Assembly (NCBI GenBank): GCA_020348445.1 | Contig: CP070751.1 | Span: 3,875,765 to 3,939,764, forward strand | Direction of reading: 5' to 3' | DNA: 64,000 nucleotides | Origin: Thermoplasmata archaeon | GTDB taxonomy: Archaea; Thermoplasmatota; Thermoplasmata; GCA-020350865 | Notes under the pieces: model-generated | Databases searched by the model: none | The model's input: only the letters and a program-made list of their open reading frames with translations | What the model was told of the DNA's origin: nothing | Part shown: piece after piece, positions 1 through 64,000 of the stretch | How positions within the stretch are numbered: the first letter of the stretch is position 1 | How the letters are laid out: each line of letters opens with the position of its first letter | Program-made: the position numbers and the translations under genes

Positions 1-103
1 TTGGATTGATAACAGGCAAAAGCACAGGAGTTTCCACATCCCCATGTTTTGTATGAAGCAAGCCTATTCTTCCCAATCCATCCCTTGCCTTGAGCTCGAA
101 CAT
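1..103 (-). CDS. tgtA: Archaeosine tRNA-ribosyltransferase (arcTGT), N-terminal fragment running off the window start
   Basis: Not in ORF track. Manual translation from ATG at 103 gives [34 protein letters not shown], the typical archaeal TGT N-terminus (FE.KARDG.GRIG...ETP...PV.NP). Confidence 0.85.
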
Positions 104-273
104 GCTTTGAGAATGGAAGTGGAGGATATTATATTTGTTGTGAAGGAACTTAACTTGCTATGTACTGTTTTAAGAAATATATTTCATCATGGGGGGGCCC
201 CTGAGAAAAGAATAATTACATATTATCACTTTGTAATCGATAAGGACAGCGTAAAATATAACATCAGTTCATA

Positions 274-2214
274 TCATTTCTTTATAGCAAAAAAATATAC
301 CAATAGAAACACTACAACTATTATCACAATCACAATGAGGATGATAATCGGTGTTTCAATTCCAGATTCTTCACCCTTATCACCGCTTTCACTTGACGCA
401 CTTGAGGTTGTGAATGTGAATGTATAATCAGAGGCGATGTTGTTTCCGGCTGCATCCCTAGCATTTGTGGATATCTTTACAGTGTAGGTGGTTTCTGGTT
501 GCAGATTAACTGAAAGTGTAACCCGGGTTCCACCATCTCCCCATGTTCGTTTTGTAATTGAACCAGGTGATATGGATATCGCAGTCTGTGTTAGGGTCAG
601 GTCCATGGATTCGCTGAAGGTGATTGTGATTTCTGAATCCAGTGCCACGCTATTTGCATTGCTAGCAGGATTTGTACTGGAAACAGTAGGAGGAGTTGTA
701 TCCACCGTAGATCCTGTAGTAAAAGAGAACTCATAAGATAATTCAAGGTTCAAATCATCTGTACTTACCGCTGTCGTATCTAATGTGATTGTATACTCAG
801 TTTCAATATCCAGGTTCTCTGAGGGGGTGAGCGTAACTGAGGTATCACCTGGACTCCAAGTGGCACCCCATACAAAATCTGGTGATATTGAAATTGCGCC
901 CTCGGTTGCGGTCCTATTCATGGCCTCACTGAAAGTAATGGAAATTCCGGTATTTAGTGCAACATTTGTTGCATCGTCAGCAGGAGATGTTGTACTGATG
1001 ACAGGAGGTATAGGCTCGCCGCCCAGGTTTTTCCAGACTTCAAGGCCGCCTCCATTGTACCTGCCAAAAAGAAGATCTATTGCACCATCACCATTTAGAT
1101 CGCCCACATCATTACCTATATATTGGTTTCCTGTTGGTAAGTTCTCAGAATTTTCGGTCCATGCTCCTATCCCATCCCCATAGAAAATGTGGATGCCATA
1201 TGTTGATCCATAGCTTCCTCCTGTAGCAATATCGGTGTTCCCGTCGTCATTGAAATCTCCTGTTGAGACTTCTATATAATCTCCCGATGTGGGAAGTCCT
1301 GATGATATGCTTGTCCAAGATGCAGCATTGTTCTCATTCTTATACACACGCACACCCACTCCTGAGCCTACATCATATGCCGACAGAACAATATCCAATG
1401 AATCATCATTGTCAACATCCGCGGCTGCAACTCCTGAGAATCTATTTGAGGGCAATCCCGAGGAGGAGTCTGTCCAGGACATAGAGCCTCCACTTCCCCC
1501 ATCACCAAGATAAACTGATACACCTGCACCGCCACCGGCTGCAACATCCAAATTACTGTCGCCATTAAAATCTGCCAACACTGCATTGCTGTCCCGGCTC
1601 TGACTCGTGGGAAGGCCGTTGGAGTTGTCTGTGAATGTCCCTGTACCGTCCCCCGTATACACATGTATTCCATCTGAAGAACCGTATCCGCTTGTTGCGG
1701 CCAAATCGAGGTTGCCATCTTTGTTGACATCGCCTACATCCACACCTCTCCATTTACCTGATGTAGGGAGTCCCGAAGAGGCAGTAACCTCTGTGAATCC
1801 TCCGGCCCCATCACCCTTAAAAACATGAAGACCAGTTGGTGAGCCTGCGCTGTTGCCAGGGGATCCCGCAAATATGTCCAGGTTCCCGTCCTTATCATAA
1901 TCTCCCAAAGCCACGTCACCGTAACCACCGCTTGTGGCAGGATGTGATGCAACTGCTGTCCAGGATCCTGCTCCATTACCCAAAAACACACGAAGGCCAT
2001 TTCCATCCGAGGCCGCCACTATATCTAGATTATCGTCATTGTCCACATCACCAAAGGCAACACCAAAATACGTTCCAGAGGTGGGCAGGCCGGTTATTGC
2101 CTCGGCCCAAGATACAATATCCCCCTTTGCATTGGAATGAAGAAAAGTCCCAGAAACCATTGTAAAAATCATGATTATTATCATAAAAAGCACATAATGC
2201 GGTCTTTGTCTCAT
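274..2214 (-). CDS. Secreted, membrane-anchored FG-GAP/VCBS-repeat protein with two bacterial Ig-like (Big_5/SbsA-type) domains
   Basis: N-terminal hydrophobic signal; about seven GD(V/F)NxDGxxD repeats; two P..V.ST.PA..A.NV.L...I.ITFSE.M modules; C-terminal TM helix followed by KK. Confidence 0.85.
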   Translation of the reverse strand: MRQRPHYVLFMIIIMIFTMVSGTFLHSNAKGDIVSWAEAITGLPTSGTYFGVAFGDVDNDDNLDIVAASDGNGLRVFLGNGAGSWTAVASHPATSGGYGDVALGDYDKDGNLDIFAGSPGNSAGSPTGLHVFKGDGAGGFTEVTASSGLPTSGKWRGVDVGDVNKDGNLDLAATSGYGSSDGIHVYTGDGTGTFTDNSNGLPTSQSRDSNAVLADFNGDSNLDVAAGGGAGVSVYLGDGGSGGSMSWTDSSSGLPSNRFSGVAAADVDNDDSLDIVLSAYDVGSGVGVRVYKNENNAASWTSISSGLPTSGDYIEVSTGDFNDDGNTDIATGGSYGSTYGIHIFYGDGIGAWTENSENLPTGNQYIGNDVGDLNGDGAIDLLFGRYNGGGLEVWKNLGGEPIPPVISTTSPADDATNVALNTGISITFSEAMNRTATEGAISISPDFVWGATWSPGDTSVTLTPSENLDIETEYTITLDTTAVSTDDLNLELSYEFSFTTGSTVDTTPPTVSSTNPASNANSVALDSEITITFSESMDLTLTQTAISISPGSITKRTWGDGGTRVTLSVNLQPETTYTVKISTNARDAAGNNIASDYTFTFTTSSASSESGDKGEESGIETPIIILIVIVIIVVVFLLVYFFAIKK

Positions 2215-2388
2215 TTATATGACCCCCGTCTATTTCAAATAGCAATGATATTTTTAGAAATCCACCAGGATATAGATATGATTTTTCATAAGAATGTATT
2301 ATTTGATAATAATGTATAGAAACTCTAAACAACAAAACTGTTTTTTCTGAGTTCGAAATAACCTTTGAAATGGACAGGAATCCGCGAT

Positions 2389-3108
2389 TTAGAGCCGAAA
2401 AGTACGATCTTTTTCAGGAAGCATCATATCGATTTTCATTTGAAGTAAATCCTGATAATCCTCAGATGATATGTAGAAGTTAGGGAGGGCATCCGGATCT
2501 CTATGATAGTGCATAGGGATGCATTTACATCCAGTTCCTAGCTCTAAAAATTCTTTTTTCTTAGCTTCTTCACCCAATACTGCCCACATGGGAAACAAAA
2601 CCACATTTGGTTTTTCCATAATCATTTCTTTTGTTGCCACTGAGTCTCCCATAAAAAGTAATTTCTTGTCGCCATAATTGAATAAAAAGGATACTCCTTC
2701 AGAGGCTGCCAAACATTTGACACTTATCCTTTCTATTTCAAATACCTCATCATTTTTTATAGGAATTACCGATTCTTTGAGAGCCTCTAGCTCCGTTTGA
2801 TTTTGGGCCTCAAATGTCATTCTATGAGCCAATGAATTTGCAACAGAATATGGGCAATATACATCAGTTGTGGGGGATAGAAGTGCCATTATGGTCTCAA
2901 CATTAAAATGGTCCCAATGATCGTGGGAGATGAAAATTGCTTTAGTATTTTTCTCATTAAAAGGATCCAATGTTGTGCCCAACATTTTGTTTTTTCTAAC
3001 AGGGTCAAGAAAGAAAGATAAGTCTTTGATGTTGATTCTGAAACATGAGTGCCCAAACCACTCCAAAACCAGTTCATTTTTATTTTTTTCCTGATTCAAT
3101 ATTTTCAC
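2389..3108 (-). CDS. MBL-fold metallo-hydrolase
   Basis: WFGHSCF, ISHDHWDH (HxHxDH), GDS and PMHY motifs. Confidence 0.8.
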   Translation of the reverse strand: MKILNQEKNKNELVLEWFGHSCFRINIKDLSFFLDPVRKNKMLGTTLDPFNEKNTKAIFISHDHWDHFNVETIMALLSPTTDVYCPYSVANSLAHRMTFEAQNQTELEALKESVIPIKNDEVFEIERISVKCLAASEGVSFLFNYGDKKLLFMGDSVATKEMIMEKPNVVLFPMWAVLGEEAKKKEFLELGTGCKCIPMHYHRDPDALPNFYISSEDYQDLLQMKIDMMLPEKDRTFRL

Positions 3109-3261
3109 ACCCGAAGAAGAGGGATACTTTTTTCGTATTAAATCCTATCCCTTAGATATGGATTTGCATCTTTTTTTAATGTCCTCTTTATTGTTGGGCA
3201 CTATTATCAGAATGCTTGTTTTTTTAAGTAATTATTATATACCTGCGCCAGAATCTTCCTT

Positions 3262-3486
3262 TTGGCTGTTATTATGAAAGAAAAGGTTTGCTGGACCTTG
3301 TCAGGACGCAAGAAGGTTTTTCTCGTGGACGATAATAATCAGGTCATTAAGGAATTGCGTGATTTGGGGCCGCTTTCCAAAATGGAGATGAAGTGGGTAA
3401 AATCCAATTCCGGAATGCCATACGAGCAGTGGCTCAAAACTCAAAAGGAAATACCTGAGGAACAAGCTGAAGAAGAGGCTAATTAA
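3262..3486 (+). CDS. Small hypothetical protein (start probably ATG 3274)
   Basis: Fills the intergenic gap, protein-like composition with acidic tail, convergent with pepT. Confidence 0.55.
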   Translation: MAVIMKEKVCWTLSGRKKVFLVDDNNQVIKELRDLGPLSKMEMKWVKSNSGMPYEQWLKTQKEIPEEQAEEEAN

Positions 3487-3507
3487 ATATGGCTTGGAAT
3501 TGATATA

Positions 3508-4743
3508 TCATTTTTCTGCCACGAGCTTTGATATCTCTATAATCACTTCCACAGCTTTTTCCATGGATGGAATTGGTATAAATTCTTTTTTACCGTGAAA
3601 GTTCAACCCCCCAGCAAAGATGTTGGGTGTGGGAAGGCCCATAAAACACAATCTGGCCCCATCGGTCCCACCTCTGATGTTTTTTAGTTTTGGTTCGATA
3701 CCCGCCCTCTTTACGGCCTCAAGGGCTGTTTCTAAGACATGAGGATGTTTATCCAATACGACCTTCATATTCTTGTACGATTCCTTGATATTCACCTCGA
3801 TTTCTATATCAGGATATTTTTCAGCCGCCTTTTTCTTGATATCAGAAAGCATTTGCTTTTTTTCCACCATCCCTTGATCCTTGAAATCACGGATTAGAAT
3901 CTTAATTTTCGTCTTCTCCACCTCGCCAGAAAAACTATTTGGGTGAAGGTATCCCTCCCATCCCTCTGTTGTCTCCGGAGCCATATCCTTGGGCAATAGG
4001 GTTATAAAATATCCAGCGGCTCTTAAAGAGTTTTTCATTTTATTCTTTGCATAGCCTGGATGTACGTTATAGCCCTTTACGATCACAGTGGCAGTGGCTG
4101 CATTGAAGGTCTCGTTTTCAACCTCCCCGATCTCACCTCCATCTATTGTATAAGCAAAATCACAGGCGAACTTATCAACATCAAAGAATTCTGTTCCTTT
4201 GCCCACCTCCTCATCTGGAGTGAAAGCCACCCGGATTTTTCCATGTTTGATTGATGGATCATTTACCATTTTTTCCAACGCAGTCATGATCTCGGCCACG
4301 CCTGCCTTGTCATCGGCACCCAGAAGGGATTCCCCATTGGAAGTGATGATATCCTGTCCAATGTAATCCTTTAGTTCAGGGTTCTCATTTGGAGATATTA
4401 TCACATTCCCCCCAGGAAGCTTTATTTCCTGGCCATCATAATCCTTCCATATCTTTGGATCTGTTGCACCAGAAACGTCTGGAGATGTATCCATGTGAGC
4501 CATGAAACCCACGGTGGGTTTATCCTCGTATCCAGGACTGGCAGAAAGAGTTGCCATGACATAGCAATGCTCATCTACTTGTACATCCTCAAGGCCAATT
4601 GCTTTTAATTCATCTGCCAATAACCTTGCAAGGTCGAGCTGCTTCTTTGTGGATGGAACATCATCCTTCTCGTACTGAGATTGTGTATCGATTTTAACGT
4701 ATCTCAGAAACCTATCAACTACCGATTTTGCCATTGATATCAC
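3508..4743 (-). CDS. pepT: Peptidase T (M20B tripeptide aminopeptidase)
   Basis: RFLRYVKIDTQS, AHMDTSPD, LGADDKAG, FTPDEEVG, IRGGTDGA, GLPTPNIF and FHG motifs. Confidence 0.95.
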   Translation of the reverse strand: MISMAKSVVDRFLRYVKIDTQSQYEKDDVPSTKKQLDLARLLADELKAIGLEDVQVDEHCYVMATLSASPGYEDKPTVGFMAHMDTSPDVSGATDPKIWKDYDGQEIKLPGGNVIISPNENPELKDYIGQDIITSNGESLLGADDKAGVAEIMTALEKMVNDPSIKHGKIRVAFTPDEEVGKGTEFFDVDKFACDFAYTIDGGEIGEVENETFNAATATVIVKGYNVHPGYAKNKMKNSLRAAGYFITLLPKDMAPETTEGWEGYLHPNSFSGEVEKTKIKILIRDFKDQGMVEKKQMLSDIKKKAAEKYPDIEIEVNIKESYKNMKVVLDKHPHVLETALEAVKRAGIEPKLKNIRGGTDGARLCFMGLPTPNIFAGGLNFHGKKEFIPIPSMEKAVEVIIEISKLVAEK

Positions 4744-4871
4744 CGTTCATTTTGTGCTGTGGGTAAAACATGGTTTTGTCTTTTATAATTTACCTTGTCA
4801 TTTTGTAAAAAAAAATAAAAGGGAAACTCCCCTCCCTTAATATTGAATTTTCCTACGAGCAGACATTCTCT

Positions 4872-4928
4872 TCCACAGACGATATCCATGGATAATAGTC
4901 TGGGGCCTGAAATCATAGGCCCCGTGGA
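4872..4928. other. Fully paired three-way-junction element containing a perfect 12-bp palindrome
   Basis: TCCAC(4872-76)/GTGGA(4924-28) closes AGAC/GTCT (with TATCCATGGATA at 4883-94) and GGGGCCT/AGGCCCC. Confidence 0.45.
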
Positions 4929-4977
4929 CGTTTTATGTTTGCTTTTAAGAAAATGGCCCAATTAGATTGTATATTGT

Positions 4978-5193
4978 TTATTTCCTGGCCATCTTCGCTT
5001 CAGCTACATATCCAGCTTTGTCCAGGTAGTACATGTAGCCTTTCTTCTTCTTGACTTTCTCGGTTCCGACTTTCTTCTTTCTGCCGCGCTTATTTGATTT
5101 CATTGGTGCGCGCCAAACATACCCATCTTTACCTATGTAATATAAGTAACCGGGTTCACGCTTGACTTTTTCTTTACCTATTCGCTTTCCCAT
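4978..5193 (-). CDS. Small basic protein made of two internal repeats, Cc1-like chromatin/DNA-binding protein
   Basis: 71 aa, very Lys/Arg-rich; repeats KVKREPGYLYYIGKDGYVWRAPM and KVKKKKGYMYYLDKAGYVAEAKM; upstream GGAGG RBS. The Cc1 resemblance is recalled, not searched. Confidence 0.6.
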   Translation of the reverse strand: MGKRIGKEKVKREPGYLYYIGKDGYVWRAPMKSNKRGRKKKVGTEKVKKKKGYMYYLDKAGYVAEAKMARK

Positions 5194-5384
5194 TGGAAAA
5201 CCTCCTTAATATACACCCCATAACGCGTTCGGGGTATATTAACTTTTTACCGACGGTGAAATAGAGGGAAACCATAAGAAAAGCCGCGATTCACCCACTT
5301 AGAGCCACTTTTTACCTTAATTCATCGGTAGAAAATCAATTCTTCGAACCGTAAGTTTTTTCCCGTAAGAAATGGATATATGAA

Positions 5385-5552
5385 ATGATGTATACCTGCT
5401 ATGACTGCGACCATTTCGGCACAGACTGCGAGGGAATAATTCCACCTGATAAATACAGAAATAATGTTGAGAGTTATTGTAAAAAATTCGTTATCGTCAG
5501 TTGGAGAAGGGATATGTTCAAAGACGGAGGAACCGGAAGATTAAGTAAGTAA
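5385..5552 (+). CDS. 55-aa Cys-containing microprotein (possible metal-binding)
   Basis: Not in ORF track. MMYTCYDCDHFGTDCEGIIPPDKYRNNVESYCKKFVIVSWRRDMFKDGGTGRLSK; CxxC plus two more Cys; fills the gap exactly. Confidence 0.55.
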   Translation: MMYTCYDCDHFGTDCEGIIPPDKYRNNVESYCKKFVIVSWRRDMFKDGGTGRLSK

Positions 5553-5563
5553 ACATCGACAAT

Positions 5564-6181
5564 TCAATAAAGTATATCCTCGATAGGCAGGTGTTTTTTG
5601 ATATAGCCTTGGAACCTGTGAAGGTTCTCCTGGTCGATCTTACCAATGATTTTTATGGTGATAGGAGGTTTTTTTCGAAGATGTACCTTTTTTATCTCGA
5701 TTTTAGCACTACAGTTTCCTTTATGTTCAGCCGAAATCTTCACCAATCCAAATAATGCGCCTTCGAATTCCTCATCATTTAGAAGATTCATTATATCCTT
5801 GAAAGCTCTTTTTTCTGAGTCTAAATCGTAAATCACTTCGCGATCAGCAGAGATTCTTGTAATTCTTTTGAATTTGGCGTGATGAAGAGCCCTCAGTAGC
5901 GTTTCTGCAACGATAACCGGATTGAAATCCTCCTCTATTTTACCCCCTGAGAGCTTTGTAAAGATACTACCTTTCACAGTTTTTTTCTTGACCTTCATAT
6001 CAATGTTCAAAACAATATTTTCTAATTTCTTAGGTTTCTGTCTTCTGCCCTTATCCTTCCTTTTCCCCTTGCCAGCCACCGATACCTGCCATTCATAAGA
6101 AGCGCGAGGATCTCCCATTACCCAAGGCACCTCTGGTAGGGATTTATTACGTGAAGACAGAGCAGAGCGACATATCATCAA
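5564..6181 (-). CDS. Hypothetical basic protein (start uncertain)
   Basis: 205-aa ORF filling the gap; no recognised motif. Confidence 0.6.
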   Translation of the reverse strand: MMICRSALSSRNKSLPEVPWVMGDPRASYEWQVSVAGKGKRKDKGRRQKPKKLENIVLNIDMKVKKKTVKGSIFTKLSGGKIEEDFNPVIVAETLLRALHHAKFKRITRISADREVIYDLDSEKRAFKDIMNLLNDEEFEGALFGLVKISAEHKGNCSAKIEIKKVHLRKKPPITIKIIGKIDQENLHRFQGYIKKHLPIEDILY

Positions 6182-6341
6182 ACAAAAGAGGGAATTGGAT
6201 TATTTAATCTTTCTTGATAAAATGATAAAACGAGATGAATGCATGATAATATCTGAAAACGACGAGAACCATCAAATATACGATGAGATGCGGCTACATA
6301 TTCTCAGCAAATGACGATAATTTTTATATATCCATAATTGT

Positions 6342-8087
6342 ATGCCCCGCAATACAGGGGAGGTAATAATGAAATCAGACCTTGAAATAGCACAAGAAGC
6401 TAAGCTAAAACCAATTGTAGAAATCGCAAAATCCATAGGACTTGAAGAGGACGATATTGAATTCTACGGCAAGTACAAGGCGAAAATCAAACTGGAAGTT
6501 ATGGAAAAGTTTAAGGACAGACCAGACGGCAAACTCATTGATGTGACAGCGATTACACCAACGCCCCTCGGAGAAGGGAAGACCGTCACACTGATTGGCG
6601 TCTCAATGGCTCTTGCGAAACTAGGCAAGAAGGTAATAACGACCATCCGAGAACCTTCAATGGGTCCCACATTTGGCATAAAAGGAGGGGCAGCAGGTGG
6701 AGGATACTCTCAGGTCGTACCGATGGAGGACATAAACCTCCACTTCACTGGAGACATCCACGCTGTTGGAGCAGCGAACAACCTTCTTGCATCAATGATA
6801 GATAATCAGATGTTCCACCCGACTTTCAAAAGGAAGAATCCGCTGAATATCGATGCGTCCACAATTTCATGGAACAGGGTGGTAGACCTGAATGATTCGG
6901 CTCTGACCAATATCAACGTTGGCAAGGTATCCAAACACCAACCTGAAGGTTATCCCAGAGATTCAGGCTACGACATAACAGTGGCATCCGAAATCATGGC
7001 CATCCTTGCGCTGGCATCGGATTTGAAGGACCTCAGAAAGCGCCTTGGAAGAATCGTCGTAGCACAGACAAAGGATGGAAAACCTGTAACAGCTGAGGAC
7101 TTGAAAGCCGCTGGTGCAATGACCGTAATCCTGAAAGATGCCCTGAAACCCAATCTCATCCAAACGTTGGAAAACACACCAGCAATAATGCACTGCGGCC
7201 CTTTTGCAAACATCGCTCAGGGGAACAACTCAATCATAGCTGACAAGATGGCCCTAAAGCTCGCTGATTACGTTGTGACAGAGAGCGGTTTTGGAGCTGA
7301 CTGCGGTGCAGAGAAGTTCTTGAATATCAAATGTCGAGTTGCTGGCTACGAGCCCAACTGCGTGATTTTGGTCGCAACCATCAGAGCCCTGAAGCTGCAC
7401 GGTGGTGCCTTTGAGTTCCCACCAGGTAAAACCCCACCCAAGGAGGTTCTTCAGGCGGAGAATGTAGAAGCTGTAGAAAAGGGATGCGAGAACTTGGCAA
7501 AGCACATAGAAAATATGAAGAAATTCGGTGTTCCGGTTGTGGTGGCAATTAACAAGTTTGCCTCGGATACAGACGCTGAGGTAGAAGCGGTAAGAAAGAA
7601 AGCCTTGGAGGCGGGTGCAGATTCTGCGGTACCTGGCGATTTCCATGCACGAGGCGGTGATGGCGCAATTGAGATCGCAAAGGCCGTAGTTGAGGCATGT
7701 GAAAAGCCCAGCGAGTTCAAGCTGCTCTATCCGGATGACATGCCCATTGCAGAAAAGATAGAGACCATCGCAAAGGAAATTTACGGCGCCGATGGCGTGG
7801 AGTTCTCAGAAGAAGCGAAGAAAAAGATAAAGATGTTCACAGAATTCGGGTATGACAAGCTGCCCCTCTGTATGGCAAAAACACATCTTTCCATTTCGCA
7901 CGACCCCGCTCTGAAAGGACGGCCCACAGGATTCACACTGCCCATCAGAGATATAAGACCCTCCATTGGGGCTGGTTTCCTCTATCCTCTCTGCGGTGCG
8001 ATGAGAACCATGCCAGGGTTACCATCAGTACCTGCAGCTGAGGCGGTGGACATCGACGAAACAGGTAAGACAGTTGGATTGTTCTAA
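6342..8087 (+). CDS. fhs: Formate--tetrahydrofolate ligase (likely start ATG 6369)
   Basis: KSDLEIAQ, TAITPTPLGEGKT, REPSMGP.FGIKGGAAGGGYSQV, INLHFTGD.HA, GPFANIA, VTESGFGAD and MPGLP motifs. Confidence 0.97.
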   Translation: MPRNTGEVIMKSDLEIAQEAKLKPIVEIAKSIGLEEDDIEFYGKYKAKIKLEVMEKFKDRPDGKLIDVTAITPTPLGEGKTVTLIGVSMALAKLGKKVITTIREPSMGPTFGIKGGAAGGGYSQVVPMEDINLHFTGDIHAVGAANNLLASMIDNQMFHPTFKRKNPLNIDASTISWNRVVDLNDSALTNINVGKVSKHQPEGYPRDSGYDITVASEIMAILALASDLKDLRKRLGRIVVAQTKDGKPVTAEDLKAAGAMTVILKDALKPNLIQTLENTPAIMHCGPFANIAQGNNSIIADKMALKLADYVVTESGFGADCGAEKFLNIKCRVAGYEPNCVILVATIRALKLHGGAFEFPPGKTPPKEVLQAENVEAVEKGCENLAKHIENMKKFGVPVVVAINKFASDTDAEVEAVRKKALEAGADSAVPGDFHARGGDGAIEIAKAVVEACEKPSEFKLLYPDDMPIAEKIETIAKEIYGADGVEFSEEAKKKIKMFTEFGYDKLPLCMAKTHLSISHDPALKGRPTGFTLPIRDIRPSIGAGFLYPLCGAMRTMPGLPSVPAAEAVDIDETGKTVGLF

Positions 8088-8107
8088 GGGATATTTCAAA
8101 GGAATCT

Positions 8108-8172
8108 ATGGGTCCCCGCAATTCATAACTTGTGTCTTATGGGGGCCATTTCTTTTCTTTATTTTTATTTTT
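8108..8172 (+). terminator. Hairpin plus T-tract downstream of fhs
   Basis: ATGGGTCCCC/GGGGGCCAT outer stem, CATAA/TTATG inner stem, followed by TTCTTTTCTTTATTTTTATTTTTT. Confidence 0.4.
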
Positions 8173-8273
8173 TAACTGAAAAACCAAAAAAATACAGTGA
8201 TTTATAGAAATTTTTAAGCCTTCCTTACACAATAGGGTAAGTAAGAGAATATTTCCTATCTGGGAGGAGAACT

Positions 8274-11021
8274 GTGAGACAACAAAAAGGTTTGACTTTT
8301 GTATTGGCTTCTTTACTTGTTACCGTGATAATCTGTTTGATACCCACAGCCCAGGCAAAGGTCACAGTACACAGCGTCACTGTTTCCACAGACAAAACCA
8401 CCTATACCATAGGTTCAGAGGCAATCGCCATGGGTGTTTTGGATTATACAGGCTCCAAAAAGGACCTACTTGGTGTAAATTTTACATGGTACTATCCCAA
8501 CGGAACCCTGGCGAAATTTGATCCTAATATCATGCCATATGGAAGTGGTACAGCTTACAGTTCCTTCTGGCCTGATACCCTTGGTAATAATTACATTGTC
8601 AATGCCACATATTCTGGTGATGTAACGATATTCGACGAAACAAGTTTTGATGTTGTGGAATCATCTCCGGGTAACGAGGTTGGTGGTCCCATTAATTCCG
8701 ACGAAACTTGGACCCTGGCGGGAAGTCCTTATATTGTCGTGGAGGATGTGTTCGTGGAGCAAGGTGTTACTTTAACTATCGAACCAGGTGTTGTAGTGGA
8801 ATTCAAGAGCCACAAATGTTTGAGGGTCAATGGTACCCTCATTGCAATTGGTGATGAAATGAATATGATCACCTTCACCTCCAACAACTCAAATCCCCAA
8901 CCAGGGGATTGGGAGGGTATAGATTTCATTGATGCAGGGGCCGATTCTGTGCTGAGTTATTGCAGGATAGAGTATTCCTTTCTCCATGCAATTTATATAT
9001 TCAATTCCTCCCCTGAAATCACGTACAACTTGATCAGAGATGTGAATCGCACAGGGATTATAGCCGAGAAGAGCTCGTCCTACATAGCCTATAACACAAT
9101 AACCGAGATCTCACATGACCTAGCTAGCAATAAGGGCATTTATTTGCAAGGGGATTGCGATACAACAATATACGGAAATGCCATATCTGATGTGCAGGAA
9201 TACGGCATAAAAATCACAAACTCGAATCCAATGATTTCTGAGAATTATATCTCAGGCAGTTATTATAACATCGATTGCCAAGATTCTGAGGCAACCATTA
9301 CAAATAATACACTTTTTGATGCCTCAATTGCTGGAATAAGATTGATGGACTGTAATAACGTGATGATTGTAAATAACAGCATTTTTGACAACGCCCGAAA
9401 AGGTATCGAATGTATAAGATCATCGCCAAAAATATTTAATAATCATATCTCACACAACGGAGATTCTGGAATCGATGAAGCGGGCATATATTTCTTTATG
9501 TCTGAAAATGTAGAGATTTTAAACAATATATTAGAGGGGAATAGATATGGGCTTTATGCAAAAGATCTGAGTGACTCCATAATATCCCAAAATAAGTTCT
9601 ACAACTGCACAAAAGACGGAATTTATGTAAAGGATTCATATAAACTCGATATTTTAGAAAACATAATAATGTGGGGTGAAAACGGAGTTCATTTAATCGA
9701 TTCCAGAGATTTCATCCTTATAGCCAATACCGTCTCCGATAGCACTGAAAAAGCTCTATTCATTTACAACATAACAGACTTTTCAATTGTGCAGAATATT
9801 TTGACTTCAAATAAATATGGAACCTATATGCACTCCTCAACAGGTACCATGACGAACAGCACGATTTTGAATGGTATTGAAAGAGATATATATCTGATTC
9901 AAAATTCCAAACTATTAAGTATAAACTCAACGTTCGGAAAAGAAAAAGTCCAAGTTTCAGGTGGTTGCGAGTTTATAGTTATGAACTATCTGCATGTGTT
10001 CGTACAAAATGAGAGTTACATGCCCTTTCAAGAAACAGATGTGACCATAAAGGACAACGAAAAAGTTGTATATTCAACCCAAACTGATAGCGAGGGTTTA
10101 TGCAGGTTTCTGCTTTTGACTGATAGAATTTACCATGGCAGTAATACACCCACAGAAAATATTACTAATGTTGAGGTTGAAAACGGCAGTGTCTATTTAC
10201 TTAACAACCCAAGGGAAGTGGACATGTCGTACTCTCATACAGAGGTGTTCTGTCCAGGCAATCCATTGTCTATCTCTATTAACAATCCCAGACATGCCTC
10301 CTTAGTTTTTGATAGCCTCAACATCACGGGCACTGCTTTTAGCATGGGTGGCGAGATAGTCAAGGTGGAGGTGAATGTGGATACAGGAGAATGGTTATCT
10401 GCAACTCAGATAAATGGACAATGGTCACAATGGAAATTTGAACTGGATACTCGAGGGCTTTTTGATGGCCCCCATATCATCTCAGCTAGGGTTTCTACAC
10501 TTTATCATAAAAAAGAAGTTTACGTTCAGGTTTTGGTGGACAATATAGGAAACAAACCCCCTTTGGTTAATATAACCTCCCATAATTCCAGTGATGCTGT
10601 CAAGAATACCACCACCTTGGAAGGCACGAGCTTTGATTATGATGGCGATGTTGTCTCTGTAGAAGTCAGAATAGACAACGGAAGTTGGATTACAGCCAAT
10701 AATCCCGAAGGCGATTGGTCCAAATGGAGTATTGAGATAAATACAAGAAACTATACCAACGGAGAACACAACATAACAGTTATGGTGATCGATAATGCAA
10801 CCGAAGCCACGGCTATAGATATTGTACTTATCTTCGATAATGAAGACACTGATGAAATAGATGATGGAGAAGATGGGGGTGAGGGAGATGGTGCTGATAG
10901 CGGATTTGGTTTGGAGAGGATACCTTGGAAAATATGTATAATTTGGATTGTTGTAATATTTATAATTTTGATGGCATTCTTTAAAAATGTACGAGATAAA
11001 AAGAAAAGAAAGAAGAAATAG
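8274..11021 (+). CDS. Secreted, membrane-anchored right-handed parallel beta-helix (NosD/PbH1) protein with Ig-like domains
   Basis: Signal peptide; TWTLAGSPYIV...LTIEPGVVV motif; many GI.L...N..I.NN.I repeats; C-terminal Ig modules (GT.....G....VEV.VD.G.W); acidic linker, TM helix and basic tail. Confidence 0.85.
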   Translation: MRQQKGLTFVLASLLVTVIICLIPTAQAKVTVHSVTVSTDKTTYTIGSEAIAMGVLDYTGSKKDLLGVNFTWYYPNGTLAKFDPNIMPYGSGTAYSSFWPDTLGNNYIVNATYSGDVTIFDETSFDVVESSPGNEVGGPINSDETWTLAGSPYIVVEDVFVEQGVTLTIEPGVVVEFKSHKCLRVNGTLIAIGDEMNMITFTSNNSNPQPGDWEGIDFIDAGADSVLSYCRIEYSFLHAIYIFNSSPEITYNLIRDVNRTGIIAEKSSSYIAYNTITEISHDLASNKGIYLQGDCDTTIYGNAISDVQEYGIKITNSNPMISENYISGSYYNIDCQDSEATITNNTLFDASIAGIRLMDCNNVMIVNNSIFDNARKGIECIRSSPKIFNNHISHNGDSGIDEAGIYFFMSENVEILNNILEGNRYGLYAKDLSDSIISQNKFYNCTKDGIYVKDSYKLDILENIIMWGENGVHLIDSRDFILIANTVSDSTEKALFIYNITDFSIVQNILTSNKYGTYMHSSTGTMTNSTILNGIERDIYLIQNSKLLSINSTFGKEKVQVSGGCEFIVMNYLHVFVQNESYMPFQETDVTIKDNEKVVYSTQTDSEGLCRFLLLTDRIYHGSNTPTENITNVEVENGSVYLLNNPREVDMSYSHTEVFCPGNPLSISINNPRHASLVFDSLNITGTAFSMGGEIVKVEVNVDTGEWLSATQINGQWSQWKFELDTRGLFDGPHIISARVSTLYHKKEVYVQVLVDNIGNKPPLVNITSHNSSDAVKNTTTLEGTSFDYDGDVVSVEVRIDNGSWITANNPEGDWSKWSIEINTRNYTNGEHNITVMVIDNATEATAIDIVLIFDNEDTDEIDDGEDGGEGDGADSGFGLERIPWKICIIWIVVIFIILMAFFKNVRDKKKRKKK

Positions 11022-11112
11022 TTTTATGCTTGGTATTTCACCATAACCATTACTCGTTAGCCCCCATATCAAAATATCCCAGGTCTAAACATTACATTAT
11101 GCTGCCCAAAAT

Positions 11113-13047
11113 CTATACCCCATTTTTTATGGATCCAAAAAATTCGTTACAATCATTGATTATATTCAAGCTCAGCTTTAGGTCTGGAATATAATCCTTA
11201 AAATGGCTGGCTCTTTTATCAAGAATTACAGCAACACCCCTATCCTCTTGATCCCTGATGAGCCTCCCTATGGTTTGCAAAAGCCTTCTTGTGGTTGGGG
11301 CCTTCACTGCGTATTCCCAACCCTTGCCAAACTTTCTATCATAGAATATCTCCTGCGCCCTTTGCTTGGCCGAGGGTTTGGGATAGGGTATACCCACCAC
11401 TACCAAAATTTCCATCTGCTCTGCTGGATAATCCATTCCCTCGCTGAGTCTGCCCCCTACAACAGATAAAAGAGTCGCCCCATAATCAGAACCTGATTTG
11501 AAACCCTCCGCTACATCCATTACCTCGGCCTGGGTCATACCCTGCTGCTCCACGTAACATCTTTTATCAAGGCAAAACTGTAATCCATTGGCAAGAAATA
11601 GGTTCATCAATCGAAAACTAGGAAAAAAGAACGCTGTGTTTCTTTTGAATTCCTTGCTTAAATCGACGAGGTAATCACCCATTCTCGGAATAAGGGATGA
11701 ATCCTTTGTCATATCCTCGAATCTTGTTGTGACATCATCTAAGTACAATACTATCCTATTTTCCTTTGGAAAAGGTGAGGGGAAAGTGGCTAGAAGGGAA
11801 TTTGAAGGAAGCCCTATTGTATCCCTGAACTCCTCCAAAGGTGAAAGTGTTCCTGACATATGAACAGAAGAATGACATAAAAGTAGGGCTTCTGTGGCTA
11901 CAGCGGGCTCTAGGCAGTATATCTCAAGCTTCGTTTTTTCGTGGTTATGAATCAACTTCACAAAGTTCTCGTCCTGCTGATCCATCCAGAATAATAAAAA
12001 ATTCCCAACTGAATTGATGTAGGATCGTGGTAGAACACCATCTTTTAACCTCACATCCTTTATGATTTCACCATGGATAACAAGGTCGCTTGCCATGGCC
12101 TTTATCTTCCTGCTGGTGGTATTGTAGGCCTGCATCAACTCGGAAAGAAACTCTCCTGGGGGAATGAAGGCATCTGCATCTTCTTCTTGTAGGTATTCCC
12201 TTTTAAGTTCCAATATGACCTCCTCTATCTTTCCCATCAAATCTGCTATAAAAATGCCGTTAGAGGTGCGCAAATTTCCAAACTCGTGAGCCTCCTTTTT
12301 TGCATTCTCAAGGGTTTGAATCCCCAGTTCCATTGATTCCAGCTCCCTTGCATAATCAGGGAGGTTGTGCGCCTCGTCAACTATCAGTATCATATCAGAA
12401 AGCCCGCAGCCCATCCATTCCAGAATACGCTGTCTTATAAAATGATTGAAAAAATAGATATATGGAGCCGTAACCAAAGTCGCATCACTGAGCATAGATT
12501 TATTAGCCTCGTAGGGGCAGAACCCGAGCTCTTTGCATCTGATGGTGAACTCTTCCACAGTTGGAAGCTCCTTTTTGGCCCAGTCTCTTATAGTTGATAT
12601 ATCCCCAGTGCATACCTTTGCATAATATCTGCAGGATTTTGGGGGCGAACCTTGGGAAATGGATTTTAAAACCTCCATCTTCTTCTTACCACAAACCTTT
12701 GAGAGCTCGTCCGAAGAGCCCTTCGCGAACTTAGAATCCTGTGCAAGCAACGGGCACATCTGATGTCTTCCCTGAACGCCCAGACCAATAATTTCCTTCT
12801 TGGAATTGATCTTCCTGAGCTCGATGATGACCTGTTGCTGTTGGGAATTTGTCCTGGTGAGATAAAGCACCTTCTTGTCATGCTCCAATGCGTATTCCAA
12901 TGTTGGTGTTAGGGCACAAATGGTCTTGCCTGTGCCAGTGCCTGATTCAAGTACAAGATGCAATTTCCCTTCCACAGCCTGATCTATGAGCTTTAGGATC
13001 TCAGGCTGGTTCTTTCTGAACTCGTATGGAAATAAAGAATGGGCCAT
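11113..13047 (-). CDS. XPD/Rad3/DinG-family Fe-S ATP-dependent DNA helicase
   Basis: Q motif FRKNQ, Walker A SGTGTGKT, four Fe-S Cys, DEAH box, SGTLSP, SEGMDY and QTIGRLIR. Confidence 0.93.
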   Translation of the reverse strand: MAHSLFPYEFRKNQPEILKLIDQAVEGKLHLVLESGTGTGKTICALTPTLEYALEHDKKVLYLTRTNSQQQQVIIELRKINSKKEIIGLGVQGRHQMCPLLAQDSKFAKGSSDELSKVCGKKKMEVLKSISQGSPPKSCRYYAKVCTGDISTIRDWAKKELPTVEEFTIRCKELGFCPYEANKSMLSDATLVTAPYIYFFNHFIRQRILEWMGCGLSDMILIVDEAHNLPDYARELESMELGIQTLENAKKEAHEFGNLRTSNGIFIADLMGKIEEVILELKREYLQEEDADAFIPPGEFLSELMQAYNTTSRKIKAMASDLVIHGEIIKDVRLKDGVLPRSYINSVGNFLLFWMDQQDENFVKLIHNHEKTKLEIYCLEPAVATEALLLCHSSVHMSGTLSPLEEFRDTIGLPSNSLLATFPSPFPKENRIVLYLDDVTTRFEDMTKDSSLIPRMGDYLVDLSKEFKRNTAFFFPSFRLMNLFLANGLQFCLDKRCYVEQQGMTQAEVMDVAEGFKSGSDYGATLLSVVGGRLSEGMDYPAEQMEILVVVGIPYPKPSAKQRAQEIFYDRKFGKGWEYAVKAPTTRRLLQTIGRLIRDQEDRGVAVILDKRASHFKDYIPDLKLSLNIINDCNEFFGSIKNGV

Positions 13048-13079
13048 ATGGGTGAATCAGAAGATGTGGATAAAAAAGT

Positions 13080-13508
13080 TTACTCTTCCTCTTCATTATT
13101 CCTTTTCCATATATCCTCAGGTATCTCAGAGTACACGAGGCTCTCTTCTGCCGCCTCTCTGCGCTCCTTCTCCTCCGCAGCTTCCACAAGCTCCCTGATC
13201 TTCTCCTTTCTAAACAGCCAGTAATGTATTCTCCATTCCCTTCCATCATAGAGAGTGGTCTCTTCCCTTTCCGTGGTGAGAAGACCTGAGTCCTCAAGCA
13301 TGTAGAAAGCGTCCCTATCCTCAGGTTCCAACACATTGTCTATGATCCTGTCACTGTAACCAAAGAAGTTCAAAACGTGGTTTGCCATGGCCCTCGCAGC
13401 CTTGGTCTCCATGCCGCTCTTGTCTATGCTGTTCTTTATCGCCTTGGTCAGGTCGTCCACTGTCAAAGTGTCGCCTGGTTCTTTCTTGAGTTTTGTCATA
13501 TATGCCAT
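13080..13508 (-). CDS. Conserved Thermoplasmatota protein (DUF6015-like), possibly winged helix
   Basis: HVLNFFGYSDRIIDNVLEPEDRDAFYMLEDSGLLTTEREETTLYDGREWRIHYW recognised from memory as DUF6015-type. Confidence 0.65.
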   Translation of the reverse strand: MAYMTKLKKEPGDTLTVDDLTKAIKNSIDKSGMETKAARAMANHVLNFFGYSDRIIDNVLEPEDRDAFYMLEDSGLLTTEREETTLYDGREWRIHYWLFRKEKIRELVEAAEEKERREAAEESLVYSEIPEDIWKRNNEEEE

Positions 13509-13633
13509 TTCAACAGCTCCTTACCCCACATATCAAACGTCGGTTATTTATATCACGCAACAGATATTACTAACTAGGTGTATTTATAGTTTTCGCGATG
13601 GGACTCACGGTTTTCGAAATATGAAATCTGTAT

Positions 13634-14374
13634 TTATCCTTTTTTTCCCATCCTATTTAGGATTTTCTCCAAATTATCGCTATTATTAAAGTCTGCGATC
13701 CCACTCTTCATCATATCTTCGCTTTCTTCTTTTTTTCTTATTTCTTCTATATATGATATCATCTTCGGCAGGGCTCTGACAACATCATCCACTACTGTAA
13801 CATCTGCAGCCTTGGAAGTCCTTGAGAGGGGATTTAGGTCCACAGCGATTATCGTTTTTCCCATTTTCTTAAGAGCAGAAGCCCTGTCTCCATCCTCCAA
13901 GGGTATTATAATCACATCGGCCTCTATGGTGCCTTCCTTGGTGCACAACGCCCTCTTATGGTCCAAACCCGGGATCTCGGCATCGGGATTTTCTCCCAGA
14001 ATCTCTTTTGCACCATGATCTCTAAGAAGGTCAGCTATTTTCTTTACCCGCTCTTCATTCCTGTAAAAGAGGTTTATTTCCAGTTTTGCAGGAATGATTT
14101 CTGATAGTTTTATCATATCATCAGGAACTAAAACAGCAGTGTTACCATTAACAGATACCACGGGATTTTTTGCTAAAAGCAGATGGTATGCCGCGATTTT
14201 TTCCGCTAAATCCGCCTCTAAAACCGTTTTTTCACCTAAAAGGTAATCAAAGGCCTCACCACGGCCGTGGGCAATCAAACCTGCTTCTGCCACAATACCC
14301 ATCTTCATGCCTTCTATGATCTTTTCCCTCTTCATAAGGGACTCGTATCTTGGATGGGTTTTTGGAATTTGCAT
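13634..14374 (-). CDS. Archaeal phosphopantothenate synthetase (4-phosphopantoate--beta-alanine ligase, COG1701)
   Basis: IPKTHPRYESL, GLIAHGRGEAFDYLLGE, SVNGN, LEINLFYR, PLEDGDR and DLNPLSRT motifs. Confidence 0.93.
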   Translation of the reverse strand: MQIPKTHPRYESLMKREKIIEGMKMGIVAEAGLIAHGRGEAFDYLLGEKTVLEADLAEKIAAYHLLLAKNPVVSVNGNTAVLVPDDMIKLSEIIPAKLEINLFYRNEERVKKIADLLRDHGAKEILGENPDAEIPGLDHKRALCTKEGTIEADVIIIPLEDGDRASALKKMGKTIIAVDLNPLSRTSKAADVTVVDDVVRALPKMISYIEEIRKKEESEDMMKSGIADFNNSDNLEKILNRMGKKG

Positions 14375-14435
14375 AATAAGGTGATTGTCATAGCATAAAT
14401 TAATGCTTTTTTATCAGGAATTATTCTAGAAACAC

Positions 14436-15446
14436 CTATACATTCCAAACGTACTCGATTCCACCTGCGATCCGGAGGTGCATATATGCCTCACCGTAAA
14501 GTGTTATAGTTAAACTCAATTCATCGGAATTACAGGCAATTATACCAAGAGAGCTTTCATACGTATTTGAACTAAAGGACCGCTCTGTACCTCCCTGGGG
14601 TGTTATGGGGTCTCTTATTATCAGTGCTCCTCCTGAGTTATCTTCAGTTTTTATTTCAAAATGGTAGATCCAAGAGTCGAAAGCTCCCCATTCAGGGTGG
14701 CCTTCTATGTGGCTTTTATAAGTTTCAGAATAAGGTGAATTATAGAGTTGACCAATAATATCATAGCCACGAACAAAGTACACATTACCTGCAAACCCTT
14801 TGTTATGCGTAACTAAGGTCATCTCAAGCTGCGGAATTCCAGAGGAATCTTCAAAGACAAGAGAGTTTATCCATTTAGCAGAGTCGTCATATGAATAAAT
14901 GAGTTTCTCACCAGTTGGAGCAGTGGCTTTGATATTCACCAGGATTGTATTCCCACTTTCAGGTAAATCGACATTTTTAATGGAGGTGACCTTGGCGCTA
15001 AATCCCTCAATTTTAAACAATGAGAAGCTCCATTCCTTGTTTTTCTTTAACGGAAATGAGAATAATGGTTGTGGTATCCCCTGCTCGTATATTGATAAAT
15101 CCTCGATCGTAATTCTTCCCAGCATGGGATTGTAATTCAAAACTGCATGGCGTTGTGCATCTTGCAGAGTTGCTACACCCACCAAGTAATTATCTTCCTC
15201 CTCGGAAGCCACCACCATCTGAGATATGGCATCCTCAATATCTGGAGTTTTAAAAGAATATTTCCAGTATTTCCCTGGTATCCAGGTAGGGGCAGAGATT
15301 TCATCGGGAATGGAGGATTGTTCAGAGAGCTCCACATATCCTGCAAGTAGGGCAGCCCCGAGAACGAATCCTATAATAAATATACCTATAAGGGTTAATA
15401 TTGAGACTGACATCTTCTCTTTTAAGTTCATTGCCCTCAACCGCAA
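14436..15446 (-). CDS. Hypothetical membrane-anchored/exported protein
   Basis: N-terminal TM segment followed by a soluble beta-rich domain. Confidence 0.65.
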   Translation of the reverse strand: MRLRAMNLKEKMSVSILTLIGIFIIGFVLGAALLAGYVELSEQSSIPDEISAPTWIPGKYWKYSFKTPDIEDAISQMVVASEEEDNYLVGVATLQDAQRHAVLNYNPMLGRITIEDLSIYEQGIPQPLFSFPLKKNKEWSFSLFKIEGFSAKVTSIKNVDLPESGNTILVNIKATAPTGEKLIYSYDDSAKWINSLVFEDSSGIPQLEMTLVTHNKGFAGNVYFVRGYDIIGQLYNSPYSETYKSHIEGHPEWGAFDSWIYHFEIKTEDNSGGALIIRDPITPQGGTERSFSSNTYESSLGIIACNSDELSLTITLYGEAYMHLRIAGGIEYVWNV

Positions 15447-15547
15447 AACACCTATTTGTTGTGCTTAATTATAAATGTTTCCATTTCCTGGTAAACCCCC
15501 CGCTTTCTCGCATAAATTACATAAACTAGAAAGCTATTATCCCAATA

Positions 15548-16615
15548 ATGGTTGCGGAGAACGAGGTTTCAAATTGGCTTACGGAATATGACAGAGATGA
15601 GCTGGTAATCGCCACGTTGTGTTCCCATACAAGCCTTCAGATTTTTGATGGTGCTAAAAAAGAGGGTTTCAAGACCCTTGGCATTTCCGTGGGCCCACCT
15701 GCTAAATTCTACGATGCCTTTCCAAAGGGAAAACCTGATGAATTTTTTGTTGTGGATAATCATTCGGACATCCCGGAAAAAGCCGAAGACTTGCGCCAAA
15801 GAAATGTGATATTAATTCCCCATGGCTCCTTTGTTGAGTACCTTGGCCCAGACAACTTTGAGAAACTCCAAGTACCGACCTTCGGGAACAGAAAAGTCCT
15901 GCGATGGGAATCCTCAAGGATCAAGGAAAGGGAGTGGCTAGAAAGTGCGGGAATAGAAATGCCTCAATTGTTCAAAGAACCAGAACAAATCGACAGGCCT
16001 GTTGTGGTTAAGTTCGATGGAGCAAAGGGAGGCAGGGGTTTTTTCATAGTAAAGAATTATAGGGAATTTGAAAAGGTGAATCCCACACAAAGATACACCA
16101 TACAGGAGTACGTCCTTGGCACCAGATATTATCTTCATTATTTTTACTCTCCAATAAAAGAGGATGGCTACAAGCTCTCAAAAGGTATATTGGAGCTATT
16201 GAGTATCGACAGACGTGACGAGACCAACATCGATGAAATGTATAAATTGGGTTCACAAGAGGAATTAAAAAAACTGAGTATTTATCCAAGTTTTGTCGTT
16301 ACTGGGAATGTTCCATTGACAATACGGGAATCACTTTTGGCTGAAGTCTTCGACATGGGGGAAAAGGTCGTTGAAAAATCCTTTGAGCTTTTTGGAGGCA
16401 TAATTGGACCTTTTTGTCTCGAAACAATTGTGAACGATGAGCTTCAGTTCAAGGTTTTCGAGGTCTCGGCCAGAATAGTCGCAGGTACGAATCCTTTTAT
16501 CTCCGGCTCACCATACTCCGAGTTTTTAGAGTCAAATCTCTCCACAGGCAGAAGAATTGCCCAGGAGATAAATATGGCCAATGAAATGGACAGGCTCGAT
16601 GAAATACTTAGCTGA
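15548..16615 (+). CDS. purP: 5-formaminoimidazole-4-carboxamide ribonucleotide synthetase (ATP-grasp PurP family)
   Basis: IATLCSHTSLQI, PHGSF, FGNR.VLRWE, GAKGGRG, HYFYSP, TGN.P..IRESLL, GPFCL and SARIVAGTN. Confidence 0.9.
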   Translation: MVAENEVSNWLTEYDRDELVIATLCSHTSLQIFDGAKKEGFKTLGISVGPPAKFYDAFPKGKPDEFFVVDNHSDIPEKAEDLRQRNVILIPHGSFVEYLGPDNFEKLQVPTFGNRKVLRWESSRIKEREWLESAGIEMPQLFKEPEQIDRPVVVKFDGAKGGRGFFIVKNYREFEKVNPTQRYTIQEYVLGTRYYLHYFYSPIKEDGYKLSKGILELLSIDRRDETNIDEMYKLGSQEELKKLSIYPSFVVTGNVPLTIRESLLAEVFDMGEKVVEKSFELFGGIIGPFCLETIVNDELQFKVFEVSARIVAGTNPFISGSPYSEFLESNLSTGRRIAQEINMANEMDRLDEILS

Positions 16616-16629
16616 TTTTTATTTTGGTA

Positions 16630-18195
16630 TCAATGTTTAAAGAGCCTTATTCCCGAAAACACCATGGACATACCGTGCTCGTTGGCTGCCGCAATAACCT
16701 CATCGTCCCGAACAGATCCTCCTGGCTGGATTATTGCAGCTACTCCGAACTTCGCTGCTGCGTCCACACCATCCCTGAACGGGAAAAATGCATCCGAGGC
16801 CATAACACTACCCTTGGCCTTCTCTCCTGCCTTGCGGGCAGCTATCATTGAAGCATCCACTCTACTCATTTGGCCTGCACCAATTCCCACTGTCTGCTCA
16901 CCTTGAGCTAGTAAAATGGAGTTTGACTTCACATGCTTCAGAACCTTGCAGGCGAAAACCATGGTTTTCAGCTCCGCCTCCGTGGGTTTCTTATCTGTAA
17001 CTACCTTCAAGCTCCTTGGATTGATTTCGGGGAAATCCCCTGTCTGAATCAAAAGACCGCCCTTGACCTTCATCATCTTGTGTTCTACAGGTGATTCTCT
17101 TTTAATAGGAACACCGGTTTTTAGCAGTCTTATGCTTTTTTTCTTAGATAGCAGATCCAGTGCATCTTTGTCAAATTCAGGGGCAATTACAGCTTCTACA
17201 AAGTGTTTCTTGATCTCTTCTGCCGTGGCCAAATCACAATCTCTGTTCAGACCTACTACACTGCCGAAAGCAGAAAGAGAATCTGCAGCTTCACCAATAC
17301 TATAAGCCTCAGAAATTGTATCAGCACTGGCGACACCACAAGGATTCGTGTGCTTTATTACAGATGCAGTGGGTCTATCAAAGTCCATAACGATATCTAA
17401 TGCTGAATCCAAATCGATGATATTGTTGAAGGATAGATCCTTTCCATGGAGCTTGATGGCGTTGCCAACACAAACTCCCGAAAATCTCGTGTTCATATAA
17501 AACGCAGCCTGTTGATGCGGATTTTCTCCATATCTAAGGTCCAACGCCTTTTCATATCCCAAACCTATTACATCTGGGAAGGGCTTTGAAGGTGTGAATT
17601 TCTTGTGGAGAAAGTCAGAAATCACACTGTCGTATTTTGCAGTGTGTTCAAAGGCTTCCAATGCCAGCTTGGAGGAGAAATCAGATGATATCCCTCCACC
17701 GTTAGTTTTCAGTTCCTGTAGTATATCATCATATCTTTCTGGATTTACAACAACAGCCACACCGTTGTGGTTTTTTGCAGCAGAGCGTATCATGGTGGGG
17801 CCACCGATATCTATGTTCTCAATGGCCTCATCTATGCTTACATCTTTTTTCTTAATGGTAGCCTCGAAAGGATAGAGATTAACGATCACCATGTCAATTG
17901 GCGTTATGCCATGCTCCTTTAATTGGGTCATATGTCTCTCAGAATCTCTAATGGCAAGTATACCCCCGTGGACTTTGGGGTGGAGCGTTTTTACCCTTCC
18001 ATTCAGCATCTCTGGGAACTTGGTATACTCTGATACAAGTTTAACGGGAACTCCATTTTCCTTAAGCAGTTTTGCTGTTCCACCTGTTGAAAGAATTTCC
18101 ACTTTAAGATCTGCAAGACCTCTTGCGAATTCCACAATACCCTGCTTGTCCGATACGCTAATTAATGCTCGATTTATCTTGATCAAGTTTCTCAC
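16630..18195 (-). CDS. purH: Bifunctional AICAR transformylase/IMP cyclohydrolase
   Basis: RALISVSDK, STGGTA, GRVKTLHPKVHGG, ENIDIGGPTMIRSAAKN, LRYGENPHQ, KHTNPCG, GAGQMSRVD and SDAFFPF. Confidence 0.97.
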   Translation of the reverse strand: MRNLIKINRALISVSDKQGIVEFARGLADLKVEILSTGGTAKLLKENGVPVKLVSEYTKFPEMLNGRVKTLHPKVHGGILAIRDSERHMTQLKEHGITPIDMVIVNLYPFEATIKKKDVSIDEAIENIDIGGPTMIRSAAKNHNGVAVVVNPERYDDILQELKTNGGGISSDFSSKLALEAFEHTAKYDSVISDFLHKKFTPSKPFPDVIGLGYEKALDLRYGENPHQQAAFYMNTRFSGVCVGNAIKLHGKDLSFNNIIDLDSALDIVMDFDRPTASVIKHTNPCGVASADTISEAYSIGEAADSLSAFGSVVGLNRDCDLATAEEIKKHFVEAVIAPEFDKDALDLLSKKKSIRLLKTGVPIKRESPVEHKMMKVKGGLLIQTGDFPEINPRSLKVVTDKKPTEAELKTMVFACKVLKHVKSNSILLAQGEQTVGIGAGQMSRVDASMIAARKAGEKAKGSVMASDAFFPFRDGVDAAAKFGVAAIIQPGGSVRDDEVIAAANEHGMSMVFSGIRLFKH

Positions 18196-18359
18196 TTCCC
18201 TTTGATTTTACCCCCCTTATCTGGGCGTGTAGGGTAATGATTTGTAATTAAAAAAACTTGTCGTTGATTTAATATATATATTCAGATTAAACTAAGCATC
18301 CTCGCCGAAGCCTATTTAAATATAAAAGCCATTAGCGTGACCCAAGGAGAGGAGAAAAA

Positions 18360-19136
18360 ATGATCGTGATAAGCGAACGCATCAACGGATTGTTCAAGTC
18401 CGTTGGCAAAGCCATTGATGGTAGAGATGCAAACGCCATACAACAACTGGCATTGGACCAGGTAAAGAAAGGAGCCGATATATTAGATTTGAATACCGGA
18501 CCAGGCATGGATAATGAGCCTGAGGTTATGGAATGGCTCGTGAAAACTATTCAGGATGTAACGGATGTCCAGCTTTCCATTGATACCCCAAAACCCGAAG
18601 CCATGGAGGCTGGACTTAAGGCCGTGAACAAGAAAGCCATGCTGAATTCTACTACAGCGGAGCAGAAAAGGATGGAGGCCCTTTTTCCGCTTGCCAAGGA
18701 GTATGATGCCGAGATAGTATGCCTGACATTGGATGAGAAGGGCATTCCCAACGATGCAATGAGGAGAAACGAGCTTGCCATGCTCATGATTACCCAGGCC
18801 ATGGAATACGACATTTCAGTTGAGAATATCTACCTCGATCCGTTGATTCTTCCTGTGGGTGCGGCACAGAATCAGGGTCCTGCTGTAATCGAGGCAATAA
18901 ACATGTTCAAGATGCTATCTGATCCCACACCCAAAACAGTTGTAGGATTGAGCAATATTTCCAATGGAGCAAAGCAAAGATCTCTTTTAAATAGGACTTA
19001 TTTGGCCATGTTAATGGGTGCCGGTCTTACCGCTGCAATCATGGATCCAAATGACCTGGATTTGATGCATATAGCAAAAACTGGAGATATATTACTAAAC
19101 AAGAAACTTTATGCCCATGATTATCTCCAGGTTTAG
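18360..19136 (+). CDS. acsE: Methyltetrahydrofolate:corrinoid methyltransferase (AcsE/MeTr-like pterin-binding barrel)
   Basis: ERING, LDLNTGP, MEWLV, IDT, NST, DPLILP, KTVVGLSNIS and RSLLNRTYLAM align motif by motif with Moorella MeTr as recalled. Confidence 0.8.
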   Translation: MIVISERINGLFKSVGKAIDGRDANAIQQLALDQVKKGADILDLNTGPGMDNEPEVMEWLVKTIQDVTDVQLSIDTPKPEAMEAGLKAVNKKAMLNSTTAEQKRMEALFPLAKEYDAEIVCLTLDEKGIPNDAMRRNELAMLMITQAMEYDISVENIYLDPLILPVGAAQNQGPAVIEAINMFKMLSDPTPKTVVGLSNISNGAKQRSLLNRTYLAMLMGAGLTAAIMDPNDLDLMHIAKTGDILLNKKLYAHDYLQV

Positions 19137-19206
19137 TGGGAAGGCCAAATCTCCCTTTCTTTGTTTTTCTTTTTATATTTTTTTCAGAGCAGTTGAACCT
19201 TTACAA

Positions 19207-19644
19207 TTATTTCTCTCCTAGAATGTTTGCGGCAAATTCGTCTAGTTTTTCCTCGAAACCATCTTCAAGAGGGCCTTTCATGCCTGTTACTTTGATTTTA
19301 AGGCCATCAGATGCCTTTGTCAATCCCTTGGGTTCGAGGAGCGCCTCCATTTTTTCGATTGTTTTGGTATTGGGGTCCATATGGGTTGTAATTAGAGCGT
19401 ACTTTGCTTCCTTTTTACCTATCTCCATCTTTTTCAGGAATTTCTTCATTTTTCCAGGAGGGCCTCCAACATGGGTTGGAGAACTAAAGACATAGATATC
19501 TGCTTGCGGCAGCGAATTTGGCTTAACATCTCGAATAGAAAATACCTCTGTCTCATGTCCTATCTTTGTAATTGCTCCACTTAAATAATGTGCACATTTT
19601 TCTCCATTTCCGAATTTGGATTCATAAGCAATACATACCTTCAT
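19207..19644 (-). CDS. Flavodoxin-family protein
   Basis: IAYESKFGNG flavin phosphate loop and FSSPTH.G motif. Confidence 0.8.
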   Translation of the reverse strand: MKVCIAYESKFGNGEKCAHYLSGAITKIGHETEVFSIRDVKPNSLPQADIYVFSSPTHVGGPPGKMKKFLKKMEIGKKEAKYALITTHMDPNTKTIEKMEALLEPKGLTKASDGLKIKVTGMKGPLEDGFEEKLDEFAANILGEK

Positions 19645-19712
19645 ACCAACACCCAGACACTGTATATGATATAACTAAATAAATTTTTCATAAACAGGGA
19701 TTTTCCCAACAG

Positions 19713-20630
19713 TCATTTTATTTGGATATCCCCTTTATTATGTTTCTTTTTCCAGGCCCCATAGGCCTCATAAGCCGAAAAGAAGAACAATGAATTAGCG
19801 ATAAAAAGTTCTCTAATCTCGAATGCTCTGTTACCATTTAAGCGATATGCGGTGTCCAAATTGATATTTATTGCAATAACGAGCAAACCCATTATCATAA
19901 CCAAAGAGAACTGAAAAAAGGGATACTCGAAGTTACTGAAGAAAAGCCGAAATTTCCCTGAGAGTATGATTATTGTTGGGAGAGATACCGCTATTATCAT
20001 TAAGGAAATATACCAATGAAAACCAGGGTTGGAGTAGAAGACAAGTGCCATATAAAAGCATGCAATAAGATCAGGATTCACAATAGGGAGCTTGAGCCTA
20101 TCAAAAAACAAATCAGCCTTTTTCCATCCCAGTTTAAGAATTGGTAATATGATTCCTACAGAGATAACAAAAAGAGCCATGAGAATATGAATCCACATCA
20201 TTGAGTTCTCGATTCCGATGTTATGAACATTGGCCTCATCCTGCACATTTACATCTCGGAGGGTTTCTGGTGTTGAGTAACCAAAGAATCTCTGCCCCCA
20301 GCTGATCTCCTCAAAGAAAAAGAATAGAAATAGACCCAGAAATAGAATGTAAAAGAGGAACTGTCGCTTCTGACTTCCTTTGACTTTCGAAGTCATAAAG
20401 ATTGCGAAACCCCACACAGCAGCCCCTATTAGATAAAATACCGCCTGCATATTCTCTATTGCCCCGTCCTCTTTTACTAGGTCCTTTACTGCGTCTAAAT
20501 CCAAAAAGGCATATATGATCATAAAAAGACCGAATAAGAAAAATATGATGATGATAATACTTGCAGGAAATTTTCCTATGAATCTTTTTGTTTCGTTCAT
20601 CTTCAATCGTCTTTGAGAATGAAGATTCAT
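19713..20630 (-). CDS. Hypothetical polytopic membrane protein
   Basis: About eight TM helices; EDG.IE and EEISWGQR...N.Q.E.N.HN motifs of an uncharacterised family. Confidence 0.75.
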   Translation of the reverse strand: MNLHSQRRLKMNETKRFIGKFPASIIIIIFFLFGLFMIIYAFLDLDAVKDLVKEDGAIENMQAVFYLIGAAVWGFAIFMTSKVKGSQKRQFLFYILFLGLFLFFFFEEISWGQRFFGYSTPETLRDVNVQDEANVHNIGIENSMMWIHILMALFVISVGIILPILKLGWKKADLFFDRLKLPIVNPDLIACFYMALVFYSNPGFHWYISLMIIAVSLPTIIILSGKFRLFFSNFEYPFFQFSLVMIMGLLVIAININLDTAYRLNGNRAFEIRELFIANSLFFFSAYEAYGAWKKKHNKGDIQIK

Positions 20631-20661
20631 ATAAATCTAATTTGCTATCCATAATAAACAA

Positions 20662-20849
20662 TAGCTCCGGGCCGAAGAAATACGATATAATTGATATGTC
20701 ATTATATTTCTAGGCAAGGGGCTACTCTGGATGACGACTAGAAAAAGATAAAGAGTAGCTCCGGGCCGAAGAAATAAGACCTAATTGATGTTCTATTATA
20801 TTTCTAGGCAAGGGGCTACTCTGGGGGAAGACTAGAAAAAGATAAAGAG
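20662..20849. repeat. Two tandem 94-bp units downstream of tRNA-Gln(CTG); each a hairpin module capped by tRNA 3'-end copies
   Basis: TAGCTCCGGG at 20662 and 20756 (and TAGCCCCGGG at 20850); inverted copies GGGGCTACTCT at 20718-28 and 20812-22; inner stem GCC..AGAAATA/TATTTCT.GGC. Confidence 0.9.
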
Positions 20850-20951
20850 TAGCCCCGGGTGGATTCGAACCACCGCCTAAACCTTTTGGCATCTCCCTCC
20901 GCTGGGCAACCCCTCACAAAAGGTTTTAGGGTCATCCCAAAACTCGGGGTC
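20850..20951 (-). other. tRNA-like element: intact T arm and acceptor 3' strand, anticodon/D region replaced by a long hairpin
   Basis: 20842-20875 matches 20973-21006 at 33/34 nt; 13-bp hairpin 20876-88/20917-30; CGGGGTC at 20945-51 can close the acceptor stem. Confidence 0.7.
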
Positions 20952-20980
20952 GTCCTGCTCACTCGATGATAAATAAAGAG

Positions 20981-21054
20981 TAGCTCCGGGTGGATTCGAA
21001 CCACCGTCACGGGATCCAGAATCCCGCATGATTGACCACCTACAATACGGAGCT
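20981..21054 (-). tRNA. tRNA-Gln(CTG), archaeal type (A1-U72, A73), no encoded CCA
   Basis: AGCTCCG/CGGAGCT acceptor; CGGGA-TTCTGGA-TCCCG anticodon arm; GGTGG-TTCGAAT-CCACC T arm; weak D stem (U10/U25 and U13/U22 unpaired). Confidence 0.92.
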
Positions 21055-21080
21055 ATGTTTGTAACTTCTATGGACGAAAT

Positions 21081-21148
21081 AGGTCCGTATTAAAGTGGAA
21101 AAACGATATTATTTATTTTTGCACATTTTTCCACGGGAATACGAAGCT
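21081..21148. repeat. Upstream hairpin module of tRNA-Gln(CTG) built from tRNA 5'-end copies
   Basis: Inverted copy AGGTCCGTATT (21081-91); inner stem GTGGAAAAA/TTTTTCCAC; direct copy AATACGAAGCT ending 21148, 94 bp from the tRNA 5' end. Confidence 0.8.
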
Positions 21149-21233
21149 TTTACTATTAATTTTGATATATTTCAATTAAGGTTTGTAAAAGCAAAACATG
21201 AACATAAAGTTTTATCGTATAAAAAGGGCGAAT

Positions 21234-22934
21234 TTAAGTTGTTTTTTGTTGCTGCTGTTTTTGAATCTTGGCCCATGTGTCCCTCAATCCGACGGTTCTG
21301 TTGAAAATCAGCTTCTCTGAGTTGGAATCTGGGTCCACACAGAAATAACCAAGTCGCTCGAATTGGATTCGATCCAACGGTTTAAGGTTCTTTACTGCAG
21401 GTTCTATCTTACATGATGTTAGAACTTCGAGGGAATTAGGATTAATGAAATCCTTAAAGTCCGCATCCTTATGTCCCGCGGGGTCCTTCTCTGTAAAAAG
21501 CTTGTCGTACAACCTAACCTCGGCATCCATTGCGTGGCGAGCTGAAACCCAATGCAATGTGGATTTTACTTTACGACCATCAGGTGCATTGCCCCCTCGC
21601 GTATCGGGATCCACGGTACATCTGAGCTCAACGACCTTCCCATTCTGTTTAATAGCCTCCTTGCACTTAACAAAGTACGCATATCTGAACCGCACCTCAC
21701 GACCTGGTGCTAAGCGGTAGAACTTCTTGGGAGGTTCCTCCATAAAATCCTCTTCCTCGATGCAAAGCTCCCTGGAAAAGGGTACCTTTCGAGTCCCTGC
21801 TGATGGGTCCTCTGGATTGTTTACAGCCTCCATCTCCTCCACCTTATCATCGGGGTAATTTTCAATAACCACCTTGAGCGGTTGAAGTACACCCATGAAC
21901 CTTGGGGCTGTTTTATTCAAATCTTCCCTTATACAATATTCAAGAAATTCGAAGTCAACCATACTGTTTACCTTGGCCACGCCGATTCGCTTGCAGAAAT
22001 TTCTAATTGCAGCTGGAGAATAACCTCGTCTTCTCATTCCGCTTATCGTGGGTAACCTGGGATCATCCCACCCATTGACGTGACCCTCATCCACCAATTG
22101 TTTGAGCATACGCTTGCTCATTACAGTATAGGTAATATTCAACCTGGCGAATTCAATTTGTTGTGGATGATAGACCTCTATTTGATCCAAGAACCAATCG
22201 TATAAAGGTCTGTGATTCTCGAACTCTAAAGTGCAGATGGAATGCGTGATGTTCTCGATTGAATCTTCAAGCCCGTGTGCCCAGTCGTACATGGGATAGA
22301 TGCACCATTTTTCACCTGTGTTGTGATGACTCGCATGTAGGATTCGATATACAATTGGGTCCCGCATATTCATATTTGGGTGCGACATGTCTATCTTGGC
22401 CCTAAGAACCTTTTCACCATCTCCAAACTCACCAGCCCTCATTCTTGTGAACACATCAAGGTTTTCTTCTATTGACCTATCACGATAGGGACTTTTCTGT
22501 CCGGGACTTGTAAGGGTTCCTCTTGTTCTGCTGATTTCATCTGCAGTTGAATCATCTACGTATGCCTTACCTCTTTTAACCAACTCAACAGCATAATCAT
22601 ACATTTGATCAAAGTAATCCGAAGCAAAAAAGAGCCTATCCTCCCAGTCAAATCCAAGCCATCTTACATCCTCGATTATAGATCTAACATATTCCTCTTC
22701 CTCTTTTGCTGGATTGGTATCATCGAATCTGAGATTGCACTTGCCCTTGTAATCCTCTGCTATGCCAAAGTTCAGGCAGATAGACTTTGCATGCCCAATG
22801 TGCAGATAGCCGTTGGGTTCGGGTGGGAACCTTGTATGAACTCGACCACCGTATTTATTCGTCCTTAGGTCTTCATTGATTATATCGCGAATGAAATCGT
22901 GAGCCTCTGCCTCTTCACTGGGCATATCTTTCAC
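21234..22934 (-). CDS. glnS: Glutamine--tRNA ligase, bacterial type (no YqeY domain)
   Basis: [79 protein letters not shown] and [11 protein letters not shown]; colinear with E. coli GlnRS over the full length. Confidence 0.96.
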
Positions 22935-23075
22935 CTTAATGAGTTTGGGTTAGTAACATTTACTATTATAATTATTTTGTTAAAAGTTTTGATCTATGAA
23001 ATAAATATATTCACTCTCCCCTTACACACAAATATATATATAAAAAACAAATTCTGTTTTTATGGAGGTTAATAA

Positions 23076-23435
23076 ATGGCAAGAGTAGTACATTTCGATA
23101 TTAGTGCAGAAAATCCACAAGAATTGAGAAAATTTTATGAAACTGTTTTTGGATGGAGGTTTGAGAAATGGGAAGGCCCCATGGAGTACTGGATGATCAT
23201 GACAGGGGAGGGACCTGGAATCGATGGAGGAATGTCAAAGAGGGGAGAGCAGAACATGGACATAAATACCATCGACGTCCCAAATCTGGATGAGTTTATT
23301 CAAAAGGTTCAGGAAAAAAGAGCCACCATTGTTGCGCCTAAGATAGCTATTCCGGGAATTGGCTGGTATGCGGTTTTCAAGGATTCCGAGGGTAACATAT
23401 TCGGCATGATGCAGGACGACAAAGAAGCGAAATGA
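23076..23435 (+). CDS. VOC/glyoxalase-family protein
   Basis: RVVHFDI...FY..VFGW.F, GIDGG, IPGIGW.A.F.D.EGN..G motifs. Confidence 0.9.
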   Translation: MARVVHFDISAENPQELRKFYETVFGWRFEKWEGPMEYWMIMTGEGPGIDGGMSKRGEQNMDINTIDVPNLDEFIQKVQEKRATIVAPKIAIPGIGWYAVFKDSEGNIFGMMQDDKEAK

Positions 23436-23469
23436 GTAAAAAGCCCCGGCCCCGAGAAACAGATTCTAT

Positions 23470-23535
23470 CAGCCCCGGCCTCTTCGTGCTTAAGAACCCA
23501 ACATATCCAAGCATAACACGAAGAGAAAGGGGCTG
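23470..23535. repeat. Downstream hairpin module of tRNA-Gln(TTG)
   Basis: CAGCCCC/GGGGCTG outer stem; CTCTTCGTG/CACGAAGAG inner stem; core CTTAAGAACCCAACATATCCAAGCATAAC; 97 bp from the tRNA 3' end. Confidence 0.88.
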
Positions 23536-23566
23536 TTTCGTTTCTCTACAATTTAAATTAGAGAAA

Positions 23567-23637
23567 CAGCCCCGGCCAGAATCGAACTGGCGCCAAGAGA
23601 TCCAAAGTCTCTGATGCTACCTCTACACCACGGGGCT
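23567..23637 (-). tRNA. tRNA-Gln(TTG), 71 nt, G73 discriminator
   Basis: AGCCCCG TG GTGT AGAGGTA GCAT C AGAGA CTTTGGA TCTCT TGGC GCCAG TTCGATT CTGGC CGGGGCT G folds as a full cloverleaf. Confidence 0.92.
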
Positions 23638-23666
23638 ATTTGGTTGGAACATTAATTCAGTCAAAT

Positions 23667-23845
23667 AGCCCCTTCGTAGTAAGAAAAGCTTTGGGTTCTT
23701 GCTAGGTTTTCTTTTCTTCCTACCACGGGGCTATTTTACCACCACGGGGCTTCTTAGTTTTATTTATACTTTGATACGAATCCCCTTAGCATTAAGAAAA
23801 GCGTTCAAATTCTAATGGGAATTCTTTTCTTAATACCACGGGACT
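23667..23845. repeat. Two upstream hairpin modules of tRNA-Gln(TTG) plus a short extra 5'-end copy
   Basis: CCACGGGGCT copies end at 23732 and 23751, CCACGGGACT at 23845 (95 and 94 bp steps); inner stems AGTAAGAAAAG/CTTTTCTTCCT and ATTAAGAAAAG/CTTTTCTTAAT. Confidence 0.85.
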
Positions 23846-23875
23846 ACTTTACTTTTATTTATTCAATTCTACTTT

Positions 23876-23941
23876 CAGCCCCGGCCTCCTCGTGCTTAAG
23901 ATCCAAGCGTTTTTAAGCATAACGCGAGGGGGAAGGGGCTG
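23876..23941. repeat. Downstream hairpin module of the second tRNA-Gln(CTG)
   Basis: CAGCCCC/GGGGCTG; CTCCTCGTG/CGCGAGGGG inner stem; core CTTAAGATCCAAGCGTTTTTAAGCATAAC; 97 bp from the tRNA 3' end. Confidence 0.88.
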
Positions 23942-23972
23942 TTTCGTTTCTCTACAATTTAAATTAGAGAAA

Positions 23973-24043
23973 CAGCCCCGGCCAGATTCGAACTGGCGCC
24001 AAGAGATCCAGAGTCTCTGATGCTACCTCTACACCACGGGGCT
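23973..24043 (-). tRNA. tRNA-Gln(CTG), 71 nt, G73 discriminator; paralog of 23567-23637
   Basis: Identical to the TTG gene except at anticodon position 34 and one T-loop base; offset 406 bp. Confidence 0.93.
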
Positions 24044-24072
24044 ATTTGGTTGGAACATTAATTCATTCAAAT

Positions 24073-24165
24073 AGCCCCTTTGCAGTAAAAAAAGCGTTGG
24101 GATAGTGTTGTGTTTTCTTTTTTTACTACCACGGGGCTACTGCACTCTTAAACAACCTCGGGGCT
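24073..24165. repeat. Upstream hairpin module of the second tRNA-Gln(CTG) plus outer 5'-end copy
   Basis: AGCCCC at 24073; AGTAAAAAAAG/CTTTTTTTACT stem; CCACGGGGCT ends 24138 (95 bp step); CCTCGGGGCT ends 24165. Confidence 0.85.
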
Positions 24166-24193
24166 TATTTGATGCAAGAGAATGCATAAACAA

Positions 24194-24202
24194 TTATAAA
24201 AA
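24194..24202 (-). promoter_or_regulatory. Candidate TATA box for the tRNA-Gln cassette
   Basis: TTTTTATAA on the minus strand about 30 bp upstream of the outermost 5'-end copy. Confidence 0.4.
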
Positions 24203-24229
24203 TCATTGGTTGTGAAAAATATGTTTTAG

Positions 24230-25843
24230 CTATTTGGCTACTTCCCCGATTCTTCCCACAACAAATCCCTTGTCCAAGGTGGATAAAAAATAACCTAGCC
24301 TAGGCCCATGCTTCTGATCGAGTATTGCCTGATATACCAGTTGAAAGGCCGTTTTAGACTTGATATTCTGGATCTGAGCCAATTCATAAATCGCATTATG
24401 GATGGCATCAGGTGCCCATTCCTCTTGGGTGAGCTTGATTGATAGGTCTTCAAGGTATTTCTTATGGTCGGATTCCAAGGTTATCTTAGGAGTTTCCTTT
24501 GCGATTGAGAACTTAACCTTTTCAGGTGCAAAATTGTCAAGCCAGAACTTCACACATCCTATTCTCTGCTTTAGGTGATTCTCATCCTCTTTGCTGAGAC
24601 TTTCAAAATGCTCTGCCCTCTTCAAGATATCTAGGATTCCTTCAAAGTCCTCATTGATCTGAACAACACTTACAAGATGTCTATAAGGTATTTGCAAAGG
24701 AAGTTTAGAGGGAAGGGAAAAAGGCTGAGAGAGTTCATAGGTTCTCGCCAATTCCTCCTCAATCTTCTCGATTCGTTTGGACTTGTCATCTGCGCTACCT
24801 TCGAAATATCTTTTCTCTGTTGAGTCGTATTCGTCCACGAGGTTTAGAATTCCAAGGCCTGGATCAAAATCAAGATGCTTAATTGGATTGTTTCTAAGAA
24901 CAAAGTACCTGAAAACCTCGGGAGGGGTCATCTTAAGCATTTTGGCTGCGCTGATCACAACACCAGTCGAGGATGACATGGCACCCTTACCCTTTAACTG
25001 AATCCATTCGTAGACAACATATTGTGGAGCCTTCCTATCAAAGACCTCCTCTGAAATCCTCTTTGCTGTGTCGTACGATCCTCCAGCTGCTGCATGATCT
25101 TTACCAAAAGGTTCGAATGTAACCCCTAAAAACCACCACCTTGCAGGCCAATCAACCCTCCACGGTAGCTTGCCATCGTCTTTTCGCAAATCCGCTTTAC
25201 CTTCATGACCACAAGAGCAAGTATAATTGACATATGGAAATTCATAGCCAATGACCTTGGTTGTGGTAAGCCGCCCACATTCACTGCACTTCGGATTGTA
25301 AGGAAACCAGTCATCGGGAAGATCACGTTTTGAAATATCCTGGAGTATCTCCTTTATCCTATCTTTATTGTCCAGCACCTTTCTAGATGCCTCTGTGTAC
25401 ATTCCCTGAGCGTACATTTCATGGGAGAGAAGGACATTGGCCTCTATCCCAAGAGTTTTTGCAGCATCGAGAAATGGAGTAAGAAAATGCTCGGCATAGG
25501 ACTTGTGGCTACTGCATGGACAGGGAATTTCGGAGAGAGGTTTACCCACGTGCTCCTTATAGCTTTCATCTAAAAAAGGATAAACCTTACGAAGGGGGTC
25601 GATGGTATCGCCAATGTATATCAATTGGGCTTCAACATTCTTCTGTTTAAGACCCCGAGTTATTACCTCACCTGTAAGAATCTCCCGCATATTGCCAACA
25701 TGGATGTCTCCAGAAGGGGTAATCCCTGTAGCTATCACATGCCTTTCAGAAAAACTTTGGAGCCTCTTACTCTCAACGTCAACCCAGTGCATTCTCTCAC
25801 GCAATCGTACGGGCTCTAATAAGCGATCTAGTGGGCACACCAT
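24230..25843 (-). CDS. lysS: Class I lysine--tRNA ligase (likely start MHWVD near 25792)
   Basis: TGITPSGDIHVGN, KLPWRVDWPARW, EPFGKDHAAAGGSYD, MSSSTG and GPRLG motifs. Confidence 0.95.
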   Translation of the reverse strand: MVCPLDRLLEPVRLRERMHWVDVESKRLQSFSERHVIATGITPSGDIHVGNMREILTGEVITRGLKQKNVEAQLIYIGDTIDPLRKVYPFLDESYKEHVGKPLSEIPCPCSSHKSYAEHFLTPFLDAAKTLGIEANVLLSHEMYAQGMYTEASRKVLDNKDRIKEILQDISKRDLPDDWFPYNPKCSECGRLTTTKVIGYEFPYVNYTCSCGHEGKADLRKDDGKLPWRVDWPARWWFLGVTFEPFGKDHAAAGGSYDTAKRISEEVFDRKAPQYVVYEWIQLKGKGAMSSSTGVVISAAKMLKMTPPEVFRYFVLRNNPIKHLDFDPGLGILNLVDEYDSTEKRYFEGSADDKSKRIEKIEEELARTYELSQPFSLPSKLPLQIPYRHLVSVVQINEDFEGILDILKRAEHFESLSKEDENHLKQRIGCVKFWLDNFAPEKVKFSIAKETPKITLESDHKKYLEDLSIKLTQEEWAPDAIHNAIYELAQIQNIKSKTAFQLVYQAILDQKHGPRLGYFLSTLDKGFVVGRIGEVAK

Positions 25844-26408
25844 CCATTTCGTACATAGGTGTCTTGTTCACAATAACCACGGACAACAAAGGATTGGCTC
25901 CCTGCTCCTTCAAATCGGCAATGGCACACTTCATAACATGTCCGGTGCTTATCACGTCATCCACAATTACTACATCCTTGCCCTCCAAGGTAGCATAATT
26001 CGAACTAAAGGTACCCTTGCCTTCATCGGTAACTGGTGGCCTGTAAATACCAAGCTCCAGTCCCAGATCCTCGGCAACCATTGTAGCAAAAGGTATTCCA
26101 TTAATTGCTATACCCACCACGCAATCCACCTTTTCTATCTCCTGCTTTTCCATCTCCTCGAGGATGACATCGGAAAACAAACCCGCTATTAAACCGATGC
26201 GACCTCCGTATACACCGATTGATCTCCAACCAACCTTCACATCTATGGGAGGCTTCTCAACCTTCACATTCCTTGTCAAAAGCCAAGATACAGTATCAAC
26301 AGAAAGGTGCAGTTCATGAGATATTTCACTCTCACTGAGACCGTTTCTCTTGAACTCTAGAGCCTTTTCTACGAGAGCATCGATACTTTTCATAATCAAC
26401 CCTCCCAA
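25797..26408 (-). CDS. gfcR: PyrE-like protein with N-terminal HTH (GfcR-type regulator)
   Basis: KA.E....GL...EI..EL.LS.DTV.WLL HTH; VGIAINGIPFA; VVIVDDVISTG PRPP loop. Confidence 0.8.
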   Translation of the reverse strand: MGGLIMKSIDALVEKALEFKRNGLSESEISHELHLSVDTVSWLLTRNVKVEKPPIDVKVGWRSIGVYGGRIGLIAGLFSDVILEEMEKQEIEKVDCVVGIAINGIPFATMVAEDLGLELGIYRPPVTDEGKGTFSSNYATLEGKDVVIVDDVISTGHVMKCAIADLKEQGANPLLSVVIVNKTPMYEMDGVPTRSLIRARTIA

Positions 26409-26460
26409 CCTAATCGGCTAATGTCTATATTAGATTTTGCTTATAATTATTTCGAGGATA

Positions 26461-27330
26461 TCATTTGCCAAATTCTTTTTTAGAATCCATTGTTGCGGAT
26501 CGAATGTCCTTTTCTAGAAGCCTTTGAAGTTCTGAAAAAAGTTCCATTCTCGTATCCCTTATAGTAGGGCGAAATTCCCTTGCAGTGGAAAGCTCCTTCA
26601 GATCTATATCACATTTTACGACATCTTCCTTGAAATATTCACCTTTTGCTTTAACATCCCCCCTTGGGCCGATTGCGGTATTACCGCCCCAGTATACCAT
26701 ATTCAACTCGGTTCCCACCAGATTAGTGTAAGTGAAGAAAATCGTGTTCTCAATGGCTCTGGAAACGATCACCTTTTCAAAAAATGGTCTCGTAGTCGAG
26801 GGGGAGGCAGAAATACACACCAAGATGTCTGCTCCTTTCAGAGCATATATCTTGGACACCTCTGGGAAGAAACAGTCAAAGCATATCAACATTCCAATTT
26901 TCCCGATCTTGGTTTCAAAAACGGGTAGCTCATTACCATAACCAAAGTATTGGTGTTCCTCAAATGGCCCAAAATTGGCAAGGTGCAATTTTCTGTAACA
27001 GCCTACCTCTTCATTTGGATAGACCAAAACAGAGCTGTTGTAATATAGGCCCTCTGGCTCCATTGCCTTCTCAGGCATGCCGAAGACGATGTGCGTGTCA
27101 TATTCTTTCGCAATCCTTGCAACCTGCATAGCTGAGGGGCCATCAAGAGGTTCGGCAAGCTTCGTGAGGTTGTCACGGCACATATAGCCAGAAAGGAACA
27201 ATTCCCCAAATACAACGATATCTGAATCCGAAGTTTTTACTACATTCTCTATTTTATCCAGATTTGTTTTTTTATCCCCTAAAGCGCAAAATTGCTGTGC
27301 AAGAGTTAATTTCATTACCGTCACCACCAA
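26461..27330 (-). CDS. Carbon-nitrogen hydrolase (nitrilase superfamily)
   Basis: Catalytic triad motifs VFGEL, YRKLHL and ICFD. Confidence 0.9.
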   Translation of the reverse strand: MVVTVMKLTLAQQFCALGDKKTNLDKIENVVKTSDSDIVVFGELFLSGYMCRDNLTKLAEPLDGPSAMQVARIAKEYDTHIVFGMPEKAMEPEGLYYNSSVLVYPNEEVGCYRKLHLANFGPFEEHQYFGYGNELPVFETKIGKIGMLICFDCFFPEVSKIYALKGADILVCISASPSTTRPFFEKVIVSRAIENTIFFTYTNLVGTELNMVYWGGNTAIGPRGDVKAKGEYFKEDVVKCDIDLKELSTAREFRPTIRDTRMELFSELQRLLEKDIRSATMDSKKEFGK

Positions 27331-27520
27331 TAACTTTAGATAGGAATTGCGTTAATATATAATATCTATTATGTTGTATATGCTTGAATAAAATGAGATA
27401 TAGTATTGAGGAATAAAGGAGATTGAATCTGAAAATCAAAATATTACATCCACAAAGAAAATTCTAAATACCAACGATAAATTGTAGATAGGGAATAATT
27501 CGCAAAAGAGGTTTAAAGCC

Positions 27521-28522
27521 ATGGTAATCGCTTTGGAAAGCAAGGAATTGAGGGAAAAGATACTGGCCAATCCAAAAAGGATCCTGAATATTGCGAAGAA
27601 CATGGGTGCCAATGTAAGGCATTCCGAAAAGCTCTTCGACGCTTTAATGAACGATTTTTTAAGTGCAGATGAGTGGCATAGCAAGTTAGAGGAAATGATC
27701 GACCTCACTTCCCTGGCGATAATTGAATCCCTCAGAGCCGAGTTCAAAAAGCAGGGTCTTGGAGAGTTCGATGTAGAGAAATATTTTCTTAGAGCGATGC
27801 TGCAACTGAAGCAGTCCACCCCAGATAGTATAAAAAAGGCTCAGGAATCGATAAAGAGGGCAAAGACCGAGGCGAAAAGGCTTCAAAGTGCAAAAAAGGA
27901 GACTTTGAAAATTACCCTTGAAATAGAGGCTATGCTAAAGGAAGCAAAAGAGCAAAATAAAGCTAGATCACCCAGAAATGAATATCAAAAAATAGCGGGG
28001 GGCCTCAAAGAGACCTTGAAAGTTTTGGATAGTGGTAACTATGAACTTGCGCTTTACATGGCCAAGAGACTTTCAAAAGAGGCTGAAAATCTCAAAGATA
28101 TCAAGCTCATAGCTCTGAGAAACGCGGCGAAAGCAGGACATGTGGTTTCAAAGGTGAAGGGGGAGGATCCTGGGTCTTTACCTTCAAATGCCCTTACAAA
28201 ATTAAACACCTTTTTAAGCACGATAAAATATCTTCTGGAAGAGGAGGACTATCAAACCGCTACACTTCTTGCAAGAGAGGTGAAGTGCGAGGCCGAGAAG
28301 TTTCTGCCTCCCGATAAGGTGGGCATTTCCAAATATGTCTGTCCCATATGTTTTGACTTAAATTGTCCCAATGTACTTTGCAATCTCAGTATTTCACCAT
28401 CGCCACTGGCAAGGGAAACCTGCAGAACTTACTGCACTTGTGGAATGCTCTATCATATCTGTTGCGTTCAAAAGGGAGCCCATTTAACTTGCGTTTCGTG
28501 TTTGAGGCCTTTGAAGGGATAA
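27521..28522 (+). CDS. Hypothetical helical protein with C-terminal RING/PHD-like Zn finger
   Basis: Coiled-coil-like body; CPIC...CTCGMLYHICC...CVSC at the C-terminus. Confidence 0.7.
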   Translation: MVIALESKELREKILANPKRILNIAKNMGANVRHSEKLFDALMNDFLSADEWHSKLEEMIDLTSLAIIESLRAEFKKQGLGEFDVEKYFLRAMLQLKQSTPDSIKKAQESIKRAKTEAKRLQSAKKETLKITLEIEAMLKEAKEQNKARSPRNEYQKIAGGLKETLKVLDSGNYELALYMAKRLSKEAENLKDIKLIALRNAAKAGHVVSKVKGEDPGSLPSNALTKLNTFLSTIKYLLEEEDYQTATLLAREVKCEAEKFLPPDKVGISKYVCPICFDLNCPNVLCNLSISPSPLARETCRTYCTCGMLYHICCVQKGAHLTCVSCLRPLKG

Positions 28523-28608
28523 GGATCTAATTATATACACAAATTTTATTTTTCTTTAAACCACAAATCACATAATACCAAAATACAAGTGATTTAAATG
28601 AGTATAAA

Positions 28609-29304
28609 TCAGGAAAAAAACCGTTCTATTTCATTAATAATGGTTACTTTAATGCTCTCTGCCTTCTTTTGAAGATTATCCATGTCATTTTTCGTTTTGC
28701 TTACGAAATCCTCATCTTCAATATATTTCAGGTTCACCTTCACATTCAAGATAGCCCCCGAAAAACCTGAATATGCTAAAAGAGCTCCTACACCAGAGTC
28801 TGTTATGGCATTTTGGTTACCCTTTGCTGTAGTAAATTGCCCTAATTCTATGACCCTAAGGCATTTTTTCGCCACTAAATAAGGTACACTAGCTGCCCTC
28901 TTGTAGGCACTTTGTAGTTTCTCATTTCTTATGGCCTCATCCTTGATTTTGAAGGCTTCCATAACTTCACAGAAAGCCTCCATATCCTTTTTGGAAAGGC
29001 CAAATAGTTCCTCTCTTAGGGCCTCGGCTTCTTCCAAAATCCTTTTCATTTCGTCCTCAACAACCCCATACTTTTTCTTTCCAATGGTGAGATTGCATAC
29101 CATCGAGATCAGGGCAGCGCCAAAGCTGCCTGCAAGGGCGGCCACACTTCCTCCCCCTGGGGCAGGGGAGTCGGAAGATATTTCCTTTAGTAAATCTTCG
29201 ATGTCGGATTCGATATCCAAAAACTCACTCCCACAACCTGTTCTCAAGAATCTGGGATTTATCAAAATTCTCAATTCTGAGGTAATAATCTGCAGCATCC
29301 ACAA
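28609..29304 (-). CDS. Formiminotetrahydrofolate cyclodeaminase/cyclohydrolase (true start probably near 29219)
   Basis: SDSPAPGGGSVAALAGS.GAAL..MV..LT.GKK; GN.NA.TD; LNV.VNL. Confidence 0.9.
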   Translation of the reverse strand: MWMLQIITSELRILINPRFLRTGCGSEFLDIESDIEDLLKEISSDSPAPGGGSVAALAGSFGAALISMVCNLTIGKKKYGVVEDEMKRILEEAEALREELFGLSKKDMEAFCEVMEAFKIKDEAIRNEKLQSAYKRAASVPYLVAKKCLRVIELGQFTTAKGNQNAITDSGVGALLAYSGFSGAILNVKVNLKYIEDEDFVSKTKNDMDNLQKKAESIKVTIINEIERFFS

Positions 29305-30124
29305 GGGCGTTCATTGGGATTAAACCCACAATCTCACTACCCAAGATTTCAACACCATATCTTTCAGCTTCCTTCTTAATCATCTCAAAAACCCTGAAGA
29401 TCGGGGTTTGTTGATAATTTGTCAGGTTCATGGAGACCTGAACAATTCCTCGCTCCTTGATCTCCAGCCCAAGGGCCTTGACATATCTGAGACCCCCGCT
29501 GGAGTGCCTTATTGCTTTTGCAATAGATTTTGCTACATTTATATCATTGGTGCTTAGATTGACATTGTACGCCACAAGGGGCATTCTTGCCCCGATTACA
29601 GTTGCACCGGCAGTTGGATGCAGACTACTTGGTCCAAAATCGGGTTTTCTATCAGGATCCTTTGAGATAGCTTCCTTTAGGCCTTCATATTGCCCTTTCC
29701 TGATATTAGCAAGGTTCTGTCTTGTCGGTTTTATGGCCGCGTGTTCATAGAGGTATATAGGTATCTTCAATTTATCTGCTACCTCTTGTCCCAGTTCTTT
29801 TGCCATATTCACACAGTCGTCAATAGTAACTCCTGAAATGGGTATAAAAGGCACAACATCTGTGGCCCCGATTCTGGGATGTTCACCAGAATGCTCGTTC
29901 ATATCAATTAGTTCTGCTGCCTTGGATATGGCGGAAAATGCGGCTTTTTTTACACCTTCAGGTTCTCCCACAAACGTGAAAACACTTCTGTTGTGGTCCT
30001 TGTCAGATTCGTAAGCCAGGAGTCTTACTTTTTCGGTATTCTTGATCTGCTGTGCAATGGCCTCTAAAACTTCTTTATTCCGCCCTTCACTGAAGTTCGG
30101 AACGCACTCCACTATTTTTATCAT
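29225..30124 (-). CDS. ftcD: Glutamate formiminotransferase
   Basis: VECVPNFSEGR, D.DHNRSV.T, H.GEHPR.GA.DV.PF.P, HP.AGA..IGAR..L.AYN and QVSMN. Confidence 0.95.
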   Translation of the reverse strand: MIKIVECVPNFSEGRNKEVLEAIAQQIKNTEKVRLLAYESDKDHNRSVFTFVGEPEGVKKAAFSAISKAAELIDMNEHSGEHPRIGATDVVPFIPISGVTIDDCVNMAKELGQEVADKLKIPIYLYEHAAIKPTRQNLANIRKGQYEGLKEAISKDPDRKPDFGPSSLHPTAGATVIGARMPLVAYNVNLSTNDINVAKSIAKAIRHSSGGLRYVKALGLEIKERGIVQVSMNLTNYQQTPIFRVFEMIKKEAERYGVEILGSEIVGLIPMNALVDAADYYLRIENFDKSQILENRLWE

Positions 30125-30162
30125 GATATTCGGCCCTCCAAGGGAATGGATAAAAGGGAGAG

Positions 30163-30828
30163 TTGATATATACGTTTTGGTGTTCTATTAAAAATATACA
30201 ATTTGATAAGGAGTCGGCTGAAGTGAAGAAAAAAGCACTGGAGATGACTTTACAAAAAATACCATCTCATCCTGAGCCAAAACCTCGTTTGGAACAGTAT
30301 GCAACACCTGCCAATATCGCAGCAGATGTGCTTTTTCTTGCCCACTCCTTTGGGGATATTGAAAATAAAGTGGTATTTGACCTAGGATGCGGAACCGGGA
30401 CCTTTGCTATAGGTGCTAAGCTACTTGGAGCAAGGGAGGTAATGGGAATAGATATTGATTCCAAAGCCATTGAAATAGCGACTGAAACGGTAGAGAATTT
30501 CGGTTTGGAGGTGGATTTTCGCATATCTGAGATAAAAGATTTTAATATGAAGTGCGATACTGTGCTACAAAATCCGCCTTTTGGGGCGCAGAAAAAGCAT
30601 GCAGATAGACCCTTTATAAAAGTGGCATTAGACATTGCTAAGGTTGTCTATTCGCTTCATCTTGAAAAAACCCGAGAATTCATCGAAGAAGAAGCAAAAA
30701 AACAAAAAGCAAGGGTAACACATACAAAAAGTTACGAATTCGAAATTAGACATACATTCAAATTTCACAGCAAGGAAAAAAAATTCTTTGATGTGATGAT
30801 GTTCAGAATGGAAAAATTGAGGGAATGA
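30163..30828 (+). CDS. METTL5/COG2263 RNA N6-adenine methyltransferase (start probably GTG 30223)
   Basis: LEQYATP, DLGCGTG, QNPPFG and KHAD.PF motifs. Confidence 0.9.
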   Translation: MIYTFWCSIKNIQFDKESAEVKKKALEMTLQKIPSHPEPKPRLEQYATPANIAADVLFLAHSFGDIENKVVFDLGCGTGTFAIGAKLLGAREVMGIDIDSKAIEIATETVENFGLEVDFRISEIKDFNMKCDTVLQNPPFGAQKKHADRPFIKVALDIAKVVYSLHLEKTREFIEEEAKKQKARVTHTKSYEFEIRHTFKFHSKEKKFFDVMMFRMEKLRE

Positions 30829-30829
30829 G

Positions 30830-31393
30830 ATGAACAAGGAGAAGAAAATCGTAATACCAGGGGAGGAGATCGCCACAACTGAGGAATTCCTTGCGGGTGA
30901 GGGAACCTACGAGCAAAAGGGCAGCATTTTCTCGTCCTATTTGGGAAGGTTGAATCTCGATGCTGAGGAGATGGTGGCTAAGGTAGAACCCATAAATCCC
31001 CTGGTGAGGTTAAATGTTGGGGACATGGTCTTGGCCCGTGTGGGTGATGTAAAAAGTAGCATGGTCATCGCAGATGTGGTGCGCGTGGAGGGTAATACCA
31101 GAGCAGTAAGTGGTGAGACTTTAGGTTCTATCCATATTTCCAAGATATCAGAGGGGTATACCGCTGACGTATGGAAGGAGTTCAGAATAGGTGATATTAT
31201 CAGGGCAAAAGTGGTGCAGGTAAAACCCTCTCTTCAACTATCCACGGACAGGCCAAATCTTGGTGTGTTACTTGCATTGTGTACACGGTGTAGAATGCCT
31301 TTGGAAAAAAAGGACAAAACCTTGTTCTGCGAAAACTGTCAACGCTCCGAGTTGAGAAATATAGCCCCTGATTATGGGAGATACGGGCATTAG
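30830..31393 (+). CDS. csl4: Exosome complex RNA-binding protein Csl4
   Basis: V.PGE...T.EEF..G.GTY; S1 domain; GDII.AKV; LGV..A.C..C Zn ribbon C..C. Confidence 0.93.
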   Translation: MNKEKKIVIPGEEIATTEEFLAGEGTYEQKGSIFSSYLGRLNLDAEEMVAKVEPINPLVRLNVGDMVLARVGDVKSSMVIADVVRVEGNTRAVSGETLGSIHISKISEGYTADVWKEFRIGDIIRAKVVQVKPSLQLSTDRPNLGVLLALCTRCRMPLEKKDKTLFCENCQRSELRNIAPDYGRYGH

Positions 31394-31481
31394 AAAACAT
31401 CCAGTATTTCTAATATTTGAACCAAGGAAAAGCATAATAATAACCTAAGATATTAACGTAATAACGCAGGGTGAATATGAT

Positions 31482-31667
31482 ATGAGTGCAAGCACAGAGG
31501 AACTTATTAAGGCTGTCAATGAGCTGAAAGTGGAGATTCAACGCATACGGGAAGTTGTGGATATCCTGCTCAATGTGGTGATAGAAGGGGAGTTGGAGGA
31601 GGACGTTCGATTGGAACTCCAGATGAGTTACCTAAAAGACATGGACCCCTTCGGAATGTATAATTAA
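31482..31667 (+). CDS. Small hypothetical protein
   Basis: 61 aa coiled-coil-like, GGGTGA RBS, ends in an FGMYN motif. Confidence 0.6.
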   Translation: MSASTEELIKAVNELKVEIQRIREVVDILLNVVIEGELEEDVRLELQMSYLKDMDPFGMYN

Positions 31668-31971
31668 AAGGATACAAACATTTACTCTGCCACATCCCTT
31701 TTATAAATAGGATATAGGTCTCCTGCAGGATAGCTGATATCACGTGATTTCTGGTATGTAGCGCGGATATAATGTCTAAACAAAAATACCGTGATTCAAT
31801 TATTCATCTTATTACTGATTTGATTCTACAACAGAAAAAACCTTATTTAACCCCTACCTTATCCGTAACTCCAATGAGTATTTCGAGTAACCTCTGAAAA
31901 AGGAGAGTGGAACCGAGGTATCCTTATAATGAACACTTATACCATACAGTTGGTATCTAGCGGGAGGAAAG

Positions 31972-32883
31972 TTGATTGATATGGACCTTGAAGAAGCCGC
32001 AAAAAAGATAGAAACCATGGAGGTGAGGGGTGCTGCAAAGATCGCCCGCCTGGCAGCTTTGGCCTTAAAAGATTTTACCTTGAGTTATGAAGGCTCAGAT
32101 ATCGGGCAATTCAAAGATGACCTGATAGAGGCCAAAGAACGTTTGTTATCAACAAGGCCAACTGCTGTTTCTCTGAGAAATGCACTGGCTATAGTATTGA
32201 AGGGGATTGAAAAAGAGGACAACATCACTGAATTAAAAAAGAAAGTATCCGCCTCTGCAGATAATTTTATAAAAAAATCTGAATCTGCCCTTGATGTCAT
32301 AGCTGAGATAGGCTCTAAAAGAATAAAGGATGGTGATGTGTTAGTAACCCACTGCAACAGTTCAGCAGCAGTCTCCACGATCATCAAGGCCCATAAAGAT
32401 GGTAAGAATATTAGGGTCTATGCCACTGAATCAAGACCTAAAAGACAGGGTTATATCACCGTAAGAGAACTTGTCAAGGCGGGGGTGCCCACAACTCTAA
32501 TAGTGGACTCTGCAGTTAGATACGTTATGTCAAAAGTGGATATGGTAGTGGTGGGAGCAGATACGGTTGCCTCAAACGGTGCAGTAATAAACAAGATTGG
32601 CACATCTCAGATAGCGCTGTGCGCCCATGAAGCGAGGGTACCTGTGATGGTGTGTGCCGAAACCTACAAGTTCTCCCATGAGACCATGGCAGGGGAGCTT
32701 GTGGAGATAGAAGAAAGGGATGTTAATGAAATTGTTAATCAGGATGATTTTCCAGGTGTGAAGTTATTTAATCCGGTTTTTGATGCGACTCCTCCAGAAT
32801 ACATAGATGTAATCGTAACTGAGGAGGGCGTTATATCACCACATGCAGCGTATGAAATTATTAAATCTATGGATATCAAATAA
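31972..32883 (+). CDS. Ribose-1,5-bisphosphate isomerase (eIF2B-like)
   Basis: M.VRGA..IAR, RPTAVSL.NA, THCNS, ESRP..QG, VGAD.V..NG..INKIGT and NP.FD.TP; adjacent to AMP phosphorylase. Confidence 0.92.
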   Translation: MIDMDLEEAAKKIETMEVRGAAKIARLAALALKDFTLSYEGSDIGQFKDDLIEAKERLLSTRPTAVSLRNALAIVLKGIEKEDNITELKKKVSASADNFIKKSESALDVIAEIGSKRIKDGDVLVTHCNSSAAVSTIIKAHKDGKNIRVYATESRPKRQGYITVRELVKAGVPTTLIVDSAVRYVMSKVDMVVVGADTVASNGAVINKIGTSQIALCAHEARVPVMVCAETYKFSHETMAGELVEIEERDVNEIVNQDDFPGVKLFNPVFDATPPEYIDVIVTEEGVISPHAAYEIIKSMDIK

Positions 32884-32908
32884 ATTGGTATTTTAAGAGG
32901 GGATATAT

Positions 32909-34435
32909 ATGTATAAAGTAAAAAAAATAGATCTTTGCGCAGGCGAGTTCACTGTTATACTCCATGAGAAGGATGCAAAGGAGTTGGGTGTGAGGAATTT
33001 GGATAGAGTTAGGGTGGTGGGACCAAAAAGTAGCATCACCGCCATTGTGGAAACCACAGATAGCATTGTAGATACAGAAGAGGTGGGATTGCTTGAAATA
33101 GGTTTTAATACTCTCGAGATAAAGGATGGCATGAATGTGGATTTGATGCCCACCACTAGACCGGAATCTGTTGATTTCATTAAGAAGAAGATGAATGGTC
33201 AAGAATTGAGCCAAGAGGAGATAAGGGCAATAGTTAAGGATATAGTGGATAGAACCCTGTCAGATATTGAGCTTTCAGCCTATGTAACCGCGGTTTATAT
33301 AAATAGTATGAACCTAAGAGAAATCACAGATTTGACAAAAGCCATGGTGGAAACTGGAGACATCATTGAGATCGACAAAAAACCTATCTTCGATTTCCAC
33401 AGCATAGGCGGTGTTCCCGGTAATAAGGTCACCCTCTTGGTTGTTCCTATTTTAGCTGCTGCAGGCCTGACCATACCCAAGACCAGTTCTCGGGCCATTA
33501 GTAGTGCATGTGGTACTGCAGACATCTTCGAGGTCCTTGCAAATGTCACACTAAAGGCCTCCGAAATAAAACGAATAACAGAGAGTGTTGGAGGAGTGAT
33601 TGCCTGGGGAGGTGGTGTGAATATCGCTCCTGCGGACGATCTCATCATTCGAGCTGAATATCCCTTGGCAATCGATCCCTACTCGCAGGTTATAGCTTCT
33701 GTGGTGGCAAAGAAGAAAGCCGTTGGCGCAGAGTATTTCCTCCTAGATATCCCAATTGGCCAAGGAACAAAGGTTCCGGATGAAGAGCTTGCTAAAAAAT
33801 ATGCCAGGGATTTCATGGATCTTGGGGAAAGATTGGACATAAGAGTTGAATGTGCAATCACATATGGGGGCCAGCCCATTGGTAGGGCTATCGGATGTTC
33901 CCTTGAAGCAAGTGAGGCCATGATGGCTTTGGAAGGTAAAGAGGTGGCAGGTAGTCTAATCGAGAAGGCCTGCGGGTTGGCGGGGATAATGCTGGAGATG
34001 GGGGGAGTCGTCCACGGCTCTGGTAAGGAATATGCCAAGAAACTTCTGGATAATGGAAAGGCTCTAGAAAAGATGAAGGAGATCATCCAGGCTCAAGGAG
34101 GGGATCCTGATATTAAATCCGAGGGCATTAAAATTGGAGAATGCAAATTTGACTTTATCACAAATACCGGCGGGTATATTGCCGAGATCAGAAACAAGCA
34201 TCTTGTGAAAATAGCTAGGGCAGCAGGTTCACCAAAGGATAAAGGCGCAGGTGTCATTCTTAAGAAAAAAGGTGGCGACAAAGTGGAAAAGGGGGAGGTG
34301 GTATTCACGATTTGTGCTGACAATGAAAGGAAATTGGAGAATGCAAAATCAATTGCACAGCGCTTAGTCCCCATCAATATAGAAGGTATGATACTTCAAA
34401 AGATCCCTTCCTACCATCGTCCAAGTGTTCTTTAA
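32909..34435 (+). CDS. deoA: AMP phosphorylase
   Basis: N-terminal double-psi domain, HSIGGVPGNK, KTSSRAISS..GTAD, DIP.G...K and G.P.DKGAG. Confidence 0.95.
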   Translation: MYKVKKIDLCAGEFTVILHEKDAKELGVRNLDRVRVVGPKSSITAIVETTDSIVDTEEVGLLEIGFNTLEIKDGMNVDLMPTTRPESVDFIKKKMNGQELSQEEIRAIVKDIVDRTLSDIELSAYVTAVYINSMNLREITDLTKAMVETGDIIEIDKKPIFDFHSIGGVPGNKVTLLVVPILAAAGLTIPKTSSRAISSACGTADIFEVLANVTLKASEIKRITESVGGVIAWGGGVNIAPADDLIIRAEYPLAIDPYSQVIASVVAKKKAVGAEYFLLDIPIGQGTKVPDEELAKKYARDFMDLGERLDIRVECAITYGGQPIGRAIGCSLEASEAMMALEGKEVAGSLIEKACGLAGIMLEMGGVVHGSGKEYAKKLLDNGKALEKMKEIIQAQGGDPDIKSEGIKIGECKFDFITNTGGYIAEIRNKHLVKIARAAGSPKDKGAGVILKKKGGDKVEKGEVVFTICADNERKLENAKSIAQRLVPINIEGMILQKIPSYHRPSVL

Positions 34436-34446
34436 TTTATAATTAG

Positions 34447-35277
34447 TTATTCCCTCCAATCCGCGCCCAACGTTCTGATTCCCAATTTAGGAATCAATGG
34501 TATCTTTCTCTTGTGCACATTTTTTTGTACCAAATCCAGAATTCTGGCAACCTCGTTCTCCGCAATTCCTGTCCTTTTAGCAATTTCCTTGGCATCCAGT
34601 TTGAGCTCGATTCCAAGAAGGATTGCATCCAAATCCTTATATCGGATTCCAAGCTCATTCTCATCGGTCTGGCCTTGGGCAAGTCCTGCTGAGGGGGGTT
34701 TTGAAATGATGGTCTCTTGTATGTCGATGGCTTTTGCCAATTCAATAATCTGGGTCTTGTAGAGATCACCGATAGGTGCGAAATCTGCTCCACTGTCCCC
34801 AAATTTCGTGAAATAACCGGTAAGAAGCTCGCTTTTGTTGCTTGTTCCCATGACGATTTTATTATCAAGATTTGCATGTATATAAAGGAGTATCATCCTG
34901 CATCTGGCTTTGATATTGCCCAATGCTTTGGAATCGAGACTCACAGGAGATAAAAGGGAAGTAAATGATTCCACAATTTCAGTGATATCTATTACACGAT
35001 AATCAATGCTGAGTGAAGATGCAAATTCCAAGGCATCTTTGATGTCCTCCTCTGGTGTGGTGGTCTCAGGCATTATAAGCACGAGCACCTTCTCGGAACC
35101 CAAAGAATCAACGCATAGTTTCGCGACAACAGCGGAATCAAGTCCCCCAGAAAGGCCCAACACAACACCTTTCGCCTTGGCTTCCTCCACCTTCTGCTTG
35201 ATAAATGAGTGAATGACAGAGATGCTCTCGGGTTTGAACTTGGGCTGAAGACCTGGTTTTTCAGGGGATTCTGACAT
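34447..35277 (-). CDS. nadE: NH3-dependent NAD+ synthetase
   Basis: GLSGGLDS, N.KAR.RM, GTSNKSE, YFTKFGD, DLYKTQ, PSAGL..GQTDE.ELG and HKR. Confidence 0.95.
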   Translation of the reverse strand: MSESPEKPGLQPKFKPESISVIHSFIKQKVEEAKAKGVVLGLSGGLDSAVVAKLCVDSLGSEKVLVLIMPETTTPEEDIKDALEFASSLSIDYRVIDITEIVESFTSLLSPVSLDSKALGNIKARCRMILLYIHANLDNKIVMGTSNKSELLTGYFTKFGDSGADFAPIGDLYKTQIIELAKAIDIQETIISKPPSAGLAQGQTDENELGIRYKDLDAILLGIELKLDAKEIAKRTGIAENEVARILDLVQKNVHKRKIPLIPKLGIRTLGADWRE

Positions 35278-35312
35278 GCATTCCCAAATGGTTGGAATAA
35301 GTTATTAGGGTT

Positions 35313-36527
35313 GTGGTGCGGGTACTCTTAAACCACGCAAAATATCTAAGCATAAAAACCTTAATGAACCTAAATTGCGATTCTCGAACTCCTGGAGGCG
35401 AACACATGTCTGATAAATTCGACGATAACTTACAAATCGATGAGAAACTGCAAAAGGCCGCAGATGTGGCTATAAACGAGGTTTTAGGCACAAAGAAGGA
35501 CGAAAAGGTGCTCATCATCACCAATCCAGATAAGGATGTACAGAGTATTTCAATGGCCCTATATGATGCCGCAAGCGAGGTGGGTGCACTTCCTGTATTG
35601 ATATTCCAGCCCGTTAAAACCCAGTTGGATTTTGCAGAAGACAGCGTTATTTCCGCAATCAAGTCAAATCCAGATATAATATTATCCATTAGCAAGCAGA
35701 AGCTTGGTAAAGACAAAAAGGCCCTAAAGAATCCCTACAAAGTGGGAGATAAGGAGTACGATAATACCTTCCACTACCTTTTGAATGAGAAGAAGACCCG
35801 CTCTTTCTGGTCACCCTCAATAACAGCCAGGATGTTCACGGAGACCGTCCCAATTGATTACACTGAATTGAGGGAAACTTGTAAGAAAATTAAAGATGAG
35901 CTTGACAAAGCCATTGAGGTGCATATTATCGCTGAATCTGGCACTGACATTGTTATTGGGTTAAAAGGAAGAGAGGCGAAGGCAGACGATGGTAACTTCA
36001 AAGAATTGGGCAAGGGAGGCAATCTGCCCTGTGGTGAGGTTTTTATATCTCCTGAGCTGGGAACTTCAAATGGCATGATAGGATTTGACGGAAGCATAAC
36101 TGTTGAGGGGGGAGAGGTCATCATCAAAACTCCGATCATGGCAAAAGTGGAAAATGGCTTTGTAACGGAAATTACAGGTGAGGATGAGGCAGAGGAACTG
36201 AAAAAAACCATAGAGAAGGCCGAAAAAACGGTTTCGGAATTCGTGAGCCAGGGAAAAATCCCACAAAAGATGGAAAAAACGTACGCGCAAAATGCTCGTA
36301 ACCTGGGAGAGCTGGGAATAGGTCTCAACCAAAATGCAAAGATCGTTGGCAACATGCTCGAGGATGAGAAAGTTTACGGTACATGTCATGTTGCTATCGG
36401 TGCCAATTATGATGATGATGCAAAATCCCTGATCCACTTGGACGGTTTGATTAAGGATCCTGACATCACAGTAAAATACGAGGATGGAAGCGTAAAAAAC
36501 ATCATGAAAGATGGGAAAGTGGTGTAA
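35313..36527 (+). CDS. M29-family aminopeptidase (start probably ATG 35406)
   Basis: GNLPCGEVF, FDG, ELGIGLN, EDEKV.GT.HVA.G and HLDG motifs. Confidence 0.88.
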   Translation: MVRVLLNHAKYLSIKTLMNLNCDSRTPGGEHMSDKFDDNLQIDEKLQKAADVAINEVLGTKKDEKVLIITNPDKDVQSISMALYDAASEVGALPVLIFQPVKTQLDFAEDSVISAIKSNPDIILSISKQKLGKDKKALKNPYKVGDKEYDNTFHYLLNEKKTRSFWSPSITARMFTETVPIDYTELRETCKKIKDELDKAIEVHIIAESGTDIVIGLKGREAKADDGNFKELGKGGNLPCGEVFISPELGTSNGMIGFDGSITVEGGEVIIKTPIMAKVENGFVTEITGEDEAEELKKTIEKAEKTVSEFVSQGKIPQKMEKTYAQNARNLGELGIGLNQNAKIVGNMLEDEKVYGTCHVAIGANYDDDAKSLIHLDGLIKDPDITVKYEDGSVKNIMKDGKVV

Positions 36528-36695
36528 TTAGAGGGTCACATCGAACTCTTCCTGAAGGTCAAGCACAACCTGCTCCAATACTCCTTCGAAGGTCGTACTT
36601 TTTACCTCTCTTACGCCACCCAAATCGGTTTGAATTCTTGCTAGGTACGAATCGGGACTCTTTAAAATTTCGATACTGCAAAGCGATTCTTCCAT
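36528..36695 (-). CDS. 55-aa acidic microprotein
   Basis: Not in ORF track. MEESLCSIEILKSPDSYLARIQTDLGGVREVKSTTFEGVLEQVVLDLQEEFDVTL with AGGGG upstream; beta-beta-beta-alpha pattern. Confidence 0.65.
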   Translation of the reverse strand: MEESLCSIEILKSPDSYLARIQTDLGGVREVKSTTFEGVLEQVVLDLQEEFDVTL

Positions 36696-37023
36696 GTAAA
36701 TCCCCTGTTATTCTTGATTATCATATAAATAATACCCGGAAATACTGGTCTCAATTTAATCCGAATGAGTGATTTGGTATTAAAATTTATCTGTTACTAA
36801 TAAGGTTATTGGGATTAAACAAGTTAATTGTAAAATATATATCGCATTAATGTCATGCAGATAAACGCATCTTGTGCACATATTTTTTCTATCATTATTC
36901 TTTGATATATGTTGGTTTAAATCGTGCTGTTTAAAAATCATTTAGACAAAGTTATTAACCCAGTTCTGCTGAGGGTAATATCGTCTAAATCTTTTTATAC
37001 TTCAGGCATTATGTTTATCTCTC

Positions 37024-38511
37024 ATGAAAATTTTACTAATCAATCCCCCCATAATTCTCCCGCGAAATTTAGGAACGCCTTCCCCATATATCCCATTAGG
37101 CCTGGCTTACCTTGCTGCTGAATTGGAAAAAAAGGATCATGACGTAAGTATTCAGGACATTTTACTTAAGGGCTGGGATAAAAATGAGTATTTTGAAGGA
37201 GACTTTGTCTATCATGGTCTATCACCTAAGGAAATCTTAGAAATCGTGCGTCAAGAAAAGCCAAGTGTGGTGGGAATCACAGTTCCGTATACGATTCAGG
37301 AGAAGGGGGCCTTCATAGCCGCTTCTGCAGTGAAGGAAGCGGGCCAGGAAATCACCACCATATTAGGAGGCTCTCATCCTACCATTCGCCCAGAGGATTG
37401 TGCAAGACACGAGGATGTGGATCTTGTTGTTATGGGTGAGGGGGAGAAGACTTTTTTCGAGATAATAAAACAAATGGAAATTGAGGGGGTGCATGGAGCG
37501 CAAAAAATAAATGGCGTCGCTTATGAAGAAGGTGGGAAAGTCCATATTAATCCTCCTTCCCCCTTAATAGAGAACCTCGATTCTATTCCTTTCCCGGCTA
37601 GACATTTATTGGACCTGGAAGCCTACTTCGAGGCATCCAAAGCCTCCTCTGGGGTACATGGCGTGCAAGTCAAGTCCCTTTATTCCCCGATTATAACCAG
37701 TAGAGGCTGTCCTTATGACTGCATATTTTGCTCCATCGATATAACAATGGGTAAGAAAATGCGCATGCGATCCCCTAATAACGTTGTGGATGAACTTGAG
37801 GAAATGGTTCATAGACATGGCATAAGAACTGTGCTCTTCGAAGATGATAATCTCACACACAACAAAAAACGTATCTTGGAAATATGTAAACAGATAATAA
37901 CAAGAGGCCTTGATATAGAATGGTACAATCCCAACGGTATCCGCGCAGACAAGTTGGACAAAGAACTGCTCTCGGCTATGAAGCGTTCCGGTTGCAAATT
38001 GATTTGGGTTGCACCTGAATCCGGCTCGCAACGCGTAGTAACTGAGATTATAGGTAAGCATCTCAAACTGGAATCTGTTGAAGACACTGTGAAGACCGCT
38101 AAGAAAGTGGGTATTAAAGTGGGTTTATTTTTCGTAGTGGGCCTACCAGGAGAGACCAAAGCTGAGATGCAGAAGAGCTTGGTTTTCGCACAAAGGATGC
38201 GGCAACTCGGAGCTTCATGTTTCACCTTTTCAGTTGCAACTCCTCTATATGGTACCAGGTTCTATAAAATGGCCATGGAACAGAAGTTGTTAGATCCAAC
38301 TTTCGATTCAAATTGTCAATCACCATATCTTCCCTCTCCCCTACAAAAACAAGAGTGGACAGCAGATTATGTCCAACATATTGTTGAGCAAGGGCGGAGG
38401 TTAAATCATCCACAAAATACAAAGGAACGGATGTTATGCCTTTTACGTAATCCTTCTGTGGTAGTTCCATATATAAAAAAAAGATTGGGGAAAAAATCCC
38501 AAATAACATAA
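37024..38511 (+). CDS. B12-binding radical SAM protein
   Basis: PLGLAYLA, GG.H.T B12-binding domain, SRGCPYDCIFC, F.DDN and ESGSQ motifs. Confidence 0.92.
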   Translation: MKILLINPPIILPRNLGTPSPYIPLGLAYLAAELEKKDHDVSIQDILLKGWDKNEYFEGDFVYHGLSPKEILEIVRQEKPSVVGITVPYTIQEKGAFIAASAVKEAGQEITTILGGSHPTIRPEDCARHEDVDLVVMGEGEKTFFEIIKQMEIEGVHGAQKINGVAYEEGGKVHINPPSPLIENLDSIPFPARHLLDLEAYFEASKASSGVHGVQVKSLYSPIITSRGCPYDCIFCSIDITMGKKMRMRSPNNVVDELEEMVHRHGIRTVLFEDDNLTHNKKRILEICKQIITRGLDIEWYNPNGIRADKLDKELLSAMKRSGCKLIWVAPESGSQRVVTEIIGKHLKLESVEDTVKTAKKVGIKVGLFFVVGLPGETKAEMQKSLVFAQRMRQLGASCFTFSVATPLYGTRFYKMAMEQKLLDPTFDSNCQSPYLPSPLQKQEWTADYVQHIVEQGRRLNHPQNTKERMLCLLRNPSVVVPYIKKRLGKKSQIT

Positions 38512-38563
38512 ATTATACAACGGGCTCCTATGATACAATGAGGATTTATCTTGTATTTGTACT

Positions 38564-39334
38564 TTAGAATCGATTTATGATTGTGGTACTTTTCACACCT
38601 TTAACAATGTTTCTCAGTGCTCCCTCCACATCTTTGCTGAGTTCGACTATTGTTCCTGTTACCACGATGTCAGCACCGGCTTCTGATATTCTGGATGCTG
38701 CTTTCGCATCCCTTATGCCTCCGCCCACGATCAAAGGTATTGAAAGTTCATTCTTAACAGCCTCTATCATTTCTGGAGGCACAGGTTCCGGTGCCCCAGA
38801 GCCCGCCTCAAGATATACAAATTTCATCCCCAAAAACTCTGCAGCAAGAGCATAGCCGATAGCTGTTTTTAAATCGTTCCTTTTTACAGGATCTGCATCA
38901 CCCATCTCCCCCACCTTCATCCCTGGCTCTACAATCACATAACCCATGGGGATAGTCTCGATTCCAATATCCTTTATGATGGGAGAGGCCATCATTTGCT
39001 CCCCGATAATATATTTTATATCCTTGGAATTCAACAACGACATGAAGTATATTGCATCAAAATTCGAGCTTAAAGCCTTTGAATGGGAAGGGAACTGAAT
39101 TATGGGTATGGGAACCTTATCCTTCATCGCCTGTACACTTGAATCCAGATTGTCCGCATCTATGCCTGTGGAGCCACCAACCATCACCGCGTCGGTACCT
39201 GCGAGAAATGCTAAATATGCGATATTCGCGCATTCTTTTGGACTCAATTTTTCTGGATCGATTAGAGTCATATGCAGTTTCTCGAGTCTTAGTTTGCTGC
39301 GTATATAATCTATTACCTTCATTTTCATCACCAA
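38564..39334 (-). CDS. Geranylgeranylglyceryl phosphate synthase
   Basis: H.TLIDP, VMVGGS, FMSLLNS, YLEAGSGA, VGGGIR and GAD.VVTGT. Confidence 0.95.
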   Translation of the reverse strand: MVMKMKVIDYIRSKLRLEKLHMTLIDPEKLSPKECANIAYLAFLAGTDAVMVGGSTGIDADNLDSSVQAMKDKVPIPIIQFPSHSKALSSNFDAIYFMSLLNSKDIKYIIGEQMMASPIIKDIGIETIPMGYVIVEPGMKVGEMGDADPVKRNDLKTAIGYALAAEFLGMKFVYLEAGSGAPEPVPPEMIEAVKNELSIPLIVGGGIRDAKAASRISEAGADIVVTGTIVELSKDVEGALRNIVKGVKSTTIINRF

Positions 39335-39350
39335 TTATTGAAATGAGCAA

Positions 39351-40187
39351 TCATACAGGTAATATACCTCCAGCAAGGAAAGCTAGCAAAGCGATTAGCA
39401 TTGCCCCTTTTATGGGAGTTGATGCACTGGTATTTCCTCGCAACAGAAGGAAGATGCAGTATATAAATATTGCATCAGCAACAACTATTGCGGGAATATA
39501 GTATCTTGATCCTTCACTTGAAAATACTCCTGTCAGAAGCGGCATTGGGCTGATTAACACCCCTAAAGCAATGGATGAAGAGGCTGCAATACCAGCATTT
39601 TTTATGCCCATTTTCATAGGTAATGTGTACCTGTCTTTGTCACCTTTGATGTCTTCTATGTCCTTGGCAATTTCTCTTCCTAGGGTGGCAAGAAACGCCA
39701 GTACAGCCAAAATGAAGGTTCTTTCCACTGCCCAAACCGCCGCACCACCAAACAAAAATGTCGTGGCAGTAAGCCAGCTGATTGTAATGTTTCCTTGGGC
39801 ACCTTTGGCCTTGGAGAATATCTCATAGGAAAGCATAACAGCCAAATTCGCAATAACTATGATAAAGGCAATTATGTTTATGAATAACGCCATAAATAGT
39901 GAGACAATAAATAAAATGATAGCCAGAAATAACGCACTATTGGATTTTATTTTCCCGGATGGAATAGGTCGTTTGGGGTGGTTGATACGATCTGTTTCCC
40001 TGTCATAATAGTCGTTTAGTGAATTGCCTGCCCCGGTAAATAGAAATGCCACGATACAGGCCAGGCCAACGGCCCTATAATTATCATCTACTCCCTCCAA
40101 GCCGCTTGCCACCAACGCACCAATTGCCACTGCAGCTGCCACCATAACACAGTTTAATGGGCGCAAGAGCTGGAATATGGCCTTCAT
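39351..40187 (-). CDS. Digeranylgeranylglyceryl phosphate synthase (UbiA family)
   Basis: LLRP.N, GN.LNDYYD...D.INHP.RPIPSG, REI.KDIED..GD; multiple TM helices. Confidence 0.92.
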   Translation of the reverse strand: MKAIFQLLRPLNCVMVAAAVAIGALVASGLEGVDDNYRAVGLACIVAFLFTGAGNSLNDYYDRETDRINHPKRPIPSGKIKSNSALFLAIILFIVSLFMALFINIIAFIIVIANLAVMLSYEIFSKAKGAQGNITISWLTATTFLFGGAAVWAVERTFILAVLAFLATLGREIAKDIEDIKGDKDRYTLPMKMGIKNAGIAASSSIALGVLISPMPLLTGVFSSEGSRYYIPAIVVADAIFIYCIFLLLRGNTSASTPIKGAMLIALLAFLAGGILPV

Positions 40188-40502
40188 CTATCGGGAATTG
40201 GGTTGGCCTTATAAGATTTTTGCTTTTAGGTAATTTATTGTTTTTTTGGTGTATTTGCCCTGGATTCTTTGCTTTATGGGCGGGCGGAGGGGGCAAGGAG
40301 GCCTGAGGTTTAAGATCTAAGTATTATAGAAACATAACCAAAGGATAAAGTGTTCCTTGAATAAACTTTAATAGGAATTAAGGGGAACACGGTGGTGGGA
40401 AAGGGCCAAACAATTATCACCCTGGATTGAAAACCTGAAAAAGTTAATATAAAAGGGTTCCATATGAGAGCGTTTATAAAGGGTTGAAAGGCGGATACAT
40501 AA

Positions 40503-41465
40503 ATGGCAAAAATTCTGATCTCAGGCGGCGCGGGATTCATTGGCTCCCATCTTGCAGAGAATCTCGCTCAACTTGAAAACGAGGTTGTAATTCTAGATAA
40601 TATGGACCTATATTATGATATTGGGATAAAAAGGAAGAATATCGAACTGGTTTTAAAAAATAAGAACTGCAGTTTTGTGGAAGGAGATATACTGGACAAA
40701 GAGCAACTAGATAATATCGTCAAAGACGGCATAGAGTTCATCTTTCACGAAGCAGCCCAGCCCGGTGTGAGAGCCTCGGTGGACAATCCGTTAAAACCCA
40801 ATGAGGTGAACGTTAAGGGAACTCTAAATATCTTGGAGGTGGCAAGAAAGAATGATGTGAAACGTGTAATCAATGCCTCTTCTTCTTCGGTTTACGGCAG
40901 GGTGGAATACCTTCCCTTTGATGAAAACCATCCTACCCAACCCCTATCCCCATATGGTGTAAGCAAGTTGGTTGCTGAGCATTATACACGGGTGTATAAC
41001 GAACTCTATGGAATTCCCACGGTGTCCTTACGATATTTCACCGTCTACGGTCCCAGAATGAGACCGGATCTTGCCATCCCGATTTTTACAAAAGCACTAA
41101 TTAAGGGCGAGTCACCCACCATATTTGGAAATGGCGACCAGACTAGGGATCTAACCTATATTGAAGATATCGTATCAGCCAATCTCATGCTCCTTAAAAC
41201 CAGTGGTGCTGACGGAGAAATCCTCAACATAGGAGGAGGAAAGAGGGTTACGGTAAACCAACTGTTCGAATATCTGAAACAATTAATTGGCAGCGATATC
41301 GAGCCAATTTACGGAGAAGAGATAAAAGGGGATGCAAAACATACATTGTCAGATGTCGGGAAGGCCGAAAAATTAATTGGGTATAAACCTACCATAGACA
41401 TAGAAACTGGTTTGGAAAGATTTGTTAAATGGTACAAGAGTAATTTGGATTTTTATCCATATTAA
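40503..41465 (+). CDS. NAD-dependent sugar epimerase/dehydratase
   Basis: GGAGFIGS, ASSSSVYG, PYGVSK, LRYFTVYGP and G.QTRD. Confidence 0.93.
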   Translation: MAKILISGGAGFIGSHLAENLAQLENEVVILDNMDLYYDIGIKRKNIELVLKNKNCSFVEGDILDKEQLDNIVKDGIEFIFHEAAQPGVRASVDNPLKPNEVNVKGTLNILEVARKNDVKRVINASSSSVYGRVEYLPFDENHPTQPLSPYGVSKLVAEHYTRVYNELYGIPTVSLRYFTVYGPRMRPDLAIPIFTKALIKGESPTIFGNGDQTRDLTYIEDIVSANLMLLKTSGADGEILNIGGGKRVTVNQLFEYLKQLIGSDIEPIYGEEIKGDAKHTLSDVGKAEKLIGYKPTIDIETGLERFVKWYKSNLDFYPY

Positions 41466-41482
41466 AGGAGGAATAAGGATAA

Positions 41483-42460
41483 ATGGCCAATAAAAGAAGG
41501 ATACTAGTTATTTATCCATTCTCCTCTTCCTATATTCAGCGTGATATGGAAATTCTCAAAGAAGAGTTCCAGGTTATGCCTTTCCAATATAAGGGTAAAA
41601 AAGACATTTTTAGAATGCTAAGAAGCATTCTCAAAACAGATGTAAATATATCTTGGTTCACCCTGGGTAATGCAACAATGGCCCTCCATTTATCCGGAAT
41701 TTTAAGAAAAAAGACCATTGTAATTGCAGGAGGATGGGATGTAGTAAGCATGCCTGAGATCGGTTACGGCGCAATGAGGGGTAAAAGGATTAAAAAGACC
41801 CGCTATGCCCTTAAAAAAGCGAATAAAGTCATAGCAGTATCTGAATCAACAAAGGAATGGGTGCTAAAATGGGTAGATAGGGATGATGTCATCACATTGT
41901 ATCATGGATTTGATCCTCAAACCTTCCTTCCAAAGGGCGAAAAGGAAAAGATGGTAGTTACCGTTGGAAAACTCGAAAACGAAGTCACCATCGCTATTAA
42001 GGGACTAGATACATTTCTAAAGACAGCCAAGCTCCTTCCAGATGTGAAATTCGTAATGATAGGTAGGCATGATCCAAAACTGGCTAAGGAGTGGAGAGCA
42101 AAGGCACCTCCTAATCTTGAAATTTTAGATTTTATTCCCTATGATAAAATAAGGGGATACTATCAGATGGCAAAAGTATATACACAGCTCTCTTATCAGG
42201 AATCCTTTGGCTGTGCCCTGGCTGAGGCCATGCTTTGCGAATGTGTCCCTGTTGTTACCAGAAGAGGGGGCATTCCAGAAGTTGTTGGTGACGCGGGATT
42301 CTATGTAAAATATGGAGATGCGAAAGCCACGGCTGAAAAGATAAAAGAGGCGCTTAATTCAGATATAGGTGGTGATGCAAGAAAAAGAATCATGACCTTA
42401 TTTCCTCTAAATGAAAGAAAGAAAAGATTGACAAAAATAGTATATGATTGTATGAAATAG
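41483..42460 (+). CDS. Glycosyltransferase family 4
   Basis: ESFG.ALAEAM..E.VPVV (EX7E) motif. Confidence 0.9.
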   Translation: MANKRRILVIYPFSSSYIQRDMEILKEEFQVMPFQYKGKKDIFRMLRSILKTDVNISWFTLGNATMALHLSGILRKKTIVIAGGWDVVSMPEIGYGAMRGKRIKKTRYALKKANKVIAVSESTKEWVLKWVDRDDVITLYHGFDPQTFLPKGEKEKMVVTVGKLENEVTIAIKGLDTFLKTAKLLPDVKFVMIGRHDPKLAKEWRAKAPPNLEILDFIPYDKIRGYYQMAKVYTQLSYQESFGCALAEAMLCECVPVVTRRGGIPEVVGDAGFYVKYGDAKATAEKIKEALNSDIGGDARKRIMTLFPLNERKKRLTKIVYDCMK

Positions 42461-42470
42461 GAGTGGGTGG

Positions 42471-43250
42471 ATGAAAAAACCTAAATTCAGTATCTGCACC
42501 ACGAACTACAACTGTGCCCATGCATTGAAGCGGCATTTGGATTCCATCTATTCGCAACTTGACGAGGAAGAATTTGAATATATTGTGGTGGACAGTAAAT
42601 CCAAAGATAGAAGCATGGAAGTGCTGAAAAAATATGCATCTTCACATGAAAATATGACTGCCCTTCAAAAAAGATGTGTGCGAGGCAAAGGAAGACAAAT
42701 CGCCTTTAAAAAAAGTAAGGGAGATTATATCCTTCAGGTGGACACAGATACCGTATATTATCCAATATGGAAGACATTTTTATACAAATGTATTGATGAG
42801 TACCCGAATCTGGCTGTCCAGGCTATTTTTGGAGGAGTTTACCCCAGGAAGATAATGGATGAAGTTAGAGGATGGCGTAACTTCCAGTGGGGGGATGACC
42901 TCGATTTATGGATGAGGGTATGGAAAATAGGTAAGATGAAATGGTACCCTGTGGCAGTTGGTGAGAACGTTAAGGAGATTGGTAAAGATTCATATATGGA
43001 TGCATTTTCAAAACGATACGGCCGCAAATTTGAGAAAAGTTCCAGAATGCTGAGAACAGAATTTGATTGGTTGAGATTGTACTATGTGCAGAAGATGGAT
43101 TTTCTAAAAATTGTGGAGGAGAACAGTGTTGATCTCCAACTCGGGGATAAGGAAAAATGGTTCAACGAGGCAGCAAAAACGAACCTGAGAAAGTGGATTT
43201 TGGGTGTTTTGAGAAAGGAGAAGAGGATATTAACGGGAAAATACGAGTAA
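42471..43250 (+). CDS. Glycosyltransferase family 2
   Basis: SI.T..YN, VVDS.S.D.S, G.GR..A and D.D motifs. Confidence 0.88.
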   Translation: MKKPKFSICTTNYNCAHALKRHLDSIYSQLDEEEFEYIVVDSKSKDRSMEVLKKYASSHENMTALQKRCVRGKGRQIAFKKSKGDYILQVDTDTVYYPIWKTFLYKCIDEYPNLAVQAIFGGVYPRKIMDEVRGWRNFQWGDDLDLWMRVWKIGKMKWYPVAVGENVKEIGKDSYMDAFSKRYGRKFEKSSRMLRTEFDWLRLYYVQKMDFLKIVEENSVDLQLGDKEKWFNEAAKTNLRKWILGVLRKEKRILTGKYE

Positions 43251-43266
43251 TCTATACAACTTTTAT

Positions 43267-44067
43267 CTAATTTTTTGATAGAACATACAGTTTATTGATG
43301 GATATATCATCAAAATCAGGGATATCAAAGGCGAGTCTTCTTGCCACTTCATTGATTTTGGCTTCGAATTTTGGCTCATCGGGCAGAACAACGAGGGGGT
43401 GAACCACTCTTGAGACGAAATAGTAGGTACCAAGGCTCCTGATCTCCATGATTTTAAAATTTTCATTTAGAAAATCCATCAATTTATCGTTATCAAGAAG
43501 CAGATTGTGCCAATGCTTTATGATTTCATGTAAACCATAGTACTTTCTCATTCTATTGAGTTCATTTAAACCCTCATTTGTTCCCTCGATCATCAAAAAT
43601 TTTCCACCTTCTTTAAGCACCCGTTTTATCTCCAACATAGCACCCTGTTGGTCTTCCCAGCTTCTAAGGTTTATTAAACACCGCTCGCTGATTGCAACAT
43701 CGAAGGTATCTTCAGGATATGTAAGATTTAGCACATCCATTTGTTTGAACGATAGGTTTTTCTTTTCTGGAGGATTTTCCTTGATTGTAGCCTCAGCCTG
43801 ATTGACCATTTCTTCGGAGAAATCGATGCCAACTATGCTCTTTACATTCTTAGAAAAAATCACTGTAGCAAAACCGTTTCCACATCCCACATCGAGCACG
43901 TGATTCTCTTCATCTAAATGAGTTAGCAGCAGGTCGATTTCAAGCATACGGAGGTTGACATCCCCCATGGTGGCTTGAGGTGATTCTTTTAATTCCTTGG
44001 CTTTATGATCCCAATATTCGAGAATTTCTTTTTTATCAATGCCGTCTCCTTGTTTATTTCCTTGCAT
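43267..44067 (-). CDS. Class I SAM-dependent methyltransferase
   Basis: VLDVGCGNG, GIDFS, FD...S..CL.N and LK.GG. Confidence 0.9.
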   Translation of the reverse strand: MQGNKQGDGIDKKEILEYWDHKAKELKESPQATMGDVNLRMLEIDLLLTHLDEENHVLDVGCGNGFATVIFSKNVKSIVGIDFSEEMVNQAEATIKENPPEKKNLSFKQMDVLNLTYPEDTFDVAISERCLINLRSWEDQQGAMLEIKRVLKEGGKFLMIEGTNEGLNELNRMRKYYGLHEIIKHWHNLLLDNDKLMDFLNENFKIMEIRSLGTYYFVSRVVHPLVVLPDEPKFEAKINEVARRLAFDIPDFDDISINKLYVLSKN

Positions 44068-44129
44068 TTTTTTTGCCCCTCACATTCTACTTATTCAAAT
44101 CGTATAGCAACATGTAATGAAAATTACCG

Positions 44130-45092
44130 TCACCATGTACTCCTAAACCAATTTATAGTCTCTTGTATGCCCTCTTCCAAACCCACTTTTGGCTCAAACT
44201 CCAAAATCTTCCTTGCTTTCTCTATATTGGGCACCCTAAGATGAACATCGGGATAGCTGCCAACGTTTTTAAAAATGATGTTTGATTTCGAGCTCGCCAG
44301 TCTTTTTACGTTCTGAGCAAGTTCAAAAACTGATAGGCTCTCCCTGGGATTGCCTATATTAAAGGCCTCGCCTATTGCTTTTGTGGAAGCCATAACCTTT
44401 ACAATTCCATCAACTGCATCACTGACATAGCACCAGGCTCTAATCTGAGTTCCGTCCCCATTGATTACTATATCTTGATCTTGGGTTGCGTTTATAACAA
44501 AGGTCTGTATAGCTCCCTCACCAAGTTGCCCTGGACCATAAATGTTGAAGAATCTAAGGGGTGTAACGCCAAGCCCATACTGCCTGTGAAACGCGAAGGC
44601 CAGATGATCTGTTGCTAGTTTACTTACCGCATAGCCCCATCTCACCTCATTGACGGGGCCTTGTGTTGTCAAATCCTCCTCCCGAGCGTTATAGGTGTAG
44701 GGCCCGTATACCTCACTTGTGGATGCGAAAATAACCCTGTCAATGCCCAAATCATATGCATTCTTAAATACATTGTAAGAACCCAGGAAATTCACTTCAA
44801 TTGTCCGAACAGGTTTTTTTACAACTGTATCGATACCGGCAACAGCAGCCAAATGAACAACTATATCGCACCCCTTCATCGCAGCCTTTAGCTCATCTGC
44901 CACCAATATATCTCCACTTTTGAAAGATACATTGGTTTTGTCACGTAGGTTTTCGTCCATTATGCCCCTTGAGAAATTGTCGAAAATTACCAACTCATTT
45001 TTATCAGAAAGCCTATTAGAAAGATGAGAACCTATAAAACCTGCTCCTCCTGTGATCATTATCTTCTTGCCTTCTATGCTCATTACCAACAC
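44130..45092 (-). CDS. NAD-dependent sugar epimerase/dehydratase
   Basis: GGAGFIGS, HLAA, ASTSEVYG, YAVSK and RFFNIYGP. Confidence 0.92.
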   Translation of the reverse strand: MLVMSIEGKKIMITGGAGFIGSHLSNRLSDKNELVIFDNFSRGIMDENLRDKTNVSFKSGDILVADELKAAMKGCDIVVHLAAVAGIDTVVKKPVRTIEVNFLGSYNVFKNAYDLGIDRVIFASTSEVYGPYTYNAREEDLTTQGPVNEVRWGYAVSKLATDHLAFAFHRQYGLGVTPLRFFNIYGPGQLGEGAIQTFVINATQDQDIVINGDGTQIRAWCYVSDAVDGIVKVMASTKAIGEAFNIGNPRESLSVFELAQNVKRLASSKSNIIFKNVGSYPDVHLRVPNIEKARKILEFEPKVGLEEGIQETINWFRSTW

Positions 45093-45167
45093 CGGCTGAA
45101 AATGAGAATAAGAGTAAGTAAGATTTAAAACTTATTATCCCGATATCGGCAAATTGGTGATATCCCC

Positions 45168-46274
45168 ATGGACATTCCACTTGCTAAGCCGTTTTTTCCT
45201 GCCACCACCCATAAGGTAATCGAGGAAGTTCTAAAAACTGGATGGGTGACCCAAGGCCCAAAAGTTGCTGAGTTTGAATTAAAATATGCAAAATACACCG
45301 GCTGTAAACATGCAATAGCGGTGAGTTCTGGCACTGCGGCATTACATGTATCATTGCTGGCAATGGGCATTGGAAAGGGTGATGAAGTCATAGTTCCCGA
45401 CTTCACATTTCCTGCAACAGGCAATGCAGTGCATTTCACTGGTGCAAATCCTGTTCTGGCAGATATAGATCTTGATAGCTACTGCATCAAACCGCAAGAA
45501 ATAAGGGATAAAATTACTTCCAAAACAAAAGCAATAATCCCTGTTCACAGCTTTGGTCATCCGTCCCCCATGGCAGAGATAATGGAAATAGCAAAAGAAA
45601 ATGACATTTTTGTAATCGAGGACGCAGCTCCTGCCCACGGTGCAGAGTTTGGTGGGATAAAAGTGGGAAATTTCGGTAAAGCCGGGTGTTTCAGTTTTCA
45701 TCCAAGGAAGATAATCTCTACAGGTGAGGGGGGGATGATCACCACAAACGATTATGAGGTAGCAGAAAAAGCAAAAACGATCAGGAACCACGGCATGGAT
45801 GAAATAACAAAACATGATAATCTTGAACTCAAATTGTCTACTTTCAGCATTCTTGGGTACAATTATCGCATGAGCGATATATTGGCTGCTATCGGTATAG
45901 AACAAATGGAAATACTAGATAGGGCCATTGAAGAAAGAAGAAGATTGGCAAAACTTTATAATGACCTGATTCGAGAGATAGGTATGGATGTTGCAGCCCC
46001 TTTGGAGCGTAACAATGTGAAACATGTTTATCAAAGTTATGTGGTGCTAATTGGAAAACAAAATACGAGGAACGCCACGATAAAAGCATTGAGAAACGAG
46101 GGTATAGGGTGCACCATAGGTACATATTCACTAAGCAATCTACCTCTATACGATGGCTTGTGCCCAAATGGAACCGGGGCCTTCAATGACACTCTCGCCC
46201 TGCCAATGTATGAAGGATTGGAGGATAAAGAGGTGGAGTATATAGTCGATTGTCTAAAACAAAATTACAAGTAG
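45168..46274 (+). CDS. DegT/DnrJ/EryC1/StrS sugar aminotransferase
   Basis: SSGT.ALH, IIPVH.FG, IEDAA.A.G, FSFHPRK.I.TGEGG and GYNYRM. Confidence 0.95.
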   Translation: MDIPLAKPFFPATTHKVIEEVLKTGWVTQGPKVAEFELKYAKYTGCKHAIAVSSGTAALHVSLLAMGIGKGDEVIVPDFTFPATGNAVHFTGANPVLADIDLDSYCIKPQEIRDKITSKTKAIIPVHSFGHPSPMAEIMEIAKENDIFVIEDAAPAHGAEFGGIKVGNFGKAGCFSFHPRKIISTGEGGMITTNDYEVAEKAKTIRNHGMDEITKHDNLELKLSTFSILGYNYRMSDILAAIGIEQMEILDRAIEERRRLAKLYNDLIREIGMDVAAPLERNNVKHVYQSYVVLIGKQNTRNATIKALRNEGIGCTIGTYSLSNLPLYDGLCPNGTGAFNDTLALPMYEGLEDKEVEYIVDCLKQNYK

Positions 46275-46298
46275 TAAATCCATGGCTTAGGATTTCTT

Positions 46299-47552
46299 TT
46301 ATTTCCCTGCATTATGAGCTATCGATAATAGCTCTTTTGTGGTTGGATGGGGTTCATCATTTGCCAAAGCTTCATATATCATCTTGTGTTGTAGAGCTGA
46401 GACCTTTGCTGAGCAGTATTTCATTGCGTATTTTCTGTTCTCCAACCCTTTTTTTCTGGTCTCATCAATATTGTCGGCTAGATAAATCAATTCATCTGTT
46501 GCTTCTTTGATAAGCCTATCATCATCCGCCCACTCAAAAACATGTAATCCCTTGCTTTTATCCATTAAATTTCTGTACCAGCCAATGTTTGCGGCCATCA
46601 TGTAACTTCCCATCATTAATGACTCTCTTCCGAACGTTGATAGGCAATCCACAATCTTTTTATGGAAATGGGGAACAACGTCAGCACCTTTGAGAAGCGA
46701 GGGCAGCTCATTTAGTTCATACCTCCCCATATAAAAAGCGTTTTTTGGATATTTGTCACATAACCCCCTTAATTCCATTTTTAAAGCCTCTGGTTTTTCG
46801 GCGGGATATGTATGAAAATATCCCCCCCAAACGAAGGTCACATCCTTTCTTTTAGAAAGAACGTTTTTAGCAATTTTTATGAGGGTGGAATCTCCTTTCA
46901 TCCTCTCTATTGCACCGCCTTTAAATACAATCAGGCCGTCTTTATGGATATTTTGTCGATCCCAGGAATATGGAATGACCTTATTGGGGTCAAAAACCTC
47001 GGAATCGATGCCAATGAATGGAAAGATCACCATCCTTTCCTTCAAAGCCTCCTCATTGCCTGGAAAATATCTTTTTGCCCGATCATGCAGTATGGTGCTG
47101 TCTAATTCATCTGCTATAACCACATCTGGTATATTGAGTATGGACCGTAAATAATATGGATTGGTCCGTCCAAAATCGTCAATTATTCCGAGATGACCTC
47201 CGTAATAGGTCAGAACAACCCTCTTTGGTATATTTAACGATTGAAGCAAGTGGGGGAGCAAAGTAAAGCTCTGGATATGTAAAATCGCATTCTTTTCAAT
47301 CTCCTGAATCGCTCTGATTGCCCATAGGTTCCTAAAATGTCTAGTGAGTCTCAAGCCTGGAAAATGAAAGTTCAAATTAGATAGCAATTTATAGTAGGTA
47401 AATACCCCTTTCTTTGGCATGTTATCGTGTGTTATGTATTCGATATCGAGATCTAATCTTTTTAGGTATTTAACAAGAGGATTGACCGCCGTTACGACCC
47501 CCACATTCATCCTACTGTCGTATTCCCCGAGTTCATAAATCTTTTTAACCAT
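46299..47552 (-). CDS. GT-B fold (family 4-like) glycosyltransferase
   Basis: GID...FDP, GG.I...KG and FGRE..M motifs; glycan cluster context. Confidence 0.7.
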   Translation of the reverse strand: MVKKIYELGEYDSRMNVGVVTAVNPLVKYLKRLDLDIEYITHDNMPKKGVFTYYKLLSNLNFHFPGLRLTRHFRNLWAIRAIQEIEKNAILHIQSFTLLPHLLQSLNIPKRVVLTYYGGHLGIIDDFGRTNPYYLRSILNIPDVVIADELDSTILHDRAKRYFPGNEEALKERMVIFPFIGIDSEVFDPNKVIPYSWDRQNIHKDGLIVFKGGAIERMKGDSTLIKIAKNVLSKRKDVTFVWGGYFHTYPAEKPEALKMELRGLCDKYPKNAFYMGRYELNELPSLLKGADVVPHFHKKIVDCLSTFGRESLMMGSYMMAANIGWYRNLMDKSKGLHVFEWADDDRLIKEATDELIYLADNIDETRKKGLENRKYAMKYCSAKVSALQHKMIYEALANDEPHPTTKELLSIAHNAGK

Positions 47553-47589
47553 TTTAATCCACTACTTTTAGGGTAATGATTTATGTCTC

Positions 47590-48288
47590 TTAATATTCCC
47601 TTTCCAAATGATACGATGTATGATACCAATAGCATGGATGAAGGAGAGCATATATCCTTTGCTCCTTTGGAATAAGTTCACATAAACATTTACCATCCCC
47701 TCCCCAATTCCCCAAACTATCAGTTATGTAAAATATGTTCTCAAGAAATTGGTCCATGTATGCCTCGAAGGAAAAACCAAATTCCCTAATATTTCTTTCA
47801 TTCCAAAATTCACTATTATTTATCTGTGTGAAATCTCTGTGAGGAGCTATGCCATTAATTTGTGTATCGAATATGAGTTCTAAAAGTTCCTTTTCCTTTA
47901 CAATCAATATACTCGGATCCTGTTTTGTGATTTCTGCTAAATCGATATGCTCGTAATGCAATCCCATGTCATGCCCGAAATCCATGATTTTTCTTAATGC
48001 ATTATATGTTTTAAATCCAAAAGGATTGTAATTGTCGGCGTTAACTCGGACAAAATATGTGGCTTTCGCGCCGAGTTCGTGCTCAATTTTGGCGAACTCT
48101 AGAGCCGATTGAGGCGAGAAATCGATGTCATGGCGAATCATGAGTATCTTTTCTGCTCTTTTTCCATTGGCATAATCCTCCATGCTGATGAACTCATATC
48201 CATTTTGTTTTGCCAGTGTTAGTATATCCTTGTAGTGCTTAAAAGTGAAGCCACATAATGATTCAGCGTCAGATGAGTTGTTTTTCAT
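47590..48288 (-). CDS. Polysaccharide deacetylase-like (NodB fold) protein
   Basis: RHDID, ATYF, GLH and L.HP..W motifs. Confidence 0.65.
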   Translation of the reverse strand: MKNNSSDAESLCGFTFKHYKDILTLAKQNGYEFISMEDYANGKRAEKILMIRHDIDFSPQSALEFAKIEHELGAKATYFVRVNADNYNPFGFKTYNALRKIMDFGHDMGLHYEHIDLAEITKQDPSILIVKEKELLELIFDTQINGIAPHRDFTQINNSEFWNERNIREFGFSFEAYMDQFLENIFYITDSLGNWGGDGKCLCELIPKEQRIYALLHPCYWYHTSYHLEREY

Positions 48289-48980
48289 ATTTCATCACCT
48301 ACTATTATTTTCTTACTGTTGGGTCCTTCATTGAATAATAAATCGACTATTGACAAGTTTGTAATAAACTCGCCAAATTGTTGTTTATATTGAGGGTGAT
48401 TAAATTCCTGATATCTTAGGTTTACGGCATTTTCTGCAAATTCTGTATCCTTCATATAGCCCTTACTCCCGATTCCCGAGAGGTAGGTATTTGCTCCCAC
48501 AGCCTTGCAGATATTTATTAAAAGCTCTGTACCATCCCCACTAACCTCAAGATCAGAACTTTTTGCAAATTCACATTTTATGCCCAATATCTTCGTTATG
48601 TTCTCGATCAAATAGATATTCAAATCCGCAAGCTGATCCCAATCACGTTCATAGAGCGCCTCAAAAAATTGTGAATATTCCTGGAAAAAAAGGGCATTTT
48701 TGTAGTTCAAAAGCATGCTCTTCCAATGCTTTTTTCTCCAATTAATATGGTTGTCGATTCTTACCTCGTTTATGTTTTGACCAAAGCGATTCTTTGTAAG
48801 GACTGGCACGGTGAGGTATAATTCTCCATTTGCAGTTTTTATTCTGTTCTTATTGACCAATTGGCCCTTTGGATATTGAACACTATCTAAGAACACGAAT
48901 AGGTCAGAGTGATAAATCTTATGAAAATATCCTAGCCAAGGAATATAATTGGGCTGATGAATTGCTATAACTTTATTCAC
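48285..48980 (-). CDS. WbqC-family protein
   Basis: IAIHQPNY.PW.GYF.K, D.VQY, LTVP, W..KH, YLSG and LS.VDLLFN.G. Confidence 0.93.
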   Translation of the reverse strand: MNKVIAIHQPNYIPWLGYFHKIYHSDLFVFLDSVQYPKGQLVNKNRIKTANGELYLTVPVLTKNRFGQNINEVRIDNHINWRKKHWKSMLLNYKNALFFQEYSQFFEALYERDWDQLADLNIYLIENITKILGIKCEFAKSSDLEVSGDGTELLINICKAVGANTYLSGIGSKGYMKDTEFAENAVNLRYQEFNHPQYKQQFGEFITNLSIVDLLFNEGPNSKKIIVGDEI

Positions 48981-50430
48981 TTAGCTCCTCCTTTATGATT
49001 TGCTCGATTTCGACATTTCTTCGCTCAACAGCTTTTTTGATTATATTTTTTACCATGCTTTTTGTCAAATAGTGATCCAATAATCTGGTTTTCCATCTTG
49101 CATAAGCTGTGAATTCAAATGGCAATATCCTCAATCTATTAACACCAGGAAAATTCCTTTTTATATTGTCCTTTCTAAATGTCAAGCCCGCTATATAGTA
49201 CAAATTCTCTATTTTTGGATTCAATGCATGGCTTAGTGAAAATTTGCTCCAGTCCTGCATATTCTTTGGTGGATCAAATCCCTCTTCAATTGCCATTTTA
49301 TACATGGGAGTTTCCGGATAGGGCGTATATACAAAGAAACTTGCTCTGGCTTTATCATCGACTTTTTTAATCCAATCAGCAAGATCCATGCTCATTTTAA
49401 GTTCTGCTTTTGTCTCTGTGGGTAATCCAGCCATGAACGAATACATGGGACTGATATCTGATTTCGCGATGATTTTTACGGACTTTTTAATTGTTTCCAC
49501 TCCTTCAGCATAATCTTTACAGATAACGTCATTCAGTACTCGTGGGGAACCACTTTCAACTCCCACTTCAAAGCTTTTGCACCCCCCCCATTCCATGGTC
49601 TTAATAATCTCCTTTGATACGCAGTCACAGCTTATCCCGGTATGCCATTCTATTGCACGTTCCCTTAACACTCTTGAAAGCCCCTGGATACGTTTGATTT
49701 TTTTACCTATATTTTCATCACCTAAACTGGCAGTGTTAAAGGACAGTTCACTGAGATACATATTCAATTCTTTCTCGAATTTGTCTATGGGCATGGGTCT
49801 CCATTTGCGTTTATGAAAGGCCTGGACGTAGCAGAATCCGCATCTCCTCCAACATCCCCTCGAGGATAATATCACCATGGAACCACCTTTTACGGCGATT
49901 CGAAAGTATCTTTTTGTTTTATCGTTTAGAGGGAATATCCATCTGTCCGGTTTAATTGGAGGTCTTGGCTGATTTATTATGATATCTCCGTTTTTTTTCC
50001 AGGCCAGGCCATTTATAGTTTGAAAATCGTTTCTATGATTTTTTAAGTAATTCATCAATTCGCAGGCTGTCTCCTCACCTTCTCCTACCACAACATAATC
50101 CACAAACCTTTCCTGTAAGCATTGCCTGGGCAGTAAAGATGGGTGAACTCCGCCAAGGATGGTTTTTATATCAGCATTGTGATTTTTAACCTTTTTTAAG
50201 ACCTCGATCGCTCCCTCTAGTTGATAACCGGTCATAGAAGACACGCCAACGCAAAGAGGATTCTTAGTAAGCGCTTGTGACAAACGGCTTTTGGGATCGA
50301 AACGAAGGTCAATGTACTCGACATCATAACCTGCCCTTTCCAAAGAAGCTCCCACATAGAAAATACTGAAAGCTGGATATATGGAGGGACTATCCTGCGT
50401 AGGTTCCGGATATACAAGTAAACAATCCAT
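48973..50430 (-). CDS. B12-binding radical SAM protein
   Basis: GVSSMTG, GGVH, GEGE, SRGCWRRCGFC and GVESGS. Confidence 0.9.
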   Translation of the reverse strand: MDCLLVYPEPTQDSPSIYPAFSIFYVGASLERAGYDVEYIDLRFDPKSRLSQALTKNPLCVGVSSMTGYQLEGAIEVLKKVKNHNADIKTILGGVHPSLLPRQCLQERFVDYVVVGEGEETACELMNYLKNHRNDFQTINGLAWKKNGDIIINQPRPPIKPDRWIFPLNDKTKRYFRIAVKGGSMVILSSRGCWRRCGFCYVQAFHKRKWRPMPIDKFEKELNMYLSELSFNTASLGDENIGKKIKRIQGLSRVLRERAIEWHTGISCDCVSKEIIKTMEWGGCKSFEVGVESGSPRVLNDVICKDYAEGVETIKKSVKIIAKSDISPMYSFMAGLPTETKAELKMSMDLADWIKKVDDKARASFFVYTPYPETPMYKMAIEEGFDPPKNMQDWSKFSLSHALNPKIENLYYIAGLTFRKDNIKRNFPGVNRLRILPFEFTAYARWKTRLLDHYLTKSMVKNIIKKAVERRNVEIEQIIKEELSE

Positions 50431-50572
50431 ATTATCTCCTTTTTACAGAGGGGACTTTTAATAACATTGCATACGGCCCTGAGGTTTGTTTTACATATTA
50501 ATTTTTATCAAATTCTGATGAATATGAATTATCATCCATGCAAATATTGCCATAATTTTATATGAACTTCTT

Positions 50573-50605
50573 ATACGCAATCCCCTTTTTTCTAATAAAA
50601 GTTAC
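50573..50605. repeat. 33-bp direct repeat, copy 1 (copy 2 at 53549-53581); likely shared promoter element
   Basis: ATACGCAATCCCCTTTTTTCTAATAAAAGTTAC vs ATACGCAATTCACTTTTTTCTAATAAAAGTTAC, 31/33 identical; contains TTTTATTA on the minus strand. Confidence 0.7.
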
Positions 50606-50784
50606 CCCTTAGTTATCTTGATACAAAAGTAGTGACTTTTTTCGATATGTCGGTTAAACATTTGGCAATAGATATTAATATTTTCTGCAATAATCTTAAT
50701 ACGGCATTTTTTTCTCGATGGTTCCTATAGTAATTTATTTAAGTTGTTTTCGCATTTTACTCGATATTCATAGTGAAATAGAAT

Positions 50785-51618
50785 ATGGTCGATTTTATGG
50801 GTAAATCCGATATTTTGATATTTGCCCCTCATCCCGATGATGAGGCATTGGGCTGTGCAGGTCTGATATATTCCTCAATTAAGAAAAATAAGAAGGTTAA
50901 GGTCGTAGTGGTGGCAAACGGTGAATCCAGTGTCGACGGAACTGAAAGGTATTACGGCCATAAACCAGAAACCCAGGATTTCATTAATATTGGGTATGTA
51001 AGACAAAAAGAATCTGTCTCAGCAATGAAAGTTCTGGGCCTTTCTTCTGAAGATGTGATATTTTTAGGATACCCAAACGATGGTCTTATGGAAATGCTCT
51101 CCTCTGATAAATACGACAAAGAATCACCCTATAAATCCGAATTTACGCATTTTGATCGGGTTTCATACGAAAATTCTTATAGCATGGGTGCACCATTCTG
51201 CAAAGAGAGTTTCTATTCTGACATCAAAAGCATTTTCAATGAGTGTAGACCCAGGGAAGTTTATGTAACACATCCACTAGACAGCCATTTTGACCATCAG
51301 GCATGCGGCAGATACATTAGCTCTTATGTAAAACAACTTGATAATTCGATACGCGTCCTTTGCTATGTCATCTCCCCATCGAAAATTCCGTCCCCCAAAC
51401 AAAGCCTTGTGTACAAATTAGCTGGGCAAATGACAGAAAGACATCTTGATAAAACCGCAAAAGAAATGAAAAAAAGATTTATGGACGAATACAAATCTCA
51501 GAGTTATTTATTTGATCAAGTGGCATTTCATTTTAACGTTGAAAGATATTGGAAGCTTAAGCGCGGTGTAAGGGCAAAAATCGCGAAAAAAATATTTCCA
51601 AATTTAAGATTCTTATAA
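50785..51618 (+). CDS. PIG-L family deacetylase
   Basis: APHPDDE, R..ES..A, LGYP.D and D.H.DH motifs. Confidence 0.92.
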   Translation: MVDFMGKSDILIFAPHPDDEALGCAGLIYSSIKKNKKVKVVVVANGESSVDGTERYYGHKPETQDFINIGYVRQKESVSAMKVLGLSSEDVIFLGYPNDGLMEMLSSDKYDKESPYKSEFTHFDRVSYENSYSMGAPFCKESFYSDIKSIFNECRPREVYVTHPLDSHFDHQACGRYISSYVKQLDNSIRVLCYVISPSKIPSPKQSLVYKLAGQMTERHLDKTAKEMKKRFMDEYKSQSYLFDQVAFHFNVERYWKLKRGVRAKIAKKIFPNLRFL

Positions 51619-51623
51619 TATAA

Positions 51624-52778
51624 TCATTTGGTCGATTTTCTTTCGAACTGCTTGATCGCTTTTTTTAGAACCTTTTCATATTCCATTGCTTTCTTTTCCC
51701 ATGTAAAATCCTTGGCCCATTTTATTCCTTTTTCAGATAATTGGTTTCTTTTTTCAGAATCAGTAAGCAGCCTTCCCAAAGTATCGACCCATAAGTCTAT
51801 ATCTTCAGGTGGAAGAAGAACAGCATTTTCTCCTGTTGACTCCCTTAATCCAGGGATATCAGAAGCAACGACTGGCAATCCACAGGCCATGGCCTCGATT
51901 GAAACCAAAGGAAATACCTCGCTTTTTGTTGGAAACATTAAAAGCGTGGCAGAACGATAGTATTTGAACACATCATTGTAAGGAAGAGAACCTGTGAGCT
52001 GGATCTTATCTTCAAGTTTATACATATTTATCTTCTCTTTTAATTCTCCCAAGATATCGCCCTCTCCCACAATGGTCAATCTCAGGTTGGGAAACTGTTT
52101 TACCAATCTTCTAAATATCTCGATCAATTCAAAAACCCCTTTTGTCCTCTGCAATCTTCCCACAAAAAGTAAAGAAAGCTGTTCACCCTCTTTTTTCGCT
52201 TTTATATTTTCAATATCAGGGAGGATATGGGAGGGTATACCAGGAGTGACAACATCTTCGATAGTAAAACCATGGGCATTGGAGATAAGGGACTGTGTAT
52301 TTCGACTTACTGCGGCATACAGTGTGGATTTGTCTGCATTAAAATATTCCTTTGAGTACGGGCCTCCGAGAATGTGAAAGACTGATGGGACACCAAGCTT
52401 AAATGCCAGGTTTGAGAACAATCTGCTGTCCACCCAGTAATGTGTGGATATAACATCCATGTCTTTGATTCTTCTCTTTATTTTAGGTCTTAAAAGTAAA
52501 TTATAATAGAAACTGTATGCCTCTGTTCTATAAGGTGTTAAGCGACGCACGAGTTTGGATGCAAGTCTATTCATAGGTGTGAACCTAAGCCAAAAGGGCA
52601 CAGTTACAACCTCATACGGGCCATCCATAAGCACCTTAAGCGTGGATTTGTGCCGAGTTCTTCCCGTGAATATCGTAACTTCATGTTTTTTGCCTAAATA
52701 TCTAGCAAATTGATGGACTATGGTTTCCGTGCCCCCTGTGATGGTGCCTGCTGAAGGACTTATGAAGCATATTTTCAT
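51624..52778 (-). CDS. Glycosyltransferase family 4
   Basis: GGTE, FVGRL...KG and E.FPLV.IEAMACG.PVV; close paralog of 53611-54756. Confidence 0.93.
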   Translation of the reverse strand: MKICFISPSAGTITGGTETIVHQFARYLGKKHEVTIFTGRTRHKSTLKVLMDGPYEVVTVPFWLRFTPMNRLASKLVRRLTPYRTEAYSFYYNLLLRPKIKRRIKDMDVISTHYWVDSRLFSNLAFKLGVPSVFHILGGPYSKEYFNADKSTLYAAVSRNTQSLISNAHGFTIEDVVTPGIPSHILPDIENIKAKKEGEQLSLLFVGRLQRTKGVFELIEIFRRLVKQFPNLRLTIVGEGDILGELKEKINMYKLEDKIQLTGSLPYNDVFKYYRSATLLMFPTKSEVFPLVSIEAMACGLPVVASDIPGLRESTGENAVLLPPEDIDLWVDTLGRLLTDSEKRNQLSEKGIKWAKDFTWEKKAMEYEKVLKKAIKQFERKSTK

Positions 52779-52850
52779 ATCAAATTCTCCAAGTCCACCG
52801 TAGAAATCACGCTCCCTTCACTTAATTAAATAATTGTAACTATCATTTCT

Positions 52851-53561
52851 TTAGTTGATCTTCTCCTTTATTCCATATACGAAGAATTTATCCCATTCAT
52901 GTAAAGGTAGTTCTGTTCCATCAGCTGTGGAGAAAGCTGACATTTTAATGATTTTAATGCCTAGCGATTCAAGGAATTTACTGATCTCTTTGGGTACATA
53001 GCTTCTCGTATTAAGGCGAGCTTCACTATCTGTGAGATATTCATATTCATAATGTCCTTTATAATTTCTGTCGATAGTTGTAAAAAATAACTGGCCGCCT
53101 TGATCTAATATGCGAACCATTTCGCTTAAGGCATCTTCCCATGAACCATCAAAATTTTGCAATACAGCAATCGAGATAATACAATCCATACTGTTGCTTT
53201 TGAATGGGAGCCTTATGATGTCACCCAAAAAGAACTCAGCAGGAAGATTTTTTTGTCTTGCAACTTTCACCATGTTTGGTGATGGGTCAATCCCGAACAT
53301 ATTAATATTACCGTAATTCTCGCTTAAGAACTCTTCAAAATTACCTACTCCACACCCAACATCAACCATGCTCATATTTTCTTTGATCTCGATATTTGAA
53401 AGGCAAATATTATATCTATATGACATGCTCTTTTTGGATGAATATCCCACTTTTTCGTGATCATTATTAAAAGATTTGGCTCTTTCATCAAACCATTTAG
53501 TCCATTGCATTTTTTCACCATCTTGCATATTATAGCATAAAGAACTACATACGCAATTCAC
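52851..53561 (-). CDS. Class I SAM-dependent methyltransferase (start probably ATG 53510)
   Basis: VDVGCGVG, GIDPS and LPF..NS.D. Confidence 0.88.
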   Translation of the reverse strand: MNCVCSSLCYNMQDGEKMQWTKWFDERAKSFNNDHEKVGYSSKKSMSYRYNICLSNIEIKENMSMVDVGCGVGNFEEFLSENYGNINMFGIDPSPNMVKVARQKNLPAEFFLGDIIRLPFKSNSMDCIISIAVLQNFDGSWEDALSEMVRILDQGGQLFFTTIDRNYKGHYEYEYLTDSEARLNTRSYVPKEISKFLESLGIKIIKMSAFSTADGTELPLHEWDKFFVYGIKEKIN

Positions 53562-53610
53562 TTTTTTCTAATAAAAGTTACTACTTTATTTTTCTAATTG
53601 AGATAAAAAC

Positions 53611-54756
53611 TCATTTGCCAGGGCCTTTTTTGAAGATATCTATAGCCTTTTGCAGTGCTTTTTCATACTCCTCTGCCTTCTTTTCCCAGGTAAAATCCCT
53701 TGCCCATTTTATTCCATTTGCGGACAGATTGCTTCTCTGTTTTTCATCTTTAAGTAGTTTACCTATGGTATCAATCCATAAATCTACATTCTCAGGTGGA
53801 AGGAGGACAGCATTTCCTCCTGTTGAGTCTTTTAAACCGGGAATATCTGAGGCCACGACTGGTAATCCACAAGCCATTGCTTCCAGGGGTACAATACCGA
53901 AAGTCTCGCTTTTGGATGGGAAAATGAACAACGTAGAATCAAAATAATATTCAAATATTTTATCATATGGAACCTGGCCTGTGAAAATTATTTTTTTATG
54001 CAATCCGCGCGATTTCGCCAATTCTTTGAGTTTTCCCATGATGTCTCCATCGCCCACGATCGTTAAACTTAAATTCGAACTTGTCTCGGATAATTTGGAA
54101 AATATATCGATTAATTCAATTAATCCCTTTGTTTCCTGTAGTCTTCCCACAAATAGTAACCTTTTTTCTTGTTCACCCCTCTCTTTTTGCTGATGGGAAA
54201 ACAACCATGAGGGGATACCAGGAGTGACCACATCTTCTATTTTGAAATCATGGGCATCATTTATGATTTTCTGAGTGTATCCACTTGTTGCTACATATAA
54301 GGTAGATCTATCAACATTTAAGAGAGCTTTCGGATAAGGGCCTCCAAGAATGTGAAAAACAGACGGCACATCGAGCTTGAATGCGAGATTGGAGAACAAC
54401 CTGCTGTCCAACCAATAATGGGTGGATATAACGTCCATATCCTTGATCCTCTTTTTTATTTTCGATCTCAGAAATACATTGTAATAGAAGCTAAATGATT
54501 CGGATTTATAGGGTGTTAGGCGGCGAGAAAGCTTGGTTGCAAAATTATTCATGGGCGTGAACCTAGGCCAAAATGGAACAGTTAAAACCTCGTATGAACC
54601 TTTTTTAAGGTTGTTCTGCATGGTTTTATGCCGGCTTCTTCCAGTTAAAACCGTTACCTCATTTTTCTTACTCAATTGCTCTGCAAATTGATGGACTATG
54701 GTTTCCGTCCCTCCTGTGATGGTTCCAACAGATGGGCTTACAAAGCATATCTTCAT
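53611..54756 (-). CDS. Glycosyltransferase family 4
   Basis: GGTE, FVGRL...KG and ETFG.V.LEAMACG.PVV. Confidence 0.93.
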   Translation of the reverse strand: MKICFVSPSVGTITGGTETIVHQFAEQLSKKNEVTVLTGRSRHKTMQNNLKKGSYEVLTVPFWPRFTPMNNFATKLSRRLTPYKSESFSFYYNVFLRSKIKKRIKDMDVISTHYWLDSRLFSNLAFKLDVPSVFHILGGPYPKALLNVDRSTLYVATSGYTQKIINDAHDFKIEDVVTPGIPSWLFSHQQKERGEQEKRLLFVGRLQETKGLIELIDIFSKLSETSSNLSLTIVGDGDIMGKLKELAKSRGLHKKIIFTGQVPYDKIFEYYFDSTLFIFPSKSETFGIVPLEAMACGLPVVASDIPGLKDSTGGNAVLLPPENVDLWIDTIGKLLKDEKQRSNLSANGIKWARDFTWEKKAEEYEKALQKAIDIFKKGPGK

Positions 54757-56402
54757 TTTTTATCCTCCGAATCCATCTGTGAATTACCATTGTTTTTTCC
54801 CCAAAATTTCAATCGTGCTTTTATCCTGTTGAATATATGCTTTATCTCACCTTTTTCTTTGGTATCAAGGCCCTTGAAATAGAACAGTAGAAGATATAAA
54901 CAACATCCAAATCCAAAATACAGGACAATTTCCACTGAATCCTTTATAAGACCGAATAGTGTGGTGTGGGTTCCAATTATATATGGGGGGCGCAGTAATA
55001 TCGCCCCGTACATTGCCAACGATACTATCCCTGCAAAGGGAAATGTCTTGGCAAATACCTGTTTTGCATAGTCCCCCCATTTAATATCAAGAACTTTAAA
55101 AACATGCGCAAGGAACAGAACCTCCAAGAGTACAAATGGGATGGTGGTTCCCAAAGCTACACCAGTAAGACCATAACCTTGCTGCACAAGAAAGACGCTG
55201 AGACATAGGTTCAAAAGAGCCACAATACCATAATATCTCACGAACTTTTTTATCCTGTTCATGCCGATAAGTATCTGGGTGGCAACGTAATTGTTAAAAT
55301 CGAAAAAAATGGAAATCATCAAAATCTGAACAATTATGTAATATTGACCGTACTCGTCTCCCATCCATATCGTTAACATTCCCTCAGAGAGAAAAAACAA
55401 TGGTACACCCAAAGCGAGACTCAGAGCAAGTACGTATTTAGTTCCTCTTAAAAACAGCCTTCTTAGAGCTGGGAGGTTGTCCGTTGCCTCCAACTCCGAT
55501 GCTGCGGGAATTACGGCGTATAATCCTATTTCCGGTATTCTGGTTGGTATACCATAAAGTTTCCATGCTGCCTGATAAAATGTTAATAAGGTTACATCCA
55601 CCAGTAATCCAATCACCAACCTATCCGTGTAATATATAACCATTATAAAGACAGAGAGAAGAAATACGCTCATACTGAGATCCATTAGAACCTTGATCAT
55701 ATCACGTTTCACATATGAAAATTTGATGGTAACATGGGGTAATAATTTTTGAACAAACCAGGCAGTTAGAATAAATCCAATCAACCCAACACAGGAGGTA
55801 TAAAATACCAACTCAACCACACCCATTCCCATAGACAGCACAAGAACAACAACGACAACGTTTACAATGGACATAATGAAAGTTATCATTGCTAAAATAT
55901 CATATCTCTGAAGACCCGCTAAAATACCCTTAAGCGATGCAAGGGATAGGCTGAACATGAAGATTGCACCTAGGATATAGATTATGGCTCTTGCCTTGGG
56001 GTAAAAATCAGGTGCATCTAACGCAGGAAATGTTCCAGATAGGAATTCCAATAAAAAAGTACCAATTAAAAAAATAATCAATGCACTTGCGATGCCAATA
56101 AAAAGGAATATAAAAAACGAGGTGTTGATAACCTCATTAAGCTTTTCTTTATCATCCTCGGCATGATATTGAGCCACGAATTTTACAAGTGAGTTGCCTA
56201 TTCCCAGGTCTAAAATCCCGAAATAACCTGTTATCGCCGTGATAAATAAATATATCCCATATTCTGTCTCCCCAATATTCCCTACAATATACCAAAACAA
56301 AACAAATGTTAGGGCAAAACCCCAGAAGCGAATTGCGTAATTCACGATGGTATTTCTAATCAACTTACTTTTAACGCTCAAGTTTTTAACCCCGCAATTC
56401 AC
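54753..56402 (-). CDS. Wzx/MOP-family oligosaccharide flippase
   Basis: 12-14 TM helices, DLG......KFVA and Y.D..VIG motifs. Confidence 0.88.
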   Translation of the reverse strand: MNCGVKNLSVKSKLIRNTIVNYAIRFWGFALTFVLFWYIVGNIGETEYGIYLFITAITGYFGILDLGIGNSLVKFVAQYHAEDDKEKLNEVINTSFFIFLFIGIASALIIFLIGTFLLEFLSGTFPALDAPDFYPKARAIIYILGAIFMFSLSLASLKGILAGLQRYDILAMITFIMSIVNVVVVVLVLSMGMGVVELVFYTSCVGLIGFILTAWFVQKLLPHVTIKFSYVKRDMIKVLMDLSMSVFLLSVFIMVIYYTDRLVIGLLVDVTLLTFYQAAWKLYGIPTRIPEIGLYAVIPAASELEATDNLPALRRLFLRGTKYVLALSLALGVPLFFLSEGMLTIWMGDEYGQYYIIVQILMISIFFDFNNYVATQILIGMNRIKKFVRYYGIVALLNLCLSVFLVQQGYGLTGVALGTTIPFVLLEVLFLAHVFKVLDIKWGDYAKQVFAKTFPFAGIVSLAMYGAILLRPPYIIGTHTTLFGLIKDSVEIVLYFGFGCCLYLLLFYFKGLDTKEKGEIKHIFNRIKARLKFWGKNNGNSQMDSEDKK

Positions 56403-56633
56403 ACATCAGGTTAATAACCTCATATTATTAGCAGATTACAGGATATTCTGGTACCTTATCAATGTTTTGAGGTAGAGAACGATTATTTATACCATATAAA
56501 ACAGTTATTTTCCTATGATTAATAGGGGAAAGGTCCAAAATGTGAATTTAAAGATACCTCCTATGGAAAACTTTACTTTCCAAGTAAGACATATCCCTTT
56601 GAATTTATATTTATTACAATAAAACATCGGGAT

Positions 56634-57092
56634 TTGGTGAATAATATGGAATTACTATCCAAATACCATGTAATAAAAGACGCCGAGATAGGTGAAGGAA
56701 CCATAGTAAGGCATTACGTCAATCTATATGGCTGTAAAATCGGAAAAAACTGCAAAATAGCCTCCTTTGTTGAGATTCAAAAGAATGTTGAAATCGGTAA
56801 TAACTGCAAAATCGAAGCCTTTGCATATATGCCAACTGGAGTAACTATTGAGGATGAAGTGTTCGTAGGGCCACATGCGTGTTTTACAAATGATAAGAAA
56901 CCAAGCGCAAAAGGGGATTGGGAGGTTATGCCCACGCTCGTTAAAAAAGGTGCATCCATAGGAGCCAATGCCGTGATTTTGTGTGGAGTTACCATAGGGG
57001 AGAACGCCATAATTGGTGCAGGCAGCGTGGTAACAAAGGATGTTCCACCAAATACAGTAGTGGTGGGCAATCCCGCTAGACCTATTAAATAA
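56634..57092 (+). CDS. Hexapeptide-repeat sugar N-acyltransferase (WbpD-like)
   Basis: IG.NCKI repeats, GVTIED.VFVGP...[12 protein letters not shown] and GAGSVVT..VP. Confidence 0.9.
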
Positions 57093-57135
57093 AAAGAATG
57101 GAAAATTATCATTTTGAAAAAAAGGAGGTGCTATA

Positions 57136-57594
57136 ATGCAAGCAACAATAGAAACCAATAGAGGTATGATATTACTGGAACTGTTTGATAAGGACACCCC
57201 AAAAACGGTGGAGAACTTCGTGAAGCTGGCAAAAGGTGGATTTTACGACGGTCTTAAATTCCACCGCGTGATCGCCGATTTCATGATCCAGACCGGTTGT
57301 CCAAAGGGAGATGGAACAGGGGGACCTGGATATCAGTCGGATTGTGAGATCATGCCCCACCTGAAACATGAACCTGGCACCCTGTCCATGGCACATGCAG
57401 GGACCTGCGAGCACAGTGGCTCTGGTGAAAAAATATCGGGTCGATGCTCCAATGGGTCGCAGTTCTTCATAACCCATGTTGCCACACCCTGGCTTGATGG
57501 TAAGCACACAGTGTTCGGGCGTGTTTTGGAGGGCAAGGACGTGGTGGACAGTATCAAGCAGGGTGACACGATTCAGAAGGTTACAATACAATGA
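57136..57594 (+). CDS. Cyclophilin-type peptidyl-prolyl cis-trans isomerase
   Basis: TP.TV.NF, FHRVI..FMIQ.G, LSMAH, GSQFFIT and [10 protein letters not shown]. Confidence 0.95.
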
Positions 57595-57633
57595 TAATTG
57601 GTACCAATAAGCATCTTATTGATATCCGATTTT

Positions 57634-57782
57634 GTGGAGCCAGCGGGTGTTCGAGATTAAGAACTCGTTAACGTCCAAACATAACTCGAACACGAGCTGG
57701 GTCCACGAATGACACAGCGGGATGTTTGAGCTTAAGAATCCTATGATGTCCAAGTATAACTCGAACATCAAGCTGGGTCCAC
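57634..57782. repeat. Two downstream hairpin modules of tRNA-Ala(CGC)
   Basis: Inverted copies GCTGGGTCCAC at 57696-706 and 57772-82; inner stems GTGTTCGAG/CTCGAACAC and GATGTTTGAG/CTCGAACATC; cores ATTAAGAACTCGTTAACGTCCAAACATAAC and CTTAAGAATCCTATGATGTCCAAGTATAAC. Confidence 0.88.
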
Positions 57783-57807
57783 GGATTAATTCTATATAAA
57801 AAATAAG

Positions 57808-57881
57808 TGGACCCAGCGGGATTTGAACCCACGGCCTCTGCCTTGCGAAGGCAGCGATCTTCCAGTCTGATCTATGGGCCC
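57808..57881 (-). tRNA. tRNA-Ala(CGC)
   Basis: GGGCCCA/TGGGTCC acceptor with G3-U70; CTGCC-TTCGCAA-GGCAG anticodon arm; TTCAAAT T loop; A73. Confidence 0.95.
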
Positions 57882-57905
57882 GAATGATATTGATGTTTCA
57901 TCTGA

Positions 57906-58072
57906 GGGTCCAGAGATAAAGAGGGAAGTAGATTATTATTTATTTTCAATTGACTTGCCTCGAGATCTATGGGCCCGAATTATATTATTTTCCAATTTGA
58001 GGGGGCATAGACAAAGAGGAAAGTAGGTCACATTTTTCTTCCATTCAACTTTCCTTGGGTGTCTATTAGCCC
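57906..58072. repeat. Two upstream hairpin modules of tRNA-Ala(CGC)
   Basis: GATCTATGGGCCCGAAT repeated 95 bp later (GGGCCC ends 57976); decayed copy ends 58072 (96 bp); inverted copy GGGTCCAGAGAT at 57906; inner stems GAGGGAAGT/ACTTGCCTC and GAGGAAAGT/ACTTTCCTT. Confidence 0.82.
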
Positions 58073-58101
58073 GATTAGTAGTTTTGGAAAAGTAAGAGGA
58101 A

Positions 58102-58109
58102 TATTAAAA
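58102..58109 (-). promoter_or_regulatory. Candidate TATA box for the tRNA-Ala cassette
   Basis: TTTTAATA on the minus strand 30-37 bp upstream of the outermost 5'-end copy. Confidence 0.35.
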
Positions 58110-58139
58110 TCTATCTCCTAATCAGCTGCTTATGCCCTT

Positions 58140-58853
58140 TTAGTCAACAACAATTTTCCCGCTTTCCATCTTTATTATCCCATGGGTCATCTCAGCGTTT
58201 TTCAAATCATGGGTTACTATAACAAATGTCTGCCCTTTCTCTTCATTCAAGCGCTTTAAAAGCTTCATTATTTCCATGCTGTTCTCACTGTCAAGATCCC
58301 CTGTAGGCTCGTCAGCCCACACAATTGCAGGCTGGTTCACCAATGCTCTAGCAATAGTAACGCGCTGCCTCTGACCCCCACTCAATTCTGCAGGTCTGTG
58401 ACCCTTCCAATTAGAAAGACCTACCTGGTCCAAGGCTTCAATTGCCTTCTGTCTGGCCTCATTTCTTTTGTATCCGCTGACAAGAAGAGGGATTTCCACG
58501 TTCTCCACTGCATTTAAAACAGGTAAAAGATTGTAAAATTGAAATATAAAACCCATTCTGTTAGCTCTGTGCTTTGCCTTTTCATTATCCGTCATTTCAG
58601 CCAAATTCTTTCCCTTCACCCATACTTCCCCCACCGTTACGTCATCCAGTCCAGAAAGGCAGTTGAGCAATGTGGTTTTTCCACACCCAGAGGGGCCCAT
58701 AATGGTTACCATCTCCCCCTTTTCGACATCTATATCAACCCCTCTGAGGGCATTTACCTTTATCTTTCCAGTTTCGTATGTTTTGTGGATGTTTTTACCG
58801 CTGATTATATAATCCAAATTACAACCCTCTTTCCTTCTTGATATAAACAACAA
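58140..58853 (-). CDS. LolD/MacB-type ABC transporter ATP-binding protein
   Basis: [39 protein letters not shown] and VTHD. Confidence 0.93.
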
Positions 58854-58896
58854 TGGTATAAAAATATCTTGCTGTCCTTAAAGGTGATTTCAACTT

Positions 58897-60579
58897 TTAC
58901 CCAACCACCCCATAAACCTCTACTCCATTGGCCTCATAAAGCTTGACAAAAGGCCATTTCTCGAACTTTTCCCAGGCCTGGGTTCTCATGGGCTCTGCAT
59001 TTTCCCACTGCAATAAGGCCACGCCATCCTTGATATCGTCATCCAGAATTACATAATCAATGTGTTTTTCCCCGGAGGGCGTAGATATGTTGTCGATCTC
59101 ATCTTTGCATTCCTCATAAGAGGATCCATGTAAAGTATCAATGGCCGCGTCCCAAGTGGCATTCTGCCCGGCAAAACCGAATACCATGGAGCTCATCCTG
59201 TGGTCTGTAGCAACGGTGGCCCCATCCTCTAGGGAGTACTTCGCCCAGGCCACAGCTTGCATATCTTCCTCGCTTGTACCCTCCTGAAAGCCACCCATGA
59301 CCCCCCTCGGTGGATAGGCAGAAAGTGATGTAAGCCCTAAAAGAACAACAACTAAACCCACTGCCAGGGCTTTATTCTGCCTTCTTTCGCCCCAGTACAG
59401 ATATATCATCATGGCCACACCGATGCCTATTGCCAATGCCAATGGTGCCATGAAATACTGCGGATGTCTGTACGTGAATAAAACACGATTTGAGGTGACT
59501 ATTGCCACAAGTAGGGAAATCACCAGGGCAACGATCCATCCGTAGACTGATACTCCGTTTTTATATATCTTCAAGTAACCAGCACCTGCCGAGGTGAAGG
59601 CCAAGATGATAATGAGTGGGCTGAAGAGCAATGCAGTTTCTGGCGTTAAATTTATGTTCGTGCCCGGGACCTTAACCAACGCCATGTAGCCCAGCACGAA
59701 AAAAAGGATGCCCAACAAAATGATGTATAACACGATTTGTTTTCTGGGCTCTGGAAACTTGGATTTGAAACTCCAAGATATACGCCTTCTTAATACAATT
59801 AAAACATATACCAAAAATAAAACCACATAGCCCACAATGAATAGCACCCAGAAAGGTACATCAAAAGCAGAGGATACCACGCCTTCTGCAAATCTTGATG
59901 CTAAAATCATCCAATACAATACAAGAACCGTGAAAAAAAAGACAAGAAAGGCCCAATATAGTCTGAGCTGCTTTTTTTCTTGACAGCCCAGCATTCCTAC
60001 TAAAAAGAAACCCCCAAAGATCATTATAAACAAGAAATATGATGATAAGTGGTGGGTTATGATCAAGGCTATGGTACTCAAAATCAAAAGAGGGATGAAT
60101 TTATTATTCCGAAGAGAGGCTAAAAGAAATAGAAGAGATGAGAGAAGCAGCATATCTCCAAGTGAACCAGGCATTGGGTGGGATGTGGCAAAAACATGGG
60201 GCATTGCAACTGCCAAAAAGCCACTGGCCAGTAAGGCCGCACCATCATTTTTAAACAGCATCCTGGATATTATAAATACAATAAAAACAGAAATAGAAGC
60301 TACAACCGGGATAATTACTATCATGGCAAATAGAAGGTCCAATCCTGTTAGGAAATGGGCAGCACCTGTAAAATAGAACATGCCTGGAAAGTATGGATAG
60401 CCAAATCCCCAGCCATCGTAATCTGTGGAAACATAGCCATCTGATATGAGCTGATTGGTTATACTGTAATATTCACCAGCATCCGAGCCCCATATTGCAT
60501 ACCGTGTTAGAGGGAAAAGCCGCATAAATACAGCAAGGAAAAAGATCACAATCAGGGACAGCAATACCCATTTCTTCAT
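58897..60579 (-). CDS. Polytopic membrane protein, putative GT-C fold glycosyltransferase
   Basis: About 13 TM helices; first loop WGSD.GEYY; YPYFPG and HH.S motifs; soluble C-terminal domain. Confidence 0.6.
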   Translation of the reverse strand: MKKWVLLSLIVIFFLAVFMRLFPLTRYAIWGSDAGEYYSITNQLISDGYVSTDYDGWGFGYPYFPGMFYFTGAAHFLTGLDLLFAMIVIIPVVASISVFIVFIISRMLFKNDGAALLASGFLAVAMPHVFATSHPMPGSLGDMLLLSSLLFLLASLRNNKFIPLLILSTIALIITHHLSSYFLFIMIFGGFFLVGMLGCQEKKQLRLYWAFLVFFFTVLVLYWMILASRFAEGVVSSAFDVPFWVLFIVGYVVLFLVYVLIVLRRRISWSFKSKFPEPRKQIVLYIILLGILFFVLGYMALVKVPGTNINLTPETALLFSPLIIILAFTSAGAGYLKIYKNGVSVYGWIVALVISLLVAIVTSNRVLFTYRHPQYFMAPLALAIGIGVAMMIYLYWGERRQNKALAVGLVVVLLGLTSLSAYPPRGVMGGFQEGTSEEDMQAVAWAKYSLEDGATVATDHRMSSMVFGFAGQNATWDAAIDTLHGSSYEECKDEIDNISTPSGEKHIDYVILDDDIKDGVALLQWENAEPMRTQAWEKFEKWPFVKLYEANGVEVYGVVG

Positions 60580-60860
60580 ATCAATCCATTTCCCCTAATA
60601 CAACCCCTGATTTAATATTTTAGGTATGTCAGAGACAATTACTGGTTTGAGGTATTTCTCCTTTCTTGATAATGGAATATCAATAGATGAGAATATTTTT
60701 TAGGGTGGGAGGAGGGGGTTGGGTGGAGGGAGTAGGTACGTTGGTGAAGAGAATAGAAGGACAAAAGAAGGGTAATCTGGCAGAAATAGCCTCAATTCCC
60801 ACACCGAAACGATATTATATATTAGACAACAATTAGAGAGCCTGTGTGGAGGCACAAAAT

Positions 60861-63800
60861 ATGAAGATTACAGTTGCTCTGCTCATTGCCATTTCCTTGA
60901 TTACAATATCCTTTAATGTATCTGCTCCGTCTCCTGATAACTCCTCGAATGCAGGATATTCCGACGATGTCCCTGAGTGGGGATACACCGAGGGTGTGTC
61001 ATGGAAACCTGTTGTACCAATAAAAAATGCCATCTTCGTGAATTATGACGGAGAGAGCTACCTTGATGATTTTGCATACCTGGCTTCTGTGCCTGCCGCT
61101 GTTTTCTATTCCAAATCAAAGGACCAGATATTTTCCAGCCCCCTTCTTTACTATCAAAGACCAAAGGATATGCCTGACGAGGAGAAGGTGATGAATGCCG
61201 CCTCTGGAGTGGACTATTTCTTGGAGGATTGGCTTGCTTACAGCGATGGTTCCTTTGACAATCTTCAGTTTATCAACATCCCGCAAGAGGATAGGGAAAC
61301 TCTGAAGGGCAAGTGGGCAGCTAGCGATTACAAGGATATCCAAAGGGATGATCCCATCAAAATCGCAAAAGATATTGCACTTTACAATTGGGAATATTCA
61401 GATGCCGCCGTGGTTGCAGTTATAGATGATTCATACAAAGATATCGATGAGATTACTAGTAATTCTGTAACGGGCTCCGTACCGGGCTCTTTAGATATCA
61501 TAGTCGATGTTATCGAGGGTTCAAAAGAGCCTGATCCCGTCACACCTACTTTCCACTATTTCAATATCGATGATGGATACAAATACATTACCTCGTATAT
61601 GGAATGGTACGGCCCATCTGGCCTTGATGTCATCAATGATCTCACACAAAGGGGCAAGGACCCAGACCTGCAGTTGTACTCAGACAAGTTAGGTGAGGTG
61701 GCTGCATCAGAGAACTGGAACGTATTGTCTGGCGCGTCAGAATATATCGGCAGTTACATCTATCATCACGGGAAGTGGGCCTCAGCAGTAACCTACATGC
61801 CCACCGAGAGCATGGGGCCCTCCTGGGATTCAAATACTGCTATAGCTCATGGGACCAGAGGACCTCTTGACGAGGCTACCTATGAAATCACCAACACCCT
61901 ATATCCCGGGGTTGACCTTGAATTGCCAGATGAATCGCCTTTCTATTGCAGACAGGCTACATTCAAACTCACTTGGGATGACAGCAATGTAAATTTGGGA
62001 TTGATAGTCAGGGGACCTTCAGGTGCGGAGATTGAAAAGAACATAGGGCCAGACAAGCCAAAGGAAATCGAGCTCATGGAACTTGGTGAAGGCGCTTATT
62101 CTATTTCTGTTGTTAGATTGACGGATTCCTCCTCTGATGTTGGTTTTTCTGTGGATTACTCATGGCATCAGAAAAAAGAAAAAATCGAAGGCGATAACCT
62201 GGCAAGCGCTACCCAGGGAGCTGTTTTGGCCTCCATTACCAATTCACCTTTGCTTTTTGCAGAAGGAAAGAATTTACCTTCCACAACCAAGGATGCCCTG
62301 GACACTTTAGGTGTGACAAAGGTATATCTGGTAGACCTAGGTGGCCATAGCAAGGGCAAGGTAAAAGAAGCCCTGAAAAATGCAAGATCCCTTCTTCAGC
62401 CAAAAATCAGCGTGGATGAGTACACCAGATACGAGAAAATCTACAAGAAGATACAGGATATTTCAAAACAGTACGATATAGTCTTTTCCACCATCAATCC
62501 TTGGACATATTGGGACATTGGAGTTGGTCCCAAAGGTGAGGAGAAAGGAGGGCTCTTTGTAGGCCCTGCTGCCTATGCTGCAGCACATCATGGCTGCCCT
62601 GTCTTTATAACTGATGTGCATCCCGAGCTCTCATCTGCAAATGCATGGCACAATCATTTCTGGAAGAACGCCTATTTGGGCAGGCTTCCGCCATCAGTGG
62701 GTTGTATGGTGCTCACAGGCCAGCAGGTCTACAATTTTCTTGGAAAAATGGGATTCGACAGCAACGGCCTGAACAATATGGAATCCATGCTCACTGTGGC
62801 CGGGCAATTCGATATCGGCACGAGCTGGGACAGGGTGTTCGTTGGTGCAGCAATTCCTGGAAGGATCATGGGCACACCTGTGGATACTGCATATTGGGTG
62901 GGAAGAAGCGCCTTATATCAGGCTGCGATATTCGCCAATCCAGCCCTGGATGAGGCTGGAGTTACCATGACCACTGGTTCCTCTTCAATATTTTCCCACG
63001 GAGCCTTGGAGGTAGAGGCGGGTGGAGAAGTAAATGTGGAATATCCTGTGCTGCAGTCCTGGGTTTCCTATGATCATAAATTCAATGAGGAGGGCAGTGA
63101 ATATTGGGGTGTGGATTACACCTGCGCAGACGGAATCACTCCCTTTAGAACACCCTCTGATAATCCAATTGATGCTGATGGTCGATGGCCCGACATCACA
63201 ACATCAGAAGTTGTGCCCTACTATGCAGAGAAGGCGGGCTATTCCTCTGTTTTCAGCACAAATTTCGATATCACCATGGAGAACCTAAATCAGGGTGCCA
63301 TCATGTGGCTCGAAGTGATGCACGGGGGAAATCGTGATTCAGGAGTGGTCGGATTCTGGAATCCAGAGCAAATCGAGCCCAATCCCTGGAGATGTTATGA
63401 GGATGAGGGGAGCACCGCAAATCCAGATACAAAAAACATGGGTCCAACCACAGGTGCTGATTGGATAAAGAATCCTTTTGTGCAGGGACCCCATGATGGG
63501 GTCATAATATGCATATTGACACAGACGACGCAGACCGTGGGTAAGAACGGCTATGATTTTGACGAGGCCCTAGAGAATCTGCATTCCATGGGATTTTCAG
63601 CCGGCTCTTGTCTCATTGCCAATACGTTCCTACATTTATCCATGGTCAGGCACGGCTCCGTTTTCCAGATCATAGACCCATGGCTCACATCCTGGTACTG
63701 CGGCTTTGCAATCCAGACCTTTGTTCGGGATATAGCTCTGGGTTACACTGTAGGCGAGGCGTACGAGAGGGGAATCAAGCATGTGGGTATTCAATATCTC

Positions 63801-64000
63801 ACAGGCCAATGGTGGTGGGACATCTACGAAAATGTGGTATACTACGGAGATCCGGATTTAACAGTCTGGTCACCAAAGTACGCCTGGGAGGAGCCTCCAC
63901 CGCTACCCGCCGGATCAGTAATTGACGGCCACTCACCTTTTGGGGCAAGAGGCCATCCACATGCCATACAGTCCATGTTGCTTTGGGAGATTTTGCTATT
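60861..64000 (+). CDS. Large secreted protein (>1046 aa, runs off the window end) with C25/clan CD-like peptidase motifs
   Basis: Not in ORF track because no stop lies in the window. Manually translated with no in-frame stop; GGAGG RBS at 60848; signal peptide; cell-wall-binding-2-like SATQGAVLASITNSPLLF; MHGG (His codon 63321), AGSCL (Cys codon 63609), YYGDP (about 63840). Confidence 0.8.
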   Translation, partial: MKITVALLIAISLITISFNVSAPSPDNSSNAGYSDDVPEWGYTEGVSWKPVVPIKNAIFVNYDGESYLDDFAYLASVPAAVFYSKSKDQIFSSPLLYYQRPKDMPDEEKVMNAASGVDYFLEDWLAYSDGSFDNLQFINIPQEDRETLKGKWAASDYKDIQRDDPIKIAKDIALYNWEYSDAAVVAVIDDSYKDIDEITSNSVTGSVPGSLDIIVDVIEGSKEPDPVTPTFHYFNIDDGYKYITSYMEWYGPSGLDVINDLTQRGKDPDLQLYSDKLGEVAASENWNVLSGASEYIGSYIYHHGKWASAVTYMPTESMGPSWDSNTAIAHGTRGPLDEATYEITNTLYPGVDLELPDESPFYCRQATFKLTWDDSNVNLGLIVRGPSGAEIEKNIGPDKPKEIELMELGEGAYSISVVRLTDSSSDVGFSVDYSWHQKKEKIEGDNLASATQGAVLASITNSPLLFAEGKNLPSTTKDALDTLGVTKVYLVDLGGHSKGKVKEALKNARSLLQPKISVDEYTRYEKIYKKIQDISKQYDIVFSTINPWTYWDIGVGPKGEEKGGLFVGPAAYAAAHHGCPVFITDVHPELSSANAWHNHFWKNAYLGRLPPSVGCMVLTGQQVYNFLGKMGFDSNGLNNMESMLTVAGQFDIGTSWDRVFVGAAIPGRIMGTPVDTAYWVGRSALYQAAIFANPALDEAGVTMTTGSSSIFSHGALEVEAGGEVNVEYPVLQSWVSYDHKFNEEGSEYWGVDYTCADGITPFRTPSDNPIDADGRWPDITTSEVVPYYAEKAGYSSVFSTNFDITMENLNQGAIMWLEVMHGGNRDSGVVGFWNPEQIEPNPWRCYEDEGSTANPDTKNMGPTTGADWIKNPFVQGPHDGVIICILTQTTQTVGKNGYDFDEALENLHSMGFSAGSCLIANTFLHLSMVRHGSVFQIIDPWLTSWYCGFAIQTFVRDIALGYTVGEAYERGIKHVGIQYLTGQWWWDIYENVVYYGDPDLTVWSPKYAWEEPPPLPAGSVIDGHSPFGARGHPHAIQSMLLWEILL

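Follow-up and report, generated by a model that had tools for sequence, protein, structure and literature searches.

Hairpin-forming DNA modules with inverted and direct copies of the adjacent tRNA gene end occur on both sides of most tRNA genes in an uncultured order of sediment archaea

The window analyzed here, a stretch of 64,000 nucleotides from contig CP070751.1 of a Thermoplasmata archaeon (genome G000), contains three tRNA-Gln genes and one tRNA-Ala gene. All four were called by ARAGORN and Rfam and, like every feature described below for the window, they lie on the minus strand. The genes are tRNA-Gln(CUG) a (20981..21054), directly downstream of the GlnRS gene, tRNA-Gln(UUG) (23567..23637), tRNA-Gln(CUG) b (23973..24043) and tRNA-Ala(CGC) (57808..57881). 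At gathering score, Rfam 15 matched these four tRNAs and no other family in the window. Each gene is accompanied by modules, i.e. small, non-coding, hairpin-forming pieces of DNA in which the end of the respective tRNA gene is present twice, once inverted and once in direct orientation; there are about 13 in total. A module consists of a lineage-specific hairpin core inside two arms copied from the adjacent tRNA gene end, with the inverted copy on the gene-proximal side and the direct copy distal. Each arm usually spans 10-13 bases of the gene end, occasionally about 20, together with 0-5 bases of adjoining sequence, and the duplicated end ranges from 8 to 23 nt across modules. The modules are found immediately beyond the leader and the trailer of native tRNA genes. 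Successive modules are spaced by about 95 nt or less and thus leave no room for a gene between them, and no gene remnants were found within them. The earlier note had proposed that the four tRNA genes share one architecture, and a search around each of these genes, with the 11 nt at either end of that tRNA as the query and up to two mismatches allowed, recovered the same steps of 94-99 nt, with single steps of 74 and 131 nt.

For tRNA-Gln(CUG) a, copies of the tRNA start are present at -94 (direct) and -37 (inverted), and 3' copies end at +131, +225 and +319. The 5' module (21081..21148) consists of the direct copy, a CGTGG...CCAC-type inner hairpin and the inverted copy, with one mismatch in each copy and a z score of -2.9 when folded as DNA. 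The gene is followed by a 131-nt unit (20850..20980) that ends in a copy of the T-arm and the acceptor 3' strand. This unit belongs to a different element family, which is also represented in the L001 and L002 orthologues, from which the acceptor stem of Gln a differs by one compensated pair, and behind a further tRNA of the genome (G000:4743739, called as Thr by ARAGORN). Further out reside two tandem 94-nt 3' modules (20662..20849), whose direct copies contain the derived tRNA end while the inverted copies still carry the ancestral one. R1, a model of the 3' hairpin core, matches weakly within them (20748-20826).

The gene for tRNA-Gln(UUG) has 5' copies at -95, -114 and -208 and 3' copies at +97 and +126. 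Its 5' side (23665..23847) comprises a proximal (23665-23734) and a distal module (23778-23847) with DNA fold z scores of -4.8 and -4.1 and, between the two, a lone copy of the tRNA start (23741-23751). On the 3' side (23441..23566; z -4.8 and -4.7), a palindromic linker (23536-23566), in which the tRNA end pairs with its inverted copy, is followed by a type-1 module (23470-23535) and a partial end copy (23441-23451), and R1 matches with 73.8 bits. Similarly, tRNA-Gln(CUG) b has 5' copies at -95 and -122 and a 3' copy at +97. A 5' module (24071-24140; z -4.6) and a degenerate tRNA-start copy (24155-24165) make up its 5' side (24071..24165), and an AT-rich stretch about 28 nt upstream of the degenerate copy reads like a candidate archaeal TATA box. 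The 3' side (23876..23972) contains a linker (23942-23972) and a type-1 module (23876-23941) with a z score of -3.6 and an R1 match of 63.7 bits. Copies of the ends of tRNA-Ala(CGC) were located at -95 and -191 on the 5' side and, on the 3' side, at +37 and +113 (inverted) as well as at about +99 (recognized by eye) and +173 (direct). The two 5' modules (57906-57976 and 58001-58072) gave z scores of -1.3 and -3.6. A T-rich linker and modules a (57709-57783) and b (57635-57706) constitute the 3' side (57635..57807), with z scores of -2.2 and -4.7 and R1 matches of 68.1 and 79.5 bits, respectively. When folded as single-stranded DNA, 13 module stretches of the window formed two-tier hairpins with z scores of -1.3 to -4.8, and for eight of them no shuffled sequence was as stable.

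One further element (40283..40420) has no adjoining tRNA. It is a solo twin-hairpin, in which a 5'-type hairpin is directly followed by a type-1 hairpin (R1 match of 35.6 bits), and resembles about eight other solo copies in G000. Hairpin cores form a repeat family that extends across the genome and includes copies away from tRNAs, a point that the earlier note had missed.

Across G000, 26 of 40 tRNAs located outside arrays have a copy of their own 11-nt end (at most one mismatch, at a distance of 40-250 nt on the matching side), as opposed to 7 of 1930 (0.4%) when the ends of other tRNAs were used as queries. Own-end copies are thus about 100-fold enriched, occur at fixed offsets on both flanks, and a position-class analysis agreed with this result. 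The claim of the earlier note that every tRNA gene is bracketed in this way is correct for the four genes of the window and does not extend to the genome, where the same test detected no own-end copies at 14 native tRNAs or at any of the 18 tRNAs tested in the array at G000:4640571-4643566. Modules recur in relatives: each of the six genomes of the order has them at the majority of its native tRNAs. The 3' hairpin core is confined to the genus (five genomes), with 58 R1 matches in G000 and 24-45 per sister genome. The sister-family genome G005 exhibits the same architecture with unrelated cores and with its own conserved loop and linker motifs (12 of 21 tRNAs versus 2 of 348 in the control). 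Own-end modules were found at none of 20 tRNAs in G006, the nearest complete outgroup genome. Among the other 17 Thermoplasmata loci tested, own-end copies at tRNA-Gln were absent except in L018. We found no published description of such modules in the literature. An assembly artefact is ruled out, because the same modules are present at the orthologous loci of five further, independent assemblies, including one submitted as a complete chromosome.

In an alignment of 24 type-1 modules, the inner helix is 94% paired, and 41 two-sided changes contrast with a single one-sided change. The covarying pairs contain almost no G-U; substitutions are Watson-Crick and compensated. Conserved features of the core are a GTTA/TAAGC stem top, with three pairs unchanged in 24 of 24 modules, one bulged G (G in 14 of 24) and conserved loop ends. 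The linker motifs beside the tRNA are conserved as well. In four modules adjoining a listed tRNA, the loop is found on the strand opposite the tRNA. At tRNA-Ala, the inverted arm matches the reverse complement of the terminal 11 bases at every position, which places an A opposite U70, showing that the neighboring DNA end was copied and not the acceptor stem or the 5' strand of the tRNA. Folding of both strands separated tRNAs from modules. While tRNAs yielded 61 G-U pairs in sense versus 19 in antisense orientation (-757 versus -664 kcal/mol), the values were 37 versus 41 (-628 versus -658 kcal/mol) for 5' modules and 106 versus 78 (-1097 versus -1107 kcal/mol) for 3' modules. The modules therefore look like DNA-level palindromes rather than selected RNA structures.

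Comparison of orthologous loci between genomes addressed the presence or absence of insertions. The tRNA-Leu(GAG) genes of G000 and G001 are identical, but on the 5' side G000 alone carries 167 additional nt, with 13 nt of the tRNA start repeated in direct orientation at either end of the insertion. A second tRNA is accompanied by about 190 nt of modules in G000 and by none in G001, and the distal end copy in G000 adjoins a trailer that resembles the native trailer of G001. At the Ala(CGC) locus, module counts vary among four genomes and truncated copies are tolerated. In G004, most of the loop at this locus is retained, but the acceptor stem differs and the arms have changed with it, the direct copy without any mismatch and the inverted copy with a delay. 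The same asymmetry was observed at Gln 20981 and genome-wide. The modules appear to exchange sequence with the tRNA ends; derived acceptor-stem states are common to the gene and the direct copies.

The reading that we consider best, with a probability of roughly 0.4, is that the modules are fold-back repeats: template switching at the ends of tRNA genes would have created them, and slippage would have multiplied them. A replication template switch would copy the gene end as its reverse complement across a short spacer and then return, and this double switch would leave the direct-inverted-direct order and an intact tRNA gene. Modules would thereby originate, and their pairing be preserved, at the level of DNA. 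Whole units of about 95 nt would be gained or lost by slippage or by unequal recombination between direct end copies, and the same exchange would allow the direct copies to track changes of the tRNA. With template switching as the generating step, a dedicated enzyme would not be needed. The direct-inverted-direct order is also that of the tandem inversion duplication (TID) model. A single template-switch event is known to be able to generate both the reverse complement of neighboring sequence and compensatory changes at several bases (PMC8794818). The products of such events share with the modules the direct-inverted-direct order, perfect stems and a lack of G-U intermediates. The same architecture with unrelated cores in G005 likewise argues for a general copying process and not for one particular element. 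The earlier suggestion of a footprint of tRNA-end duplication or recombination is supported at the DNA level by insertions bracketed by tRNA-end direct repeats at otherwise conserved loci, by the exact reverse complementarity of the inverted arm and by the purely Watson-Crick, compensated stem changes; that the mechanism is a dedicated one was not borne out, since no enzyme was found. Several points count against template switching. Known events are sporadic, whereas the modules occur systematically, in one order, at both ends of most tRNA genes and have conserved cores and spacing. The process is universal, yet the pattern is limited to one order. The geometry is very regular, the invariant core positions and the G005 motifs look like protein recognition, and persistence of the architecture across two families could indicate selection. 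As by-products of template switching, if that is what they are, the modules would provide an unusually clean natural record of it, systematic at structured, highly transcribed genes, and would raise the question of what differs in the replication or repair machinery of this lineage.

Alternatively, the hairpin cores may be small mobile elements handled by a dedicated structure-specific enzyme acting on folded single-stranded DNA (Y1/HUH-type or another nuclease or recombinase), which would insert at tRNA borders with a chemistry that copies the target end both ways. We regard this as possible, albeit clearly less probable than template switching, and are equally doubtful about the wider proposal that an active DNA system of this order recognizes the folded core, installs it at tRNA borders and copies the end in both orientations. 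Stems that covary freely around invariant stem-top pairs, a bulged G and conserved loop ends fit a mobile element, as do the 58 genome copies including solo twin-hairpins, the lineage specificity of the cores in the genus and in G005, and the direct repeats that bracket insertions like target-site duplications. These repeats, however, vary from 8 to 23 nt, and we know of no transposition chemistry that gives an internal inverted copy of the target. For comparison, a MITE has terminal inverted repeats, a target-site duplication of fixed length and a related autonomous element. Y1 transposase genes are present in all six genomes of the order, but none of the five Y1 matches in G000 is flanked by module hairpins, and the Y1 pair is part of an ordinary IS-like unit, which has a repeated end of its own. 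Cas1 (PF01867) is absent from all six genomes (80-91% complete), and tyrosine recombinases (PF00589) are represented in G000 by two partial matches, both far from modules. The window itself contains no tyrosine recombinase, Y1 transposase or Cas1, and with respect to these three classes the earlier statement that it lacks integrases and transposases is correct. Neither a nearby integrase nor a module-associated Y1 gene was encountered, nor was an autonomous partner element, and viral contigs gave no matches to modules. REP, BIME and REPIN sequences are extragenic palindromes mobilized by RAYT (Y1 HUH) transposases. The modules resemble them in number (dozens of copies), small size, intergenic position, restriction to a lineage and frequent tandem or paired arrangement, as well as in covarying stems and conserved features close to the hairpin, but differ in arms tailored from the neighboring tRNA end, in clustering at tRNA borders and in the lack of a Y1 gene flanked by modules. 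Integron attC sites are imperfect palindromes in arrays with a conserved extrahelical base and a variable center, and are thought to be active as folded single strands. Modules are likewise imperfect palindromes, with the bulged G between a 9-bp stem and the invariant 3-bp stem top, but there are no cassettes or ORFs between them and no integron integrase, and their outer arms derive from the adjacent gene. Were the modules enzyme-made, they would represent a new way to insert beside essential genes without breaking them, with arms copied from the target. An active system would define a novel class, either of target-templated mobile elements or of machinery for copying gene ends, and acceptor stems could change quickly as a side effect of the reservoir of end copies.

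It is likewise possible, but clearly less probable than template switching, that the flank architecture is maintained by selection for function, be it as a DNA-level boundary or terminator at highly transcribed tRNA genes, in back-up handling of read-through or long-leader precursors, or as small hairpin RNAs. Such a function would explain why modules accompany the majority of native tRNAs in each of the six genomes although the primary sequence turns over, and why linker motifs and core positions are conserved. The 5' modules would, in addition, be transcribed within a long leader, provided that the promoter-like, AT-rich stretch upstream of them is in use. Archaeal transcription terminates at oligo-T, however, and the 3' modules start after the T-run of the trailer, where transcription should end. 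The sense-strand wobble signature that tRNAs possess is missing from the modules, as is an energy asymmetry, and covarying pairs contain almost no G-U. Loops occur in both orientations, modules are truncated or lost with unequal counts at orthologous loci, outgroups with the same tRNAs and the 18-tRNA array manage without them, and the window yields no Rfam family beyond the four tRNAs. Hence, the conserved functional pre-tRNA architecture considered by the earlier note is disfavored.

Finally, it is very improbable that the modules are degenerate remains of integrative elements, such as viruses, plasmids or casposons, that entered tRNA genes and duplicated the att core. Such remains would account for the direct tRNA 3'-end copies, including units of 115-131 nt ending in a T-arm plus acceptor copy, but not for inverted copies, 5'-side modules and the fixed size of about 95 nt. 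Moreover, gene remnants are lacking in the modules, Cas1 is absent from the order, and G000 has almost no integrase. Target duplications of casposons measure 14-15 bp. In E. coli tyrT, the gene is followed by distal tandem units, each ending in a copy of the tRNA 3' end, much like the units behind the tRNA genes studied here, but this is a single locus with direct copies only, without an inverted-copy hairpin or a 5' counterpart. Archaeal integrases commonly use tRNA genes as targets (PMC8371274), and direct repeats of the tRNA 3' end bracket the insert while the gene is regenerated (PMC8371274, PMC6614799); modules differ in their inverted copies, 5'-side insertions and gene-free inserts of about 80-170 nt, and no integrase or Cas1 accompanies them. 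For genome annotation, the modules are a source of confusion in tRNA and repeat calling of metagenome-assembled Thermoplasmata genomes, and they mark native as opposed to acquired tRNA genes. As a minor observation, tRNA-Ala(CGC) contains an intron in three sister genomes and none in G000.

The four tRNA genes of the window all lie on its minus strand, and reading of their flanks together with a search for each gene's own first and last 11 bases reproduced the module layout and the step sizes described in the earlier note. Modules on the 5' side open with a repeat of the tRNA start in direct orientation; an inner hairpin and then the inverted copy come next, and a linker of 24-27 nt leads into the gene. 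On the 3' side, the gene runs into a T-rich linker (about 25-31 nt), after which the tRNA end recurs in inverted orientation and, at the far edge of the module, in direct orientation. Between these two copies lie, in this order, an internal loop (3x3 or 4x4), the inner stem of 9 bp and a loop of about 28 nt. About 13 modules were counted, close to the dozen or so proposed. Folded as single-stranded DNA, the modules form the expected two-tier hairpins (z -1.3 to -4.8). The 131-nt step behind tRNA-Gln 20981, which had been drawn through a tRNA-like unit, is real; this unit ends in a copy of the T-arm and acceptor strand and represents one of several further unit types of 115-131 nt that end in this way. 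Its conservation extends to L001 and L002, two GlnRS/tRNA-Gln loci of relatives.

The source genome, a 5.16-Mb draft of an uncultured Thermoplasmata archaeon with 41.5% G+C, yielded 58 tRNAs with Infernal and ARAGORN. An own-end copy was scored when the 11-nt end of a tRNA recurred with at most one mismatch, 40-250 nt off and on the matching side. By this measure, the architecture seen in the window extends to other tRNAs of the genome only in part: 26 of 40 non-array tRNAs carry an own-end copy, but none of the 18 tRNAs tested in the array at 4640571-4643566 does. The control with the ends of other tRNAs gave 7/1930. The copied stretch covers 10-13 nt (up to 23) of the tRNA itself and just 0-5 nt past its end, and the inverted copies are shorter and less well preserved than the direct ones. 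The array itself (contig C1, outside the window) is a dense group of about 20 tRNA genes, several of them with unusual ends and all without end-copy modules, and could have been acquired recently or be of foreign origin.

The 3' modules of tRNA-Gln 23567, tRNA-Gln 23973 and tRNA-Ala belong to one family, termed type 1. In an alignment of 24 copies the top of the stem is invariant, with GTTA pairing with TAAGC around one bulged base, and the loop ends are conserved; the 9-bp inner stems vary freely and the outer arms are specific to the tRNA. The covariance model built from this alignment (R1) finds 58 copies in the source genome, the majority of which sit 3' of tRNA genes, some of these beyond the list of 58 tRNAs. 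The 5' modules have a separate common core, CGTGG...CCAC. Some type-1 copies have no adjoining tRNA and occur as solo twin hairpins, in which a CGTG-type (5'-type) hairpin is directly followed by a type-1 hairpin. One such element lies at about 40283-40420 on the minus strand, between divergent genes and without an adjoining tRNA, and about eight similar solo copies are present elsewhere in the genome in C-rich contexts. Double-hairpin versions, in which one pair of tRNA-derived arms encloses two type-1 hairpins joined by about 13-15 nt of conserved sequence, were seen outside the window at C1 positions 4783824-4784133, 2560505-2560629 and 3218665-3218745.

Every one of the five genus genomes contains the type-1 core (24-52 matches each), and the sister-family genome G005, the sole further genome of the order, has no match to it. 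In G005 both flanks are nevertheless built in the same way around different cores, with a conserved loop and a linker motif of their own, and own-end copies occur at 12 of 21 tRNAs versus 2/348 in the control. The expectation that related genomes would share the architecture is borne out for the genus and G005; in G006, a complete outgroup genome from whose record locus L008 derives, own-end copies were found at 0 of 20 tRNAs. The gene order tRNA-Gln, GlnRS, tRNA-Gln is common to many Thermoplasmata, and the GlnRS loci closest to that of the window come from Thermoplasmata and 'Methanomassiliicoccales' metagenome genomes. Among the tRNA-Gln/GlnRS loci tested, own-end copies occur in L001 and L002, with one 5' example in L018, and are missing at the remaining 17 archaeal loci. 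The lineage of L018 is a more distant one within the Thermoplasmata (GlnRS 73% identical); its tRNA-Gln has a single 5' module (L018:1960-2156), whose duplicated stretch also takes in about 20 nt of the leader. The window's own GlnRS (21234-22934, minus strand) is a glutaminyl-tRNA synthetase of bacterial type encoded by an archaeon; tRNA-Gln genes lie on either side of it (20981-21054, 23567-23637 and 23973-24043), a layout found in most of about 20 Thermoplasmata loci examined. Its next-best homologues belong to Planctomycetota and Chloroflexota (about 70% identity), a relationship which suggests that the gene was acquired horizontally long ago.

Orthologous loci differ in module number. At tRNA-Ala(CGC) (57808-57881 in the window), four genomes of the genus have two, three, one plus a remnant, and one truncated 3' module, with two, one, one and two 5' modules in the same genomes, and compensated changes distinguish their inner stems. 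In the genus genome G004 this tRNA has a different acceptor stem and the arms match it, the direct copy perfectly and the inverted copy two bases behind, with a loop largely as in the window. At tRNA-Gln 20981, the direct 3' copies have the same derived state as the tRNA, and the inverted copies have retained the ancestral one. The sequence of tRNA-Leu(GAG) is the same in the source genome and its relative G001, and the source genome alone has a 167-nt 5' insertion between two direct copies of 13 nt of the tRNA start, the distal copy lying at the position of the G001 gene start. On the 3' side of another tRNA, the source genome has about 190 nt (two modules) more than G001, and the distal end copy adjoins a trailer similar to the native trailer of G001. 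As a separate observation, tRNA-Ala(CGC) is intron-free in the window, and ARAGORN calls a 25-50-nt intron in three sister genomes (L107, L108 and L110); it sits in the anticodon loop, following position 38 or 39.

Five observations indicate that the pairing belongs to the DNA level. Behind tRNA-Ala, the inverted arm matches the last 11 bases as their exact reverse complement and places an A opposite U70, so the arm was copied from the adjacent strand and not from the 5' strand of the tRNA. Of the inner-helix cells, 94% are paired, and two-sided changes outnumber one-sided ones by 41 to 1. Two-strand folding of the tRNAs revealed a strong asymmetry (61 versus 19 G-U pairs, -757 versus -664 kcal/mol); the modules gave 37 versus 41 and 106 versus 78 G-U pairs with equal energies and no asymmetry, and a simpler mismatch count in the modules gave 5 G-T versus 13 A-C. 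The loop is oriented opposite to the tRNA strand in four modules adjoining listed tRNAs. Finally, the 3' modules start past the T-run of the trailer, and since a similar T-rich trailer also stands behind module-less tRNAs, it is probably the native terminator. These results show that pairing is upheld by copying of one arm from the other and not by wobble-tolerant selection, which is compatible with an RNA role.

Several other readings were rejected. An acceptor-stem or minihelix mimic was ruled out by the A opposite U70 in the Ala arm, and pairing of the discriminator and the next base within the hairpin also speaks against it. The bulge-helix-bulge site of the splicing endonuclease consists of two 3-nt bulges 4 bp apart; by inspection, the internal loops of the modules are symmetric. 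Derivation of the inner stem from the host T-loop was rejected, as the stem shows no association with the T-loop variant of the host. Box motifs of H/ACA and C/D guide RNAs and K-turns were not found by inspection, and Rfam was negative.

We tentatively favour local template switching combined with slippage as the origin of the modules, at a probability of about 40%. Template switching would write a reverse-complement copy of the gene end past the leader or trailer and would then add a direct copy past the hairpin; slippage between direct copies would set the period of about 95 nt and homogenise these copies with the gene. Template switching has been shown to produce reverse-complement copies and multi-base compensatory changes (PMC8794818), and the modules are similar to such products. 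The conserved core positions, the regular spacing and the restriction to one order are left unaccounted for, and two rivals are therefore retained. A dedicated enzyme that recognises the hairpins and makes the modules is unlikely, yet a serious candidate, and we rate maintenance of the modules by selection for a function as doubtful to the same degree.

With respect to a known enzyme, no Cas1 was found in the genomes of the order, and a casposase was rejected on this ground. Y1 (HUH-type) transposase genes are present in all six genomes of the order as part of an ordinary IS-like unit; no module hairpins lie beside them and the Y1 pair is non-syntenic, and a RAYT-like association was rejected. 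The modules resemble REP/REPIN elements but lack the flanking RAYT gene, they resemble attC sites but lack the integrase and cassettes of integrons, and the Cas1 of casposons is missing; for each element family tested, the modules lack a defining feature. Full-text searches of the literature turned up no account of such modules. The two partial tyrosine recombinase matches of the source genome both lie outside the window, in keeping with the reported absence of an integrase from it, and we consider it very improbable that the modules are integration scars. A viral origin was rejected, since none of 19 pattern matches in viral contigs was confirmed by R1 and these are hence chance matches. An artefact of the assembly, in which 100-N spacers join contigs, can practically be discounted. 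Separately, an 80-nt segment (L103:1946-2025, about C1 4215538-4215617 of the source genome) adjoins a pair of Y1 transposase genes and is present in at least eight copies in G003 and two to three in G002, both of the genus; it appears to be a terminus of an IS200-type element spreading as a miniature repeat, unrelated to the tRNA modules.

Follow-up and report, generated by a model that had tools for sequence, protein, structure and literature searches.

A bacterial-type glutaminyl-tRNA synthetase gene linked to tRNA-Gln genes in the archaeal phylum Thermoplasmatota

The chromosome of a Thermoplasmata archaeon encodes a bacterial-type glutaminyl-tRNA synthetase (GlnRS), and its gene, glnS, is surrounded by tRNA-Gln genes. 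The locus lies in a stretch of 64,000 nucleotides that was analysed as a whole and is called the window here. Taken together, the observations are very probably best explained by a working GlnRS that was acquired once from bacteria, by the linkage of its gene to tRNA-Gln genes with accompanying changes in these tRNAs, and by a coexisting GluRS and GatDE route. GlnRS would attach glutamine directly to tRNA-Gln, alongside the GluRS and GatDE route encoded in the same genome.

Archaea are stated to lack GlnRS, in reviews up to 2022 (PMC5388404, PMC2330236, PMC8762117, PMC9499178). The absence is explained by the co-evolution of archaeal tRNA-Gln and GatDE, which leaves the tRNA unusable by GlnRS (PMC2330236, PMC9499178, PMC8762117). 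The presence of GlnRS in archaea, its linkage to tRNA genes and its coexistence with GatDE are unexpected, and together they contradict the textbook statement. The locus and its many relatives suggest that the barrier between archaeal tRNA-Gln and GlnRS has been crossed at least once, and the tRNA positions that changed alongside the enzyme are the discriminator base and D-loop positions 20a/20b. Because the barrier appears to have been crossed and the changed positions are known, the co-evolution explanation is directly testable with a few enzymes and tRNA transcripts. The reconstruction of glutamine decoding in the widespread, uncultured Thermoplasmatota is also affected, and natural GlnRS/tRNA pairs have a possible use in orthogonal translation.

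The original prediction cautioned that annotations of archaeal metagenome-assembled genomes (MAGs) might already list GlnRS, and this is the case. Relatives of the protein are named [quoted passage not shown] at NCBI and "glutaminyl-tRNA synthetase" at JGI. No published description of GlnRS in Thermoplasmatota was found in the literature searched. A preprint mentions in passing a GlnRS beside cox genes in Heimdallarchaeia (10.1101/2024.07.04.601786). The "GlnRS" of a Pyrodictiaceae paper was disregarded since its KO and EC numbers are mismatched.

The glnS gene and its product

The reading frame at 21234-22934 on the minus strand is uninterrupted. The likely start of glnS is the ATG at 22925, which is preferred because it aligns to Met1 of E. 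coli GlnS; an alternative in-frame GTG at 22934 would give a protein of 566 amino acids. The product scores 755.4 bits on the NCBIfam model TIGR00440 glnS (cut-off 425.8) and 365.8 bits on the archaeal gltX model, which is under the cut-off of 401.75. Its Pfam domains are PF00749 (tRNA-synt_1c, the class I E/Q catalytic domain) and the two C-terminal anticodon-binding barrels PF03950 and PF20974, and the top-ranking PDB structures are without exception GlnRS. The HIGH, VMSKR, YPMYD and CTLEF motifs are all found, and the description of the protein as a full-length GlnRS with HIGH, MSKR and glutamine-specificity residues therefore holds. It has the same length and domain order as E. coli GlnS (PDB 1GTR, 1QTQ, 1O0B), is 57% identical to it over the full length and keeps HIGH, VMSKR, R30, L136, Y211, C229, Q255, R341, R402, R410 and Q517. 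It differs from E. coli GlnS in its archaeal host, in Asn235 and Asp323 (E. coli numbering) and in the tRNA-Gln genes that flank its gene. As an enzyme, the protein does not stand out within the GlnRS family.

The top NCBIfam score belongs to PRK14703 (GlnRS/YqeY fusion, 872 bits), the model of the Deinococcus radiodurans GlnRS-YqeY protein (PDB 2HZ7). Identity as such a fusion was rejected, since the match is confined to profile positions 9-566 of 769 and the protein ends at residue 563 or 566, according to the start. The C-terminal YqeY domain of the D. radiodurans protein is absent, and a Pfam search found no YqeY or other extra domain in the window GlnRS. The name "GlnRS/YqeY fusion" is therefore a misnomer for the archaeal proteins.

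To assess residue conservation, 32 archaeal and 60 bacterial relatives were aligned to E. coli GlnS, whose numbering is used. The residues of the glutamine and ATP sites (R30, D66, Y211, C229, Q255, K270) are invariant in 32/32 archaeal copies. The glutamine-selecting residues among them, R30, Y211, C229 and Q255, are present in the window GlnRS and invariant in the 60 bacterial relatives too. U35, G36 and C/U34 of the anticodon are read by R341, R402, R410 and Q517. The first three are invariant in all 32 aligned archaeal copies, and Q517 and R520, also an anticodon reader, are found in 31, the remaining row being gapped. The open reading frame is intact in all 52 archaeal glnS copies examined. 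Archaeal and bacterial GlnRS are told apart by just two alignment columns (E. coli 483 and 510).

Two positions concern the acceptor stem of the tRNA. Asp235 of E. coli GlnS reads G3, and the D235N mutant has relaxed specificity. Position 235 is Asn in 30 and Asp in 25 of the bacterial relatives. An archaeal adaptation of Asn235 to C3-G70 was ruled out, as Asn is equally common in the bacterial relatives; its presence in about half of them indicates that the change arrived with the gene. Leu136 is the wedge that opens the 1-72 pair. It is found in 58/60 bacterial relatives and in the window GlnRS, and the archaeal copies have 21 Leu, 5 Val, 3 Trp, 2 Tyr and 1 Thr at this position.

tRNA-Gln genes beside glnS and elsewhere

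The features of the locus and the other tRNA-Gln genes of the genome are collected in Table 1. Three tRNA-Gln genes lie within about 3.1 kb on the same strand as glnS, on which ARAGORN and Rfam agree. The whole 5.16 Mb genome has only five, and finding three of them so close together is far beyond chance (about 5e-9 by a rough estimate). The flanking of glnS by three tRNA-Gln genes was thus predicted correctly, and the prediction can be refined, as the three are of two kinds: two are short with G73 and one is canonical-like with A73. At least one tRNA-Gln gene occurs within about 3 kb of glnS in 48/51 archaeal loci. Among the bacterial relatives this applies to 1/60, and that one is a bacterial U1-A72 tRNA. 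The linkage is therefore of archaeal origin and has been retained. In the usual archaeal layout, a tRNA-Gln with CUG anticodon is upstream of glnS and one with UUG, or a tRNA-Glu, is downstream.

Table 1. Coordinates of glnS, tRNA-Gln genes and neighbouring features (window positions unless a contig is named)
Feature	Position	Strand	Remarks
Archaeal 4-phosphopantoate--beta-alanine ligase	13634-14374		archaeal neighbour gene
PurP	15548-16615		archaeal neighbour gene
PurH-type AICARFT/IMPCHase	16630-18195		Pfam
tRNA-Gln 3'-half copy and two 94-nt tandem units	20654..20875	-	downstream of A73 tRNA
tRNA-Gln(CUG), long	20981..21054	-	74 nt including N73; A1-U72, A73, U10, long D-loop
glnS, bacterial-type GlnRS	21234..22925	-	563 aa from ATG at 22925; without YqeY tail
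Small glyoxalase/VOC-fold ORF	23076..23435	+	between glnS and the short tRNAs
tRNA-Gln(UUG), short	23567..23637	-	71 nt including N73; A1-U72, G2-C71, G10, 7-nt D-loop, G73
tRNA-Gln(CUG), short	23973..24043	-	71 nt, G73
Class I lysyl-tRNA synthetase	24230..25843	-	upstream neighbour; TIGR00467 lysS_arch, 552 bits
AMP phosphorylase	32909-34435		archaeal neighbour gene
tRNA-Gln(UUG), long	G000:C1:223989-224062		outside window; A73/U10
tRNA-Gln(UUG), bacterial-type	G000:C1:1131963-1132034 (locus L162:7964-8035)		in provirus-like stretch

The long tRNA-Gln of the window is 180 nt downstream of glnS and resembles canonical archaeal tRNA-Gln. The two short G73/G10 genes sit in a 406-nt tandem duplication upstream of glnS and differ only at position 34 and in one T-loop base. 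The short UUG gene has counterparts upstream of glnS in three genomes of the same genus, with 93-97% identity. The genes were compared with the bacterial identity set, which comprises G73, a weak 1-72 pair, G2-C71, G3-C70, G10, U35, G36, A37 and U38. The short tRNAs share G73, the weak A1-U72, G2-C71, G10, U35 and G36 with this set and differ in C3-G70, G37 and A38; the long tRNA differs in A73 and U10. With the identity set of E. coli, the short linked tRNAs have G73, G10, G2-C71 and U35-G36 in common, whereas the U1-A72, G3-C70 and A37-U38 of E. coli tRNA-Gln are A1-U72, C3-G70 and G37-A38 in the candidate substrates.

The bacterial-type tRNA-Gln(UUG) of the provirus-like stretch has U1-A72, G2-C71, G3-C70, G10, A37-U38 and G73, and such a tRNA would fit a bacterial-type GlnRS. 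It adjoins a P22-like portal gene (PF16510, 291 bits), whose identity to known phage portals does not exceed 26%, and lies beside a small GroES-like ORF, and the GC content there matches the host. The long tRNA-Gln(UUG) outside the window has an apparent C33 (loop CCUUGGA) in place of the near-universal U33.

Many partial copies of the tRNA-Gln acceptor strand surround the tRNA genes at 20654-20875 and 23440-24200. A 3'-half copy of 34 nt (20842-20875) is 97% identical to 20973-21006, the two 94-nt tandem units carry acceptor-strand fragments, and fragments with the sequences AGCCCCGTGG and GGCCGGGGCT are repeated around each G73 tRNA. These copies may have been left by duplication, integration or recombination, or they may serve as processing signals. 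No integrase was found adjoining them; ORF 19713-20630 has no family match even at E 1, and therefore gives no sign of an integrase beside the fragments. In another genome of the genus (G003:C6:31741-31863), the match to the second short tRNA-Gln upstream of glnS is split into two parts, one covering positions 1-37 and the other 36-71, about 50 nt apart. An intron at the canonical position would account for this arrangement.

A survey covered 117 tRNA-Gln genes, with lengths taken from the intron-free ones. Its counts come from related genomes and are hence not independent: in GlnRS-negative Thermoplasmata, 27/27 tRNA-Gln are 73 nt long and 29/32 have A73, while next to glnS 56/70 are 71-72 nt long and 37/73 have G73. 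Away from glnS in GlnRS-positive genomes, lengths of 72, 73 and 74 nt are found in 5, 4 and 3 genes, and all 12 have A73. The glnS-linked tRNAs thus usually have a D-loop that is 1-2 nt shorter, and about half have G73 as against the archaeal A73. In the alignment, the missing nucleotides of the short tRNAs are directly after G18-G19, at 20a/20b.

GatDE recognises A1-U72 and D-loop positions 19-20, and archaeal tRNA-Gln is not charged by E. coli or yeast GlnRS (PMC2330236). The determinants of bacterial GlnRS include G73 and G10 or the 10-25 pair (PMC9976931, PMC9499178). Set against these published recognition sites, the tRNA changes fall where both enzymes look. Linked tRNA-Gln genes retain the archaeal A1-U72, and in most of them one or two D-loop nucleotides are missing at 20a/20b. 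In several lineages, including the genus of the window, A73 has given way to G73, which is the discriminator that bacterial GlnRS uses. We infer that these tRNA changes are adaptations to GlnRS. G73 as a marker of GlnRS alone was ruled out, as two GlnRS-negative genomes have it, one of them closed and with G73 in both tRNA-Gln genes (G017), the other in one gene (G016). Many GlnRS-linked tRNAs keep A73, and G73 is therefore not required.

Origin of the gene and integrity of the locus

The main tree comprised 154 GlnRS rows (50%-identity representatives, E. coli, eukaryote-like sequences, the nearest bacteria and 19 archaeal copies) and was rooted on the genome's own GluRS; all trees were made by a short search under LG+G4 with SH-aLRT support only. 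The 19 archaeal sequences group as a single clade (SH-aLRT 99), which lies within a bacterial subclade (96) and several nodes deep in bacterial diversity, with Ignavibacteriota-like rows as sister and Ignavibacteriota, Planctomycetota, Chloroflexota and others as neighbours. The eukaryote-like GlnRS form one clade far from the archaeal clade. The window GlnRS lies within the bacterial GlnRS clade that contains E. coli GlnS, and the genome's own GluRS is a distant outgroup; both the profile scores and the tree thus place the protein with GlnRS rather than GluRS. When 20 copies from other classes of the phylum were added, the 52 archaeal rows again formed one clade (99). In this enlarged tree a long-branch metagenomic representative (P0007) intrudes in the archaeal clade, and it falls elsewhere in the 154-row tree. 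Its membership was rejected as probable long-branch attraction; its contig has no tRNA-Gln and has an anti-sigma-like neighbour.

The gene exceeds the glnS cut-off in 14/41 near relatives, among them every one of the five genomes of the genus, and in 57/301 sampled genomes of Thermoplasmatota. The nearest bacterial GlnRS are 66-74% identical to the window protein. They come from MAGs of Planctomycetota, Chloroflexota and Ignavibacteriota, surround the archaeal clade in the trees and share Asn235 and Asp323; some are much longer matches, whereas the 563-residue archaeal copies are without YqeY. The nesting of one archaeal clade in bacterial GlnRS points to a single old transfer from bacteria to archaea, followed by descent within Thermoplasmatota. 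An ancestor in this phylum would have acquired glnS in one event, from a bacterium with a GlnRS like those found today in Planctomycetota, Chloroflexota and Ignavibacteriota. The gene would then have settled beside tRNA-Gln genes and been inherited, perhaps also exchanged, within the phylum. The predicted horizontal acquisition thus stands. It is refined in its age: the gene occurs as one clade in many genomes, which marks the transfer as an old event common to the phylum and not a recent one in this genome.

The window is part of a single closed contig of 5,156,303 bases, and the GC content at the glnS locus (0.42) equals that of its flanks. Of the archaeal neighbours named in the original prediction, class I lysyl-tRNA synthetase (LysRS) and PurP were confirmed. 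Within the genus, the gene order is LysRS, tRNA-Gln, glnS, tRNA-Gln, a 305-residue ORF and a pterin-binding gene. One genome of the genus (G001) is a closed 3.2 Mb chromosome, and it also carries the glyoxalase/VOC-fold ORF. In distant families (loci L013, L014, L017, L024, L025, L030, L036), a class I LysRS homologue that is only 28-32% identical to the window LysRS lies upstream of tRNA-Gln and glnS. Either the synteny is old and the sequence has diverged fast, or the gene is a different paralogue.

Two other accounts of the origin were weighed. A bacterial fragment joined into archaeal sequence by an assembly or binning error would agree with the bacterial affinity of the closest non-archaeal relatives. 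This account is effectively refuted by the single closed contig and its archaeal neighbours, which rule out a binning artefact, and by the order LysRS/tRNA-Gln/glnS/tRNA-Gln, which recurs in dozens of independent assemblies, other closed chromosomes among them. The archaeal A1-U72 acceptor ends of the flanking tRNAs, the unremarkable GC content and the separate clade of archaeal GlnRS argue against it as well. A transfer in the reverse direction, with Thermoplasmatota as the source of GlnRS for Planctomycetota, Chloroflexota and other bacteria, draws on the tree of the nearest relatives, in which a single branch simply divides archaea from bacteria and the GluRS outgroup, which is very long, attaches among the archaea. 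That root, on GluRS alone and with a branch length of 8.9, was considered unreliable and replaced by broader sampling. With E. coli, eukaryote-like and GluRS rows included, the archaeal clade nests in bacteria, and most families of the phylum among the 301 sampled genomes yielded no GlnRS, so that the reverse direction is very improbable.

Coexistence with the indirect pathway

A search of the genome for gatD, gatE and GluRS found one archaeal GluRS (PRK04156, 726 bits), two gatD (548 and 518 bits) and two gatE (685 and 565 bits). The predicted direct glutaminylation would agree with the intact GlnRS, and the prediction needs refinement in that the indirect route remains beside it. The gatD and gatE loci are at G000:C1:3724387-3729503, 4116284-4117471 and 2877665-2879575. 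One gatD/gatE pair is adjacent and divergent, the other two genes are far apart, and several other Thermoplasmata have two copies as well.

The indirect route of Methanothermobacter thermautotrophicus, with ND-GluRS and GatDE (PMC2330236), gives the same end product, Gln-tRNA-Gln, and all its genes are present in this genome. Formerly regarded as the sole archaeal route, it proceeds in two steps via Glu-tRNA-Gln, whereas charging by GlnRS is direct; the long A73 tRNAs resemble its usual substrates. A second synthetase reserved for tRNA-Gln has precedents in Helicobacter pylori GluRS2 and Acidithiobacillus GluRS1/GluRS2, where the identity elements lie in the acceptor stem and the D-arm (PMC9976931). 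These enzymes attach glutamate and need an amidotransferase, whereas the window enzyme appears to be a true GlnRS.

Most GlnRS carriers retain GatDE. In one GlnRS-positive genome that is 93% complete (G012), no GatD or GatE match was found at E 1e-5, and all its tRNA-Gln genes have A73. In a closed genome of the same genus as the window (G001), GatD is reduced to a 60-residue remnant, while two gatE and glnS are kept. Its short tRNA-Gln is lost apart from a relic of 26 nt upstream of glnS, and the sole tRNA-Gln detected is the long A73 CUG gene that adjoins glnS. The two genomes support a working GlnRS that is able to use A73 tRNAs and speak against strict insulation of two tRNA sets. We infer that GlnRS charges the linked tRNAs with glutamine, and G012 and G001 support this indirectly.

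These genomes also bear on how the two routes may share the tRNA-Gln pool. In a division of labour between two insulated systems, GlnRS would use only the short G73/G10 tRNAs, and GluRS with GatDE only the long A73/U10 tRNAs. Each kind of tRNA has one CUG and one UUG gene, and two gatD and two gatE are retained. The short tRNAs have G73 and G10, which are determinants of bacterial GlnRS (PMC2330236, PMC9976931), and are without D-loop nucleotides in the region read by GatDE; the long ones have A73 and U10. Against this division, G001 has neither short tRNAs nor an intact gatD, yet it has glnS and a long A73 tRNA; G012 has only A73 tRNA-Gln and no detected GatDE; and G73 is also present in some genomes that use GatDE and have no GlnRS. 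Strict orthogonality is weakened by G001 and G012, and full insulation is a doubtful reading. It can be hypothesized, as tentatively, that the genus has split its tRNA-Gln pool into a G73/G10/short-D-loop set for GlnRS and an A73/U10/long-D-loop set for GatDE and is now in mid-replacement. If true, this would be a natural, mutually insulated glutamine-charging pair in one archaeal cell. At the other extreme, glnS could be a redundant relic or have another role, such as regulation or tRNA-independent chemistry, with Gln-tRNA made only via GluRS and GatDE. The retention of GluRS and of both gatD and gatE copies here, and of the indirect route in most carriers, would agree with this; it is nevertheless highly unlikely given the intact reading frames of the 52 archaeal copies, their invariant catalytic, glutamine-binding and anticodon residues, the linkage to tRNA-Gln conserved across the phylum and the carriers that are without GatDE or GatD. 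A working GlnRS beside the GluRS and GatDE route thus remains the preferred reading.

About 27 kb from the GluRS gene, some 20 tRNA genes of diverse specificity are packed into 3 kb (G000:C1:4640570-4643566), and several of them contain introns.

Follow-up and report, generated by a model that had tools for sequence, protein, structure and literature searches.

A hairpin-forming repeat with an asymmetric conserved loop follows tRNA genes in a single genus of uncultured Thermoplasmata archaea

A conserved 29-nt core that recurs behind unrelated tRNA genes of a Thermoplasmata archaeon forms the asymmetric tip of a small DNA repeat that folds into a hairpin. We interpret this repeat as a genus-specific, REP/MITE-like fold-back element whose invariant unpaired bases would form the putative recognition site of a single factor, a reading to which we assign a probability of about one half.

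We analyzed a window of 64,000 nt, the whole stretch of DNA presented above. The pattern TTAAGA-N12-16-AARYATAA matches it five times, always on the + strand, against 0.02 matches expected from shuffles (Table 1). The five strings reported by an earlier sequence-only reading were all recovered where it had placed them, namely the four cores behind tRNA-Gln and tRNA-Ala(CGC) and a looser string at 20774, while the fifth pattern match, at 40310, was absent from its list. The loose copy is a genuine diverged relative: its core-like loop (20774-20800) has a run of 18 bases in common with a canonical copy that follows tRNA-Ala(UGC) at another locus of the genome. The outer arms of the unit behind tRNA-Gln(UUG) are the complement and a copy of the 3′ end of that gene, and only 4 nt (57707-57710) join the two units behind tRNA-Ala(CGC). 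On the tRNA strand, the spacer between these units and their host reads as a T-run followed by a TATA-like stretch, and a similar spacer follows each unit that retains its own outer arms, as seen at tRNA-Ala(UGC).

Table 1. Repeat units and host tRNA genes in the window (positions are those of the 64,000-nt stretch)
Feature	Position	Strand	Details
Two diverged-subfamily units behind tRNA-Gln(CUG, A73)	20662..20856	+	inner stem AGAAATA/TATTTCT
Hairpin unit behind tRNA-Gln(UUG)	23470..23535	+	core 23489-23517; inner stem CTCTTCGTG/CACGAAGAG
tRNA-Gln(UUG), host gene	23566..23638	-	
Hairpin unit behind tRNA-Gln(CUG)	23876..23941	+	core 23895-23923
tRNA-Gln(CUG), host gene	23972..24044	-	
Class B unit, no adjoining tRNA	40301..40390	+	hairpin 1 40301-40345 (carries core); second hairpin 40350-40390
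Distal hairpin unit behind tRNA-Ala(CGC)	57634..57706	+	core 57656-57685; arms GTGGAGCCAGC / GCTGGGTCCAC
Proximal hairpin unit behind tRNA-Ala(CGC)	57711..57782	+	core 57731-57760
AT-rich spacer (~25 nt) from first hairpin to tRNA-Ala(CGC) 3′ end	57783..57806		
tRNA-Ala(CGC), host of two units	57807..57881	-	

The basic module of ~50 nt consists of a 9-bp stem, variable in sequence yet complementary, that closes the core. Within the core, an invariant TTAAGA on the 5′ side and a near-invariant ATAAC on the 3′ side are separated by 18-19 mostly free bases. Eight of the nine stem pairs have changed on both sides among 25 copies of this genome (G000), and all nine have done so among 34 distinct copies from four other species. 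In the latter set, 96-97% of stem cells are paired compared with 21-40% in slid controls, and the observed score was reached by none of 500 shuffles. The short CTT/AAG helix that had been proposed within the core fares poorly by comparison, with 67% of cells paired and the closing pair present in 15 of 34 copies. TTAAGA, A41, A43 and A44 are invariant in all 34 copies. When ~90 distinct copies of five species are considered, eleven bases of the core never vary, next to a randomized loop. The earlier suggestion that one trans-acting protein binds the core agrees with the invariant unpaired bases, the covarying stem and the free loop, the protein itself being putative; no enzyme or binding protein could be tied to the repeat family.

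Several known structures were compared with the core and rejected. The archaeal bulge-helix-bulge motif places a 4-bp helix between two 3-nt bulges that lie on opposite strands; alignments of the core read by hand give only a 1-nt bulge or a one-sided 5-nt bulge, and the 3-bp helix required by the latter is paired in 67% of cells. K-turns carry tandem sheared G-A pairs, with conserved GA on both strands, beside a 3-nt bulge. A K-turn or box C/D-like K-loop was discarded because the TGATGT-like loop word lacks conserved GA and only one T reaches 90%, and no C/D family scored above chance in an Rfam search. A reading of the core as an anticodon loop plus intron, drawn by hand against the alignments, failed on a defining feature, and CTTAAG does not behave as a restriction site, the word not being depleted. 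At the gathering thresholds of Rfam 15, four tRNAs are the only hits in the window; E-value searches of two units returned nothing meaningful, with no family for class A, in which the tRNA end is repeated, or for class B. Literature searches found no account of such tRNA-flanking hairpins.

The repeat is confined to one genus in the genomes searched. We found 56 nhmmer matches at E<0.01 in this genome, 63 with a covariance model, and 24-43 copies in each of four sister genomes with profile and covariance searches. Model matches are therefore present in five of five genomes of the genus, at 24-63 copies each, counts that overstate independence because the copies are mutually related, and the covariance model matched none of 36 other genomes of the class Thermoplasmata. 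Across 185,579 species genomes, the exact pattern is restricted to four Thermoplasmata MAGs; it also occurs in 14 metagenome contigs and in no viral contig searched, a result that disfavors descent from viruses or plasmids. G001, a complete chromosome of 3.2 Mb, carries 35 copies. The idea of one tiny element family that colonized tRNA 3′ ends is supported, with a covarying stem, an invariant core and copies in five genomes that lie overwhelmingly behind tRNA genes.

The motif is far above background frequency next to tRNA 3′ ends: of the 56 profile matches in the whole genome, 24 fall no more than 320 nt downstream of a tRNA identified by Rfam or ARAGORN, compared with ~0.2 expected there. 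Another 18 copies adjoin intron-containing tRNA genes overlooked by both programs, so that about 42 of the 56 copies are found downstream of tRNA genes, in arrays of one to six units. The core is antisense to the host tRNA in 38 of these 42 copies and sense in four. On G001, 15 of the 35 matches are within 310 nt downstream of one of 28 Rfam tRNAs, 14 of them antisense, and 11 of 17 copies on metagenome contigs are downstream of tRNAs, nine antisense.

This 38 to 4 orientation bias would suit units acting as RNA of the motif strand, either as a protein-bound hairpin that stops or insulates transcription toward the tRNA or as a small RNA whose 5′ arm pairs with the tRNA 3′ end. The same strand carries the tandem G-A mismatches and an excess of G-T over A-C pairs in the stem (25 versus 8 in G000, 11 versus 4 in other species), and in linker-type arrays a short T-run on it follows each hairpin. 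We still consider such a role unlikely, as a promoter at fixed distance is absent, class B units precede the promoter of the following gene, and four flipped copies are tolerated. Moreover, a crude ORF heuristic revealed no orientation bias among neighboring genes, which are directed at the tRNA only about half the time; this also speaks against the units being the 3′ UTR or terminator of convergent neighbors.

Units linked to tRNAs start ~25 nt past the gene. Each module is flanked on one side by 9-11 nt complementary to the host tRNA 3′ end and on the other by 11-14 nt copied directly from it, arm lengths that were read by eye. The direct copy always takes in the 3′ strands of the T-stem and the acceptor, plus the discriminator together with the C that follows. 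These arms are tailored to their host: at the orthologous tRNA-Ala(CGC) locus, the arms in G003 match the own, different acceptor sequence of that species. Orthologous tRNA-Ala(CGC) loci hold 2, 3, 1 and 1 copies, the G001 copy is truncated, and more generally copy number varies between sister species while single copies decay.

The arms also allow the units to be viewed as RNA of the tRNA strand, in which an acceptor-like outer stem, a long arm, the tRNA T-stem with acceptor 3′ strand and discriminator, and a tRNA-like T-run would make up a tRNA-like minihelix or spare 3′ end. Such an RNA could arise by read-through or from its own transcription, undergo cleavage by RNase Z or RNase P, and serve as a processing signal, a decoy or the raw form of a T-loop intron. 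Besides the constant content of the direct copy, a T-rich trailer like that of a real tRNA follows units with their own outer arms (tRNA-Ala(UGC), 154342 tRNA), the unit boundary falls within a T-loop-like word (CTCGAAC versus TTCGAA), and T-loop introns are present in tRNAs of this genome. The inner hairpin also folds slightly better on the tRNA strand in 42 of 58 copies, an energy comparison that singles out neither strand clearly, and the G-T versus A-C counts point to the opposite strand, 36 to 12. The T-run right behind the tRNA should halt most read-through, the G3-U70 pair of tRNA-Ala has become A-U in the hairpin, no bulge-helix-bulge motif can be drawn, and copies have decayed or been lost in sister species. 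Class B has the core without any tRNA end. Finally, RNase P RNA is present in four of five genomes, which rejects the idea of an RNase P-less lineage requiring special pre-tRNA structures and makes a special route of end processing unnecessary. Altogether, we regard a function on the tRNA strand as rather improbable.

The genome-wide scan did not bear out a confinement of the motif to tRNA trailers. A second subfamily, class B, has at least ten copies, each made of a core-bearing hairpin and a second hairpin of different sequence, and occupies a constant position within a G-rich motif that recurs upstream of promoters. The class B unit of the window is flanked by G-rich blocks and precedes the promoter of an epimerase-like gene at 40504; two sister genomes lack the unit at the orthologous site. 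Presence and absence of class B units could be followed at three orthologous loci, where the G-rich motif is uninterrupted if the unit is absent; comparison of filled and empty sites showed no clear target duplication.

Integration into tRNA genes classically leaves a direct repeat reaching from the T-loop region to the tRNA end, and the units might accordingly be scars or sites of site-specific recombination, att or dif-like, left by an integrase or XerA at tRNA 3′ ends, with the direct copy as a displaced att half. The ATAA-containing words are also reminiscent of Xer half-sites, a resemblance raised by the sequence-only reading that did not survive closer comparison: stem sequence is variable, and Xer/dif sites have two inverted ~11 bp arms around a 6-8 bp spacer, while this core is asymmetric, with TTAAGA and ATAAC 18-19 nt apart, and a partner half-site was found in no copy aligned. 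A single dif site per replicon is contradicted by the 56-63 copies of this genome, in tandem arrays of up to six, and by those of G001. The inserts are only ~100 bp, without cargo or integrase, a separate attP would be required for each tRNA, and viral contigs lack the pattern. We consider recombination sites very improbable. Integron attC sites, which lie between gene cassettes and carry at the ends of the folded site R″/R′ boxes in which RYYYAAC pairs with GTTRRRY, were rejected as well, since ATAAC has no GTTAT partner within the unit and the units are not located between cassettes.

A link to IS200/IS605 elements was similarly rejected. Y1 transposase genes exist in the genome, with five Y1_Tnp matches, and no repeat copy is near any of them. 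Two identical IS200-type copies end in hairpins unrelated to the repeat, and TnpB-type proteins gave one weak match only.

The order of direct, inverted and direct copy of a gene end is the product expected from two template switches. The units could thus be neutral by-products of replication, inverted triplications of the gene end whose core is read by no factor, and templated correction can keep palindrome arms matched without selection. Against this, the eleven core bases stay invariant in ~90 distinct copies of five species beside a randomized loop, and the identical core is found at unrelated tRNAs and at G-rich sites. Such a neutral origin by template switching appears quite unlikely to us.

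In the fold-back repeat that we favor, one trans-acting factor would recognize the invariant unpaired bases, reading the element as a folded single strand of DNA or RNA, more likely the motif strand, in line with the excess of G-T pairs and the tandem G-A mismatches on it. Units would multiply by local duplication between the T-loop region of the tRNA and the T-loop-like inner stem, with occasional insertion elsewhere, and the core may flip through inversion between the arms. A mobile element should not have arms tailored to each tRNA, and the origin of the inverted copy of the tRNA end stays unexplained. Furthermore, between genomes with only 70-75% identity in coding DNA, core and stem are intact at orthologous sites while the loop is randomized, which could equally reflect a host function instead of selfish spread. 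More speculatively, and with odds well below even, the repeat may be a new gene-end-anchored fold-back element, in which a putative enzyme recognizes the TTAAGA/ATAAC loop of a single strand in folded form and copies the last bases of the neighboring gene both ways upon insertion or amplification, so that the tRNA stays intact; in this lineage, such a process may also seed T-loop introns and split tRNA genes.

If a single factor does read the loop, the repeat would offer a compact natural system to study target choice and target copying by small palindromic repeats in archaea, where to our knowledge almost nothing of the REP/RAYT kind has been characterized. Arms that track the tRNA pose a mechanistic puzzle, as target-derived sequence is carried in both orientations. 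The layout also suggests a concrete route from duplicated tRNA ends to introns or split genes, a step in the evolution of archaeal tRNAs that still awaits an explanation. For work with these MAGs, the practical consequence is that the units confound the annotation of tRNAs and repeats and interrupt assemblies.

The repeat shares features with several known systems. Behind the E. coli tyrT tRNA-Tyr operon (rtT region) lie tandem 178-bp repeats that, as here, follow the tRNA gene directly, every unit repeating the 3′ end of the tRNA in direct orientation; unlike here, they are limited to a single locus, without an inverted copy or a hairpin core common to different tRNAs. Integrative elements of tRNA genes likewise duplicate the 3′ segment of the tRNA as att, and template-switch inverted triplications have the same order of direct, inverted and direct copies; unlike both, the repeat has no integrase or cargo, units of ~100 bp and a conserved core at all loci. 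PATEs, derived from IS200/IS605, and other MITEs are also small, gene-less and hairpin-bearing with a defined insertion spot, and the two-hairpin class B unit resembles a mini-element with left and right ends. Unlike PATEs, its two hairpins differ from each other and the resident IS200-type hairpins are unrelated. Unlike MITEs, the units have none of the usual transposon-type terminal inverted repeats with target duplications, and the direct repeat of class A is the 11-14-nt tRNA end, asymmetrically placed.

A further parallel is with REP/BIME/REPIN sequences, bacterial extragenic palindromes mobilized by RAYT (Y1 HUH) transposases. Both are short non-coding imperfect palindromes present in tens of copies, strictly intergenic, frequently arrayed and lineage-specific, with compensatory changes that keep the stem and hairpins with a preferred strand. 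Unlike REP, each copy here is wrapped in sequence from the adjoining tRNA gene end, a RAYT-like gene flanked by copies is absent, and the host genomes are archaeal. What is conserved here is an asymmetric loop of 29 nt, whereas in REP it is the stem and GTAG head. When the outer arms were examined for a GTAG/CGTC head of this type at the foot of the hairpin, they were seen to begin mostly with GTG, the complement of the tRNA end C-A-C.

The ~29-nt core (TTAAGA...ATAAC) is the putative recognition-type module of a real, genus-restricted fold-back repeat, which is apparently so far undescribed. In the window, the four canonical core strings quoted by the sequence-only reading (23489, 23895, 57656 and 57731) and its looser fifth (20774) are all present; they lie on the plus strand, here the motif strand, and their host tRNAs are all on the minus strand. 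The degenerate core pattern has five matches in the window where chance predicts 0.02; one of the five, at 40310, is additional to the quoted strings and has no tRNA nearby.

We extended the search to the whole metagenome-assembled genome (MAG) containing the window (5.16 Mb, 41.5% G+C, 353 contigs concatenated with stretches of N), using a profile made from 12 hairpin-context matches with one iteration and a cut-off of E<0.01. This yielded 56 matches. Of these, 24 lie downstream of an Rfam- or ARAGORN-called tRNA at distances of up to 320 nt, compared with an expectation of ~0.2, so that the proposed tRNA association is well above background. Another 18 adjoin intron-rich tRNA genes that both tools missed and that we read by eye, and the remainder comprises ten copies of a two-hairpin subfamily, class B, and four unplaced matches. 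Of the 42 tRNA-associated copies, 38 carry the core in antisense orientation relative to the tRNA; in the four sense exceptions, the core alone is flipped and the arms are unchanged. On the complete chromosome of a sister genome (G001), 15 of 35 matches lie within 310 nt downstream of its 28 tRNAs, 14 of them antisense. Among metagenome contigs, 11 of 17 copies are behind tRNAs (nine antisense), the others being at contig ends.

A 9-bp stem closes the core, and eight of its nine pairs have both-sided changes in our hairpin alignment. In the other four species, which supply 34 distinct copies, all nine pairs show such changes, 96–97% of stem cells are paired, slid controls give 21–40%, and none of 500 shuffles reaches the observed stem score. 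Invariant core bases are TTAAGA and the three A of ATAAC, while T42 and C45 exceed 90%; the 18–19 bases in between vary freely except for one T. The CTT/AAG helix suggested from the sequence alone proved weak (67% of cells paired), and an alternative UUA/UAA pairing within the core involves invariant bases. On the motif strand, G-T is commoner in the stem than A-C (25 versus 8 in the window's MAG, 11 versus 4 elsewhere), and tandem G-A mismatches likewise fall on this strand. Folding energies did not separate the two strands, and we saw neither a promoter at a fixed distance from the units nor a bias in neighboring-gene orientation.

Behind tRNAs, arrays hold one to six units, the first beginning after a ~25-nt AT-rich spacer. 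Read along the tRNA strand, a unit consists, in order, of the complement of the acceptor 3' strand, discriminator and next C (9–11 nt); a mismatch rich in pyrimidines; the core-bearing inner hairpin; and the T-stem 3' strand, acceptor 3' strand and discriminator in direct copy (11–14 nt), followed by a T-rich trailer resembling that of the tRNA. In some arrays, hairpins joined by a 13-nt linker instead share a single outer-arm pair. At the orthologous cyclophilin-tRNA-Ala(CGC) locus, four species carry 2, 3, 1 (plus a remnant) and 1 copies. There, the arms in G003, a sister genome, match that species' differing acceptor sequence, loops are unrelated between species, and G001 retains half a hairpin. 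In a further sister genome (G002:C104, locus L044, orthologous to window 57600-57900), the hairpin is followed by no more of tRNA-Ala(CGC) than its final 20 bases, the rest of the gene being missing there; possible explanations are a remnant, a split gene or a break in the assembly.

A covariance model built from the alignment found 63 copies in the window's MAG, 24–43 per genome in four genomes of the same genus, and none in 36 genomes from 18 other families of the class. Among 185,579 species genomes, an exact pattern of stem plus core was confined to four MAGs, all labeled Thermoplasmata or Methanomassiliicoccales and including one complete chromosome (CP070739.1). This pattern was also present in 14 metagenome contigs and absent from the viral contigs searched. 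A literature search found no description of such hairpin units, and no Rfam family matched them. The suggested likeness to Xer/dif sites was rejected, and the units lack a defining feature of each of Xer/dif, attC, BHB and K-turn. RNase P RNA is present, in four of five genomes. Y1 transposases are also encoded, but their elements are unrelated to the repeat; copies of an IS200/IS605-like element carry CAAATGAATA then a hairpin at both ends.

Locations of the IS200/IS605-like element and the G-rich motif
Feature	Position	Remarks
IS200/IS605-like element, two identical copies	G000:C1:2860309-2860969, 3338969-3339629	157-aa Y1 transposase; at contig ends
G-rich motif	window ~40278-40300 and ~60703-60740	about 35 genomic places

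Class B, with ten matches at E<0.01 and 17 counting weaker ones, is linked to the tRNA-associated family by the common core: its first hairpin carries the same core as the tRNA units, and a second hairpin follows. These units sit between the two G blocks of a G-rich motif. Most precede a co-oriented gene by 130–390 nt and lie upstream of its promoter. At three orthologous loci, class B is present in some species and the motif is uninterrupted in others; where two species share a unit, stems and core are retained and the loop is randomized. The recurrent motif, found upstream of promoters, reads as an AT-rich lead, GGGTGGGMGGAGGGGG, four bases and GGATGGWGGG, with 35 matches at up to two substitutions versus 18 for the reversed word. 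The second hairpin (window 40350-40390 and other copies) keeps CTAT-GA ... GA-ATAG in most copies, and its tandem G-A could be a K-loop-like protein site.

Unlike the dispersed tRNA genes of the window's MAG (G000), a dense cluster of ~20 outside the window (G000:C1:4640571-4643566) lacks hairpin modules; it may be foreign or on a mobile element. The tRNA genes near G000:C1 668000, 2879700 and 5100100, missed by Rfam and ARAGORN, contain T-loop introns that belong to a single sequence family (a hairpin with CCCGTGG, then CCACT, and the end GGCTCGGAAAT), whose CCGTGG...CCACT hairpin is also found in tRNA 5' flanks. A tRNA-Thr and two long-arm tRNAs (G000:C1:4743600-4743740, 2568300-2568450 and 3004500-3004640) have different downstream modules that likewise terminate in a direct tRNA 3'-end copy, so gene-end copying extends beyond the core family.

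Follow-up and report, generated by a model that had tools for sequence, protein, structure and literature searches.

Archaeal-type tRNA-Gln genes linked to a bacterial-type glnS beside the older charging route in a Thermoplasmata archaeon

A pair of near-identical tRNA-Gln genes, with anticodons UUG and CUG, adjoins an intact bacterial-type glutaminyl-tRNA synthetase gene (glnS), on its upstream side, in a 5.16 Mb single-contig genome closely related to MAGs that bear the label Thermoplasmata or "Methanomassiliicoccales archaeon". The pair is probably the substrate set of that enzyme (GlnRS), standing beside an intact GluRS/GatDE route which would serve the older tRNA-Gln genes of the same genome, an assignment of enzymes to tRNAs that we infer from sequence. 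According to reviews published up to 2022, GlnRS is absent from all archaea, which they explain by a mismatch between archaeal tRNA-Gln (A73, A1-U72) and the bacterial or eukaryotic enzyme (PMC9499178, PMC8762117, citing Tumbula et al. 2000); in the openly accessible literature on GlnRS in Thermoplasmata, Asgard and other archaea, we found no description of an archaeal GlnRS or its tRNAs. The locus and its relatives show that this barrier has been overcome, and they separate the tRNA features that were altered from those that were not.

A glnS locus with a tRNA-Gln pair

The window, by which we mean the whole 64-kb stretch of DNA analysed, contains three tRNA-Gln genes (ARAGORN and the Rfam tRNA model), all on the minus strand, at 20981-21054, 23567-23637 and 23973-24043. 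Throughout, type I denotes the ancestral class with a long D loop and type II the glnS-linked class with a D loop of 7-8 nt. The features of the locus are listed below; the Rfam tRNA model (RF00005) has a gathering score of 29.

20848..20960, minus strand: tRNA-like relic, with a 26-nt match (96%) to the type I gene
20981..21054, minus strand: tRNA-Gln(CUG), type I (ARAGORN; Rfam, 54.5 bits)
21234..22934, minus strand: glnS, bacterial-type glutaminyl-tRNA synthetase, 566 aa, intact (TIGR00440, 755 bits, cut-off 426)
23440..23566, minus strand: UUG-gene trailer, in which a short hairpin right after G73 is followed by a long one (z -2.5)
23567..23637, minus strand: tRNA-Gln(UUG), type II (ARAGORN; Rfam RF00005, 59.9 bits)
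23638..23760, minus strand: leader of the UUG gene, a stable hairpin (z -4.0), its last 45 nt matching the CUG leader at 42 positions
23846..23972, minus strand: trailer of the CUG gene, its first 40 nt the same as in the UUG trailer, then the long hairpin with compensatory changes (z -4.0)
23973..24043, minus strand: tRNA-Gln(CUG), type II (ARAGORN; Rfam RF00005, 59.1 bits)
24044..24166, minus strand: leader of the CUG gene, the UUG-leader hairpin again, with compensatory changes (z -4.2)

The two type II genes are each 71 nt long with a spacing of 406 bp, and in the Rfam alignments they differ at two of 71 positions, position 34 being U in the UUG gene and C in the CUG gene and the T loop reading UUCGAUU and UUCGAAU, respectively, so that what the earlier note had read from the bare letters is confirmed by both programs. 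Both carry A1-U72, G2-C71, C3-G70, G10, U13.G22, G37, A38, a 4-nt variable loop and G73, on an acceptor stem of AGCCCCG / CGGGGCU; the D loop is 7 nt (AGAGGUA, then GCAU), the anticodon loops are 7 nt with U33 (CUUUGGA in the UUG gene, CUCUGGA in the CUG gene), all pairs match in the four stems of each cloverleaf, and CCA is encoded in neither gene. The type I CUG gene has A73, U10, U22 and a 10-nt D loop ending in CAA; its D stem, described previously as weak, contains two mismatched pairs (U10.U25 and U13.U22). Between this A73 gene and the G73 pair lies glnS, which was absent from the earlier finding on the pair.

The flanking modules were, as had been proposed, duplicated along with the genes: the inner leaders (-45 to -1) are identical at 42/45 positions and the inner trailers (+1 to +40) at 40/40, giving a core of leader, tRNA and trailer with 151/156 identities (97%), and the outer leaders and outer trailers share 63/76 and 60/85 positions. 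The UUG-leader hairpin is closed by a copy of the 5' strand of the tRNA (AGCCCCGUGGUAG) and a GGGGCUA strand, and in the UUG trailer CAGCCCC closes the long hairpin with GGGGCUG, the latter repeating the 3' end of the acceptor with G73 included. The relic downstream of the type I gene combines a long hairpin with a T arm, an acceptor 3' strand and a trailer that were copied from that gene, and is called as a tRNA by neither ARAGORN nor Rfam.

A recent duplication, as first suggested for the pair, does not agree with its distribution. Two relatives (G003 and G004) have the same UUG-proximal, CUG-distal pair upstream of glnS with four differences between the copies, one of them (G003) with an intron in the CUG gene, and the leader and trailer hairpins can be aligned across the genus at ~80% identity; the pair is thus older than this species. 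Near-identity in the present genome is limited to the 156-nt core, as would be left by an older pair that recently underwent gene conversion or was duplicated anew. Another relative (G002) shows the CUG gene alone, identical to the one here, where short-read assembly could have merged two near-identical tandem copies. Equal use of CAA and CAG, at 12.2 per thousand codons each in this genome, would explain why both anticodons have been kept.

The GlnRS of the window carries HIGH and VMSKR motifs and an acceptor "unpairing loop" (RGTLT), matches the solved bacterial structures (phmmer, E-value 2e-221 to 5BNZ and 8e-215 to E. coli 1GSG/1GTR), is 66-74% identical to Planctomycetota and Chloroflexota GlnRS and scores highest with the Deinococcus-type model NF011291. 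In a tree of 89 sequences the archaeal GlnRS (29 rows) form one clade among bacterial sequences (SH-aLRT 99), which fits a single capture from bacteria. The E. coli unpairing loop opens the 1-72 pair through Leu136 (PMC2978374), and its conservation as RGTLT fits the weak A1-U72 first pair of the tRNAs. We rejected co-adaptation on the protein side, as no position was found to be fixed differently (at least 85% in each group) between the 29 archaeal and 60 bacterial GlnRS, so that any adaptation would lie on the tRNA side only; the equivalent of E. coli D235 is N in the window's GlnRS, and N is equally common in bacterial relatives.

The older route is also encoded in this genome. An archaeal GluRS and two genes each for GatE (685 and 565 bits) and GatD (548 and 518 bits) all have open frames, GatB was not found in this genome, and a second A73 type I gene, tRNA-Gln(UUG) at genome position 223989-224062, has U10, a long D loop and C33 replacing U33. 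A further, bacterial-type tRNA-Gln(UUG) is situated inside a provirus. With ancestral-type tRNA-Gln, GluRS and two intact GatDE sets kept beside glnS, both routes coexist here, type II UUG and CUG presumably with GlnRS and type I UUG and CUG with GluRS and the two GatDE sets. Such a coexistence, a glnS-linked UUG/CUG pair beside legacy tRNAs, had been predicted in the earlier note, and glnS, GluRS, two GatD and two GatE genes are indeed present. An organism with glnS, GatDE and both tRNA sets is in an intermediate state, and this one appears to show, in a living cell, one tRNA-charging route on its way to being replaced by another.

Two tRNA-Gln classes and the decay of the older one

The tRNA-Gln genes compared here come from three sources, namely 40 relatives, the surroundings of archaeal glnS genes in public MAGs, and additional members of the class, and each was parsed into cloverleaf parts; intron-bearing genes were left out of the counts, and the inventories come from BLAST or pattern matches in which some genes may be missed, many relatives being incomplete MAGs. 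In 23 glnS-lacking genomes, the 37 intron-free tRNA-Gln genes recovered are without exception type I, their 9-nt D loops following the pattern AGNGGNCAA (vs. 10 nt in the type I genes here), and 35 of them have A73. Their D loop ends in CAA and is followed by UCAU or GCAU, a D arm from which the pair departs. Type II loops read AGNGGUA, AGNGGYUA or AAUGGCA, N22 mostly pairs with U13, and tRNA-Gln genes with such short D loops (7-8 nt) are found no more than a few kb from glnS at loci that represent over ten families; A73 and G73 are almost evenly represented among the 41 type II genes next to glnS (21 and 20, respectively). Acceptor stem and anticodon loop are common to both classes, which identifies type II as a remodelled archaeal tRNA-Gln and not a bacterial import. 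The 14 distinct tRNA-Glu genes all have the D arm GUGU-AG..GGYCAA-UCAU, matching type I tRNA-Gln; the consistent change in type II lies in the D arm, exactly the part that tRNA-Glu shares with type I tRNA-Gln. Bacterial GluRS is established to read the D helix (PMC9976931), and archaeal GluRS may do so too.

Type II-style UUG genes have arisen in at least three ways, as the tandem copy in this genus, as a copy downstream of glnS in A73 families and as a chimera in the L045-L059 clade. The chimeric gene matches the type II CUG gene at 24/25 positions in its 5' part and the type I UUG gene at 34/38 in its middle, and it carries G73 even though that middle resembles the A73 type I UUG gene. Two families (f15 and f22) yielded a type II CUG gene alone, with no type II UUG gene found, and in these GlnRS may serve one codon or may charge type I tRNAs too. 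The type II gene of G001 is readable in part only, the stretch being masked with N.

In a survey of 251 Thermoplasmata genomes glnS was present in 38, and a short-D-arm pattern matched 47 genomes, 32 of them glnS-positive (32/38 of those with glnS). Reversed as a control, this short pattern matches about as often by chance, for which reason matches in glnS-lacking genomes were fetched and inspected. Outside families f9 and f17, the 11 matches fetched from 10 such genomes included no tRNA-Gln (one fell in a tRNA-Asp, ten in no tRNA); within incomplete glnS-lacking members of f9 and f17, the matches are short-D-loop tRNA-Gln(UUG) genes. Of the six glnS-positive genomes without a match, two (f29) carry the loop AAUGGCA, which the pattern misses, and one is masked. 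Many matches share a contig with glnS a few kb away. Type II is confined to glnS-bearing families among the 251 genomes and mostly adjoins glnS, although these counts include kin that probably trace to one founding event, and they describe the module and not independent trials.

GatE was not found in 17 of 38 glnS-positive genomes vs. 9 of 213 glnS-negative ones, three of the nine being incomplete f9 members; two unpublished genomes (G102 and G216), glnS-negative and GatE-positive, are counted in these GatE totals only. By family, GatE is absent in 11/13 members of f9, 5/5 of f20 and 2/2 of f29. GatD and GatE were both not found in six genomes, G012, G041 (closed, CP070724.1), G042 (closed, CP070767.1), G043, G044 and G053, and in G041 GatD is reduced to a 74-residue remnant with three stop codons. 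As GatB was likewise not found in G012, G041, G042 and G053, GlnRS would be the sole route to Gln-tRNA there, and since all intact tRNA-Gln genes recovered from these four are type II, type II would be the GlnRS substrate. Type I genes decay after loss of the old route: in L048 a type I UUG gene persists, with one T-stem pair mismatched, at a position that in its sister G041 is taken by a broken type I relic, and in f29 a relic lies upstream of the type II gene. Mismatches in the acceptor stem occur in both type I genes of G003, and the C33 of the type I UUG gene in the present genome is counted among these signs of decay. The earlier suggestion of a pathway replacement in progress is thus strengthened by relatives which span GatDE-only, both-route and GlnRS-only genomes.

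Remodelling of the tRNA and competing explanations

We propose that Thermoplasmata acquired the GlnRS gene once from bacteria, and that the type II class travels with glnS and would be charged directly with glutamine by its product. Type II would have retained the archaeal scaffold (A1-U72, G2-C71, G10, U35, G36 and G37), including a weak first pair that the conserved unpairing loop of GlnRS could open, and would have lost the D-arm signature (a D loop ...GGYCAA, then UCAU) common to type I and tRNA-Glu, the two presumed substrates of a non-discriminating GluRS. The D-arm change may put type II beyond the reach of GluRS, may suit GlnRS, or both, and would render the GatDE amidotransferase dispensable; other families would have left the two-route state by losing GatDE, their type I genes decaying. 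A D loop of 8 nt occurs in the tRNA-Gln of Methanothermobacter thermautotrophicus, which GatDE accepts as a substrate; the length of the loop need not by itself keep GatDE out.

Whether G73 belongs to this remodelling bears on a stricter reading, close to that of the earlier note, in which G73 and G10 make a tRNA a GlnRS substrate and A73 tRNAs are kept for GluRS/GatDE. Both bases are in the E. coli GlnRS identity set (PMC1865053, PMC9976931), and in this genome, G003 and L048 the glnS-linked genes have G73 and G10, the unlinked type I genes A73 and often U10. G10, however, is found in almost every type I tRNA-Gln of glnS-lacking genomes and is thus ancestral; we reject it as an adaptation to GlnRS, contrary to what had been supposed, and the oddity is instead the U10 of legacy genes (this genome, the CUG gene of G003, and L048). 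On the GlnRS tree G73 marks one 14-row subclade (this genus and L045-L059) plus L064, f29 also has it, and it is not the norm without glnS (2 of 23 genomes), so that the outcome which the earlier note named first as refuting its reading did not occur. Yet glnS-linked tRNAs have A73 in f2, f9, f15, f17, f20, f21, f22 and f23, GlnRS-only genomes included; A73 type II genes are the only tRNA-Gln recovered from G012, G042 and G053, which have no GatD, GatE or GatB; and every tRNA-Gln gene recovered from glnS-lacking G017 (closed) and G038 has G73. The base is optional, neither necessary nor specific, which leaves its co-adaptation to GlnRS unproven and led us to reject it as a marker of glnS. Independent origins of G73 are similar in number without glnS (two) and with it (two to three), the change from A73 having occurred at least twice among glnS-linked tRNAs. 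The stricter reading is accordingly one we regard as unlikely. By analogy with E. coli, G73, which arose later within some glnS-bearing lineages, may improve catalysis by GlnRS without being required. The split within single genomes between linked G73 and unlinked A73 genes, and the G73 acquired by the chimeric UUG gene on an A73-type body, speak for some benefit, and we consider an adaptive value of G73 possible while leaning against it.

Alternatively, both classes might be charged by both routes, with the marks of type II being neutral founder traits beside glnS and the pair simply adding dosage. Cross-charging by GlnRS would do no harm, type II keeps A1-U72, a determinant of GatDE (PMC2330236), and no protein-side adaptation was detected in GlnRS, all of which this explanation accommodates. 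It sits badly with the direction of loss, in which type II stays and type I decays after GatDE is gone and the reverse was never seen; with a type I-derived UUG gene that was converted to the type II D arm; with the lost D-arm features being exactly those common with tRNA-Glu; and with flanking hairpins and both anticodons having been maintained through conversion. We judge an absence of partition rather improbable, if a little less so than the stricter role for G73 and G10.

Two further explanations concern the origin of the pair and the enzyme behind it. G73, G10 and the 7-nt D loop resemble bacterial tRNA-Gln, and a Chloroflexota locus (L090) has a tRNA-Gln adjoining a related glnS, with a 7-nt D loop (AAUGGCA) identical to the type II loop of family f29, a comparison built on few bacterial sequences, as BLAST with Chloroflexota tRNA-Gln gave a match in one further genome only. 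Import of the G73 tRNAs from bacteria with glnS as a cognate cassette is nonetheless next to negligible in probability. The stem AGCCCCG/CGGGGCU with A1-U72 and C3-G70, together with G37 and A38, matches the local type I genes, the basal archaeal glnS lineages have A73, and an adjacent tRNA-Gln occurs in only 1 of 60 bacterial loci and has U1-A72 and G3-C70 there; co-transfer of the tRNA was rejected on the identity of acceptor stem and anticodon loop with those of local type I genes. Service of type II by a second GatDE paralogue and not by GlnRS would agree with the two GatD and two GatE genes of this genome and again with A1-U72, but second copies also occur in glnS-lacking genomes with type I tRNAs only, and type II is the only class recovered where GatDE is absent altogether; this we consider highly improbable, only marginally better placed than a bacterial cassette.

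The most far-reaching account, to which we give a little under even confidence, is that Thermoplasmata crossed the supposed GlnRS barrier with a remodelled copy of their own tRNA-Gln whose D arm had ceased to resemble that of tRNA-Glu, some lineages later gaining G73, and that several families dropped GatDE independently. The present genome would be a stable two-route intermediate in which type II (G10/G73) serves GlnRS and type I (U10/A73) serves GluRS-GatDE, with partial insulation between the two sets. With relatives at all three stages (old route only, both, new route only) the hypothesis is directly testable, and these lineages offer natural GlnRS/tRNA variants, compatible with one another, on which tRNA identity and orthogonal pairs could be studied. 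If true, this would be a natural experiment in the evolution of an orthogonal synthetase/tRNA pair inside a living code.

Comparison with known charging systems

The best-described GlnRS system is that of E. coli (PDB 1GTR/1QTQ), whose identity set comprises G73, U1-A72, G2-C71, G3-C70, G10, U34/C34, U35, G36 and U38 (PMC1865053). Like E. coli tRNA-Gln, the pair has G73, a weak first pair, G2-C71, G10, U35, G36 and a 7-nt D loop, and the E. coli enzyme is a close homologue of the window's GlnRS with the unpairing loop conserved. A37 also belongs to the E. coli set; the pair differs in A1-U72 (vs. U1-A72), C3-G70 (vs. G3-C70) and G37/A38 (vs. A37/U38), the host is an archaeon, and A73 replaces G73 in many sister lineages. 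The GlnRS of Deinococcus radiodurans charges a tRNA-Gln(UUG) with A1-U72, G73 and G10 (PMC1865053), so A1-U72 is compatible with a bacterial GlnRS; in contrast to that system, the archaeal GlnRS is without the YqeY C-terminal domain, and the Deinococcus tRNA keeps G3-C70.

In the indirect route of M. thermautotrophicus, GatDE reads A1-U72 and D-loop positions 19/20 (PMC2330236, PMC2943598). The pair shares the acceptor stem and A1-U72 with tRNAs of the archaeal route through non-discriminating GluRS and GatDE, a route that this genome keeps with type I tRNAs; unlike them it has G73 (vs. A73, PMC9499178) and a D loop 2-3 nt shorter than in type I, and its class persists in relatives without GatDE.

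Two charging systems in one cell are also known from Helicobacter pylori (GluRS1/GluRS2) and Acidithiobacillus ferrooxidans, where features of the acceptor or the D helix decide how tRNA-Glu and tRNA-Gln are shared out between duplicated GluRS (PMC9976931). As in those bacteria, related tRNAs here would be divided between two systems through D-arm and first-pair features; there the enzyme was duplicated, whereas here the tRNA was duplicated and the second enzyme arrived by horizontal transfer. In cassettes of the pylT-pylS type a synthetase gene is linked to its dedicated tRNA gene, and the physical linkage of an aminoacyl-tRNA synthetase gene to its putative tRNA substrate genes across a lineage recurs at the glnS locus, the difference being that amino acid and codon meaning stay as they were and that old and new route alike end in Gln-tRNA-Gln.

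Hairpins bracketing the G73 tRNA-Gln genes

Both type II tRNA-Gln genes of the G73 pair (UUG and CUG), which lie upstream of the bacterial-type GlnRS gene glnS, are bracketed by hairpins at the following window positions:

23440-23566, minus strand, hairpin
23638-23760, minus strand, hairpin
23846-23972, minus strand, hairpin
24044-24166, minus strand, hairpin

Stable hairpins thus occur on both sides of each gene (z from -2.5 to -4.2), their closing strands being copies of the acceptor strands of the same tRNA, and compensatory changes separate the hairpins of the two tRNA units. The trailer module, with a 5'-strand copy at about +32 and a 3'-end copy at about +91, is seen again within the genus, and as the strand copy in the relative G005 is in the A73 version, the module tracks the discriminator base.

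Type I tRNA-Gln and amidotransferase genes

Outside the G73 pair, the following features of the window and of its genome (G000, contig C1) were noted:

Window 20848-20960, minus strand, tRNA-like relic, 131 nt downstream of type I tRNA-Gln(CUG)
G000:C1:223989-224062 (L174:3989-4062), minus strand, type I tRNA-Gln(UUG)
G000:C1:2877665-2879575, 3727626-3729503, 4116284-4117471 and 3724387-3725589, two paralogous GatE and two GatD genes

From the T arm through the acceptor 3' strand to A73 and the trailer, the relic is the same as type I tRNA-Gln(CUG), and this part is linked to a 13-bp hairpin with UUUUG and a GACCCCG 5' strand. It is called by neither ARAGORN nor Rfam, and may be the decayed remnant of a type I UUG gene. 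The type I tRNA-Gln(UUG), with the loop CCUUGGA, has C33 in place of the near-universal U33, which its G003 orthologue does carry. Second, lower-scoring GatE/GatD copies also occur in several relatives without glnS.

Unusual tRNA-Gln genes were also found in relatives:

L007:2081-2156 (G020) and L025:1501-1574 (G035), odd tRNA-Gln-like genes
G017:C1:367300-367730 (L149) and 1163250-1163670 (L172), tRNA-Gln genes

In both the L007 and the L025 gene the 1-72 pair is mismatched, position 33 is C and the CCA end is encoded; one adjoins glnS, the other lies directly 5' of a divergent GatE-like gene, followed by GatD. G017 is a closed genome without glnS; its two tRNA-Gln genes both carry G73, and each has an anticodon-loop intron of about 50 nt, the two introns being related. 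Its CUG gene lies ~8 kb from the GatD-GatE pair.

A phage-like head module and other chromosomal genes

Elsewhere on the G000 chromosome are:

G000:C1:4640571-4643566, tRNA array
G000:C1:1131962-1132035 (L173:5963-6036, outside the window), bacterial-type tRNA-Gln(UUG)

The array packs ~20 tRNA genes, several with introns and including tRNA-Glu(UUC), Asn and Asp, into 3 kb, and may be the tRNA array of a mobile element. At 1678782-1678857 this archaeal chromosome carries a tRNA-Glu(CUC) that looks bacterial and has its CCA end encoded. Within the window, a stand-alone methyltetrahydrofolate:corrinoid methyltransferase-like gene (18360-19136, plus strand; NF005719, 304 bits) adjoins purH in this archaeal host.

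The bacterial-type tRNA-Gln(UUG), found in none of the 40 relatives searched, has U1-A72, G73, G10 and an 8-nt D loop, and sits inside a P22-like head module, with the portal gene on one side and the scaffold gene on the other; the module's further genes encode the large terminase, major head, head closure and ejection protein. The locus may be a provirus whose tRNA fits the host's imported GlnRS, or else an assembly chimera; its portal shares only 22-26% identity with known phage portals.
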